DNA of 64,000 bases, from assembly GCF_004010195.1 (NCBI RefSeq), contig NC_057756.1, forward strand, positions 3,566,785-3,630,784, read 5' to 3'. This DNA comes from Chiloscyllium plagiosum (lineage: Eukaryota). The first letter of the stretch is position 1, and every line of letters begins with the position of its first letter. The translations under genes and the position numbers were made by a program. The notes beneath the pieces were generated by a model. The model saw only the letters and a program-made list of their open reading frames with translations. It had not been told where the DNA came from and did no database searches. Of this stretch, positions 1-64,000 are shown piece by piece.

Positions 1-59
1 ACAAATACTCAGTGTAGGAAAAATGCCAACATTGGTGTGCCAACAATTTAATTGAATTG

Positions 60-1215
60 AATTTAATTTATTGTCACGAGTACCGAGGAACTGTGAAACG
101 CTTTACCTTGAGAGCAATACAGGCAGACAACAGTTAAGTAGCATAGATAAATAAATAATAGGTAAACAGCAGCAAAACAAAAACAACAGGTACATGGGAA
201 TGTTAAGAGTTTGCTAGTCCATTCAGTATTCCAACAACGATAGGGTAGAAACTGTTCCAAAACTGGCTGGTGTGTCTGTTTAGGCTACTGGAATTTCGCC
301 TTGATGGTAGCAGTTGCAAAAAAAAAAAATGGGAGGTTAGGATGGATCCTTGAGAATGCTGGCGGCCTTTCCTTGACCACGGACCTGTTCGATGGATTCC
401 ATAGATGAGAGGTTGGTCCTTATGATTGTGCGGCCGAGTTCACCATTCTCTGTAAGCGTCCCTGATCATGAATGGGATGGTTGCCATTCCAGATAGTGGT
501 ACATCCAGACAGAATGCTCTCGATGGCGCATCTGTAGAAAGTGGCAAGGCTATTTGCTGTCATGCCAGATTTCTCCAGCTGCCTGAAGAAAAAAAGATGC
601 TGTTGAGCCTTTGTAAAAAGTGCGTCCACATGAACAGCACAAAAACGCTTGTTGTAGATGACCACTATCAGGAGTTGGCAATCTCCACTCGTTCCACCTC
701 TGTGCTGTTAATGTGTAGGGAGGCATGAGTAACAATCCGTCGAAAGTCAATAATGAGTTCCTTGGTTTTGCTGTCGCTTAAAAGCTAGTTTGCTCTCGGT
801 GCACCATTTTTACAGGTCTTCCACCTCCCCTCTGTAATCTATTTTGTCACCATCTGAGATGCGACTGACTATGGTGGTGTCATCAGCGAACATGTAAAAT
901 GACATTAGTCTAGTATTTGGTGCCACAGTCATGGGTATACAGTGAGTACATTGGGGTTCTGTGTCTGCACCCCTGGAGTGGGTGCAGGGTTGAATGATAG
1001 TGAGGATGAAATATTGTCCCCGCCTTCTTTGATTGTTGCCTGTAGGTCAGAAAACTGAGGATCCAGTTGCAGAGAGTGGAGCTTAGTCCGAGATTGATAA
1101 GATTAATAATCAGTCTCAAGGAGATAATATAGCTGAAGGCTGAAATGTAGTCAATGAGCAAGATTCTTGCGTCGGTGTTCTTGGTGTTAAGATGTTCTAG
1201 GGAGGAACGACCAAA
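60..1215 (-). mobile_element. Degenerate 3' part of a Rex1/Babar-clade LINE (RT and C-terminal region)
   Basis: Minus-strand peptides ARILLIDYISAF, LCNWILSFLTYRQQ, MYSLYTHDC and KAQQHLFFFRQL...FYRCAIESILSGCTTIW match the Rex1/Babar ORF. Frameshifts are present, with a short-repeat tail near 50-70. Confidence 0.8.
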
Positions 1216-1499
1216 TAAAGTGGTTATCTCACTAGTTGGTGAGTGTTCTTTAATTACTCGCTTGGCAACTATTACATATTCATTGACATGTACCACAACA
1301 AAAACAGTGGGAAGGTTTTGGCATCTAAACATTCTTGTTTTACAGATGGAAAAAAAAAACATTCAATTCAGCGGATGCTAATTGAGATATAATCTGGCCC
1401 TTCCAGCCACCTTAACAATTGATGATGTAACTTTAGATTTAGAAGCACTGTTAATACAGCAACACAGACAGTTAACGTAAAATAGTTCACGTGTATTAC

Positions 1500-3200
1500 A
1501 AACAGAGAACATTGATGTAGGAGTAGGCTATTCGGCCATTCGAGCCTGCATTACCATTCAATATAATCATGGCTGGTAATGCATTTTCAGCATGATGTTC
1601 CCCTTTTCTCGACATAGACCTTGATACTTTTTAGCCACAAGAGACATCCAGCCCCCTCTTGAACATTGCTGACTGACTGGCCCTACCACCTTTCTGTGAT
1701 ACAAAATTCCACAAGTCCAGAATTTTCTCAGTGAGTGCATGCCCAGTCGATCCAATCTTTCTTGATGCGTTTGCCATTCAATGCCAATAATCAAACTGAT
1801 GAATCCTTGCAGGACTCCCACAAGGGTAAGAGGTTCATTTCTCAGAATAGCAGACTAAAACTCTTCATTATACACAAGGTGTAGCCTCGCAAAAGCCCTA
1901 TATAACTTCAGTAAGACATCTCAACGCCTTTATTTCAATTCTCTTATTTTCAAGGCGAGCAGGCCATTAACATTTCTCACTGCCTGCTTCAACTGATTGC
2001 TAACGTTCAGAGACTGTTGCACTATGTCCCTGGGTTTCATTTCACCTCATATGTGATGTAAACATCGACCATTCAGATAATTATTTGCATTCCTATTTTA
2101 CCCACATAAATGGTAAGCTCGCATTTACCCACATTTGGTTGCATTCACCAATTATTTGCACAGCCAGTCAGCTCGTCCAAATCATCTGGCAGCCACTTCA
2201 TATCGTCCTCATGACACACACTGCCACGCATTGGAGGTATTAAATACATTGGAGGTAATGAATTCAAGCTTTCATTCAACTAATTCATGTATTTTGTGAA
2301 CAGTTGATGTCTCAGCACTGATCCATGTAGGATCCAACATATTATTGACAGCTACTGTGAAAATGAGATATTTAATCCATCTGTCTGCTTCCAGTTTGCC
2401 AACCAGTTCTCTTTCCACGTCAAAACATTACCTCTTATACCATGTATTTCTTTTTTTAAAACTAATCGCTTGTGTAGGATCTTGTAAAATGTTTTTTGAA
2501 TGTCTCGATACACACCAACAAAAGTTTCACTCTTGTCCACCCTCCGAGTCACATCCTCAAAAAATTCCTGACGGTTCACCAAGTGCGATTTCTCTTCACT
2601 GAATCCATGATGTTTTCAACAATTCTGTCCCCGCTATCCAAATATTCAAGTTATTATATCCTTATTAATTGCCTCCAGCATTTTTCTCACTACCGTTGTC
2701 AGGCTAATCAGCCTTCAGTCTGCGTTTTGTCTCTGCCCAATTTTGTTCATAGTGAGGGCCTAATAGCTACTCTCCAGTTCACTGGAACTTTTCTAAAGTT
2801 GATGGAATGTCGCAAAATGCTTATAAACGCTTCCAATATTTCGGTAACCACTTCCTTAAGTACACTGAGATGCAGCACATCCCGCTGTGAGGACTAATAG
2901 GGTTTCAATTCCGTAATTTCCCCAATATCCATTCCTATGTCTAAGACTTTCCTTCAGTACTTGTAGTGCTGTCCCCGAGTATTTCTGGAAAGGTATTTTT
3001 TGCGTTCCTGAGTGAGAACACATCAATCGGCTTTGTTCAACTGGTCTGCCCTCTCGGGTTGCCCATTATTCATTTTGATCATTCTAAATGTAAGAAACGT
3101 GCATTTGCCCTCACTAGTCGTTTTCTTTCAAATTATTTTAGATATACTTCGGTGCTTTTGTAACATTGATGGATTCTCACTTCTTGCTTTGACCAAAAAC
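1500..3200 (-). mobile_element. Degenerate CR1 LINE ORF2 (RT) with 3' end
   Basis: FFEDVTRRVDK...VYRDIQKTFYKILHKRL...GIRGNVLTWKENWLAN in ORF 2352-2582. CR1-type 3' UTR (gtaggagtaggctattcggccattcgagcc) at about 1517. Confidence 0.85.
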
Positions 3201-4360
3201 CGTGTTTCTTCCGGTGTACATCACTAGTCCAAAGGACACGATATGTATGTGCTAAAAATCATTCATCTGTCCTCTCCAGAAAGGTCTTAATAAGACTATC
3301 GCAAAAATACATACATTTCGGCGTTTTACTACGGTGTTCGTTCAATAATCTGTTGACATATGAGACAAGCTGTATGTCATGAAAAAATAGACCTTCCTGC
3401 GCAGGAATAATCAGCCTTACCTGAAATGATATAGGACTGATTCATAAAAAAAAATCAAATGCAAAGTCCATTGTAATAAAAGGATGAGCATACTCACTTC
3501 AGATAGGAGCAATTGCCAGTCGATAATGTTTTGTGTTGACACTAATGCAAGGTGAACACATGGAAATTAATTTGCAGAGTTCAAACCCGTGATAACTAAT
3601 GAATAGTAAGTAGCTACTCTTTGCACTGTGGCTGTCCAAAGTGAAAGTTTTGGGTAGATCAGATGACGGATGACGGTTTACTTGAATGTTTGATTCTAAG
3701 AAATTTCGTAAGTAAATTACATAATATATGTGAGGTACGATAAGCAAGTGACCAGTTTAGAGGCTGGAAGTTTTAAAAATCAAATTCCAAAACATACAGA
3801 AAATTAGCAAGTTGGGCTGCTTCCATCTGTTGAGCACAGTCAAATGATGTTTAGAGTATCTTACAACATGCTAGAGAAGAAAGTATTATAAGACAAAATG
3901 CCTTCATTTCCTGAACTATTTTTTTATGAAATTGCATCGAAATATAAACAGAATATGTGAAACTTGAATGAGTACAGTTTTCCTTGGTTCCAAGACAGTA
4001 CACAATCGAATGAAAGTTTAGGTAAAGAAGTACGACAGCCATTCCTCGACTAGATGATATATTCATTTCACAATGACTAGAGGGTTCGTGAATGAATAGT
4101 TGAATCATTATAATGTAATGTAATAAACAAGTTAAATCAGTAGGTATTTTCACAAACGTATTTTGCATACCACGACGTTATATTAAAATATGTTAAAAGT
4201 CCTGAGAAATCTGGGTGATGAATTTGAAATTGTTGCATTTTCGGCATACTTAACAATAAACAATTTGGCCCAGTATTAATTGTTTGGCACATTTGTCAGG
4301 GTGATATGAATTCAGAATTTACTCTACTCGAATTTTCCATCAAAGAAGAACCGTCAGGAG

Positions 4361-4406
4361 AGTACAGCATAACTCATCCATACAGTACAGCATAACTCAT
4401 CCGTAC
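4361..4406. repeat. 23-bp tandem duplication
   Basis: agtacagcataactcatccatac / agtacagcataactcatccgtac, one mismatch. Confidence 0.85.
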
Positions 4407-5339
4407 CATTCAATATGCAATTCAAAATACATTTGAATAGAAATTGAAACGTTTAGGAAATGCGGATACATCTGTGTGAAAGGCCGTTTTAAAAAGTGGT
4501 GGACGAGAATACCGTAACTATGTGAGCTCTTATTACTTTTATGGAATTAATGTGTTCGGCTAATTTACTCAGTTCCTTGTGGCAGGGATTTTTTAAAAAA
4601 GAAATTCTGTATTTTACTGTTGGGAAATTATGCAAGAAGGTCACAGACAAGATCGGTTGAAAGAAAGGAAGGCGAGACTGTATCTGTACAGCGAACACAT
4701 GGCAACATCAGAATCTGAGAAATTGCACCAGGGTTAGAGATCGACTTTTATGAATCAGCTAACAAGTGTCATTTGACAGATTTGGATGTGAAAAATTGCA
4801 CATGGTCTCGAGAGATTGTATTTCACCACAACAAAGAAACAATGAATTTAGATAGCTGAGGTCTCAGAGTTCCAGGCGTTTCATTGTTTGAGAAAAAACA
4901 AATCACCACCTGAACTACAGAAGAGGACAGTATTAATCATTGAACTTGATCTGCAAATTTATTGATTTTTAAGACTAACAAAAATCTAAAGTTCATTACG
5001 TTTTTCCATCTATTTTAACGAGTAAGTTGAAGGCATCTTTTCCTTCTGCTCATTCCATTATTTGACTCTTGAATGATAATCAATACTAAGGATTGGTATA
5101 ACGTTAGTCCACAGAGTGTTTCTAAGCATTAAGAATGTCCTAACACTGCATTTGTGAAATGCATTGTGTTTGATTTTATGTATTTTCACTTTTTCTGGAT
5201 TGGCGAAGAGGCAAAAAATGACATTTTTAGTACAGGGATGTGCTCTTTTTGTCATATGTGGGAGATGAGGGAGTTTTTGATTGTCCCCGACGACTATCTC
5301 TGGGAAAAAAAAAATTGGTTGTGAATCCGAGCGATCGAC

Positions 5340-6461
5340 ATGTATAGTTTGCAATGACTGTTAGAGGCAATAGCAAGGGGGTGTAATGGATGGCAGTTGC
5401 AAGAAGGTGGAAGCATTTCACATGCATTCAAGAAAATAGTTCACCGGTTGGAATGGTTGGAGAAGTAAACAGATCGTGCAGGGGTCTCTTGTGGCTATCC
5501 CCATCTCAAACATATATGCCATGTCGGATACTGTGGGGTGGAAGTGGTAGCCACTTAGCTGAGTGTAGGACTACCAAATCGGTATCATGATTAGCACTAC
5601 TATAATGAGGGGAATGTCAGATTCCAAGCTATCGATAAGAGGTGACTGTTTGGTCTGGCTAACAGACAGACGTTTCTGTGGCTCTCAGCGAGATTTTAGG
5701 ATAGTGTGTCGTATCTCTCATGCTTGGGACAAAGGTGTATCAGACAGAGCAGAATTAACTGAAAAATGAGATTAACCAGTGAGGAGGCATTGTACACATT
5801 GATACCCATAAATTGGTGAGTGAAATGAACGCAAACACAAATAGACAAGTGGGAACGAGATGAGAAAATGTACAGAACACTACTGCCACTAGGTAGTGGG
5901 CATCGGAAGACAAGTGGAATGCAAGGCTGAGATGATAGTACAGGGAGCAAAGTTTCACACTAATGCACGTTTGGCAATCCTTCAGTAATGGAAATGTGAT
6001 GCATAAGAGAGGATGCATTCGTAGTCAACTGGAGTGGAATCAATATGTTTGTCAAAAATTTGCAACCGCTGGGCTTGAGGTTTTAAATCAGAAAGTGTAA
6101 TGTGTATGAACCAATGTGATGGTGAGAAACGAGAAAGAGTTGACGCTTGTACATTAAGTGAGGGAACCAAGTATAATTATGAAGGCAGGAAAGAGCTTGG
6201 CAGAGAATTGGGTCAGATTGCACTTACTTCAGTGCAAGATGCCTGGCAGGTAAGGTAGATGGACTTCAAGCATGCTGAGTGAAATGAGACTGAGATGTCA
6301 TAGAAATATAACTCAGGCATGGACAGGAGTGTCAGCAGAATGAGCTGGCATAGAGATTCAAAAGGAAGAATAGAGAATCAGGCAAGAGAGGCAGAAGACA
6401 GGTGCATTGGTTAGTGAGAACATTGCAGTTGTGCTTATGGAGAAAATTATTGAAAGATTAG
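5340..6461 (+). mobile_element. CR1 LINE 5' part (ORF1 SGNH-esterase remnant and start of APE endonuclease), interrupted by the LTR element
   Basis: TDRRFCGSQRDFRIVC...KGVSDRA resembles the CR1 ORF1 esterase (compare 53830-53940). Endonuclease-like sequence resumes right after the 3' LTR at about 12213. Confidence 0.7.
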
Positions 6462-7111
6462 TGCCATAAAAATAGTCTTTTTTTTCTTGAAAAGCAGTTC
6501 CAAGGCTCAAAGAGATTCTGTCAATGATTTTTTTTTCAGGAGGTGCAATAAATTCGGACCAGGCTCCAATCAATCTGGTTTGATACAGAGATTAAAAGGA
6601 ATTTGAGAGGCATTTTGTTTATATGTGAACAGATGAGACTTCAGGTCAAATTCATCATGCTTAAAAAGTGACCTGCATGAAGAGACTGGAGTGGTCAGCT
6701 CTCTAGCTGAGCCGGGATAAGCATTTTTAGTTCAGTCTTTAAGTGGGAAGTTCAAAACGGAGCTGTATGGAAACTCTCTCCTTTTTCTGCCTTAGACCTT
6801 CAACCTGGAAGCATGTGTTCCATGTACACTAGTTTTGCAAATTAGTTTACTTATTGGGAATGTTGTCAACATTCTGAATAGCACAATTAAATATCGTTGG
6901 ATAGGTTGTGTTCCGTCGGGGTTCTTTATTCTCTTTGTTTTTAATTGTGTAACTTTGTGAATATATTTTTGTCTGTCTTAAAATCTCGTATTCAACCCAG
7001 CTAACGTACTCCAGCTAATTTTCACTGGACACTTTTCGAAACAAATTGCAAAGTTATGGTCTGTTCTGCATGCTTAAGAATGTTTTTAGTGGTCTGGCCG
7101 AATCTATAACA
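6462..7111 (+). repeat. 5' LTR of the Gmr1-like element
   Basis: TG...ACA termini. Collinear with 11573-12212 (e.g. ggctcaaagagattctgtc, ggagctgtatggaaactct, tgcttaagaat...tggtctgg). Confidence 0.85.
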
Positions 7112-10100
7112 GATTGACGGGCTGTTTCTGGATTTTGTGCAGCGAGCCTTTATTTCAGGTGTTAATTTGGTTGGGTCGACAAAGTTTGGGAAAGCAATGG
7201 CTCTTTCAGTCATCAAAAGTTTTCTGGATGTGAATGCTGTGACATTGGAAGTTCTGTAAAAACTGAATAAACAAAGTTGAAATTAGCAGAGAAACTAGAA
7301 TTGCAACAGGCTGCTTCTGTGAGGATAGAAGAGACAATTACAGCAGTAGCTCACCATCCGAATCATAGGGATGAAAATAATGCAATTGCAAATGAAGCAG
7401 CTTGAGTTAGAGGCAAAAGGTAAGGAAAGGGCAGCAGAAATGAAACAGTTTGTGGAATGATTAAAAGGAGAAGAGAAGGAAAAAGAGAAAGCAGCAGAAT
7501 GGAGAGAAACTGACATAACAGCAGAAGAAAGAGAAAACGAGAGAACATTTTTACTTCAAAAAGTGACACTTAAAAATGAAAGTCAGCATAAAAGGCTGGA
7601 GATAAAGTTTGAGGGTAGGCTCAGTGAGGAAGTAACGCGAACTCATTGGGAAGAGCAGAGAGCTAAAACAGCAAGGTTAGGAGCTGTATTGACTGATGAA
7701 TACTAGCTTGACCATAAAAATCGGTTTGGCTTCTAGAATCAATTTCAGTCCTTGAGGAATAGAATTGAGGGCAAAGAGAAATCCTCACATGGAAAGGGAA
7801 AGGTAAATATCACTGGAGATCATAAGGATAACTTACCACAGGGTACAAAATAAAACCCTTGAGTGGGAGAAAGAAGTTGAAATTCTCCAGTGTTTTCATT
7901 ATAATAAAAAAGAGCCACACGAATTCACAGTGTTGTTGGGCTAGGAGAAAGCCAGATGTAGGAAAACCAGACAAGTCTGGAATTTTTTTGAACTGGTAAC
8001 AAAAAGTACAAGGGGCGTTCGACAACTGCCTCACAGTGTACAAGATAATCAGAGTTTGATTAAGAATGAAGTGGCAGGTCAGCTTAAAAAATATGCATGC
8101 AAGTGTAAATTTTATTCACATAGACCAAGTCTAATAGGTAAAGAGGTTGCAATATTAATGAACACAGGATCTTCTCAGTCTGTAACGCTGAAGGGTGAGG
8201 AGATATGCACTCGTGAGAGACCGTTGCCAGAGAAGGTACTGGTAACATAGATTCATGGTGAATCAAAAGGTACTCCGTTGTGTGAAGTTACGGTAGAGAA
8301 CCAAGAGAACAGTGGGAAAAAATGTGGTAGGTGTACTGGACAAACTCTCAGCTCCAGGAGTACAATTTGGCCTTGCAAATGATATAGCTGATTCACCGGT
8401 AGGCCTGCTTCCTACTCTAGCAGAAAAGCCAGTGGAGACGCAGACAACAAAAGTCATGACGAATATTTATCCACAAATTTTCTCTGATTGTGTCGTCACA
8501 GGATGACAGAGGCACAAGCTGAAGCAGGAGAGATCAAAAACACAGATTCGTACAGAAGCTGACATGGAGTTATCTGAAACTTATTTTGATAAGAAAAGTG
8601 GAACAGAGAAGGAGAAAATAAGTAAACGTGCAAGTATTTTTAGCTCTGTTAAGTTGATTGAATTACAGCAGAAAGATGAGAAGTTGACACAGTTATATCA
8701 AAAGGCATTTACTAGGAAAGAAAGTGAATGCATACTTTTGTGTTATTACTTAACAAATGATCTCTTAATGAGAAAATAGAGACCGCCACACGTTCAAGTA
8801 ATGAGAAATGTGTAGAGATTCATCAAATTGATTTGCCAGTAGGGTATAGAAGTGATGTGCTTCGAGCTGTGCAGGAACTACCAACTGGTGGTCATTTGAG
8901 GGTATGGAGAACACAGGTCAAAATACAAAGGCATTTATTTCCTGGCGTGGACGACAAAGAAAATGTAATTGAATTTTGCCAGATGTTTCATATATTGCCA
9001 GCTAATAGTAAACAATAGGCAGTAATATGACCTGCAGTATTAATACTTACTCCATCTTCTGAGGAACCTTTCACCAGCGTCTTGGTTGATTTCATCGGTC
9101 TCCTATATCAAACAAAACGTGAGAGTAAGTATTTATTTACATTAATAGATGTGCCAACTAGATTTCCAGAGGTAATCCCATTACGGAACATCACAGTTAA
9201 AATGATTGCAGAATATTTTTTAACTATGTACGAACTACCAATAGAGATCCAGTCAGACCAAGGATCAAACTTCACATCCAAACTACTCAAGGAGGTTATG
9301 GATAACTTGGGAATAAAGCAATTCAAATCGACTGCATACAATTTGGAATTGCAGGCAGCGCTAGACTGATGGCATCAAACACTAAAGACCATGTTGAGGG
9401 TTCCTGGTCAGGATTATCCATATGATTGGAATAAGGGAGTTCCGTTGTACTTTTTGAAAACAGTGATGCACCGAATGAATCGACCAATTTAGTCAATTTG
9501 TTTATTTTTATTGGCTATGAAGTAAGAGGACGTTTAACACTAATTAAGGAGAAGTCAATAAGTCAGAATTCATTGATCATTCAATTTGGACTGCGTGTCA
9601 AATTTTAGAAAACGATTAAATAGAGGTTAAGAGTTGGCCGGACAACATTTATACGAATTACAGCATGCAAAGAAACAGGAAGCATCTAACAAATTACAAA
9701 TTCACAATTTTGCAATTGGTGTTATTTGGTATTATTTCCAGTGACAGGTGAGCCTTTAAGAGCAACGTTTAGTGCACATTATCAAATTGAGAAGAAACTG
9801 AGTGAGGTGACCTACTTGCTAAGGACACCAGACAGGAAGAAATCTCAGAGTGTCATATGAATATGCTCAAAAGGTATTTTGACAGGAAAGTAAAGAAAGT
9901 GGAGAAGGTGTTAATGATTGCAGCATGGAAGGAAGAACCAAGTTCAGAGTATTCTGAATTGGACATTCCTCAAACCAAACTTGACAATGAGGAATTTGTG
10001 AAAAGTTGGATTAATTATTGTGAGATCTTCCGCAAAAAATCGAAATGACCTGATAGAGTTATTACTATAACGTGGGGAGATATGCAAAAATAAACCAGGA

Positions 10101-11572
10101 AGTTCTATTCTAATTGTGAGTGATGTGGATGTAGGAAATGCTGTTCCGATTAAGCAACCTCCTTAAAGGCATAACCCACTCAATGTGACACAGATTCAGA
10201 ACGAGATAGAGTGCTTGCTCCAAGATGGCGTCATCGAACTGAGTTACAGTGACTGGGGCTCACCAAAGTCATGGGGCCAAAGCCAGATTGTACCCAACGG
10301 TCATGTGTGGACAATTGCAAAAATCAACGCCATTACAAAAACTGAAGTATATCCATTTCCACGATTGGAGAACTGTATCGAAAACATGGGACAAGCAACC
10401 ACCATTTCTCAGTTGGACTTGCTCAGAGGCGACTGGCAGGTGCCACTGTCAGAGAGCAAAGGAGATTTCGGCTTTCGCAACGCCTATTAGAGTTCCAAAG
10501 TCATGTCATTTGTTATGGCTCCATCCACATTTCAGAGACTGATTAATAATGTCATTCCCCGATTACCCAACTATGTGGTGTATATTGATGACCTGGTCAT
10601 TTTTGTCACTCATGTAAGGAACATTTACAGCATTTATCGGACTTCTTCGGTCGATTTCAGAAGCCACTCTTGGTGATGAAAGTAGCTAAAAGTGATTATG
10701 CCAAAGCCCGAGACACCTTCCTGGGCCATGTTATTGGACATTGACAAACGGCTCCACGAAATGCAAAACTAAAGTAATTGGGGAATTTCACACACCACTG
10801 GCTTAAAAACAAACAGTACTACAGTTTCCTGGGATTGAGAGAATTTATCAAAATTTTCTGCCAAACTTCAGATGTGTTACTATTCCCCTCACCGAAATGT
10901 TAAAAAGGGAAAGACGGATCAGAGGACAGAAAACTGTCAAAAGGTATTTGGCAGCCTAAATAACTGTGTCAAACACTGCCCCAGTATTAGCTACACCCGA
11001 TTACACGGAGCTTTTCAAGGTGGCTATCAATGCCAGTAATATGGGTGTTGGTGCGATTCTCCTGCAGGAGGATGACGAGGGAATAGAAAGACCCATTGTG
11101 TATTTTGCAAGAAGTTGAAAGTTCATCAACAAAAATCTTTAACGGTGGAGAAAGATACTTTAAGCTTGGTGTTGTCATTAAACATTTCATTGTTCGTATT
11201 ACCATAAATGCATCGGAGACAATCATATGCACTGATCACAACCCTTTGACATTTGTGGAAATAATTAAGGACAAAATACCAGACTGTTTAGATGGAACGT
11301 GTTGTTGCAGCCAATAACTTGACAACTGTATATGTGGAAGGTTGAAATGTTATCGCCAATATGTTATCACGATTCGAATGAGATAGGGAGGTGTTTGCTG
11401 GTGGGTGCAACATGCCCTGAATTTCCATGGGGTTGTGCATGTTTACACGTTTAGGGTTAGTATAGTGTACATGTGTATTTAGACTACTAACCCGAATCTA
11501 ACGGTATAAAAAATAAAGCCATACTTTGGTATTGATGGTTCGTTAATTTCTTACTTTTTTTCCTGACGGAAT

Positions 11573-12212
11573 TGTCACAAAGCTAGTCCCGAATTTTCTA
11601 AGAGCTGTTCCGTGGCTCAAGGAGATTCTGTCCTTGATTTTATTCCGAGGGAATAATCTGAGCAGGGCTCTGATCAGTCCTTTTTGGTACAGAGATGAAA
11701 AGGGTTTCTGAGAGACCTTTTGTCTATGTGTAAACTGATGTGACTTCAAGCCAAAACAGTCATGCTTTAAAGGTTACAGACACAACAGTGGTCAACTCTC
11801 TAGGTGAGCTGACCTGAACAGTTTCAGTTCAGTCTTGAAGTGGGAATTTCAACAGGGAGCTGTATGGAAACTCTTTCTCTCTTTTCTGCCTCTCAGCTTC
11901 AAACTGTAGGCATGTGTTCCATTTATACTGGTTTGTAAAGAAAGTTTGCTTTTGGGGACTGTTGGGAATATTGGCAAGGCATAATTAAATCTCGTTTTAG
12001 ATAGGTTGAGTTCTGTCTCTGTTCTTTATTTTGTTCCTTTACTTCATTGTGTAACTTTGTGCATAAATTTCGTCTGTTTTAAAGTCTAGTAGTCAACCTA
12101 GCTATTTTACTCCAGGTAATGTTTACTGTACACTTACCAAAACAAATTTCAAGTTATGGTCAGGGGCTGCCTGCTTAAGAATATTTTGAGTGGTCTGGCA
12201 TAATCCATCACG
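11573..12212 (+). repeat. 3' LTR of the Gmr1-like element
   Basis: Starts tgtcacaa and is a diverged direct copy of 6462-7111. Confidence 0.85.
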
Positions 12213-15200
12213 CCATCCAGAAACGTTTTATGAGTGGAATATAAACATAAGACAAGAATGATCACATTGTTAGCTTTGTTGTAATTTAATAATCAGCGGG
12301 AAATTGAGAAGCAAATATGTGAGGAGGACTCAGAAATGTGTAATAAAAATAGCATCGTGATAAAGAAAATTTTAAATTTCTTAACGTAGAGTGGTGTCAC
12401 ATAATATTAAGGGTTTTTGTGGGGAGGAATTTGATAAGTATGTACAAGGAAACCTTTCTGTATGCAATATGTGCATGTATCTAATGGAGATAGGAACAAT
12501 CTTCTGATGGGAAATCAGGTACAGTAAGTGACCTATCTGTTAGTGGGGGAGTGGTTTAGGGCAATCGATCATAATTTATTGGTTTTAAAGCTATGTGGAA
12601 TAGAATAGCACTGATCAAAACGAAACAGTTTGAAAATTAATTAATGCAACGCTTTGAAAAATTAGAGAGGAAAATTCCACCGTCCATTCTGGACTGACAA
12701 TTGGTGATAAAAGGCGGTTGGAGACACATTAGAATACGATAATGAGTGTTCAGCGACTATATCTGTTGTGACCCAGTCGAGACTCCGTTTAAACTTTTGA
12801 AAAAGGTAGCCCGGACCCAACATTTTCCAGTTGTTTTAAACAGGTGAAAGTTGGATACATGTTTTAAACAAAATAGAATTTATTTATGGAGTACCAAATG
12901 AAGCACAATGAAACAGAGTAGTAGAAAGAACATAATAATCTATCTGAAAATGCAATCGACTCTATCGCAAATTAACGACATTATTTCAAATATTTTTAAC
13001 AACCCCATAAACAATGCCTAGGCAAATAAAAAGGTAAAGTCAAACTTAGTTGCTCACAGGAGAGACGTCACAGAGAGAGCAAGAGAGAGAGAGTGAGAGA
13101 GAGAGTCAGCATGCAGCTGTTCCTTTGGCCAACAGTCTCAAAAAACTGACGAGGAGCTGTAAAACAGCCAACTGCTCAAATCAAACAAACGAGAGAAGCA
13201 ACTGAGCTGGGAGATCTGTCTATTTCCCTTCCATTGTACAAGTGTTTTTTTTCTACTAATAATAAAGCTTAAAAGCTTCTTCTTCTAAGCGATAAGCCCA
13301 GACATTTCAGACATTATGTCTTTGCGACCACTCTGAAGAATCAAACCGGACAGCTTAACCTTTTTAATGATTACGATCATCACAAAACCGTGAAATGCAA
13401 GGTTCGTAGCTGTTGATAATTTTTGCCAACTGGACAAATGGAGACTCGTATAATGGAAAAGCAAGAAGCCATGTATCACGTTTGTTGGACGAGAGGGAAT
13501 CCCTAGTCCAGTATTAAAGCAGTAGGCGTACACTTAGGAGGCTAACCTGGAAGGTAGAAAGGGAACATGAGATAGTTTTGGCAAAAAATAACGTTAGGGA
13601 GAGGGAATAGAGAGAATATGAACAGTTAAAATCACCTTGGTCCTTCATATGTGGAGCCACTGGAGGTGAGAGGGATAAAAAATAAAGATGTAGCTTCATA
13701 TTTGCTGAGACGAAGGATGGAAGTGAAGGAAATTAGAAAGTAAACAGTGTCCTATTAGCGAGGAGGAGATATTCGAGATCAGAAAATAGATTAAGTTGGA
13801 TACTGTGCAAAATCAGGTGTTTTCCAGCACTTTTTAAGAAACGAAAGGAGAGATTTCGGGGGTTGTTGCTGACGTATTGGTATTGATTGCGACGCATGAT
13901 ATGCTGTAAGCCTGGAGGTTTGATAAGGTACTGCCATTATTTGCGACAACATCGAAGTAAAAGAAAAATACAGACTTGAGAGACCTACGTTATGGGTAAG
14001 TTGATGGAAAGCATTCTGAGGGACAGGGTTTACACGCACTGGGAAAGCAAGATCTAATTAGGAATAACCATCATGGCTTTGAGCTCAGAAGGAAATATTG
14101 AAGTGATTTTTTTTTAGAGGTAACAAAGAAGATTGATGAAAGCAAATCGTTTGATATTGTCTTTGCAAACTTCAGTAAAGTTTAGTATAAGGTTCCACAT
14201 GGTAGCATGGTTAGTAGCATTAGGTCACTTGGGATCCATGCAGACATAGAATTGGACACAGAATTAGCTTAAAGTGAGGAAACAGGGTGACTGTTTATCG
14301 AGCTGGTGTCCTGTAACCAGGTTTGTGCTAAAAGCATCACCGCTGTATTGACGACGTTTCATCATTTATATAAATGATTTGAATTGAGCGTATGGGGTGC
14401 GGACAGTAAGTTTATAGATAACACAAAAATTAGTTAACTAATGGACAATGAGGAAGACTATCTCCGCGGTCAATGGGTTCGTGATCATATTAGCTAATGG
14501 ACCTAAAGTGGAAGATGGTATTTTTTAAAAAAAAAACAATTGCATGGCTTCCGTTAATACTGGGATAAATTGTTGGATAAGTTTCAGAGGGGCAGGAGTT
14601 GCATGCATTTGAGGTTGGCCCATGATTAGGCTAATTAGGGACAGCCATCATGGCTTTGTGCAGGAAAATCACGAGCGAATACTTGATTCAGTGTTTTGAA
14701 GACTTACAGAAAATGATTTGAATGTGAATATAAATGGCATGGCTGATATGTCTGCAGATAACATCAAAATAGACAGTGGAGTGGACAGTGAAGAAGACTA
14801 ACTCAGAAAAGAATGGGGTTGATCAGATGAGCTCATGGGCCGAAGAGTGGTAGATGGAACTTAATTTCAATAAAAGTGAGGTGATATTTGTTGGTATATC
14901 AAAACAGAGCAGAGCTTATACAGTCAATTGTAGGACTGTGAGGAATGTGGCCGAACAAGAGGCCAAGGACTGCAGCTGTATATTTCTTTGTAATGGATTC
15001 ACAGATAAAGCTTTTGGTGAAGAAAGCGTTTTGCGTGCTTGCCTTCATTTGTCATAACATCGATGATAGATAGTGGAATGCCATGTTATTCCTGCACAGG
15101 GCAGTAATAAAGCCACTTTTGGAATACTGTGTAGACTTCTTGCTGCCTTCCTACAGGAAGGATGTTGCTCACCTTGAGAGAGTGCAGAAAGGTTTTTCAA

Positions 15201-15650
15201 GGATCCTGCTAGAACTAGAGCATTTACACAACAGGGAGAGGTTAAAATGTCATTGGATTCTTTTGTCCTGGTGCGTTAGAGGCTGAGGGTTGAATTTAGG
15301 GAGTGTTAAAAAATCAGGATTGACAGACAAAAGGCGATTAATCTGAGGGGCTTCTACCCCCCACCCCCATGTAATTGGATCCCAACATAGGATCCCAACA
15401 TAGGATGATATCGGCTTAAGGGGAGATGGAAAGATGAAAAAGGAACTAAACCAGAATTTTCTCAAGCAGCTGATGCCGTGTGTGTGAACACAGCTGCCAG
15501 AGGAAGTGGAACAGTCAGGTACAATTGCCACATCTGAATGTATAAACAAATTGAAAGGGCACAGGGATATTCGCAAGTGGGACGAGGTCAGACTGAGGTG
15601 CGTGTCGGTGGAGATACGTTAGATTGAAATTTATTTTTCCATGTTGTATA
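12213..15650 (+). mobile_element. Continuation of the interrupted CR1 LINE (endonuclease, RT, 3' end), heavily degenerate
   Basis: Endonuclease remnants at 12220-12600, RT remnants at 13780-14900, and KPLLEYCVDFLLPSYRKDVAHLERVQKGFSRIL at 15083-15286. Confidence 0.8.
12764..13384. mobile_element. Probable solo LTR inserted in the CR1
   Basis: About 620 bp of non-CR1 sequence bounded by tgttgtga...tcatcaca (TG...CA imperfect inverted termini). CR1 coding remnants continue on both sides. Confidence 0.6.
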
Positions 15651-16525
15651 CTTCTGTGTCTATTTACATATTTGATGTAAACATCCAAACGGATGTCATC
15701 ATAAATTCATTGTCTTCCTAATGTGTGTTCAGAGAATTAAATCACAACTATTTTAATCACATGCATACAAACATAGTGTTTGGTGCTACTGTTATCCTAC
15801 GAATGTTTATTCTGAATGTTGCGAGAATTTCATTCTCAATTTTCACATGAGACTCTGGTTAATTAAATCCTGCCATGTTGCAAGTAAGTTATTTGTTATT
15901 ACTTATTCCATTCTGGATCTGTGAGAAGAATTCACGCCATGGTTATTAAAACATTTATTTCCAAAACTAATATCATTTAATCTGTAAAAAAAAACACTTT
16001 TAAATTAAGTGAAAATGACATGTTGTTAATGTTTACCTGTTCTTGTGATAACAATATACCAGCAATAAGCATGATAAGATACATTAGTACAGATGTGACA
16101 GCACTAAACCAATGTTCAACTTGTATTGTTAAGACTGCTATTTGTGCATGAAAAATGAAGAAAATGCTTTTGGATAAATTCTGATTCACCAACGCCTCCA
16201 AATAAATTATTTCATTGTTAATTCAGCATTTATGAGGCTTCAAATTTCCTGTTTTCTCTCATAACAAATCAGATATAGTGAGGTGTTCAATATCTAAATT
16301 AATGCAACTATTATGCTGACTGGCTTATTGACTCTTCTCTTTGGACTTTTCTGAGCAAATTCGATTACAACTCTTTTTGAGAATGAACGACCTGAAATAT
16401 ATGGGCTGATATGTCATCAATAAGAAATTTTTGTATCATGAAAGGCTGACACGAGGTTGGATATTTGAGTGTATAAGATGCAATGGGAGCTGTAAACTTA
16501 CTGTATTTACTTTATTTTCTAATAG

Positions 16526-16546
16526 CGCTGATCAAGTGTGAAGCAG
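16526..16546 (+). CDS. 21-nt phase-1 heptad microexon 1 ((A)LIKCEA) of a putative butyrophilin/BG-like coiled-coil gene
   Basis: tttactttattttctaatag|cgctgatcaagtgtgaagcag|gtttgt. Confidence 0.65.
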
Positions 16547-16865
16547 GTTTGTCAGGGAAATGATTTTCCCAACTGTCTCTCCAATTTTTTAAAAAATGTC
16601 CATGTCATAAGTGTGTCACATATCGCAAAGTTATACGGTGGTGTAAGAGTATTCATGGAACTCAAATGTTATACTTACGAATTCAATCAATGCTACTGCA
16701 TTTGGTGAACCACCAGTGAGGCGTCAGCAAATGCTTACCATCAAAACTGGATTGCTTCTAATATCACCTCTTTGTTCAGGTATGGAATTTTTCGAATCCT
16801 CAACTGTTGCATATTTGCTGTTGTTGATAATGCCTTCAATCGATAATGGAAAAGCAGTAAGAACG

Positions 16866-16996
16866 AGAGAGAGAGAAGTGGTGAGGTTGAAGAAAAAGAA
16901 AAGAGAGGCAAAGGGAGACTGTGAGACAGAGGGAGGGAGAGTGACACGCATAGAGAGTTGGATAAATAGATTAGATAGATGGATAGATAGACAGGC

Positions 16997-17053
<57 letters not shown>

Positions 17054-17055
17054 TG

Positions 17056-17138
<83 letters not shown>
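16866..17138. repeat. Compound microsatellite: GA-rich, (GATA)n, then (GACA)n
   Basis: Directly visible. (GATA)n ~16998-17098 switches to (GACA)n ~17098-17138. Confidence 0.97.
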
Positions 17139-17139
<1 letters not shown>

Positions 17140-18119
17140 AATAGTGAGACAGATTGATTCAGTTGATCACAGAGACACAAGGAGAAATGGAAATTTCTAT
17201 ATACATTGACGAATGGAGTGCTCATAGTGCCCACGGTAAACACACTGACCCGCCACTTTGTGCACAGCTGTTAAGTGTTCTGTTTTGTCTTTCTGTGTGC
17301 CTGCATTTTCCGGTGTGTGCTTATATTATTGTGTAGCATTTATGCACTGTTTTAGACAATAGTCATATTTTACTTTATTGGAAAAATCTTTTGTCTAAAG
17401 TACAACACCTCGAACAAAATTACACCAAAGTTCCTTAGGCAGCAGAAAGCCATAAAAACTGTATTTTAATTATCTTTCCAAATCAGAAGAAAAATACTTC
17501 TTGGCTTATCTCTTTATCATAGCATAAGAGAAAACTTGGAGACTCGAGCATAGAAGAAAAGTAAATGATGCATTGTCACATAAAGAACAGTTTCGGCAGT
17601 CTTCAACTTCACCTACACCCAGATTGCACAGGCCTCTCAAGATAGCACTTAAACCTATCAGGTTAGGGCTTTGTGAAAAACATAAACTTGCAGATTATAG
17701 AAATGCTGAAATGCTGAGAGTAGGGATGACTGGACTCCTCCAATTGTCTCAGTGAAAACGGAACCAAAGATTAATTTCCATGCATCGTCTAACTAGGGAT
17801 GTGATAGCCTTACTTATGTAACTGGGTGATAATATGCAACTGGTGTCTAACTATTAAAAAAGTAACAATTGCTCATTAACATTTTTTGAAACGTTTGAAA
17901 AGTGCATCAACATCAGTCAGACAAGGCAGTGAATTTATTGTCGATGGACAAATAATCATTGAACCTTTTTTTTGTTACTACAAGTCTGCACATTTTTTTA
18001 CATGTTTAAATGAGTTTTGCGGAAGGAAAATCATATTTCACGCTCTACATTGACATTATTTTCAAAGAAAAAAATATGTACGTACATAATATTTGTTGTG
18101 TTTCTCTTGATTCTGGCAG

Positions 18120-18140
18120 AAAAACATAAACTAATAGGCG
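18120..18140 (+). CDS. 21-nt heptad microexon 2 (EKHKLIG)
   Basis: tttctcttgattctggcag|aaaaacataaactaataggcg|gtaagc. Confidence 0.75.
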
Positions 18141-19325
18141 GTAAGCTTGTTCAGTGCTTTTACGAATTCTACTCTTGGTTCATGGCGACCTCATGTTCTT
18201 TTCCGGAGCAAATTCAGTGGACACTGTTTCAAGCTTCCCAAAACCGATTTTGTTGCCTATTTCTCTATGGATCATTGGTTGCTATGAGCCTGTTACTCAT
18301 TGAAGACCAATTCGGAAGTTCATATTGACAAGGCTAAAACCAGAGTCAAATCTTTTATTTGAACATCTAATACTTCCTATTGTCATGCTGCATTTATGCA
18401 ATCAAGCAGTGTAGAAATTCAAAAGGCATTAAACCTGAAATGAAAATTTTCGTCAAGAACAGGCAACCATCAATGAAAATAGATTTGTGGAAATCGATAT
18501 GTAATGACCTCAATTAATTGAAAAGTTTGAGTAAAGAACAACAGCACAGCAATGAATTGTTTTTAACAGCACAAAAGCGTAGAAGCCCATTCTGATATGT
18601 TTCTGTTGTGCCAGTTCAGATCTTCAAACAGATTTATATTTGGGATTATTCCATAATTTATTTTTAATTTGTTGATACCTTGTGATCAACACATGTTCCA
18701 ATGCTTGACGTCACGAAACCACATAACATTTCGCCACTCATTTCGGGTATCCAAATCCCAAGCAAAGTGTGGTTCACGCACAAAGTTTGAAGTCGTTGTT
18801 TAGAAGTAGATGCATTGAAAACCTTCTTCTCAGTCTCAGGTTGCAGAATGAGATCTTCATAAGCCCAACTAATGTTGCATTTAACAGCTGCAATACCGTC
18901 CCTCTTTAGCAGATTGCATAGTGGACAATACATCATCACAGGTCGCATTAGCTGTGGAACTGCATAGCATATCGAATTTGGTGTGAGCCAGTATTTTGGA
19001 CAGATGCATGATTCAAGGTTTAAATCTTCACTCATCACATTCATCAGAAACAGATGCCACGTTTATGGATGTCACATACAAAATTAACAGCATTGTGGTT
19101 GATGACGGCATCTCATTGTTCGAAGCAATCACTTTGTTGAATAATTGGGCGAGTTTTATTAAGATTCTGCAGAATTATTTACACATAAATAACGAGATGA
19201 CTTGAAATTGTGATTGTTTTACTTCGAGAAATGTTTATGCCTTCTCTTTCTCTCTCTTTCTGTCTCCTTTCCTCTCTGTCACCTCAATTTGCCCATGTAT
19301 GCTTTCTTTTTACTGTTTCTGACAG

Positions 19326-19346
19326 AGAATCAAAGATTTTCCCACG
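19326..19346 (+). CDS. 21-nt heptad microexon 3 (ENQRFSH)
   Basis: ttctttttactgtttctgacag|agaatcaaagattttcccacg|gtacga (strong acceptor, weaker donor). Confidence 0.65.
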
Positions 19347-19924
19347 GTACGATTAATATCAATTGTTATAATATCAATTTGCTCGTTTTGATGACATTGT
19401 AATGACAGTAGAAACGTATATAGTTGCTTCTAGTGGCAATTGTGCCATTTTAATTTGGATTTATTATTTTTATCTAATATGATAGTATTGAACAATTAAA
19501 GTGAAATCCATATTGGCTTTAAATGAAGCCTCATGTGCTGTTGGAATGTCAGTTAGTACACATTCAACTTGTACAGTTTTATTTTCATTTTTTTCTCTAT
19601 ATTTTGTGTTCATATAATACATTACAGTTTTTAGAAAGTGAATGTCTCCAGAATGGAATATTAGTCATTTGCAAGGTTTTCATTGAATGGGAGGAAAGCC
19701 ATTGAGGACTGAGTGTACGAGAAAACAATTTTGAGAGTCAAACATCATTGTCACTGCACAATGACATGCTTCGTTCATTTTCGTATTTGGTAAAATGTTG
19801 CATTATTTTCTGGAATAATAATTGACGTTTTACTGATCAAATGTAAGTGTAAGTTTCAGAATCTCTGAAGCAACTGTTATAAATTCACTTAAAAAAGACG
19901 AAACTTGGTATCTAATGCTTATCT

Positions 19925-20222
19925 TCTTAGTGAGGTGATGACTGAAGAGCATTATTGTAGGACTGTTAATCCAAAGATCTCGGGATCTGGGTTTTCAATC
20001 CCGCCAGGGCAGATGGTGGAATTAGAATTTAAGCAAAATCTGGAATTAATAGCCAGTATTTTGGAAAAATGTATTGTCGGAAAAAAAAATCCTAGCCAGT
20101 TCACAAATGGGCGAAATGTGTCTCTTGACCCACCACAATGTAATTGATGTCAACGTGGTGGACTGCGCTGTGCGTAATGAGGAACAACCAGCGATGTCCT
20201 CATTCTGTGAATGAATGAAAAA
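19925..20222 (+). mobile_element. Degenerate SINE (tRNA-derived, SacSINE1/Deu-like, L2-type tail)
   Basis: taatccaaagatc...gggttttcaatcccgccagggcagatggtggaattagaattt head and ccagcgatgtcctcattctgtgaatgaatgaaaaa tail. Confidence 0.55.
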
Positions 20223-21064
20223 TAGTAATCAAGAACGGTGACTGCTATTTAAATTAAATACTTTTTTCACTCACAACATTTTGCTTTAGACCACATCCGT
20301 GAGACCACTTCTTTAAGGAAAAAAAAAACTTAACATTGCAAGCGTGAAAACATTTTCAGAAGCACCCTTCAATGCAATGACTTCAAATCGTCTGAGTGGC
20401 TTTTTAAGAATAACATTTCAATTCTTTCAAAATCATAAGTAAATGTATACTTGCATATGTCATATGTCAAATTGATTAACAAACGTATGCTAAAACAAAA
20501 TTCATTAATACAAGATGCATAAAACTATGGACAGATTTTTTAAAAAAGACATGAGATGCAGAATGTTTACACGTTACCTGAACCAGTGAAAGCACTGTTA
20601 TTATACTCGATGTCCGTGTGTTGCAGAACAACACCTTTTCATTTTTTACATCAACAATATGGAAACAGGAAGCAATCGTTTCCAATAGAAATAAGTTTGA
20701 AGCCTCATTGTTGATTGTTTTGTTTAAAAACAAGAACAGATTTGTACTAAAAGCGACCTGGTATTGCCATCAGGAATGTGACAAGCAAGTGGATTGCATA
20801 TATTTCAAAAAAATCGAAGTTGTAGTGAGAGCAAAACCAAGACAATTAAGAATGGTAGTCAAGGCACTGCACATTTGCTGAAGTGGTCCGATTATGTGTT
20901 ATGACATCCACACTATACGACCAGCAATAAAGCACAATTTAGCTAATCAGGCTTTGTAACATTGAAGAAGTAAACAGAATGTTTACGTGACTCAATCATT
21001 TTCCATTCATTAATGGCAGATGAATATAACTGATTTCCTTTTTGAAGCAGCTGATATATTTGAA

Positions 21065-21385
21065 AAAATTATATTCCCTACATTATGGAAACAAGTTATT
21101 TGGCCCAACCAGTCCACATCGACACTCCGAAGAACAACCCACCCCAGACACATTCCTTTACCCCAGACAAATGTAACTAACACTATGGCCAATTTAGCAT
21201 GACCAAATCAACTGGTCTGCTCATCTTTAGATTGGTGAAGGAAAACGAAGCACCCTGAGGAAACCCACGCAGACCTCTGGAGAATGTGCAAATGCCACAC
21301 AGACAGTCATCTGAGATGGAAATCGAACCCGTGTTACTGGCGTTGTGAGGCATTACTATTAAAAACTGAGCCACCGTCCCACCAA
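21065..21385 (-). mobile_element. HE1-type elasmobranch tRNA-derived SINE
   Basis: Reverse complement reads ggtgggacggtggctcag...tgcctcacaacgccag...gggttcgatttcc...gactgtctgtgtggcatttgcacattctcc, giving A/B boxes and the HE1 body. Confidence 0.8.
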
Positions 21386-22769
21386 GCATGCTGCTCTTTT
21401 AATCGATAATCGATTAGACTGATTGTTAGAATTAATTTGAGATTTTCAGCAAGTTGAAGTTCGACAATCTGAATTAATTATTCCACAGACAAAAGCTAGG
21501 ATCACGAGGCATGTTGCATTTGAGGTCTACTCTTTGGTCCGCTTTTGACTTAGGGATGACTAGTTACAATACAAAGCATGTTGTGGCATAATGCCTATGT
21601 GTCGAATATGGCATTACGTTTTTGACTTCAGGAGCATATGACGGGTGTAAGAATGAGGCAGTGATTCATATTGAATTTAGGAGCAACGTGGATTTGAACT
21701 GACAAAGATAGTCAGGGAGTGAGAGCTAAGTTGGTGAATACAGAGAGAGAAAGAAGAGGAGAGAGAGTGAGGGAGGAAGGGATATTGGACTATGTCAACA
21801 TTCAGAAAGGGAAAGAAGAAAGCAAAATTGCACTAAAGCAATATTTCACAAATATTTCATTTGATCTGTGTTAGGTTTAACGTCTTGCCATGATCACACA
21901 ATAGCGAAGCAGAATCTAATCATAAGAATATCTTCAATATTTTCATCAGCAACACAACAGAAGATCGCAGTAATGCGTTATGTCATTTCATTATGATTCC
22001 AGAAATATTCAAAGTTTTGAGATTTATTGATCACCGAATCAAATTGGAGAAAAAAAAATCAATGTAAGTCTAGCTTTCATGCGAGATCAAGTTCCAGACA
22101 ATTTCAGTGACAGACAAGCCAAAACATAGCTTAGGATAGCATCAGTAAAATCAAATAAAAAAATAACTAAGTGACTAATTTGATTTCAGAATGAAGCAAA
22201 TTGTGTATTTCACTCTCTTCAATTTATGCGAGAATAGAGCAGGGATTTCAATATTAAAGTCACCAGTCTGCCAGAATGTCAGACAGGATCTAAAACCATA
22301 CCACCGTGTTATAGAATCAAGCGAATTAGAAACACACCCTTCAGTCCAACTGGTCCCTGCAAACGACATTTCCTTTTACAGATTTTGTGCTATCTCAGAG
22401 TTTCTTTCCAACAGTCGATACTGGAAAATCGTGACAAGTGTCTTCAGGCTGTGTCATTCCAAGGCAGTTAGCAGACCGCAGCTTGCAATGTTCCAATCAA
22501 GATGTCCATCAAACGACGTTTTACCGACGAATCCGACAGTTGAGAGAATGCTGTATAACTGATGTACATTCTCATCGCCAGCTCATTTGTAAGCCGAAGT
22601 TCTGGGAACAACTGATGGTATTCAATGATGTAGTATATTCGAAAAGCCGAATGGCCGAATTCTGCAAATATTTTCGCCATTCATATACTCATAGTCCACG
22701 GCAAGCTTTGTTCAGCCTGCATATTCGTTGTATTCCTGAGAACACAATTGCAAAATTTCAGTAGGAAAT

Positions 22770-22960
22770 GTTGTGGTTCTGTTCGCCGAGCTGGAAATCT
22801 TTGTTGCAAACGTTTAGTCCCCTGTCTAGGTGACATCCTCAGTGCTTGGGAGCCTCCTGTGAAGCGCTTCTGTGGTGTTTCCTCCGGCATTTATAGTGGC
22901 CTGTCCCTGCCGCTACCGGAAGCGGCAACGAGCACCCGGGCTACCAATCTTCACTCAAAC
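22770..22960. mobile_element. Short Penelope-like element remnant (inverted pLTR plus tail)
   Basis: Closely similar to 49640-49790 and 50908-50942. Flanked by the imperfect direct repeat aaatttcagtaggaaat / aaacttcagtaagaaat. Confidence 0.85.
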
Positions 22961-23619
22961 TTCAGTAAGAAATAAATGTTCTCATAGTTTTGCTCAATTA
23001 GGTACACTACAAAATTGTTCAATGTATTCTAACAAACATAAAGGGAATGCCAAACTCCTAAACACTGGCATGGAATTAGGTGAGATCTTCAGTGCTGACA
23101 AATATTGTTGCATTTTTCATCGATTATGTTTGACCCTACATTTGCTCTTCAGGCATAATTTTCATTCAGGTCATCTATAAAGTCTTTCAATTTAAATGCC
23201 ACAACTATTTAAACTGTGGTGTGATATGATGTCAAATAGTTTTGTCATTGTTCCCATCAGAATTACAACACAACATATTTTGCAGCAATCACATTTCATG
23301 CTGGTGGACATCTACAAAGTCAATACGAATGTAATAATTTCATGTCTTTTACTGATGAGACAATTTTCACACAGCCAGGACAACGGTAAGTGTTACGTTT
23401 TTTTTCAAAGCCTCTGGAACAGAATATCTTGAGTGGAATGAAAGTACTGAACTGGAATGAAAAGTGCAGCTAACGAAGAGGAAGATTCAAAGGAAACAAC
23501 GTCGATCATAATTACAGCATACCACGTCCTTCTGCAGTTACTGCATCAGAGAACACAATTGCTGAAGCAGAAGCACAATTGCCCTCCTCTTAGGTCTAAA
23601 AGTAGTACTCCAAAATTGT

Positions 23620-23890
23620 AAAAATCGAAAGAGCTGTAAATGACAATCAAATTAGAGATTGGTGGAAAATCTCAACCGGTCTGGCAGCAACTGAGGATGT
23701 AAGTCAAAGTTAACGTTTCGAGTTGAGTGTCCCTTCTGCAGAAATGCCATCCAGTTCTTCCAACATCCAGTGATGCACGGGTTAGGTGATTGACCATGCT
23801 ATATTGTCCACAGTGTGCACGGATGTGCAGGTCAGGTAGATTAGCCATGAGTAGTGCAGATTTACGGGATGAAATAAATTAGTCAAGATG
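23620..23890. mobile_element. Decayed Penelope-pLTR-like fragment followed by an HE1 SINE fragment
   Basis: ggaaaatctcaaccggtctggcagca...ttaacgtttcgag...cccttctgcag, then gatgcacgggttaggtgattgaccatgcta similar to 48930-49000. Confidence 0.5.
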
Positions 23891-24628
23891 TCACTCTTCG
23901 TTATCAACTTTTTCTGGGATTACAAAAGTTCATACAATCACATATTTGATATTTCCCTTGTCGCATTTTTTTCATAATGACAGCATTGCAAGATGTTTTT
24001 CCTTCATTTAAGTGCATTTCTAAAATGCTGCTATTGAATTCTGTGAAAGGTTGATGAAGCTGCGACTGTTTTGCTTTAAGTCACACAGACAAAAAAAATC
24101 CTCAGTTTTTTTCTTGCATTGTTTAAAACACTAAATGTTATCATTAAACTCACCAATGGCCATCGAATTAATGATCATTTATTGGCTCAGTGTGAAATAA
24201 TCATGAGTGCCATGTTGAGGACCCTACGGGTATTATTGTCTGCCAAACTGTACTTTTTTTTTTGATTAGCGGGTTTCAATACCTTATGCCAAACAAGAAA
24301 AAAGAACACCACCAGTAACTACGAGAGACATCAAAACCTGAAAGAAAGTACCGAATGCATTTTATCATCTCACATGCTTATTTACTTGAATATGACATGT
24401 GAAATTTCGCTTGCATGACTAAGTTTGCATTGGTCTGTGGTCTGCTTTTTGAAACCTTTCTCATTACATGGCAATTGTACACAGCATTTTGAAACTCTTC
24501 TTCTGATCGAAGCGACTTGAGATTGCAAACACCGTTGATAAGCCTCAACTTGCTGCCAAAATGCTTCACTAATTGTACATTATGAATGTTAAAACTACAA
24601 ATTCATTTGTACCCTTTTGCTCCCACAG

Positions 24629-24649
24629 AGCTACAAACCTGTCAAAGAG
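24629..24649 (+). CDS. 21-nt heptad microexon 4 (ELQTCQR)
   Basis: cccttttgctcccacag|agctacaaacctgtcaaagag|gtaata. Confidence 0.8.
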
Positions 24650-25842
24650 GTAATAAAACAAAGACTAATGCACACACATTCACACACACACACACCATCA
24701 AATGTCTTTGTTTTGGGGTCAGAAATTGAAACAAAAGTCAAAATTATCTTTTTAATAAAAAAAGACTTTTCTCAGAAAATCGACTTCCTGTTCGATCAGC
24801 AGCTTTGCAATGTTCAGGTAATTATTGAAGCGAATTGATTTCCTTTGTTCATTCCAGTGATCAGAAGTATCAGCTGTTTGTGGCCCTATATGACAAATCT
24901 GCGTTGATGGTTTTGTACGTGTATGGATCATCATTCGTTGGATTCAATGTAGCACATTGAAGAGATAGACGTTTTCATTAAGGAAATAGAGGCAAATTCA
25001 AAATGGAAAGTACAAAAAAAACTTTATTGCTGCATCAAAAGATCTGCAGAAACATTCAATGTGAATGTGGGAGAGATCTGCAAGCCAATAATTTGGGGAA
25101 AGAAAGTAACTTATTCACAGAAATGATTGCATGCCACCATCTAAAATGTTGCCTATATTCGATGACTAACAGGACAATGTGGTGAGATTACATCGTAATA
25201 GATAAACAAATAAGCAAATAAAGCATATTGAAAATTGAAGAACGGTTAGTGTTGCATTGAGAGTGAAGAATTCTTGCACTGTCATTGGCATATTAAGAAT
25301 GTCGATACTTTGCATCATAATAAAAACGAAAATCACGTATGTTTTTCAAGGAAATTGCTTGAATTCAAGTGTCTATCATATGCTTCCTTCGAAATATCTA
25401 TAAAGACACACGCACAAAACATATAAGTGATACACACAGATCTTCTTCTGCTGTTACAGTCATATACTTCAAGTTATTTATTGATACAAATGCAATAGAA
25501 ATTACTCGATGCAACACAGAACACGAGTACGAGCAGAAATATGGAAACATTGAAAAGTTATAACTTGACTTCCTTTTTAATGATGCATTTCTACAGTTTT
25601 TCTTTTTCTTGTTAGCTTGAATACACAAAACCGTGCCATAGCTGGAAAAAAGTTCACTCGCACGGGAAAATTGATTTAAAACCCTCCATCAAACAAGTAA
25701 ATGTGAAAGCACATTTTAAAATCTCTTGCAAAGATGATATAAATCTGATAATCATCGTTGTGCCCATGGGCCTGAGCTGAGCTTACCATAGAAATATCAT
25801 GTTTGTACTGAATTCATGCATTTTTTCTTGACCCATGTTCAG

Positions 25843-25863
25843 AGCTGGAACACTGTCGAAAAG
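25843..25863 (+). CDS. 21-nt heptad microexon 5 (ELEHCRK)
   Basis: ttttttcttgacccatgttcag|agctggaacactgtcgaaaag|gtaaga. Confidence 0.8.
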
Positions 25864-27043
25864 GTAAGACATGGCATCGTGCCACCCATACCCCCACAAC
25901 CAAAAACAAACGTCGAATTTCAAGGCATAAATAGGTTAGTCATTCATTTTTTTTTAAAAAAAAGGGTCATACATTACAATGTCTACACAAAAATGCTATT
26001 TTTAAATGACGACATTCACAAAGCATGGATTTTCCGTACCGACTGTACGATTGTAGCATTCAACAATTATTCAGAAGACTCTACATGCTCACTATCCACC
26101 CTGGTGCTGTCACCTCCTTGTTGGTTGTGACCTCTACTACTGTCTTCAAATTTGCTTTTGTGCATTTCTGGTTTTGGTGCATAGAATTGACAAAAAAAGG
26201 TATAATGAAAGATTGTCTTTTATTCTAAGGCAAACAAATCCACACGAAATCAGGACGAGGTTATGAGATGCAAACGAAGTCAGTTAGTAGAATGAAAAAA
26301 ATAATCCATGTAACTGATTACATCTTTTCATCATACACAATATTTATATTTGATAACAGACTGGTAAAGTATTAAGATTAGATCCTGCCTGACAGAAACA
26401 AGATATATTAAATAGAGATTAAGCACAACAAAACAGTTTGCATTGCATTTGTCTTCTTGAAATTCTGATTCTCTGGTCAGCAAATTAGAAGGCCCAAATT
26501 TATACATCACCTTTAAAAAGGAATCACTTACATTGATTTTCACATTTATGCGATTTGAATGCAAATTTTCATCTTCTATTACTTCCTAAGCATCTGCAAA
26601 GACTGAGCAAATAATGCTGTTTTATGCACTCAGATGTATTTGCGCTGTTAATGCAGCTAGCTCGTGTTATATTACAACATCAATGAATTAAGAAAATGTC
26701 TGACGAACATGCAGTACAAATCTGGAAGATGTTTCAAATGGAGCATTAAATTCGTTGTAAATTTAATAATTAGTTTTATTTCTTTATAATATTTTCCCAT
26801 TTGATGTTTCATTTTGTATTTTAATTCATAAGAACCATATCACGACAAACAGGAATGGGCTCTTCCATTTAGATGCATGTGTTCAATATGATTTAAAATT
26901 TGATTTAAGACTAATCCATGTGAGGTGAAATGGCAGAGTATCTCGACAGGTTGTATCTGGTCGTTGAATTTCTAGCCAGGGTATGTGCACGAGATGGAAA
27001 ATATTCGCTGAAAGTTTAATTTTCTTATTTCCTATTCTCACAG

Positions 27044-27064
27044 AACTTGCAAATCTTCAAAAAG
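27044..27064 (+). CDS. 21-nt heptad microexon 6 (ELANLQK)
   Basis: tttcttatttcctattctcacag|aacttgcaaatcttcaaaaag|gtaagc. Confidence 0.85.
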
Positions 27065-27939
27065 GTAAGCTGCAAAACTAAAGTATTGAATTTGTCGCTA
27101 TGTGGGGTGTCAAATCAGTCCTTCAGTTTTCAGTCAGAATAGAAATAATACCATCAAAATATGTATTGTTCCAATGTTGCTTTATGTCAATGCTATTTGT
27201 GATTTGAGAGTAATGATTGAGGAGATTCACAAGCTTGCAATTATTCTGTTTGTTAATTTTTTGCAATTTTGGCTTTGTTTGCATTTGGGGCTTTGAGTGC
27301 AGGTTAGGCAGTGAATCGGGAAACAAAAAAAGAAAGAGCAATGGCAAGGGATTTCGCTGAAAATGCAATTAGGAAAGATATAAACCTACTCCTAAGTTAA
27401 CAAATAGACTGTAGAATCAAATAATTCAGGATATGCAGGTAGGGTGCGAGCCTAGTGATTTAGTGTAATATCAAGACTATCATTAGAGCTTATTACCTCC
27501 TGCTTTTTAAGTATAATAGTACTTGATGACGAACTGGCCAAAATAATAGGACTGAATCAAGGACAACAATGGAAGAAAGAAGGAAGCAGAACTGTGGGCA
27601 TTGCATTGGAGGTGTAAGCCTTCTTACACGGCTACCAAGTGTTTAGAAGTCCAGTATCGACATATAATAATAAATACTATTCTCAATGTATTTTACTTGA
27701 TTTTGAGTTACTAATATTTTGCTTCCAATGTAAATGTTAGTGCCCACTAAAAAAGATGATATGTTGTGTATACAGAGGCCTTTCTGCTGTCTCTAATAAC
27801 AGATACATTGCAATTATTAATAACGATTAAGTGCCATCATTTCTGTCTACATTCTACACAAATAACAAAAAAAAAAGATATTTTAAACAATTTATGAGTA
27901 ATAGGCTTTTTTTTTTAAAAAAAGTCATTTTTGTGTTCT

Positions 27940-28460
27940 TCTTAATGGTATGTTTATTGGTAAAGTAGGTGTGCCTGGGATTTCGGGTGAGCTTGTCAAT
28001 TGCATGCATAATTTACATAATGAAAGGAGACACCGATGGCTGTTGGATTGTTTGACTTTGGAATGGAGGAATGTCACGAGCGGTTTTCCAATGGTGTCAG
28101 TTCTGGATCCTCATCTGATTTTCATTTCCATCATTAATTTGTATGAGAATATCAAAGACAATGGTCGATAGCAAAATTGCTGTCATAGTAAAGAGAGAAA
28201 ATATTTTTCTCTGATTTCAACGGGATCTTGATCAGATGGGTCTGTTGGCTGAAAGAAAAAAGCTGGTACAGTTGAATTGCTGTATTGTATTTTGGTGCAA
28301 CAAGCAGTGGCAAGAATATTGCATTTCATGAAACTACCTTGGATACTTCATTAGAACAGAGGGTCAAAGGGTTTAGGAACATACTTCTTTGAAGATTGCA
28401 TCACAAGTCGACAGGGTGTCCAAAAAGGCGTTTAACACACAGCCCTGCATTCTTCAGTGT
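27940..28460 (+). mobile_element. CR1 RT fragment
   Basis: GISGELVNCMHNLHNERRHR...EWRNVTSGFPMVSVLDPHLIFISIINL resembles CR1 [26 protein letters not shown]. Confidence 0.75.
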
Positions 28461-28628
28461 AATAGTGTATTACAACACGGAGATAGGCCCTTTGGTCCAA
28501 AGTGGCTCATGCCGACCAAATTGTCCATCCTCACGAATACCATTTATTTGCACTTGGCTTAAAACTTTATAAAGTTTTCCTTTTCAAGTATTTCTCCAAA
28601 GATCTTTTAAAGGTTGTTAATGTAAATA

Positions 28629-28727
28629 ATGCCCTTCCTGAAGAAGGGCATGTGCCCGAAACGTCGAATCTTCTGTTCCCTAGATGCTGCCTGACCTGCT
28701 GTGCTGTTCCAGCAATAAAGTTTCAGC
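28629..28727 (+). mobile_element. Short Penelope-pLTR-derived insert with 10-bp target-site duplication
   Basis: cctgaagaagggcatgtgcccgaaacgtcg...ctgacctgctg, flanked by aatgtaaata at 28619-28628 and 28728-28737. Confidence 0.8.
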
Positions 28728-29679
28728 AATGTAAATAGCCTCAAACACTTGTGCTGGCAGTTCATTCTACCTGCTTAACACCCTCTGTTCAAAAAATAAG
28801 TTTTCCCCTCAGGTTTATTTTTATTCTTTCCCCTCCAACGTAAAACTGATGCACACTCGGCGTCAATTCCCCAAATCCTGGGAAAAAATCTCCGTCCATT
28901 CCGATCATAATCATTACAATTGTGTAAGATCCCACCTCAGTCTCCTATGTCCTAAAGAACAAAGTCCTCGCTTGTCGAAACTCTCCCCATTACTCAGATC
29001 ATTGAGTTTACGTAACGTCCAAATAACCTTCTTTTGCACATTCAAATTTAATAACATCATTCCTGTGGCAAGGTGAGCAAAAATAAACAGAATATTCCAT
29101 GTGCGTCCCCACCAACGTCCTGTTTAACTGCAACATGACTTCCCAACTTCTACACTGAATGCCCAGACAAAGGACAGTCTGTCAAAAACGTTCTTTACTG
29201 TCCTGTATACCATTTTCTGCACACTCTCAGAACGTGCATCTAAACTTCAAGGTCCCTATATTCCACTCTACTCCTTAAGACCCTATCATTCACCACGAAA
29301 CTCCAACCTTGATTTGACTCTCCAAAATGCAAGACTTCACATTTGTGCACATCAAAATCCCTTTGCTATTTCTTAACGTGATTCCCGAATTGGTCAAGGT
29401 CTTGCTGTAATTTTTGATCACGTCCCCACCTGTCCACAAAACCGCCTATATTAGTGTCAATTGGACACTTAATAATCATGCCTTATACATTCATACATCA
29501 AACAGGAACGGGCCCAGCATCCGTCCAGACTTCCAGTGAGACAAGCATTATTTCACAAAAACCCTCTCCTTATTACCATTAAGCCTATTAAGCAAATTGC
29601 GTTGTGCATACAATTTGCCTGCTCCCCATGGATTTCATGTAATCAAACCTTCCAGGTTTGCAGATGCTGGAGATCAGAC

Positions 29680-29862
29680 CTGAAAATGTGTTGCTGGAAA
29701 AGCGCAGCAGGTCAGGCAGCATCCAGGGAACAGGAGAATCGACGTTTCGGGCATAAGCCCTTCTTCAGGATTCCTGAAGAAGGGCTTATGCTCGAAACGT
29801 CGATTCTCCTGTTCCCTGGATGGTGTCTGACCTGCTGCGCTTTTCCAGCAACACATTTTCAG
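29680..29862. repeat. Near-perfect ~91-bp-arm palindrome formed by two inverted Penelope-type pLTR units
   Basis: ctgaaaatgtgttgctgg...cttcttcagga-t-tcctgaagaag...ccagcaacacattttcag, with about 3 mismatches. Mirrored ORFs appear in the ORF track. Confidence 0.92.
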
Positions 29863-30517
29863 TAATTAGCAAAGACAGTCGACATTAGGACATAAGACCT
29901 CTCTGATGAAGGGATTATGCCAGAAATGTCAAGTCTCCTCCTTCTTCAATTCTTCTTGTCCTGCTGTGCTTTCTCATCGCCAAAGTTTTCCAGAGCAGCC
30001 AACTATGATGAAGCTTGTGAAAAGCTGACTGTATGTCAAACAGACTAAGTTGAGCAGCCTATCTTCATCAATCTTCCTGTCCACTTCATCAAAGAACTCT
30101 AACGAATTTGCGAGACATGATCTCCCAGACAAAAAGCAATGTTGATATTCTTTTATGAAACGCCGAATTTTCAAATGCACATGTATCTTATCTCTAAGAA
30201 TATGCTCAAGTACCGGGCCTTACTTAAATGTTAGGATCACTGGTCGGCCGTCGCCAGGTTTTCTTTGCAGCTTGCCTGCAAAAAGGGCACAACATTCACC
30301 ACTATCCAGTCTTCCAGGATCACAACTAGATGCAAATATAAAAGCCATGGAGCCAGAATTTCTTCACTCCATCTTGCAGTGTTCTGGGATATAGCTTATC
30401 AGGACCAGGAGGCTTATTCACCTTCATGCATTTGGGATACTTTCAACAAATCCTCTGTTGTGACATGGATTGTCTCTACGATATGATCACTGACTTCCCC
30501 AAATATCCAAGTCATCG

Positions 30518-31288
30518 TGTTCTTTTGAAGGTAAAAGCCTGTACTGCACCTTTAAGAGAGTGTGAATGCTGTTTTGCACTGAGAGCTTACAAACACCTGT
30601 GCATATGACGTGTGGCAGTCTCATTGTGTTCTGGATAACAGAACATATATCACATATGGTTATAAAATGGATAGTTGTGCTGTTTGCTCTTTTGTCAGCA
30701 ATTCGAATTTAACCAATCAGTTTAAACTTTGCCTCAGAATTCTAAAACCCAATCGAGTTTGAATACTTTTCTTTTGCCAACATCGGATCAATGACGAGAT
30801 ACAATGACGGCGATATAAAAATGCAGGCATTTTGAAAATTGGAGATAGATCAACTGCCATCAACACAGAACCAAGAACTTAAACAACACTCTCTATCAAA
30901 GGGACCTTTTCATATGAAACATATTCGCAGTAAAACGAAAGAAGACGATCCAGGGCAATCATCAGCTGGCAAAAGACAGAGGCCAAATATGAAATCCACT
31001 GTATGTTTGAAATTAAGTTGAGGTAACTTCAATAATTGTCTTGTTAGAAATGTAGATTGTTGTAGAGTTGGAGGCAGGTAATAAACATTAAGAGAAAGGG
31101 GTGCTTAGAATTGTGAATAGTTGTTTTTTAATGCTCACTTTAAGTGTTAAAATAATTGACGTTATTTTATTTAAACTGTACAATTTCGGAGTTCACTGTC
31201 AGTCATAGTTTAACAGATTACGAGGCGAGGTGAGCTTTTCTGGGTGTTTGGTTTAATTAACAGAAGGTTTCTCTGCTGTGTCGTAACA
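30518..31288 (+). mobile_element. Solo LTR (same family as 44061-44858, opposite orientation)
   Basis: TG...taACA termini. tgtactgcacctttaagagag and gaggtgagcttttctgg...gtcgtaaca are reverse-complementary to the ends of 44061-44858. Confidence 0.75.
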
Positions 31289-31449
31289 ATGTCTTTCTCC
31301 ACGGTAAACACAGTTGAGAAATATTCAATAAGGACTTTGCTCATCTCCAGCGTTTCTACACACATGTGTCCACTTTGGTCCTTGAGATGTCCAGTTTTGT
31401 CTCTACTTATTTTTACTTAAAAAAAGTTTTTGGATTCACCCTCATCCGA

Positions 31450-31960
31450 AATTATTTGAGTATAGGAGTTGGAAATTCATGCTAATGTTGTGCTGAAAAA
31501 CTGTGAGCAGTTATGGTTGCCTCGTCCATAGGAAGGATATAATTGAGCTGGAGAGGTGTCAGCAGATATTTTCCAGGGTGTTGCCGTGTGCAGAATGTTT
31601 CAGCTATAAAACAAATGCTGTGACTCATTTCACTGGAGTGTAAAAGTTTGACTGCAGACTTGATAGAGGGTTCATAATATCATGAAGATGACAGACAGAT
31701 TAATGATAGATGTTTTCCCTGTCAGATAAGGGACTACAAGACTGGGGACACTTTACTAGGGAAGAGGAAAGAGATTTGAAAAGACACGAGGAACAATTTG
31801 TCTTTTTACACACAGGGTTTTTTGTTTGTAGAACTGACTGAGGTATTGTTGAATGTGGGCAAACCTATAATGCATCAACGACACTTCAGTAAGTACCTGA
31901 ATAGGAAACGTTACAGCAATTTGGGCCAGTGCAGACAGTTTTGACAACTTTAGAGTAGAG
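31450..31960 (+). mobile_element. CR1 3' fragment
   Basis: gagtataggagttgg...aggaaggatataattgagctggagagg...ttttccagggtgttgcc, typical of the CR1 C-terminal region. Confidence 0.65.
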
Positions 31961-31964
31961 TTGC

Positions 31965-32335
31965 CTTTATTTGTTATTTCTACCATATGCAACCGATACA
32001 GTAAAACAAAGAGAGAGATGCTGTTACTCCAGGACAACTAGTGTTACATGCACAGGTCAAACTACGTAATCATTACAGTGTATTGTAAAAAATATATATA
32101 TATTTCTGCAGCTATTCTAAGTCAGGCAAAAAAAAGCGTCTGTGTTAAGGAATCTGATGGCTTGTACGAAAAATAAACTGTTGCGCAGTCTGGCTGTGAG
32201 AGACCGAATGCTCTGGTATATTCGGCCAGATGGGAGGAGGGAGAAACGTTTAAGTGAGGAGTGTGTGGGGTCTTCCTCAATGCTCTGAGCCCTTCGGATG
32301 CAAACTGTGGTGCAAATATCTGTAATGGAGGGAAA
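31965..32335 (-). mobile_element. Rex1/Babar LINE 3' fragment
   Basis: Similar to 240-420 (aaactgttgcgcagtctggctg...ccagatggg...aatgct). Confidence 0.55.
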
Positions 32336-35300
32336 GGAATTATTTCAACATGTCCTGTTTGGAAGAAAGAGTTTAGTTACTTTCTGTGTGAGTCGATAAC
32401 TCTAAGAATCTAAACAACAATTCTATTGATGGTTCATTCTGTGGCTGGACAGGCAGTCCAAAATAACATGATTTATGATTAACTTCGTTCAAGGGGGCCA
32501 ACATTTAATTCATGTTTGAAAATGGAAGCCAGCTTTGCCTAACGTGACTGCGTCAATCCACATGCTGCTGAATCCAATAGGCGGAAATGCAAACAGATTG
32601 TTTGAAAAGAAACTTGACAGCAGCAGACTCTGCAATACACACAAAAAGTTGGACATAAATGGGACAATGGCATTTTGCCTCTGGACAATCGGGAGCATTG
32701 ATATATTCTCCAGACAAGGAGGCGCCTCACACTCTTATTTGAAGGAACCCACATGGACCCAGGAACCACCATAATCGACACTTCAAGGCGATTCTGCTAT
32801 GGATGTCCCAACGACTGTTTGGATGTGATTTATCAGGGAAATTAAACCTGATCAATCCATTGGGCAGATCCGAAAGATGTTCTGAAAAGTGCACAAAGGC
32901 ACGGAAGAATAAGTTTAACTGGAAAATTCCACTCAGCGTGGTAACACGAGAATAACCAACGAAAGTGAAGATACCTTCAAAACCATCGAAAGAGGAAGAA
33001 GATATCACAATATAGAACCCGATCAATTTCTTGTGCGGTGCTATGCGATCATCCAAGTTTTAGTTAAAGCATAAGGTAGTTTCTAGTGCTTATCGTTAGT
33101 TTATGATATGCTATATTTTTCTACTATTAGTTGTGTTCAATAAACGAATAGTATTGTGATAAGAGACGACTCACAGTTATTTTGCAGCATGTAAGAATTT
33201 ACACATACTGTGTAGCAGGAACAGCAGTTCCATATTTAAAATTCTCGAAAACAATGCAAACTCTTAAAACAAGTTTTTCGTTGTTTGTTTGTTTTTCTGT
33301 TTTTGCACCTAAGAAAATTCGAAAACATCTTTCACAAAAGTAATTCACATATCACATTATTGATCAATGTATCGGGAAATGAGAACTTGCAAAATATATC
33401 TGATTTTACTTAGATGTATTAATTATGCAAAGTGATGATATTTGATGAAAATATTGACTTTGTTCCTCTGTCTCAACAGATATTATTTTTAATTTTCATA
33501 AGTGACCCCAAAATAAAGAATTTGCCGTTCTTGTGCAAATTGCAAAACAAGAAGATAATTTGTTGTCTGGCCACAAACTTAAGTGGGAACGTACACCAAT
33601 AAGAGAAGCATATAATTAAACCGATGAACTGCACAGTTTTCCATCCAAGGTAATTATAATTTGAGAGCAACGATCGAAAGTCAGTGATGCCCGAAATGTA
33701 ATGTTAAATGCTGGAAGTTTCATAAATATATTAACATCCTTTTCCATGGGATTATTATGTTACATATTGCAACGTTAGTTTATAAATATGGCAACGATAG
33801 GACAAAATTATAATGATAGAATTCAAATCATATGATGATAACTGAGAAAGGGTCGCACACGCCAATTCAAGATTCGAAAGAAAAGCACACAGATTGGAAT
33901 CCATCTCTATAGAACCTATAATTACACCATTGGCAATGAGGAGCAGGAGATCTCCCCATTTCCAAAATGCACGACATAATTTCTCCAAATGAACACAGAC
34001 GTAACCTTCGAAGTCATTTACCAATTCCATCAACATGGACAAGAACAGCAGAGATTTCGGAATGCCACCACATCCAAATTCCTGTCTAAGCCATTTATGA
34101 TAGTGACTCGAGAGTACCCCATCTTTTCTACTTAGTCGCTAGTTCAAATGTCTAGAATTCTTTGACTAGCTATATTATATAGCTACACACGTTAACATGG
34201 ACTGCGGTGATTCAAAAAGGCACCTTACCAGTACATGATCAGGGATAATTTAAAAATTATGTCCAAGCCTAGGTTGTCCATGTCCGCAATTAAAATAAAA
34301 AAACAAGACAAATCGGCATTGTTAAAGAATGTTTGTGAGAAAGGAAAATAATTTGGACAGCACGCAAATACACACTCAAAACCACACACGTGAACATGAA
34401 TGTGTAAGAGCATCTGTGCGTGCCTATGCTCAGGCACAGATTCTCGACTCTTGCCATGTTTAGAAGAGGATCATTAAACTCTGATTTCAGTCAAACGTTG
34501 GACCAGATTAACTAATAGATTTTTAAAAATTTCTGAAATTTCTGCAGTGCAGAAAGAGGAAGCAAGTTTCTTCCTCTATTTAGATCAACAAAAGAAAATC
34601 AATTCCTAAAAAGAAAAGAGCTTGGAGGGGATGCCAGTTGTCAGATTTGGTGTTTTTAGGATACGAGGTTAGACCGTTTTTTTTTTTGTGAAGTCATGTT
34701 ACCCATAATTGGTTATTCTTGCGGAAAAAGCATTGTGATCGAGAAGAAAATGAATCATGACATTATGTAGAAAATTGTGATAACAATTGAAAACTTATTC
34801 TAGGATGTTATAGAAGGGTGAAAAGACTGCCATGAAACTCATCATCTAATGGTCAGCATGACAAATACATATGTTCTGTATACACAAGTGCAATCAGAGA
34901 AAATAAAGTCACTCATTGCACTGGGCACAATGTTGTCACTTTCTATCAAAATTAGCTCAGCTGAATTTAGTTCGCTATTGAAGCTTTATCAGACCCCCCC
35001 CCCCCCGCCCATTTCCAGTTTCTGTACTGTAAAAAAAAATAAGTTAGACTCGTAAATACAACTGTTTTGTGAGTGGAGGCCACTGTCCTGTGTGAACAGT
35101 CGAGTCACAAGCTGAGAAACAAAGATAAGTTCGATTGCATTTTATATTCATTATGATAGCTGCCTTCATGTGTCTTGAGATAGCTACTGTAAAACAATGT
35201 AGGTTCTTGACATCGAAGCCGCAAATTCAATTGACACATTAGGTGCGTAGAGCACCTACTGAACAAATAAGACATTTTAAATTCGGACAACACAGCATTG

Positions 35301-35584
35301 GCACAATTAGAAAGACAAAGATGGTTTGGGGGACTGCTGAAGTTCCAAAGGAACACGAGAGAGGATAAGTAGAACAGAGTGAGACAGGGAGATGTCAAAT
35401 AAATTAAAAGGATGTCAAAAAATTATACTAAGCGAAAAATATTATGAGTAGTTTGAAAACAGGCTCTTAAATGGTCTAGATGAACTGAATGCATCTTTTA
35501 ATGTCAAAAAGAAGGAATTACAGCTCTGTGTACTACCTTATTTGTGTGAATAGCGCCAGCTGCCCATCGAACCTTCTCCGCTAA

Positions 35585-37570
35585 TACATAAGAATAAGCA
35601 AGATCCTGGCTTATTTTTTCATGGACTTAGCTACACCAATTCACCCACTCACTACAGGGCTTAATTCATTTCCTGTTCAAGCGTCTAACTACTTTTGACT
35701 TAAAATATTGAAGGAAGCATCCTCAACTGCTTTACTGGGCATGTAATTCCCCAGATATACAACCCTTTGCGTGAACAAGTTTCTCCTCAACTCAGTCCTG
35801 AATCTAGTAACTTTTATTTTGCCGCTATGCTCTGAGTGTTAGTTTCATCCACCATTGGAAACAATTCATGTTCCAATTTCTGCTCCCTTCATGTTTTACT
35901 TCTTTTTATATAATGCTCAGTCGTTCTTCTAAATTCCAATTAATATAATCCCAGTGTATTCAATCTCTCCGAAGAAGGCAACCCATTTAATTCTGGAACC
36001 AAAATAGTGAACCTCATCTACACTGTGTCCACTATCAATATATCCTTTCTCAACTTAAGAAATAAAATTGAACACAGTACTCCATCTGCGGCCTCAGCAG
36101 CACGGCATACAGCTGCAGAAAAACCTCCCTAATTTGAAACTCGATCCTTATTGCAAAAGTCAGTATTCTGTTTTTTTTCTTAGTTGCCTGCTGCACTTGA
36201 AAACTGACTTTTTGTGATTCTTACACATGAAAACCTACGTCCCTCTGCACAGTCACATGCTGTATTTTCACCTTTTAGTTAACAGTCCATTTTTCTATTT
36301 CTATTACTAGTTTGGTTGACCTCACATTTAATAACGTTGTACTCCATATGCCAGACACTTGTCCTCTCACGTAATCTGTTTATATTCATCTGTGGACTGT
36401 CAGTGTCCCCTGCACATTTTACTCTGAAACTTACTTTACTGTCATCTGCACACTTTGAAACACTATACTTAACACACAATTGCAAACTATCTGTCCAACT
36501 TGTGAACAATTTCGTTCCAACACTGAATCCTGAAGTAAAGCATGCGACAGTGATCACCAACCAATAAACACCCATTCATTCCTCCTCTTCGATTCCTGTT
36601 AGATAACCAATTTTCCACCCATGCTAATAAGATACCATAATGTTGTGAAGCATTATCCTCATGCAGCTGCATTTTGTGCAGCACCTTGTCGAATGCCTTT
36701 TGGAAATTTTGTTATGCCATATCCACGGGATTCTGGTTTTCCATTTTGCTTGTGATGTCCTCACAATAGTCCAGTTAATTAGTTAAACATAACTATCATC
36801 ACATCTGCCTGGTAGCAACACGTTCTACTAGATATTTTGATACTTCGTCATTTATCATAGATTGACGAACTTTAACTACTACTGATTTTAACCCAACGGA
36901 CAAAGGTTGACCGTCTGTTCTATGTACTCTTTTTTAAACAATGATGTAATTTTTACTGTTTTCAAACTGACAAAATTACCCCAGATTCCAGCGAATTTTG
37001 GATAATTACCACGATTGCATTTGCTATCCCTCACACCCATGATATCCTTAATGCCCTCTGCTGCATTACATAACAGATAAGAGACGTGTCTACCCCCACA
37101 CCTAATAGATTGTTCTTCAGTACAATGATCTTTTCTAAGTTGTCACATGCTATAGCATCCTTGTCATTAAATATTTCACCTTTTTGGTCATTTCTTCATT
37201 TCATGTGCTGAAATGTCCCTTCTCATCAGCTAAATGAACAATGTTAATTAATCTTTGTTTTCTTTGTATATTCGTAGAAAGTTTTGCTATCAGTTTTCAA
37301 AATTCTGATCTGTTTTACTATCATAATCTCTCTTACTCTTCTTTATAGGTGTTTTCGTCGCTTTCTGCTTTTCTTTGAATATTTCTCAATCCCCAATGTT
37401 CGCAAACCTTTATTCTCTCTTCGTCAGCATTTGCTATAAACGTGATACGCTCTTTTACTTCATTAGTTATCCACGGCTAATCATCCACTTTTGGACAGCC
37501 ATTCCTTTTGACTGTTGTAGACTTTTGCTGAGGAAGGGTAAAAATCAGTTTGGAAGTATTCCACTGTGGC
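35585..37570 (-). mobile_element. Degenerate CR1 LINE ORF2 with 3' end
   Basis: VSKCADDSKVS...WHMEYNVIKCEV and GILLAWVENWLSNRNRR in minus-strand ORFs; acataagaataag tail at ~35587. Confidence 0.85.
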
Positions 37571-40049
37571 TCAATTCTAGAAGCTAAAGTGGAAGCGTGC
37601 AAAACATTGCAAAGATTTTATTTTCTTTTGACACGTTCTCAGAAATGTTTAACGAAAGAAATAAATTAAAACATTATATTTATGTAATTGTTGACTTTTT
37701 TTTTCATTTGACGAGGCTGTGTCTCCAATACCATTCAGGTTTCATTTGCCATTTCCATTCTTCGGACTTGTAATTCTTGGCATGGAATCAGACGTTCCTA
37801 TTTAAGAATTCAAAATGAAATTTCAACTTCAGTTTTGACTTTAGCTTATCTGTGATCACTGAATCCATTTATGATCCCTGTATTTCACGGATTCATGATG
37901 ATCCCATACTTCAAACCTAAAATTTCATGAAATTGCGCATTTCTTAATTCATTGGTACTCATGACCGTGCATCAAATAGATGGAAATGAAGCAACATTAA
38001 CTTACGAGCCAAACCATAAAAGGATACTGGTCAAATGCTCGGAGAATAGAATTATAATATTTATGTGCTTATTTTGGGAAGCCTGGACGCAATGAAACGT
38101 TGGAATTGTTTTTTTTCTGTGTTGTGAATCTCTATCATTGTGATTTTGGTTTTGTCAAAACCGAGAATGTTCTGAAACCCGACAACAAGCAACGTATTGC
38201 TTTACAAAACAGTATTACAGAGCCAAAAAGCACGGAATTTCGAAAATAAAATTATGTTTCTTTGGAAAGGCTTGCTGAGGCGTTATTTTGTGATACGGAT
38301 TTATAATTTTGAACATTTAAGAAGTTACTCTGAATATACATGAAAGATTTCTCATCATTGGACTGAAAGAAAAAGAAGATATAAGAAAATGCGCACTGAG
38401 AAAAGAGAGAGATAGAAAGAGGAAGGTTGTGTGTGCATGCACAAGAGAGAGAGGGAGACATAAAGAGAGAGGCAGAGAGACAAAGGCAAATAGCGACAGA
38501 GAACTTGTTGTCTACTTTTCCCATGTCCATTTTGATTTATATAATCGCTCCGAAATTTCACAAAAGCACCACCCTAAAAGATGTCCAGCTCTTCAACATT
38601 TAAACAAATAAGAATCAGTTGACAATGCATTGCAGAAATAGCAAATCCAATGCTCACATCGCCAGAAAAATCGTCATTCATTTTGTGGTAAGCATAAAAT
38701 TGCAGTGCAAGTTATCTGATCAAAACAACAACCTGTAGCTGTAAACAGTTTGTTAACTGAGCGGATGGGAGTTCAAAGCCGAGTTATTCCACAGAACTAC
38801 AAGACTGTTCAGGAAAACCGTCAGTCATTGACTTCAAAAATGTCACCTTTGTTGCAAACAGTATCATTTGATTGTAGTAGGAAAATAAAAATGTGGTAAC
38901 ATTTTGAGTCTGAATATAATGTACATGATAGGATTTAGATTTTCTGCCAGATGTTGAAATTTAGAAACAGAAAACAAGCATTAAGGTCATCTTACGTGCC
39001 TGGTCATTTGCACGTAGTTTGACAACCTGAAAACTAAGTCGGACTTAAGAAGGGTCGACAATAATCAGTAGCCAGTCGCATACCAGTGCTGCAGGTTGAA
39101 AGTGACTTAATGAATTCAAATAAATGCTACTTACATAAGACTAAAAGCTATTCCCAAATTTGGTTAGCTTTGAAATTAAATGTTCCAGGAATGATGTGAA
39201 ATTACTCTTTTGAACTTCTGCAGAAGCTGGTATAATGAAATTGCAAATTCACCACGTTTCGAAATTCAATACGTTTCGAAACGTATGCATTGCATTTCCG
39301 TGGCTTTGGGAAAATAGGCTGAATTGCCGAACTCGTGTAACTCAGTTATCTTTCATCCGTGGATTGTGGCTGAATGAAACAAATGTTTGCGTCAAAGTTT
39401 AATTGATCCATCTGACTAGGCCGTTTTCGTTTCGAAACGGATATTCATGAGACTTTGAACTGCTATTAAGTGCGAATATTACAATAGCAGCAGTTTCCAC
39501 CAGCTCAGCGTGATAATGCAATTCAGCACAAACTGTACAATTTCCAATGGAAATGCAATTATTTTTAATCATTAGATGACTTCATAATTTGACCATTGGT
39601 GTTGTTTGGATGTCATTGTAACACAAACGCATCCTTTTATCAAATATTGCATGTTGTTTTCACATGATTTTAGATTACAGACTAATACAAAGAGCAAGCA
39701 TATGAAATTTTGGGAAAGTGTTAACAACGATGCCATAGACTAAAAAAAGACAACACACCACGAGAGTTTTATGAAAAATGAGTATGGGATAAAGAATGAG
39801 AGATTGAGAAAATTAGAGAGAAGTAAAGACACTGAAAAAAGGAAAGAAGTGCCGGGACAATGATTGAATTATTTTGATGGGGAGGTTGTGGAAAATGAAC
39901 AGTTGGGGAATTCGTATTACCAACTGTATGCAATGTGTAATGTCGAGATCTAATCTACGAATACCAAGATGACTGAAAATTGTTACGTTGCACACTTAAA
40001 TTCTAAAGTCGTCATTGAAGACAGAAACCAGGAGAACTAACTAAACTGT

Positions 40050-41800
40050 GTTGAGAAATGAAAAGTCCCGCAATAATATACTTGAGTTTAGCAATCTGAC
40101 AGGTCTTTTTTTTCTGAAAGGAGGAATTCATTTCGAAATATCCATGTGTTCAAGGTTATTATTTGCAAGAATGGAATAAGTAAGAAATAATTGTAATATC
40201 TGAAAAGATTCTTGAAAACAAATCCTGAAACAACGTAGTCCCTGATGTAACGTGATCTAATCTGACAACGAATAAATAAATAAAGCGAAAGCAGCATCTT
40301 TACCATTTGTGACGCAATATAACCTTCCACAAATACGTCAGGAGACACTTGTCGCAGGGAACATGCTCTCACATTCATTCAGGATTGTAGTTAACTCTCG
40401 TGTCGAGTATGAAGTCCGAGCTTCCTTAAAAATAGACTTGAGACGAAATAGTTTTGTCTCTGCCTTAATAGAGCGTATAGTAGTGATATATTTTTTTGAA
40501 AATGAGAACTGTGCCTCAAAACTCAATCTTTTGTTTTGATGTAAAGATATAGCTGCAGGGACACAGCTTCAGGTTTCCTTCAGCACATTATTCTGTGAAC
40601 TGTCAGAACGTTGGTTTAGGGCCTATCCCTGATCATCTCCATCATATCCATAAATCTCTTAAGTCGAATAAAGTTGTATAATAAAAAAAAGATTTCCCTA
40701 GTTTCATCAGCTTCAGTTAAATCCAGGACCGGACTGTTTTGTTCAATTCCTTCAGACTGAATTTGAAATGTTCTGCTGATGGCATTTTAAAAATCTATTT
40801 CCCTCAGCCATTCATTTTGCGAATACCTCTGGTCATGTTGGGGAATACTAACTCTTCCAATATCATTACCTTCTTGGTTTTGAGATTCTCTTCACTTTGT
40901 CTGCACATCTGTTCTTACATACTGTTGTATCTGACTGGGTGATGGCGATAGTACTCCCCAAAAACTTTAATTGCTTTTGATTTCTAGCCAAGACTTAATA
41001 ATAAGACTTTGTTTGAGTGGCTATTTAAGATGTCAGTATTCCTTACTAGTGCTATTATTTTTCCCTGGTTCAGATATGTTTTCGTGAATTTATGATTATT
41101 CAATGTCTCGACTTCACTCCCTGTTTCCAGCACTGCAATTGCCCCATCACATTTGGGGATTAGCCCACTATTGTCCAATGCCTCATCTTTCTTTACCAAG
41201 AACAAAGCACTAATATGTTCGAAAGTAAATCTCCAGACAGGATAAGCCCTACAAAGCAAATGTTACAGCTATTTCCATGCATCCTTGAAAGTATTACTTC
41301 TGATCTGTATGATTTTATGATCAGTATTGCGTCCAACAGGCAATGACATTCACCACCTTCCCTATATTGCTGAAATAGCATATTCTGGAATGAGTTGCCA
41401 AACCTCTCTCAAACATGTCTCAGTGACAGTAATGTCTCATCCTTCTATTTCAAGTTCTATATTCAGTGCTTAATTTGAAGCATCTGTTATAATAAATGGA
41501 GACCCATTTGTCAAACCCGAATTGCTTTAATTAATCTGCAGTTTCTCTGCCTGCCATATTCATATGTTGTGGCATCTAAACCCGTCAGTTCATTTCGTCA
41601 TCTCTTGGAATCAAAAGGATTCTATAAGGCATTTAATATATACCTCTTTTGAAAAGCTTGCACACGTTCTCTCAATATGCCAAATCTGTTGTCTTTGCTA
41701 TCTCGATGTGTCTAACTAATGTCCATGACAATTTTATAATCGATTTGCTAAGACATGATCGTACACAAGCTTGCAGCTTAAGTGATTTGAAACTGTTTTT
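40050..41800 (-). mobile_element. Very old L1/Tx1-like LINE ORF2 remnant
   Basis: Minus-strand motifs in the expected order: QGCPLSG-like (~41240), NxxKxxLL (~41010), LKFLG (~40965) and C-terminal NTWIFRNEFL (~40130). Highly decayed. Confidence 0.45.
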
Positions 41801-42450
41801 AATGCATTTTTCATGATTGAAACTTACACTGAGCCACGAATCATGAAGTATTACCTGTCGACATATGATGTAGCTTACATTAAAATCCTGTAGTCACATG
41901 TTATTTCCGTGAGCGAAGAATAACACTATCAAACTGATAATCATTTCTAATTATAAGTTGGATTCAATTCTTTAAAATTTCCGTTTGTCACCGTGTTGGA
42001 TTTTCGTCAGGTATTTTGGTCTCACATGTGATCGATGGTGAATTATTCCTATTTTAAAATAGAGTAATTCCTTGGAATCTAAGAGGAACAGGAAGCGCAG
42101 TGGATAAAACATGATTAATGATGCCTGACAAGTAATATATTCAATATGAAAATGGAAGCTGTTGCACAATTGTGCAATTTTGTCATGATCCACAGGGCAC
42201 ACAGGAAGATGGTTCTGTTTGTTGAAGGCCTGTCACCGTAGTTACTGGAGATCTGTACATGAGGCAACTCTGAGGCAAATGCTTGTGTGAAGTCACAAGT
42301 GCCTGGAAAGCAATTCTTTCAATTACACTTTGATCAGTGCTTACTTTGTTTAAAGTGGAAGATAAAAATTCAACTTGTGTTTAAGTATCCATTTTTGCTT
42401 TGTATTACTTTGCCCTTCTCTGAAATGCATATTTGAAGTTTACTTAGAAC

Positions 42451-42756
42451 ATCCAATATTTTTTTTTTGGGGGGGGGCAGTTAAAGAGGCCGAAGTGTAG
42501 CTTCAATCTTCCTGTATGGATCATGCTTGGAAAATAACCTATGACTTTTATGAACACTGTTGTTGGCATTCTTACCACATGCACAAACTTGCTATCTGTG
42601 TTTATCCAATATTTTTTTTGGGGGGGGGGGCAGTTAAAGAGGGCGAAGTGTAGCTTCAATCTTCCTATATGGATCATGCTTGGAAAATAACCTATGACTT
42701 TTATGAACACTGTTGTTGGCATTCTTACCACATGCACAAACTTGCTATCTGTGTTT
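42451..42756. repeat. 153-bp tandem duplication (two copies)
   Basis: 42451-42603 and 42604-42756 differ only in poly-T/poly-G lengths and about 2 substitutions. Confidence 0.95.
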
Positions 42757-43439
42757 AAATATATCAGCAGAAACTTGCGCGTCTGCTGTCAATGGAAGTC
42801 AAATGATGGCACCAGATGTATGTACAGGGAAGCAGTCTCTCAACATATTATACACTCAAAGAAAGAGAAGGGAAGGCTGCCTGTTATGCAATCAGGGAGG
42901 ATCAGTCAGACAAAATAAGCGTCAGTTACGTCTCCTGTGTTTGGTTCTCGACAGCAGCAACAGCAGGTAAGCAGATCTCGCAGCACCTGCGGTGACGTCG
43001 AGTCCAGGGAGCCTTTGAGGTAGAAAATTCAGCGGGGGAGATCAAGCACTTGTGGGAAAATGTTATGAAGCGAGCTTGGTTAAGCACATAGAAACTGGAA
43101 TCCTAATTCAGCCGATAACTCTGAATGGACACCACGTACCAAGTTGCGAAAATCTGTGATGAACAGCTGGATGTTGTACGGTGCTGACTGGACGAGCAGG
43201 TGCGGTGAAGTTTATGGAAATGGAAAGACTAACTTTTGAATTTGTTGAACCTTTAGTCACGTAAACTCATTATACTTTCAGTATTTTAAAGTTTATACAG
43301 TGTGATTGGTAATTTATTTTGTATTCCAAGATGGCGCTGGAACGTGGCAATATAGTGTATTTTTCTCTGTACCTCAGCAAAGTGGTAAAACGTGTAAGAA
43401 AATGCATTTCAGAAACTGGCAGCAAAAATCACAAGTGGG

Positions 43440-45140
43440 ACAGTTAAGATATATCAAAACTGCACTTCTTACAAACAGTAAGAGACTGCAATTGACTTAT
43501 TGGTAGGGAATTGTGTTAGTTCTCTTGGCTTGGTTTCAAACAAGATTTCAAGTAAATGGCTAGGTACGTTGGACAAAAATATCATTGCAAGCACCAAATT
43601 GAATATGCTAAAGACAATAGAAGAATAAAGTTAAAATACCAAACAGCGAACCTGTTTTGAATGCGCAATTATTCAACAAAAAATATATCCATATATCATT
43701 GAAAACAAATTAAATGATGTATTGGCCACAAGTCTGAGATATTGGTATGATTGAACACAGATAAATGCTTATGGTGGGACAGTGATCAGCACTTTGAGTT
43801 GGGATGAAAGCAATGCACTCCAAACAGCTCTTTTCAGAATGAATGAACAACGTTTAGGAAACGTTTGGTTGGAAGTAAGAACCGTTAAGAGTCAATGAAC
43901 ACTGATTACAGTTATTTTAAGCAGCTGGTGCAATTGAATGATAGCCCTGATAGTATGGTTATATTGTTAACTGGAATATGTGGGAAGCATACTTAAAGGT
44001 GTGGCGATATATGCACTCATAGAATTGAAGAAATACATAGATGTACAATTTTGTTGCCATTGTTACGACACTGCGGTGTACCCCTCTGCTAATTAAATCA
44101 AACAGCCAGAAGAGCTCACCTCGTCTCATAATCTTGAAAGCATGAGTGAGGGAGAACTTCCGAATTCCACCATCTAAAATAACATCAATTTATTTTTAAG
44201 TCCAGAAATGAACTATAAACAACAACTGATTCATGACTCTAATCCCCCCGCCCCTTTCGTTTAACTGCTATTTATCCACCACCAACTCTACAACAATGTG
44301 CTGTGCCAATAAGACATTTGCTAAAATTATGTTAACTTAGCTTCAAAACCACACATCGACTGTCACCTTCTCTAACTACATTCTTCCCGCTACTGAATTC
44401 CCTGGGTCGTCTTGATTACTTTTTTTTATTGCGAGTATGCTTCCCATGTAGTGTTATCTTTGATAAAGACTGTTTCTTAACTCCTTGCATCTGTCATGAT
44501 AGCAGTTGCTCTCTCTCGAATATGCAAAATGTCTGCAAATTTATATCCCCAGCATGGGATCAACTCATTGTTGCTATGTTAGGAAAGGGCATGTCGGTAA
44601 CCTATGAAAATAATGTAATTCAAATTCGATTTAATTTTTGTATCTTGTGGCATAATTTAAACTGGTTGGCAAAAATCGAATTGTTCTCAAATTGGAAATC
44701 GAAACTCAGGTATCCATTTCACAGCCAAATGTTGCATATGTTTAATTTATCAGAACACTCTGGCCATGCAATGCAGTTATATCACAGGTGTTTGTAAGAT
44801 CTAAATTCTGAGTTCACTCTCTCTTAAAGGTACAGTACATGCCTTCAAATTCATAACGCCAGGCATTCAAGACTCTGTGCTAATTGCTGCAAAATGCAGT
44901 TTAAAACGTTCCGTGGCTGTTTTCAACCAGCGCAGATAGGATGGACCAAAGGCCTTGTGTTTTGTTTGTGTTGTGGATCTACATGAATTTGTGTAAGGTC
45001 TTTGTGGTCTATGCGACAAATGTGTGATAGAATTAAATTTTATAAAAAGGATTGAAAGGTTTGATCAGACATGATCATGCTAACTAGTGACAGCAGGTTC
45101 AATTGGCAAAATGACTTATTTCTGTTGCTGTACTCCTATT
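43440..45140 (+). mobile_element. Decayed CR1 RT and 3' fragment split by a solo LTR
   Basis: CR1-like C-terminal remnants at 43500-44040 resume at ~44860 and end with a CR1-like tail (~45100-45140). Confidence 0.45.
44061..44858 (-). mobile_element. Solo LTR (same family as 30518-31288)
   Basis: tgttacgaca...tcataacg termini; flanks ccat / ccag resemble a decayed 4-bp TSD. Confidence 0.75.
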
Positions 45141-45319
45141 TTCCTAATCATAATATTGCAGACAGCATTATTCATATTTGAAGCTCCTGTACCTTGTGTT
45201 ACTTCATAATCAATTTTATTCTGGATTTCTATTTTGAATGTGCATGGATTTTCTTTATGCCTGTCAATAAAAAAAAAATCATCTGCGTCCAATGACTTGT
45301 GTTTGTTTATCTCCGACAG

Positions 45320-45340
45320 AACCTTCGAATTTAAAGTACG
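45320..45340 (+). CDS. 21-nt heptad microexon 7 (EPSNLKY)
   Basis: gtttgtttatctccgacag|aaccttcgaatttaaagtacg|gtaaga. Confidence 0.75.
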
Positions 45341-47428
45341 GTAAGAATCCCCAAAAGGTTTACATTTCCACGTTAGGCCAACATTGACATGTTTTTCAAT
45401 TGTATTGGCCGGACTGACCAGCTGTTATTGCAATCTTTCAACGTTGGCCTCCTGCACTTCCAGATATTATCAAACATTCTAAAACTGAGAGAGGACTCAA
45501 AAGGGTATTTTGACATGTGCGAAATCCAGATATTGATGGAAGTTTCTCAACAACTAACACTTGTTGATGTTTTTTTAAAACAAATGCTCATTTCACTATC
45601 GCAAAATCTGTTGGAAGTATAAAGTTTCATTCTGCAGGATAAACAGTCTTAATAGGAAACCAGGAACTAATAAAGTGCTGGAAACGCTCTGAAGGTTTAG
45701 CTGTATCTGTCCAGGGAAATCAGATTTAACACTTTTGGTGCTGTGACTCTTGTTCTGAACAATCATAATAAATGCCATTTAACCTTACTTCTCCACTGTT
45801 AAACGATGAATTGTGAGTATTTCCTTTTATCATTCGTTGTGAAGTTCATTGTGATGGGAACATGGTTGAGTTTAAATAATAAACCGCATCATGGAATAAC
45901 AGATACGCTGCGGTTTTGTTTCAAGGAATGAGAACGACATCTGTTAAGCGTCACATTTAAAATATGAAGTGAGCAATTAACTTATGATTGACAGTGGGAG
46001 AGGCTATATCGAGGTTGTAAGAAATGGATGTTCGAAAAAACTCTTGAGACAATGCTACGCAAAATCTTGTTTTCCTTACGTATGCAAATACATCAGTCAA
46101 GAGAAACCCTGGAAAACACGGCCATAAACTTTAAACTTATAGAAAGTGAACTTCTAACAGAGCAACTTTGAGGAAAACAAGATGACAGGTCAAGGGGTAA
46201 CATGCCTGCATAAATACATAGGCTAGTGATGTCTCCGTGATCTGAACTCAATGAAATAATCACAGGGGAGGTTTTTGAGAACAAATCTCAAGTATTTGAT
46301 CGTAAGACCTAACAAGAGTCAAATCACCTCCGAAATGTAAGCTTTGTCAATTCTGTACTAATTTGATGGCTCATATGGAAACTGGCTAATAGATCAGATA
46401 GAGTAACGTAGTTCTGAATGATATAAGGATTCCTTAATAACTTTAAGTGGGTTGCAACTTTCGTTTTTAATGTATTCCGATATTATCGCTAAAAACCAAG
46501 CATGAGAGCATAAATGCAGAAAGTACGTAAATGTTTCTTTATGTCAAATACACTGATGCGCATTTGATTGAGAACTGAAGTTTACAGGCAGTATTGGTAA
46601 CTGAGTGGAGAAATTCTATTCACATTAGAATTTCAAAGATCAGGAAAACTCTACCCATTAAGTAGGCAAACGTGTCACATTATCAGTCATTCGTATTGAA
46701 CTTCGATTGCATACCCATGTGTCTTCTCTCTTTATCTCTCTGTCTCTCACATTCTCTGATAACGTCATATATATGTCAGTAGAAGTTACATTGTCGTCTA
46801 ACCTTTGCAACAATTTCATGCACCAATGTATTGTTGAATATCAGTCTAAAAACAATGTGCAGTATTGTATGCAAATTAATTGTAAATTGCTTTGATTCAA
46901 TGTTAGATTTAAGTGTCAGCCATTTACGCTGGAAATTACTTCATGAAATGTTAAATATTCTCAGAAGTATTTTCAATGATTCGCAAAATAATTGCAATTA
47001 GCAACGCTATACTAATGTCGCTGCTGTTATCAGTCATCCGTGTTTCCAAGGATAAAACTTCTGAACATGTACTTGAAAGAGTTGTAAAATGAAAATGCTT
47101 TAAATGCAAGTTTTGATTCGAATGCTAAATAACGTATTGGTTTATCGACAACATTTTCCAGTTGATCTTACTACTCTATTGTATTTAACTGCCTGGTTCT
47201 TCTTTTTCCTCTCTCATTATAATAAAAAAAAACAATCGTAGCCCTTTGTTTTACATGTGCACAAACACATTTGCAGACATATTACCGAAAAGCTGATATT
47301 GGATCAAATAATACCTTCATAAATCATCTTTTTTAAAATTTGCATTTTACTTCATGGTGCGGCATTGGATGGTCATCTTGGAAGTAAAATAGACTGAAAT
47401 ACATCATTTTATCGTTCTTCCCAAACAG

Positions 47429-47449
47429 AGCTGGCAAAGTGTAAAGTAG
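47429..47449 (+). CDS. 21-nt heptad microexon 8 (ELAKCKV)
   Basis: tttatcgttcttcccaaacag|agctggcaaagtgtaaagtag|gtaaga. Confidence 0.85.
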   Translation, partial: SWQSVK

Positions 47450-47929
47450 GTAAGATGGTATACCTATATTGAGAGTGTTGTGCATGAGTTAGTGAATTAG
47501 TCAACTCACAGTATAGTAAAAAAGAAATAACGAGGCATAAATGATTTCAAAGAACATTTAAATAAGAACAAATGATGTGGTTAATTGTAACTTGCAAGCT
47601 ATTATTGTACAGCTCACCGCCAATTGAAATTAGTTTACAATTTCAATCGATTTGTTTACTGCCTGTTTCTACAAATTATTCTTATTACTGTGTGTTTCTG
47701 ACCTACAGACCAACCATCCATGGTGATGAGAATTACGGATTGAACTATTTCATTTCAGAAACGACAACACTTCAACCTTCTTTTTGAAGATAGTCAATGT
47801 TTGGCAATTCTGGTTCAAAACTTAAGCTGTTCAAACCAATGTGATACACATTTATGTAATTTGATGACGGGAGCCACTCATTCGTACACGCCATCTCCTC
47901 TTCATATAAAATGCACGTTAACTGACGAC

Positions 47930-48340
47930 TTTTACGGCGTTGAGTAACAATGCTGTCCGTGGTGATAAATAGATCAAAGCGCTTACTGAAATCAAAGACA
48001 ATGATTTGAAAAACATGGCAAGGAGTATAATGAACCATAATTTCCTTTATTGCACCGAAATATTTCGATCCGAGAAGAAACACGAGGAATATGGATTACA
48101 AGGTAGATTGGCAATTGTATCCAAAACTGGCTTAATCACAGGAGACAGAGCGTGGTGCTCGTGGCCTGGTTCTTTTAATGGAGTCCACTGCATAGTGGAA
48201 TAACACAGGGTTCCTTGTTCTGTCCCTTACTGTCGGTAATGTTTATAAATGATATTTGGAGTGTGAAGTGCTGTTAGAATGACATATTCATGGATGACCC
48301 AAGCATGGTTTGGTTCACACAGTCGAATGTGGGAATCTGA
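47930..48340 (+). mobile_element. CR1 RT fragment
   Basis: YGLQGRLAI...GDRAW and ggaataacacagggttccttgttctgtcccttactg...gtttataaatgat (VPQGSVLGPLLF.IND-like). Confidence 0.55.
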
Positions 48341-48762
48341 AAATTACTGTGGGTTGTGGGGAGATGTTTATTTGAAGCAGGTAAACTCACAATATTAAAA
48401 CGTTACTTTGATCAAAACTTTGAATAATGCAACTTTCCAAACCACAGGTTAAGTATGTGCACCTGGATCTAGTGCAGGTAGTTGTGCATTTCCGGATTTG
48501 CAGGATAGACATAACGAATGGTCTCGTCAGTACTTTTTATATCAATGATTAGATCAAGAATTTTACTCAGGAAAAGGGGTTAGCTAAATAAATTCGACAT
48601 AGATATATACCCATTGTGACAATTGGGTATTCTTTTTATATCAAATGGGAAGCAGATGTTGGCATGGGGGGAAGCATTCATCGTGTTAACTTTGTGAACA
48701 CAGCCTTTTAGGGACAGACAATGAGTAATGGACACCCAACGACGCCCATGTCCAAAGTTTTA

Positions 48763-49110
48763 GGTGGCATGATTGCTCAGTAGTTGGCACTACTGCCCCT
48801 TTGGGCCAGAGATTCAGGTTCGATTCCCGCCTCAGACGACCGTGTGTGTAGAGTTTACACGGTCTTCTGCATCCATAAAGGCTTCCAAATTGTGCTCTGG
48901 TTTCTTCCCAGGTTCTGAAGAATTGCAAGTTCGCTAATCGACATGCTAAGTTACCTTTAGTGTTCAGTGGTATTTAGGTTAGATGGGTGAGCCATGTGAA
49001 ACGCAAGGTGACAGAGATGGGATAAGTGGATGGGTCTTGGTGGGATGCCTTTCAGAGGGTGCTTGTGGACGTGATGGGCCGACCAGCCAATTTGAATTTG
49101 TGGGCAATCT
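48763..49110 (+). mobile_element. HE1-type tRNA-derived SINE
   Basis: ggtggcatgattgctcagtagttggcactactgcc...caggttcgattcccgcctcagacgaccgtgtgtgtagagtttacac; homologous to 21065-21385. Confidence 0.8.
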
Positions 49111-49639
49111 ATGTACTAAAAATTAACAATAAGAAGAGAAAACAAAGTAACATCCTGCTCTCTGAAAGCAGCGTTAGGTATCTTTCCTCAGGTTTGCCTC
49201 CTCATCTTATAATCCACCTTCAACTTGTACATTATACACCCCCCCATAAATGTCTCCTGTCACCAAAGCAATCCGGACACAGTCTGTCCATTTCACGCAA
49301 GCATTTGTTGACATTACTGTTTTTCTTTTTCCCTGGACTAGTAGTTTATGCTGTGTCTCTCAATTGCTTGAAATGTTCCTGAGCTGTTACCGTGGGACAA
49401 CTTCCGATAATGCCTTGCCTGTTGGAATTGCCGTTAGGTTCAGTTGTTGTAAGAACAAAATATTCTAGATTTCGATATCTCTGCTTCGTAAGATAGTATG
49501 GCGGCCAGTGAATGCCTCATTTATTCTTGTAGAATGGTAGCTTCATCCGTAACGTGGTAGAGTGAGATCTCAATTTAAGTGGTATGTGACAGTAATGTGC
49601 AATTTTTTTGCTGTTTCAAATGGGAACCCAAATATAATT

Positions 49640-50945
49640 GTTGTGGTTCTGTTCGCCGAGCTGGGAATTTGTGTTGCAGACGTTTTGTCCCCTATCTAGG
49701 TGACATCCTCAGTGCTTGAAAGCCTCCTGTGAAGCGCTTCTGTGATCTATGCTCCGGCATTTGGAGTGGTTTGAATCTGCCGCCGCCGGTTGTCAGTTAC
49801 AGCTGTCCGCTGCAGTAGTCGGTATATTGGGCCCAGGTCGATGTGCTTATTGATTCAATCTGTGGATGAGTGCCATGCCTCCAGGAATTCCCTGGCTGTT
49901 CTTTGTTTGGCTTGTCCTATAATAGTAGCGGTGGTCCCAGTCGAATTCATGTTGCTTGTCATCTACGTGTGTGGCTACTAAGGAAAGCTGGTCGTGTCGA
50001 TTCATGGCTAGTTGGTACAGAGAACACCTAGCGGAGAGTTCACTTCAAAGGTATGCAGGAAGGCCACACACACAGCCCAAGTCCTGAACTACGAAAGCTA
50101 ACACCCCAACACACACAAAAGCAATTGCATCAAGACACTATTCAAAAGTGCCACAACACACTGCAGTACACCAGAACTGCAAAAAGAGGAAGAACACCTC
50201 TACAATGTATTGGCCAAAAACGGATACCCGCGCAATTTCATCAACAGATGCCTAAGGGAAAGACAACGGAACGAGGACATGCCGCAACCCAAAGGACTAG
50301 CCACACAACCATACATAAAGAGCATTTCTGAACTGACAGCCAGACTACTGCGACCACTAGGACTCATAACAGCACACAAACCAACAGCCACTCTCAGACA
50401 ACAACTCACCAGAACGAAGGACCCGATACCCATCATGAGCAAAAGCAATGTAGTGTACAAACTCCCATGCAAGGACTGCACAAAACACTACATAGGATAA
50501 ACAGGAAGACAGCTAACGATCCGCATCCATGAACATCAATTAGCCACGAAACGACACGACCAGCTATCTTTAGTAGCCACACACAGATGACAAGCAACAT
50601 GAATTCGACTGGGACAACCCTACTATTATAGGACTAGCCAAACAGAGAACAGCCAGGGAATTCCTAGAGGCATGGCACTCATCCACAGATTCAATCAATA
50701 AGCACATCGACCTGGACCCAATATACCGACCACTGCAACGGACAGCTGGAACTGACAACCAGAGGTGACAGATTCAAACCACTACAAATGCCAGAGGAAA
50801 GATCACAGAAGCGCTTCATATGAGGCTCCCAAGCACTGAGGATGTCACCTAGACAGGGGACGAAACGTCTGTAACACAAATTCCCAGCTCGGCGAACAGA
50901 ACCATGACAACGAGCACCCGAGCTACAAATCCTCTCACAAACTTT
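49640..50945 (+). mobile_element. 5'-truncated Penelope-like element: inverted pLTR, RT C-terminus plus GIY-YIG endonuclease, pLTR
   Basis: KNGYPRNFINRCL...PYIKSISE...SNVVYKLPCKDCTKHYIG*TGRQLTIRIHEH (one stop at 50498). 49640-50015 is an inverted copy of ~50545-50906. TSD ccaaatataatt at 49628-49639 and 50949-50960. Confidence 0.93.
50836..50869 (+). ncRNA. Minimal hammerhead ribozyme motif in the Penelope pLTR
   Basis: CTGAGGA-t-gtcacc-tagaca-ggggac-GAAA-cgtc: CUGANGA and GAAA core boxes around a stem II hairpin. Confidence 0.6.
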
Positions 50946-51697
50946 GAACCAAATATAATTTGACGTTCTTTGTTCAAAATACTGCGAGATTTTACTTACT
51001 TTATCACAAGAGTTGCAAACCTCTGGAAGTTCAACCTTGCAACTTGACTGTAAGTAATTATTGAGATTTTCTGGTATTAAAGCATGAAATTGAAATACAA
51101 TCTCCTTCATCTCTTACAATCCCACTCACAAAATTGCCACAATTTATTTATTTCTTCGTTCAATTAATTTCAAAGTGCAGAAACTGCTTTCCATCACGGG
51201 TATTCTTCATTGTTATTTGAATTTGAATTAAATTGACATTATTCTCTATGATAAACGCTAAAACATGTACAACAAATACTAATAAAGCCAATCAAATCGG
51301 AATCTTTTACTTCTGTTGTTGTTCAATTTCACGAAACATTAATAATTACAACTTTGCATACATTGAGCGAAATCAATGTCCAAATAATGGAAATACTTTG
51401 AGAAATATCAAAATGTATTAGCCAGCCTCTTAACAGATTTTTATTTGCAGTTGTCTTTTGTATTTTGGAACTCACAAGTTTGACATCATGTCTGAAATTG
51501 CGTCTGAGTATTTTATGTCCTGCCGTAGAATCTCAATTGTAGCCATTTCTTTGACTGATCTTTGTGATATAGCTTGCACATATCGTTCAATATAACATGA
51601 TTTTATAATTGCATTTAATGTTATGCACAATGCTCGATTATTTTTAATTATGCCATCAGGCTACAATGCTGATGCAGTTATTCTTCTCTCCTCTCAG

Positions 51698-51718
51698 AAC
51701 TGACACATTGCCAAGCAG
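51698..51718 (+). CDS. 21-nt heptad microexon 9 (ELTHCQA)
   Basis: ttattcttctctcctctcag|aactgacacattgccaagcag|gtaaaa. Confidence 0.85.
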
Positions 51719-52959
51719 GTAAAACTGTCAAACTGCATTCCAAGTTCTGCAAATAACTTGAGAAAATTATCCACGTTGACCTCATTCCGAGTTGCAATAG
51801 TTTCGATAGGATGTTGTTGAGAAAGAAACGTAAAATATTAATTTTACAGTCCCCATCGACTTTGACTAATATCATGGAATAATTTTAGATGTGCACTGTT
51901 ATGCTCGCAATCACTCTAAGGATTGATATTCTATTGTTGTTTGTGCACAATTTAGGACGCTTACGTGGTACCTTTCCTCTCTGTGTCCAGGGACACTTCA
52001 AGAGTCACAGAGAGGGGCAGGAGAGCGGCCGGCAGGGATGGGGCACGGAAGATATTTCATTTATGAGACAATTACCAACACAAGGAAAAAACAACTGCGA
52101 GTATGTGTTTTGCAAAAAAAAAATCTTGTCTTGGTGAGGCTGTAGAAGGTGAAAACAACAAATTTGTTCAGGGGCGCGATGTGGGTATTTTAAAATGGTA
52201 ATTACATTTCGATATAAGAGGCATGCATTACAGGTTTGCAGCATTTGAGGAAATAATGTGCTATCCGTAACCTGAAGCAGGCGGTTGTGAAATTGATGGC
52301 ATGGTTCAGGCAGATGGCAAAATGTGGAAAATAATTTGTCTCCACTCTTCTGATTACTTAGAAATACGTTAGCTTGCCGAACTAATCCATATGACAAGCC
52401 ATGTTGCTGCGTTTTGCATATTTACTGTAATTAACCAGTTTGTAGTGCTAATATCTTGTTAGTCTATTCCAGCCTTTTGCGATTCAGGGAAGTTCTCTGC
52501 GCAATTATAGGTATTCTTTAACCTGGTTTAAGAGCAAACAAGTCCATTCCAGCTCCCTTTGTGCCTATCAAGTTAGAAGAGACTTAAAATACATATTTCT
52601 GTTTTATATATTATGTTCCACTCTAAACTGTTCGTCCAAACTGTCGTGAACATAACAGGATATCTCAATGTTAAATATCACATATTCTATCCTGGTAGGC
52701 AAACAGTGGAAATTGAATGTTTCAAATCTTTATCCAATTGGGTATGAAATAAGGAGTGATTAAAGGATGAAGTATGAAGGTGAGACAGCTTTAGCGGTAA
52801 TGTAAGAATAACATGGTTGCTATGTGTTCCAAATGAAAGACACAGGAAATCAGAGAAACGAATGGTGAAAAAAATGAGACAGACATGTGATAAAAAGGAA
52901 AACAACGCCATCAAGAAATTGTTGTTGTAATGACATAAACTCGACTGCAAGGACATTAG

Positions 52960-54450
52960 TATTCCAGAAGCAGGAAGTGCGGGAGCGTGGAGAAGTACGC
53001 TGTCAGGAAGGTGAAGAAAACATTTAAAAACTCACCTCCGGCGTCAGGACCTACCATTGATGTTCCAGCAGCAGGACGTGCAGCCGCGTCGAGCAGAAGG
53101 ATTTCAGGAAAGTAAGGAAAAATGTTTAAAAACTCACCTCTTTAGTCAGTGCTCAACATTGTTGTTCGAGCAGCCAAAGTTGCTGCAGCGTCAAGCAGGT
53201 GGCCGTCTGAGAGATCACAAGATTACATATTTGGGCGGTAGCTTTATCCGAGACACGACTCGAGTAGTGTCTCCCACCCATGCTCTTCCTCTAATAAAAA
53301 AAAACATTCTGAGCGTAGGCTGTCAAGGTGGTAATTGTTTTCTGATGCAATTCATTTTTTCAGCAGTTTATATGGGAATTTAGAATAGTGGAAATTGAGG
53401 TTAGGGCAGTCGAATGTTCCTCCTGCTGTATGGGGGAGCTAAGGGTCGCCTTTAGTGTCCCTGATGACTTTATTTGTGGAAGTGCATCCAACTCCAGTTC
53501 TCGAGAACTGTTTTAGGGAACGGGAGCTGGAGATTGATGAACTTCGGATTATTCGGGAGGCAGAAGGGATTGTTGAGAGGAATTGTAGGGATGTAGTTAT
53601 TCCATTGTCATGTGAAAATGTTAGATGGGTTAATGTCAGGGGTAGGAAAGGGAACCAGCAGACAATGCAAGTATCTCCTGTAGTAGTTCCACTTAACGGC
53701 AAGTATGCCGTTTTTGACACTGTTTTGAGGGGATGAATTACCAGAGTAAGGAAATGTGGTAGAGTTCTTTGGCGTAGAGTCAGACCTAGCTGCTCAGAAT
53801 TGAAGGGGAAAAAGGAACAGAGCTTTAGTTATTGGAGATTCAATAGTTAGAGGGACAGACAGGAAGTTATGTGGCAATGAGAGAGACTCGCGATAAGTTT
53901 GTTGCCTCCCACGTGCCAATGTTCATGATGTCTCTGATCATGTTTTCCGGAACATTTAGCGGTGGGGGGGGGGGGGGGGTATGCCCATATTCGTGGTGCA
54001 CATAGGCACCAACAACACATGTCAGAAGAAAGGTGAGGACCTAAGGCAGAAATTTACCGAGTCACATTGGTCACTTCGAGTTAGAAAAAACAGCTTTGTT
54101 GTCTATGGTTTGTTGCCGCCGCCACGTGCTAGTGAAGCAAGGAACATATGGAGAGCAAATCGGAACAGGTGGCAGAAGGTTTGGTGAAGGATTCAGGGTG
54201 TATTTTTGGGGAAGGTGGGTCCTCTACAAAGAGGATGGTCTTTACTTGAAACAGAGGGGTGCTAATATTCCAGAGTGGAAGTTTGCTTATGCTCTTTTGG
54301 GGGTTTTAAAATAATGGAGCATGTGGATGAAAATCTGAATGGTAATTCCAGTGTACCTGAGTTTGAGGGTAGCGAGGGCAGGGAGAGGTTTACAAGGTCA
54401 CGAGAGGGTACAAAATTAGCATGCTGCTTCGAAAGGGACTCAGGGGGCTG
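52960..54450 (+). mobile_element. CR1 LINE 5' UTR and ORF1 (zinc-finger/leucine zipper plus SGNH esterase), degenerate
   Basis: VECSSC, ELEIDELRIIREAEGIVE, VIGDSIVRGTDRKLCG, VVHIGTNN and LYKEDGLYL. The 5' UTR has a repeated unit (aaaaactcacctc at ~53027 and ~53128). Confidence 0.85.
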
Positions 54451-54454
54451 AGTT

Positions 54455-56017
54455 GAGTATGTTTGCAAAAGAGAAAGTGCTTGAAAAGCTAAAAGGTCTT
54501 AAAATTGATAAATCTCCTGGCCCCGATGGGCTACATCCTAGAGTCCTGAGGGAGGTAGCTGAGGAAACAGCGGAGGCGTTGGTTGAGATCTTTCAAAAGT
54601 CACTGGAGTCAGGGATAGTCCCGGATGATTGGAAGATCGCTGTTGCAAACCCCTTGTTCAAGAAAGGATCAAGACAAAAGATGAAAAATTATAGGTCAAT
54701 TAGCCTAACCTCGGTCGTTGGTAAAATTCTAGAATCCATCATTAAGGATGAGGTTTCTAAACTCTTGCAAGAGCAGGGTCGGATTAGAACAAGTCAACAT
54801 GGATTCAGTCAGGGGAGGCCGTGCCTGACAAACCTGTTGGAGTCCTTTGAAGAGGTGACAAGTAGGTTAGACCGGGGAAACCCAGTGGATGTGGTCTACC
54901 TAGACTTCCAAAAGGCCTTTGATAAGGTGCCACATGGGAGGCTGCTGAGCAAGGTGAGGGCCCATGGTTTTCGAGGTGAGCTACTGGTATAGATTGAGGA
55001 TTGGCTGTCTGACAGAAGGCAGAGAGTTGGGATAAAAGGTTATTTTTCTGAATGGCAGCCGGTGACAAGAGGTGACCCGCAGTGTTCAGTGTTGGAGCCG
55101 CAGCTGTTCACAATATATATTAATGATCTGGATGAAGGGACTGGGGGCATTCTAGCGACGTTTGCCGATGATACAAAGTTAGGTGGACAAGCAGGCAGTA
55201 CTGAGGAAGTGGGGAGGCTGCAGAAGCATCTAGGCAGTTTGGAAGAGTTGTCTAGGAAATGTCGGATGTAATTTAACATGAGCAATGCGAGGTCTTGCAC
55301 TTTGGTAAAAAGCATACAAGCATGGACTACTTTCTAAACGGTGAGAAAAATCGTAAAGCCAAAGTACAGAGGGATCTGGGAGTGCTAGTTGAGGATTCTC
55401 TAAAGGTAAACATGCAGGTTGAGTCTGTGATTAAGAAAACGAATGCAATATTGTCAATTATCTCAAGAGGGTTGGAATATAAAAGCACTGTGCTACTGAG
55501 ACTTTATAAAGCTCTGGTTAGGCCCCATTTGGAGTACTGTGTCCAGTTTTGGTCCCCACACCTCAGGAAAGACATACTGGCACTGGAGCATGTCCAGCAG
55601 AAATTCACACGGATGATCCCTGGAATGGTAGGTCTAACATATGAGAGGGTGGACGCTAGGAAATTGGAGAGGGTGGACGCTAGGAAATTGTTTTCGTTAG
55701 GCGAGGAGACTAGGACCCGTGGACACAGCCTTAGAATTAGAGGGGGTAAATTCAGAACAGAAATGCGGAGACATTTCTTCAGCCAGAGAGTGGTGGGCCT
55801 GTGGAATTCATTGCCGCAGAGTGCAGTGGAGGCTGGGACGCTAAATGTCTTCAAGGCAGAAATTGATAAATTCTTGATGTCACAAGGAATTAAGGGCTAC
55901 AGGGAGAATGCGGGTAAATGTAGTTGAAATGCCCATCAGCCATGATTGAATGGTGGAGTGGACTCGATGGGCCGAATGGCCTTACTTCCGCTCCTACGTC
56001 TTATGGTCTTATGGTCT
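54455..56017 (+). mobile_element. Younger 5'-truncated CR1 LINE (RT to 3' tail) nested between ORF1 and ORF2 of the older CR1
   Basis: KSPGPDGLHPRVL, QHGFSQGRPCLTNLL, YLDFQKAFDKVPH, FADDTKLGG and LVRPHLEYCVQFWSP with few disruptions; ends in a cttatggt repeat tail. Confidence 0.95.
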
Positions 56018-58410
56018 AAATGTGTGCACTTCAATGCCAGAAGCATCTAGAATAATGTGGGTGAACTTGCAGCATTGGTTGGTACGTTGGATTTCGATGT
56101 TGTGGCAATTTCATAGACATGTCTAGAGGAGGGAGATGAATGGTTGTTGCAGATTTCAGGAATTAGATGTTTCAGCAAGAACAGAGTTGATAGTAAAAGA
56201 TGGAGGGGGTGTGGTATGGTTAAACACGGTAGTATTGTAGCAGCTGAGAGAACGTTAGAGGACACATCTACTGAGATATTTTGGGAAGAGGTTAAAAACA
56301 ATAACAGAGGAGTCATCCTTTTGTGAGTTTCCTATAGGCCTTTGCATTATTCCAGGGATGTCGAGGAAATGATAGCAAAGATGAATCTCGACAGGAGCGA
56401 CAGTAACTGGGCAGTTGTTACGGGGGACTTTCCCTTCCCCAGTATTACTTTAGTTCAAATAATTTTGGTGGATCTGTTTTTGTTCAAGGTGTGTGGGAGG
56501 GTTTTCTGACACAGTATGTAGACAGGCCAACAAGGGGTAATGCTCTATTGGATTCGGAACTGGGAATCGATCCCAGCCAGGTGTTAGATGTGAAAGCAGA
56601 TGAGCAGTTTGGCGATTGTGACTAAACTTCGGTAAGACTTACAATAGTAATGGGCAGGGATAGACATATACTGCAGTGAAAGAGGTATAACTGATGAAGG
56701 TCAATTATGATGCGATTTGAAATTTGGGCACTTTTGAAAGTTGGAGTTCATTCAAGGAACAGCCATTCATCAGCGGTACTTGATAAGTATGCTGCATACC
56801 TACCAGGCAGGGAGGTAGTTGTTGAGAGAGCGAGCCATTGTTTAACAAAGAACTTGAAGCTCATGTCAAGACGATGAAGAAGGCTTACGTGAGGATGAGG
56901 CACGAGGCTCAGCTGCGGGTTTTGAGTGTTACACGTTCGGCAGAAAACATCTAAACATAGGTCGAAGAAAATCAAGGGGAGAACATGAGAAGTTGTTGGT
57001 GGACAGAATCACGGAAACCCCGAGGGCTCTCTATGAATATATCAGGATTAAAATAATGAGTAAAGTAAGATTGGGGCAATCAAAAGTAGTAATGGAAAGT
57101 TGTGTGTTGATACAAAGGTCATAGGGGAAGCACTTAATGAATACTTTTCGTCTGTATTCACATTGAAAAGGGCAGTGTTTGTCACAATACAGAGATACTC
57201 ACTACAGGATTGAGGTTGACAAAGAGGAGGGTTTATCACTTTAGAAAGTTCTGAAAAAAGCAAAGATCCCTGGGACGGATGGGGTTGATCCTAAGATTCT
57301 CGGGGAAGCCCGGGATGAGATTGCAGAGCCTTTGGCTTTGATTTTGTGTGATCATCATCGACAAGATTAGTGCCAGAAGTCTGGAGAATCTCAAATGTTG
57401 TTCCCTTCTTAAGTTGGGGGTAAGGTGTTGGGAAATGTCATAAGAGATGGGATTGAAAATCATCTGGAAAAAGAATACTTTCTTTTGAGATAGTCAACAG
57501 GTTTTATGAAGGGTAGGTCGTGCCTCACGGACGTTACGGAGTTCTTCGAGATGGTGACAAACAGATGGATGAAGTTAAAGCGGATCATGTGGTGTATTTG
57601 AATTTCAGTAAAGTGATTGATAAGGTTCCTCACGTCAGTCTATTGCACAAGATACGGAGTTTCGATTCGTTTAGCGGTTTGGATCAGAAATTGGCTAGCT
57701 CAAAGAAGACAGAGGGTTTTGGTTGATGGAAAATCTTCATCCTGGAGCTCAGTTACCAGTGGTGTGCCCCAAGAATCTGTTTTGTTCGCAAGTTTTGAGA
57801 AGATTTGTCGCTCAGGTCGAAGGAGATTATCAGTCGCAGAGGGACATAGATAAGATGCAGAGCTGGACTGAGAAGGCGCAAATGGAGCTTGAAGCAGAGA
57901 AGTGTGAAGTAATTCACTGTGGAAAAAAAAACAGGAATGCAGAGTGCTGGGCTAATGGTAAAATTCTGAGCAGTGTAGAATAACTAAGAGATCTCGGTGT
58001 CCAGATATGTAACTCCCTGTAAGTTGCCACACAGGTTAATAGGGTTATTAAGAAGGCATATGGTGAGTTGGCCTTTAATGGTAGTGATGTTACGTTTTGG
58101 AACCACGATGTCGTGCTTCAGCTGTACGAGACACGGTGAGATCATACCTGCAGTACTGCATGATGTTCTGGACACCGAATTATAGGAAGGATGTGGAAGC
58201 TTTGGAAATGTTTCAGAGGAGATTTACTAGGCCTGCGTGCATCAGTAGTGGACTCTCCAACGTTAAGGATATTGAAATGAGCGTTGGACATTCATATGGA
58301 TAATAATGGAACGGTGTAAATTAGAAGGGCATCAGATTATTTTCACAGGTCAGTGCAAAATCGAGGACTGAATGGCCTGTACTGTGTTGCGTTTTATGTT
58401 CCATGTTCCA
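56018..58410 (+). mobile_element. Older CR1 ORF2 (APE endonuclease to 3' end), continuing 52960-54450
   Basis: KCVHFNARSI...GELAA at the endonuclease start; YLNFSKVIDKVPH; WIRNWLAQRRQRV...VTSGVPQESV; CR1 tail at ~58370-58410. Confidence 0.85.
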
Positions 58411-58640
58411 AATACTGCAGATTAAATTCCACACGTCGATAGGTGCAGCAGTATTTGTGTTTTATGAAATGATTTCTGTTCATCATTGTTTAAATCAAAT
58501 TACCTGTTGAAAGAGATTGGCATTTGATAATCGTGTGTTTAGAGAGTGTTTGTTGTTGTAAGTTGACTAACTTTTCTTGCTGTTATCGTTCATTTAAAAA
58601 ATGGTTATGTTTGGTAATATTAGTTGTCTTTTTATTTCAG

Positions 58641-58661
58641 AATTGAAGATCTTAAGAAATA
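58641..58661 (+). CDS. 21-nt heptad microexon 10 (ELKILRN)
   Basis: gttgtctttttatttcag|aattgaagatcttaagaaata|gtaagg. Confidence 0.8.
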
Positions 58662-60909
58662 GTAAGGACATTTGGAATATTGATGGTACACTTACTTTAA
58701 ATGTAGAGACATGAAATCAAATGGTTGTGCTTGCAATATCTCTATATTGCCATTGCATGCTCCGAATTATTTTGAAATATTCAATCCTTGAGTACAGATT
58801 CAGATACTTGCTGAGGGCAAATCGTGATGCTAGATTCTTTGCTTAAAAAGAAAATAGTTATGGTGAACATTCATCTTGTCAGTTTGTATAGCCTACTTTG
58901 ATCGAAATATCGGAATACACAAGGCAATAAAGGTCTGAAACGTTAAAAAAATGTATTTCACAGAGAATTAGTTGAAGGGTTTGGCGTGTGGTGGATTGAT
59001 AGCAAATTTGACAAAAGTATTAGAAGGCGTTTTTAATGCAAAATGTCACGATAGCACACTTGAGTTATCAAATTAATTGTTTCAAACAAAGCGACATTGT
59101 GCAAACAAAACTGTATTCACGCAGTATAGAAGGTTCATAATTATTTTTTAAACTGGCGAAGGTGGAAGTTTGGATGACAAATACAACTGAAACGAAAATT
59201 GAGACCATATCAAGTGGAGAATATGCAGAAGCAACGATCTGGCTTTACAGCTGGATGCTCGGTAAACAAATAAATTCACGACAGGCATGTGACCATTGGA
59301 TATCAGAAAATGTTGTTTCCGACCAAACTGCGATGTTTCAACGAGCAATGGACTTCTACATAGCGGTTTAGTCATACATCATAATTTGACACATTATGAT
59401 AAATGAGTAGAAAGTGTGAAACAGGTGCTATGCAATTAAGTTTGGAAATGTTTATGCTGTTGCAATAATTTGAGCATTAATCCACTGTCATCGAGACAGT
59501 GTATTAACTGCAGCTGAATATAATTAATAAATTCGTTTGTAAATTAAATGCAGTTACATTTGAAGGTAAATTGCAATTTGCGGCCCAAAAAAGTGTATCT
59601 CATGAGGCCAGGATGATGCATCTCGCCAATGCAAAAACCCAGAGCGCTGTATCTAGGAAATAAAGTCGTAACTCCGTTGTCTTCTACGCAAAGCAGTTAA
59701 CCATGAATACTTTGCTTGTGTTCATTCCTGAATTAATTAGTTCAATCTAGTTAAAAATTCTCACCATATTGGTATTCAATTGCTTATCCATTCCCTGAAA
59801 TCCAGCCACGTTAATGCATTATTAATTTTTCTGACATTAAAATCAATTTACTGTCCTAAAACGTATGCAATAAGTCATATAGCACCAGGCATTCATATTA
59901 ATTAACTTTCATTCTTTGGGCGAATAACAATGAGTGATATCTTGAAACAGACTGACCTGTACTTTGTTAAAAAAACCTTTGTGTGCAACGTATTTTCTTT
60001 ACCATAATTGTCTCATGATAAGACATGTCAACACTTACTTGCAGATTTCATGTACTATCACAGTATTCTATTCCTGGTTTTGATGCTGCACACTGTAATA
60101 ACTCCACAGTTCAATGCACCAATCGTTTTTTGACATGGTAATGTCGACAAAGGCATTGCATGCAACAGTTTATTAAGATGTCATTGAAGTTTATTGAATA
60201 CCAATAAACCTTTGGTGCAACTTGTCGATGATTACAGTTTTCACAATTAATCTGTAACATCCTAAAAGCGTTTGCTTCAATCCTTCCTTGGCTATTAAAC
60301 ACACGTAGTTGTCCAGATGTTTGGAATGACAAGCTGGTACTCGCCTCCACCATTATATAAGGCAGACACTCATCACCCACTGTGTGATGAAACCTTGCCA
60401 GACTCAACACATTTTGTTGTGTTCCCCACTGACCTTCCATTCCATCCCATATTGTTTAATGCTCTACTAACACTGGTAAAAACAGTTAGCTATTTCTACA
60501 TTATTATTTGTTATCCTTCATTGTTTTGCAGACGTTTAAAGAGTCACCCCTCAGTCTCCGAAGTTCCTGGAAATCAAACACCATCCTACCCAGACTCTCC
60601 GTATACTATAACAATTCTGTCCACTATTAAAGGCAGAGAGAAATGCATACGGTGAATTATTTATTTTCGTTTGAAACAATTTTCATTTCAAATGTCCATA
60701 AAACATGTGATGAAATACTGTGTGCTTGTTTTTGGTATCTTGGCACAGTGTCATTTAAAATCACTTCATTCGCTGAAAAGGTGCACGTGGGTGTTCAATC
60801 GCCTGGTGAATCTTGCATTATATTAAAAGTTTCTGCCATACAGTGTTCGTGTGTGCAAGGAATGCAAGTGGGCTAGTATGTTTAATTTAATACTATTTTG
60901 CCTTCATAG

Positions 60910-60930
60910 ACGTGGCAAATTATCCACAAG
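60910..60930 (+). CDS. 21-nt heptad microexon 11 ((N/D)VANYPQ)
   Basis: tactattttgccttcatag|acgtggcaaattatccacaag|gtaaga. Confidence 0.75.
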
Positions 60931-62619
60931 GTAAGACAGTGACTAGTGAAGTTGGAAACTTGTAGGTGGTTTGGCATCGAAAACCTTTCCAATTGTGCTC
61001 AAAACCCTTTCTAACAGAAATGATTTTTTAAAAATTCTGTCGTTGCTGATTTTCGTTCTTGTGTGACATGTGATGTGTAAAGCTTGGACATTGAGTGTGG
61101 TTAATTAAAGTAAAAAGATGCGAAAAGTTATGCAGTGTAGGAAGGGTAAAAATAGTCAGAGGCAGTGAGCGAGCCAAATAAATGACTTGAAAAAGAAACA
61201 GAGAGTAACGGTACAACCGTTAAAAATAAAGGTGACATTCTGAAGACAAATTGTGTTCACGTAAGTGTACATTTGTTGTCATCTCATTGTATGTGTACAA
61301 ATGGCATTGAGTTCATGCAGCATATTCATCAAAAATACGCCAACAGTCAACGTAATTATTAAATATCTACAGCACAGACAGAATAAAATAAAATATGTCC
61401 ACTTCTGTTTGCAGTACAGCAGAAGAACAACGCCAGATATTATTTGGCTTAGCAATGTTTCTCATAAATCAGATTGACCATTCACACTAAAGTTCTGTGT
61501 TCTCCTGCTCCTGACTGCGATGCAATCCTGGAGATCCCTCCACTTGTGTGTTCTTCAATTACATTACGACCGTTCATGGCTTTCTTGGCACTCAAGTAGC
61601 CCTCCGCCTTAACTGTACTTGGTTAGTACAAATGTTTGCCAGACCATCAAGCATTATTAAGTGAATTATAGGTCGTACTATGTTCCAGTGGTAAGCGTAG
61701 ACAGCGCACAAAGAAACTTGACATTAGATTGGAAAATGTATTGAATCAAAATCATGCTGCTGTTTCTGATTTATCTTCATTCATGGATTCCATATTTGAC
61801 TCAAATTCTGTCACAAAGCGCATTTAATTTCGTAGCCACAAAACATGTAATGTGCTCACGAGTTCTGACTGAAACATGAGCATACCCATCTGTTGAAAGG
61901 AACAATGCACATCGAATTGCCTTTAACAAGGGACGAGAGTTAAAGTATCTTGGGGCACTTCTTTTGAGTAACGACGACTAACAGAAGGTTCGATTGATTA
62001 CTTTAAAAAATATGCGTCAGCTGTGTCATTAAACATTGAGTTTTTTGTAATTTGTTGACGGAGTTAAAATAACAGAGCACAGATTTACTTTGAGGAACTT
62101 TTATTTTTCTCATTTACAGCTTTCACTGCTCGGAAGTATGGCGGAGTTAGGTTTAGCTGACACATATTAGAGTGCTTTGGATGATCGCTGACTTTGAAAA
62201 TGCCATCCAACTGAACGAATGAATGGAGTAGATTGATATTGTGTATTTAACATCTCCAAATAGCCAACAGGTGAATAATGAGAACAATGACTTCCTTCTG
62301 TAATATAATTGCAAGAAATACTTCAGTTGCTTTCGAGTCAGGAGAAAATTAAGCATTGTTCAGTCCTCACCGAGCATCCTTGTTTTATCATAATGTTGGA
62401 GGATATGTGCTCAACTGGCGATTTTTCCACGATGTTACCCGATCTTTCCGCATCTAAAATCTTTGTGATCTCTCATAATCTTCAACTCAGTTTGACAAAA
62501 CTCCTCCTCTCCATTTCACACCTTTGTCCCTCATTCATTTTATCTCCCTTTATTGTTTCCAGTCAGGACGTCGCCTCGTAGTGAACGTTTGAGTTCTGAA
62601 GAATGACGGGATAAACTGT

Positions 62620-63060
62620 ACTACTTTTAATATATCATAGAAGGTTGAGAGATAACTTGATGAAATATTATACAATATTGAGTATAATAAATAGATTGAT
62701 AGCATTTGTTTTCCCTGAAAGTGCATTTCGGGGGCATATTTTGCAGGTGAGAAGAGAGAGATTTAAAATAAAGACATCAGAGTTACTTTGTTTTCAAGTT
62801 AAAGTGGCTTGAATGTGGAATGAACTTCGTACAGAAGTCATGGAAGCTGGTAATATTACAACCCGTAAAAAACATTTGCATGGATACATGAATTGAAAAG
62901 ATTTTCAGAGATATTGGTCAGAGGCAAGCAGGTGGCACTCGTTTGGTTTGAGACTATGTACGGCGTGGGTTGCATTCGCTTGGACCAGCAGGGTCTTTTT
63001 CATGCTGTGTTACTCAGTGATTCTATTTCTTTTTATGTGTTGATTCTATGTCAAACAAGT
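62620..63060 (+). mobile_element. CR1 3' end fragment
   Basis: agaaggttgagagataacttgatgaa...gggggcatattttgcaggtgag...tggaatgaactt...ttggaccagcagggtctttttcatgctg. Confidence 0.7.
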
Positions 63061-63789
63061 CATGTGTATAAATGTTAAATAACACTTTAGGGCACGATAG
63101 TAATCCTTATGGCATGCTTCTCCTATCGCACCAATGACACAATTATTTATTTTCTGATTTGGGTCAGATAGTCAATCATCTAATCACTAATCATGCAAAC
63201 ACAGTATCATTAGTGATAACTAACCAATAAAACATTGGATGTACAGAACTCTGTCTGAGAAATTATGGTCAGAATAATTCTTCTCTTGAAAGATCGAGAT
63301 CATTGTCATAATTCATTTCACCAGTACTCCATTATTCTACGAACTTTCTGGTATATGACATTAAAATATGTATTTAGCTCATTGATTCAAAGCTCCTGTG
63401 CATAAATGTAAAGTGGTATTTCTTCCACAGTAAATTTGAGAAAAATCTTTTCAGCACATGAGTTCAACCTTAGGTAATTTTCACATCAAACCATTGAAAT
63501 GCCTAAACAAATTAATGTTTTTATCTGCACAGAACAGAAATTGATAAATTTTAGAAACTGGAAAATTCATTCCGTACCAGTGTTTCTGCTGATGGAAATA
63601 AAAACAAAGAGTGTATGGATGATAAGGAATACACGCAGTTTTAAAGCCGCATTTAACAATTTGAAATGACCAACTGATGAACAGGACTCATTTGCAAAGT
63701 GAGGCACCATGAGACAAAAAATATGTTCAGCAGCAGATATTCTGAGAATAATGAAGGTCAGAACCTAAGACGTTCCTTCATTCTAAATA

Positions 63790-64000
63790 ATAATACTTCA
63801 ATTCAGTGCGCATCATGAAACACAGATAAGTAGCATAGAGTTGCAGCAGGTAACCATGAATGCTCGGGGAATGCTGATAATTATCTCAAGAGAATTGAAT
63901 GTGACCTGTGTCGAAGCATTACTGCAACTGTAAAAAAATGATGGAGACAGCACACCTCCAGCACTGTGAGCAATTTCGCTGACCTTCTTTTAGGAAAATC
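63790..64000 (+). mobile_element. CR1 C-terminal fragment running off the window
   Basis: ttatctcaagagaattgaat...actgcaactgtaaaaa...acacctccagcactgtgagcaattt (RPHLEYCVQFW-like). Confidence 0.55.

What the first reader, a model, noticed from the sequence alone, without database searches (positions are those of the whole stretch)
16526..60930. Hidden gene: at least 11 dispersed 21-nt microexons, one coiled-coil heptad per exon (butyrophilin/BG-like architecture)
Seen: eleven + strand segments of exactly 21 nt (16526, 18120, 19326, 24629, 25843, 27044, 45320, 47429, 51698, 58641, 60910), all in non-repeat DNA. Each lies between a polypyrimidine-AG acceptor and a GT donor (7 of 11 GTAAG). Only phase 1 is stop-free in all of them; phase 0 has stops in exons 1, 2, 9 and 10, phase 2 in exons 2 and 8. 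Joined they give (A)LIKCEA EKHKLIG ENQRFSH ELQTCQR ELEHCRK ELANLQK EPSNLKY ELAKCKV ELTHCQA ELKILRN NVANYPQ, with hydrophobic residues mostly at positions 2 and 5 (a/d pattern) and Glu formed across most junctions. Established: runs of 21-nt heptad exons encode the cytoplasmic coiled coil of butyrophilins and, in long arrays, of chicken BG proteins. Inference: this is part of a very long shark BTN/BG-like immune gene (231 coding nt over 44 kb) that ORF finders would miss. A BG-style long heptad array in a cartilaginous fish would be notable.
Basis: partly seen in the sequence, partly recalled or inferred. Interest (0 to 1): 0.9.

Follow-up and report, generated by a model that had tools for sequence, protein, structure and literature searches.

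The report
Giant shark gene of heptad microexons
The eleven 21-base segments look like real protein-coding mini-exons from a much larger, unannotated shark gene that spells out a long coiled-coil rod one seven-residue turn per exon, and it probably belongs to a cartilaginous-fish family ending in a SPRY domain, not to the butyrophilins.

Summary
All 11 segments are AG-(21 nt)-GT, and only one frame is open in all of them. Such candidates number 11 on the + strand against 0-3 for every other length or strand.

The array extends far beyond the window. There are 30 strong exons in the 324 kb read and 3 more pattern hits upstream. Together they span C47:3.34-3.75 Mb, and a second block lies at 2.32-2.73 Mb.

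The product is a textbook heptad coil: acidic g, Leu/Asn a, Leu/Cys d, basic e.

The BTN/BG assignment is not supported. No Ig, TM or B30.2 exon was found in 334 kb. No BTN-type Ig-C exon lies on the contig. The heptad register differs from chicken BG.

The best lead is a phase-1 B30.2 exon 830 kb downstream on the same strand. Its closest relatives are chondrichthyan proteins with an anchor, a coiled coil and a SPRY domain. One is a 1,697-aa Callorhinchus protein that shares the same (E/D)LxxC heptad signature and is built from tiny exon cassettes.

No RNA evidence could be obtained, and linkage to the B30.2 exon is unproven.

The parts
16526..16546 (+). 21-nt phase-1 heptad microexon (weakest splice sites of the set; split codon gives Ala, not Glu/Asp)
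   Evidence: AG/GT flanks, open only in offset-2 frame; splice scores 3.7/5.6; array PWM 23.4
18120..18140 (+). 21-nt phase-1 heptad microexon
   Evidence: 5.5/9.4; PWM 24.9
19326..19346 (+). 21-nt phase-1 heptad microexon (Asn at the a position)
   Evidence: 6.5/6.3; PWM 19.7
24629..24649 (+). 21-nt phase-1 heptad microexon, E-L-x-x-C type
   Evidence: 6.6/5.7; PWM 36.7; matched by genome pattern
25843..25863 (+). 21-nt phase-1 heptad microexon, E-L-x-x-C type
   Evidence: 4.6/10.3; PWM 31.9; pattern hit
27044..27064 (+). 21-nt phase-1 heptad microexon
   Evidence: 7.7/11.0; PWM 36.8; pattern hit
45320..45340 (+). 21-nt phase-1 heptad microexon (Pro at position 2)
   Evidence: 5.0/8.8; PWM 33.1
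47429..47449 (+). 21-nt phase-1 heptad microexon, E-L-x-K-C type; best match to the array consensus
   Evidence: 4.1/8.8; PWM 44.6; hit by all three specific genome patterns
51698..51718 (+). 21-nt phase-1 heptad microexon, E-L-x-x-C type
   Evidence: 9.8/6.9; PWM 37.6; pattern hit
58641..58661 (+). 21-nt phase-1 heptad microexon (ends in A, so the next split codon reads Asn)
   Evidence: 4.5/5.5; PWM 18.8
60910..60930 (+). 21-nt phase-1 microexon with Tyr-Pro, a likely break in the coil
   Evidence: 2.2/10.3; PWM 35.5

Best explanation
The eleven segments are genuine coding microexons. They are the middle of an array of at least 33 exons of 21 nt, all with phase-1 introns on both sides. The array spans at least 410 kb (C47:3.34-3.75 Mb), with introns of 1-31 kb (median 5.5 kb). 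Each exon adds one heptad to a long alpha-helical coiled coil with acidic g, Leu/Asn a, Leu/Cys d and Lys/Arg/Gln e. That pattern fits a parallel dimer with g-e' salt bridges. Because every exon is symmetric, any exon can be skipped or duplicated without breaking the frame or the heptad register, so rod length can vary through splicing and unequal crossing-over. Strong splice sites (28 of 30 CAG acceptors, 19 of 30 GTAAG donors) and purine-rich exon bodies probably allow such tiny exons to be recognised between long introns. All of this is shown from sequence statistics.

The following is inferred. The gene is the giant member, in this shark, of a cartilaginous-fish family with an N-terminal hydrophobic anchor or signal, a coiled coil of variable length built from microexon cassettes, and a C-terminal SPRY-type B30.2 domain, with no Ig, RING or B-box. 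It would then end in the phase-1 B30.2 exon at C47:4,577,5xx-4,578,016, so the transcription unit would exceed 1.2 Mb. The rod would hold a SPRY binding head away from a membrane. In that sense it would work like the cytoplasmic half of a butyrophilin or BG protein without being a member of that family.
For: Real exons. L=21 + strand enrichment is 11 vs 0-3 and 26 vs 0-7. A PWM scan gives 30 exons scoring 14-45 against a best minus-strand score of 10.3. All 30 are open in one frame, against 70.7% of 2124 null AG-21-GT segments (P about 3e-5). 26 of 30 start with A and end with G, against 6.6% of null segments. Position 1 is acidic in 26 of 29, position 2 hydrophobic in 19 of 30 (plus 4 Asn), position 5 hydrophobic in 25 of 30. 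Hydrophobic power at period 3.5 is 5.2 against 0.2 +/- 0.2 for shuffles (max 1.85 of 2000). When AG/GT are left out of the score, 26 of 28 + strand matches still have both dinucleotides.

Extent. Three specific patterns put 11 of 14, 10 of 45 and 9 of 42 genome-wide hits on C47 +, all within 2.32-2.73 or 3.34-3.75 Mb.

Family. There is one SPRY exon on C47 + at 4.58 Mb with a phase-1 acceptor, and one phase-compatible 21-nt exon candidate lies 1.8 kb upstream of it. Its nearest relatives among 1.84 billion representatives are chondrichthyan SPRY-only proteins. P0048 (Callorhinchus, 1697 aa) has a hydrophobic N-terminus, about 1450 aa of coiled coil, then SPRY. The shared signature: 8 of 9 Cys in the shark product and 11 of 22 in P0048 sit in [ED][LIVM]xxC, against 40 of 2078 in the other 149 relatives and 0 of 20 in two true chondrichthyan BTNs. 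Isoforms and model versions in ray, catshark and Callorhinchus differ by in-frame cassettes of 6-18 aa, many starting with D/E/G.
Against: No transcript evidence exists. The last heptad exon found and the B30.2 exon are 830 kb apart, and none of the three patterns hit in that gap. Those patterns recover 13 of the 30 known exons, so the gap holds either different exons or none. No N-terminal anchor exon was found: the P0048 N-terminus gave 0 matches in the genome. Similarity of the conceptual product to the P0048 coil is only pattern and composition: 40 bits, against 45 +/- 4 for heptad-order shuffles and 32 +/- 4 for residue shuffles. Callorhinchus cassettes are mostly 9 and 12 aa, not 7. In old duplicated blocks the exons are only slightly better conserved than their flanks (16-17 of 21 nt against 67-69%). 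One decayed copy (donor CT) and one stop-containing copy exist.
Confidence: 0.5

Rival explanations
1. A self-contained coiled-coil gene that ends near C47:3.75 Mb in a short terminal exon and UTR (BG-style tail, no B30.2). Its family would be unknown, it would have arisen by tandem exon duplication, and the 4.58-Mb B30.2 exon would belong to a separate small gene.
For: No heptad-type hits lie between 3.75 and 4.58 Mb with three patterns. No heptad exon lies in the 22 kb after the last exon. The family also has small members of 295-460 aa in other species that could correspond to the 4.58-Mb exon. Chicken BG tails end in a UTR exon.
Against: No terminal exon or poly(A) context could be identified. 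The Cys-heptad signature is otherwise seen only in the B30.2-ended Callorhinchus giant. The B30.2 exon has the matching phase and a 21-nt exon candidate just upstream.
Confidence: 0.25
2. One reading: a butyrophilin/BG-like immune gene with leader, Ig V (with or without Ig C) and TM exons upstream of the array.
For: Arrays of 21-nt exons with the same 1+2 split codon are described only for BG/BTN genes in the papers my searches found. BG genes have 27-37 such exons. P0048 begins directly with a TM-like helix followed by basic residues, which is the BTN tail topology. The V-set search was incomplete, with 150 of 1319 candidates scored.
Against: No Ig or TM exon was found in 334 kb. PF22705 (BTN Ig-C) has 49 matches from 96 of 96 scored candidates, none on C47. 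No PRY hit lies on C47 (150 of 292 scored). The core register is at codons 2/5, against 4/7 in BG. The skate relative P0178 has the same Ig-less N-terminal hydrophobic start, so the architecture is not a truncated BTN model. The Ig cluster on C47 includes a nectin-1 orthologue, not BTNs.
Confidence: 0.12
3. A non-functional relic or chance pattern: the segments are not spliced into any mRNA today.
For: No RNA support was obtained. One decayed and one stop-bearing copy exist. Exons are only slightly more conserved than flanks in old duplicates.
Against: Chance is excluded by the length, strand, frame and heptad statistics. 26 of 28 body matches keep both AG and GT, although duplicated flanks have diverged to 67-69% identity. 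The a, d and g positions are kept while b, c and f vary among duplicated exons.
Confidence: 0.08

Closest known systems
Chicken BG genes (butyrophilin family): cytoplasmic tail of 27-37 exons of 21 nt (PMC4046983, PMC5938342; passages read)
   Same: Exon length of 21 nt (a few of 18 or 24). The same split codon (1 nt from the previous exon, 2 from the next). Tens of exons, one heptad each. A predicted dimeric coiled coil with charged e/g positions. Cys occurs among core residues. Exon number varies through unequal crossing-over and splicing.
   Different: In BG the hydrophobic core is at exon codons 4 and 7; here it is at 2 and 5. BG genes are compact: the intron 1 sizes read are 113-354 nt. 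Here introns are 1-31 kb. BG has leader, Ig V and TM exons, and none was found here. BG ends in a UTR exon with no B30.2.
Callorhinchus milii XP_042192744.1 ('nuclear-pore anchor-like'; older model XP_007898089.1 'myosin-2 heavy chain-like'), P0048/P0161
   Same: A very long coiled coil carrying the [ED][LIVM]xxC heptad signature. It is assembled from tiny in-frame cassettes. Its C-terminal SPRY-only B30.2 is 41% identical to the exon on this contig. It has no Ig, RING or B-box.
   Different: Cassettes seen there are mostly 9 and 12 aa. It has DKDPTGST and 40-aa repeat blocks that were not seen here. There is no collinear alignment with the shark product. Its gene structure could not be read here.
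Small chondrichthyan coiled-coil + SPRY proteins auto-named TRIM39-like (Scyliorhinus canicula), A33-like (Narcine bancroftii), TRIM69-like (Leucoraja erinacea)
   Same: They are the closest relatives of the C47 B30.2 exon (37-45% identity). Coiled coil precedes SPRY. Isoforms differ by microexon-sized cassettes starting with Asp. The skate protein has a hydrophobic N-terminus.
   Different: Only 295-460 aa. Few or no Cys heptads. The names imply TRIM, but no RING or B-box is present.
Mammalian and shark butyrophilins (e.g. Heterodontus BTN1A1-like, P0120)
   Same: A few juxtamembrane heptads followed by a B30.2 domain, and phase-1 exon logic.
   Different: IgV + IgC ectodomain, only about 3 heptads, PRY + SPRY both detected. 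The BTN genes of this shark lie on other contigs, mainly C37.

Membership tests
Butyrophilin (BTN/BTNL) | Extracellular Ig V domain exon | tested here: inconclusive
   No V-set hit in any + ORF of 334 kb. In the genome-wide search only 150 of 1319 candidates were scored, and the only C47 hit (10.2 Mb) is nectin-1. The sequence upstream of 3.437 Mb was not read.
Butyrophilin (BTN/BTNL) | BTN-type Ig C domain (Pfam PF22705) | tested here: not met
   All 96 candidates scored, 49 matches, none on C47.
Butyrophilin (BTN/BTNL) | C-terminal B30.2 with PRY and SPRY directly after a few heptad exons | tested here: not met
   The nearest B30.2 exon is 830 kb downstream and scores for SPRY only. No PRY hit on C47 (150 of 292 scored).
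Butyrophilin / BG | Heptads encoded by 21-nt exons with a 1+2 split codon | tested here: met
   compared with the description read.
Chicken BG | Hydrophobic a/d residues at exon codons 4 and 7 | tested here: not met
   Here they are at codons 2 and 5 (19 of 30 and 25 of 30), against the BG description.
Chicken BG | Leader, single Ig V and TM exons before the array; UTR exon after it | tested here: inconclusive
   None found in the 334 kb read. The ends of the array lie outside or at the edge of what could be read.
Chondrichthyan anchor + coiled-coil + SPRY family (P0048-like) | Coiled coil built from in-frame microexon cassettes | tested here: met
   The shark array; cassettes in relatives.
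Chondrichthyan anchor + coiled-coil + SPRY family (P0048-like) | [ED][LIVM]xxC heptad signature of the giant member | tested here: met
   8 of 9 Cys here and 11 of 22 in P0048, against 1.9% in the other relatives.
Chondrichthyan anchor + coiled-coil + SPRY family (P0048-like) | C-terminal SPRY-only B30.2 in the same transcript | not testable with these tools
   An exon of that subfamily is present on the same strand 830 kb downstream, but physical linkage in an mRNA could not be tested.
Chondrichthyan anchor + coiled-coil + SPRY family (P0048-like) | N-terminal hydrophobic anchor or signal | tested here: inconclusive
   The P0048 N-terminal 241 aa gave 0 matches in the genome. The region upstream of the array was not read.
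TRIM | RING and B-box exons | tested here: inconclusive
   None in the ORFs of 334 kb, and the closest B30.2 relatives lack them. The genome search with a TRIM protein was swamped by B30.2 hits.
CD23-like type II C-type lectin receptor with coiled-coil stalk | C-type lectin domain exons downstream of the stalk | tested here: not met
   Lectin_C: 133 of 133 candidates scored, 43 matches, none on C47.

The most novel reading that the evidence does not exclude
Both heptad blocks and the B30.2 exon form one transcription unit of about 2.3 Mb (C47:2.32-4.58 Mb) with on the order of a hundred or more 21-nt exons. It would encode a membrane-anchored, Cys-zippered coiled-coil rod of more than 1000 residues tipped by a SPRY domain. 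This Ig-less family would be the ancient source of the 'heptad microexons + B30.2' module that butyrophilins and BG later joined to B7-type Ig domains.
Probability: 0.15. Interest if true: 0.9.

Novelty: new variant of a known kind. Interest (0 to 1): 0.72.

Why it matters
Long arrays of one-heptad 21-nt exons have been described only for avian BG genes, where introns are tiny. Here the same coding logic appears in a cartilaginous fish, in a gene with no detectable Ig part, and with exons separated by kilobases to tens of kilobases.

Three things follow. (1) It is a gene that standard annotation will miss: no elasmobranch giant form was found among annotated proteins. (2) It is a hard natural test case for how the spliceosome defines 21-nt exons between long introns. 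(3) It bears on the origin of the heptad + B30.2 tail of butyrophilins.

It also points to an undescribed chondrichthyan family of coiled-coil + SPRY proteins that currently carry misleading automatic names (TRIM39-like, A33-like, nuclear-pore anchor-like, myosin-like).

Tried and rejected
RNA evidence. The look-up of sequencing runs listed no RNA holder. I laid two single-cell poly(A) runs, one possible RNA contig set and one DNA run on window 10001-30000. One RNA run laid nothing at all. The others gave depth only on repeats (0-0.09 in the exon-bearing bins) and no splice joints. 21-nt exons may not be placeable by that method, so this says nothing either way.

A loose exon pattern returned chance-level counts (136 against 237 for the control), and its list was cut before C47, so it was uninformative.

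Two B30.2 searches for longer proteins returned only 3 and 4 distant TRIM-type hits. An own-genome search with a TRIM protein was swamped by B30.2 exons. The P0048 N-terminus found nothing in the genome. tblastn of the family proteins against all held DNA matched only the B30.2 exon; the N-terminus of P0011 hit LINE fragments.

A scan for phase-1/1 exons of other sizes gave 24 candidates. None was convincing apart from a 24-nt NAGNAG variant at window -114850.

The idea that each array is followed by its own B30.2 is rejected: the close paralogues lie at C47:0.99 Mb (+) and 1.30 Mb (-) only. The idea that the C2-set_2 hits on C47 (11 of 98, at 5.69-10.21 Mb) mark a BTN neighbourhood is rejected, because the one I read is nectin-1.

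Earlier-findings look-ups by place, relatives and words gave nothing on this locus.

Literature searches found no description of heptad-microexon arrays outside BG/BTN and none of this chondrichthyan family. I saw only listings and abstracts for papers other than the five whose passages I read.

Full report
OBSERVATION. The eleven claimed segments are in the sequence exactly as described. Each is 21 nt, preceded by AG and followed by GT, and 7 of 11 donors are GTAAG. Only the frame that begins at exon base 3 is open in all of them. The conclusion stands.

Its weights were written from general knowledge, and the thresholds were chosen after seeing the 11 segments. At acceptor >=2 and donor >=5 bits, L=21 on the + strand gives 11 hits. 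Every other length from 9 to 60 on either strand gives 0-3, and L=21 on the minus strand gives 2. At stricter thresholds (5,4) the count is 5 against 0-2. A DNA run covers the bins holding exons 1-6 at word depth about 9-37, against hundreds to more than a million in the repeat-bearing bins, so those exons lie in unique DNA.

THE ARRAY IS FAR LARGER THAN THE WINDOW. The window is C47:3566785-3630784 of a 3.56-Gb assembly. Earlier notes of this scan call it a shark, and the closest relatives of the one domain exon I found are chondrichthyan. I read 130 kb upstream and 140 kb downstream.

- In 264 kb the generic model gives 26 hits for L=21 on the + strand, against 0-7 for lengths 15-30 on either strand.
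- A position weight matrix trained on the exons finds 30 candidates, from window -114847 to 182122, scoring 14-45. The best minus-strand score is 10.3.
- Three degenerate exon patterns run on the whole genome put 11 of 14, 10 of 45 and 9 of 42 hits on C47 +. Reversed-pattern controls gave 0/0, 6/7 and 26/21.
- These hits add three exons upstream (C47:3339215, which has one mismatch and a GC donor, 3403050 and 3410540). They also reveal a second block at 2.32-2.73 Mb whose exons are near-identical to each other.
- No hit falls in 2.73-3.34 Mb or 3.75-4.58 Mb.
- Introns in the part I read are 1,065-30,800 nt, median 5,533. They carry LINE, Penelope and integrase fragments.

CODING SIGNAL.
- All 30 exons are open in the same frame. 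Among 2124 other AG-21-GT segments of the region, 70.7% are open in that frame, so P is about 3e-5.
- 26 of 30 begin with A and end with G, against 6.6% of null segments. The split codon therefore reads Glu or Asp in 26 of 29 junctions.
- Codon 2 is strongly hydrophobic in 19 of 30 (16 Leu), plus 4 Asn. Codon 5 is hydrophobic in 25 of 30 (10 Leu, 9 Cys).
- Codons 4 and 6 are each basic in 14 of 30, and codon 6 is Gln in 8 more.
- Hydrophobic periodicity at 3.5 residues is 5.2, against 0.2 +/- 0.2 for shuffles (maximum 1.85 of 2000).
- When the AG and GT dinucleotides are left out of the score, 28 + strand sites score at least 14, and 26 of them carry both AG and GT. One clear decayed copy (donor CT) lies at -111090.
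- Exons are 65% purine against 50% in the introns. 28 of 30 acceptors are CAG, and 19 of 30 donors are GTAAG.
- Old block duplications among exon neighbourhoods (67-69% identity over 440-800 nt) keep the a, d and g positions while b, c and f change. The exons themselves are only slightly better conserved than their flanks.

WHAT IT IS NOT.
- Pfam scans of every + strand ORF of at least 75-90 aa in 324 kb, and of ORFs of 40-75 aa at both ends and in a further 10 kb, found only transposon domains above threshold. There was no Ig, PRY, SPRY, RING, B-box or lectin domain.
- A scan for phase-compatible exons of other sizes found nothing convincing.
- BTN-type Ig-C (PF22705): 96 of 96 candidates scored, 49 matches, none on C47.
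- Lectin_C: 133 of 133 scored, 43 matches, none on C47.
- PRY: none on C47 among 150 of 292 scored.
- V-set: only one hit on C47, at 10.2 Mb, among 150 of 1319 scored. That gene is a nectin-1 orthologue (E = 8e-30).
- So the 11 C2-set_2 hits on C47 at 5.69-10.21 Mb do not mark a butyrophilin neighbourhood.
- The BG papers (passages read: PMC4046983; PMC5938342) describe the same exon length and the same 1+2 split codon, with 27-37 exons per gene. They place the hydrophobic core at exon codons 4 and 7. Here it is at codons 2 and 5.

THE LEAD.
- The SPRY search (150 of 293 scored) found one exon on C47, on the + strand, at 4577660-4577983.
- The 5 kb I could still read show a 177-codon terminal B30.2 exon with a phase-1 acceptor. 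It scores for SPRY only (4.9e-18).
- 1.8 kb upstream lies the only 21-nt AG...GT candidate of that stretch. It has a near-perfect donor and a compatible phase.
- In solved structures the exon matches TRIM58/21, pyrin and BTN3A1 about equally.
- Its close paralogues in this genome are at C47:0.99 Mb (+, 59%) and 1.30 Mb (-, 42%). None follows either heptad block directly.
- An exhaustive search of 1.84 billion representatives gave 2603 hits.
- Of the 41 best hits that I scanned with Pfam, the closest ones carry SPRY only. True butyrophilins (V-set + C2-set_3 + PRY + SPRY) and TRIMs are more distant.
- The close ones are all chondrichthyan and carry automatic names: 'TRIM39-like' (Scyliorhinus canicula), 'A33-like' (Narcine bancroftii), 'TRIM69-like' (Leucoraja erinacea) and 'nuclear-pore anchor-like' (Callorhinchus milii, XP_042192744.1, 1697 aa).

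The Callorhinchus protein starts with a hydrophobic helix followed by a basic cluster. It continues as about 1450 residues of coiled coil and ends in the SPRY domain. The skate protein has the same hydrophobic start, so the Ig-less layout is not an artefact of one gene model.

Its coil carries the signature seen in the window. 11 of its 22 Cys lie in [ED][LIVM]xxC (shuffle mean 1.0, maximum 6 of 1000), as do 8 of 9 in the shark product. That compares with 40 of 2078 in the other 149 relatives and 0 of 20 in two true chondrichthyan butyrophilins.

Isoforms or model versions in three species differ by in-frame cassettes of 6, 9, 9 and 9-18 residues, many starting with Asp, Glu or Gly. That is what skipped phase-1 microexons would produce.

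Against homology in the strict sense, the shark product aligns to that coil no better than its own heptad-order shuffles do (40 against 45 +/- 4 bits; residue shuffles 32 +/- 4). No elasmobranch giant form is annotated within reach of the word-based search (2 hits of 7999 candidates, both Callorhinchus).

MECHANISM. Shown from sequence: an array of symmetric phase-1 exons, each supplying g-a-b-c-d-e-f of one heptad. Any subset of exons keeps both frame and register. The g = acidic, e = basic/Gln pattern with Leu/Asn at a fits a parallel two-stranded coiled coil; that rule comes from established coiled-coil knowledge and was not tested here.

Inferred: rod length is tuned by exon number and alternative splicing. 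Splicing of 21-nt exons between long introns relies on strong splice sites and purine-rich exonic enhancers. The rod links an N-terminal membrane anchor to a C-terminal SPRY binding domain. If the basic cluster after the anchor obeys the positive-inside rule, rod and SPRY are cytoplasmic, which is the topology of a butyrophilin or BG tail without the ectodomain. If the hydrophobic start is instead a cleaved signal, the d-position Cys would make a disulfide-stapled extracellular rod. I cannot decide between these.

VERDICT.
- Real coding microexons: about 0.9.
- Member of the chondrichthyan coiled-coil + SPRY family, ending in the 4.58-Mb exon: about 0.5.
- Separate B30.2-less coil gene: 0.25.
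- True BTN/BG with Ig domains: 0.12.
- Relic or chance: 0.08.

No transcript evidence could be obtained. This is the main gap.

Noticed in passing
G000:C47:2320161-2725814 (outside the window): A second block of heptad-type 21-nt exons on the same strand, about 0.6 Mb upstream of the block holding the window. Four of its exons (2.64-2.73 Mb) are near-identical to each other and have GGTGA donors, which suggests recent tandem amplification.
   Followed up: partly
L034:4000-4517 (G000:C47:4577499-4578016): A terminal B30.2 exon (SPRY only by Pfam) with a phase-1 acceptor, and a single 21-nt exon candidate 1.8 kb upstream at L034:2169-2189. Close paralogues lie at C47:994524-995036 (+) and 1296638-1297138 (-).
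   Followed up: yes
L029:8911-8931 (window -111090) and L020:2895-2915 (window 96895): Two damaged exon copies. One has a heptad-like body but a CT in place of the GT donor. The other has intact splice sites but an in-frame stop.
   Followed up: partly
L029:5150-5174 (window -114850/-114847): A tandem CAGCAG acceptor, so this exon can be read as 21 or 24 nt (7 or 8 residues). This matches the occasional 24-nt exons described for chicken BG.
   Followed up: no
window 16950-17139: An (ATAG)n microsatellite of about 47 copies, 400 nt downstream of the first exon.
   Followed up: no
window 54420-55268 (+), 9031-9366 (+), 423-707 (-): Retroelement fragments inside the introns: reverse transcriptase (RVT_1), integrase core (rve) and an ALKBH8_N-type match. 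The flanks also carry LINE endonuclease, a GDSL-esterase domain and a GIY-YIG (Penelope-type) fragment.
   Followed up: no
window 42451-42757: A 153-nt unit duplicated in tandem at 97% identity, containing T8-G11 homopolymer runs.
   Followed up: no
L035 (G000:C47:10206200-10206650): The V exon of a nectin-1 orthologue (E = 8e-30 to solved nectin-1). Eleven C2-set_2 Ig exons lie on C47 between 5.69 and 10.21 Mb.
   Followed up: partly
P0011 (Scyliorhinus canicula XP_038668997.1): Residues about 63-120 of this annotated 'TRIM39-like' protein match LINE-type ORF fragments scattered through the shark introns, so that gene model probably includes transposon sequence.
   Followed up: no
window 18005-18671, 24008-24674, 25342-26008: The single-cell RNA run left traces of depth (0.03-0.09, that is one or two partial reads) in three unique bins that each hold a heptad exon. 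The tool output does not show these reads, so they cannot be interpreted.
   Followed up: no
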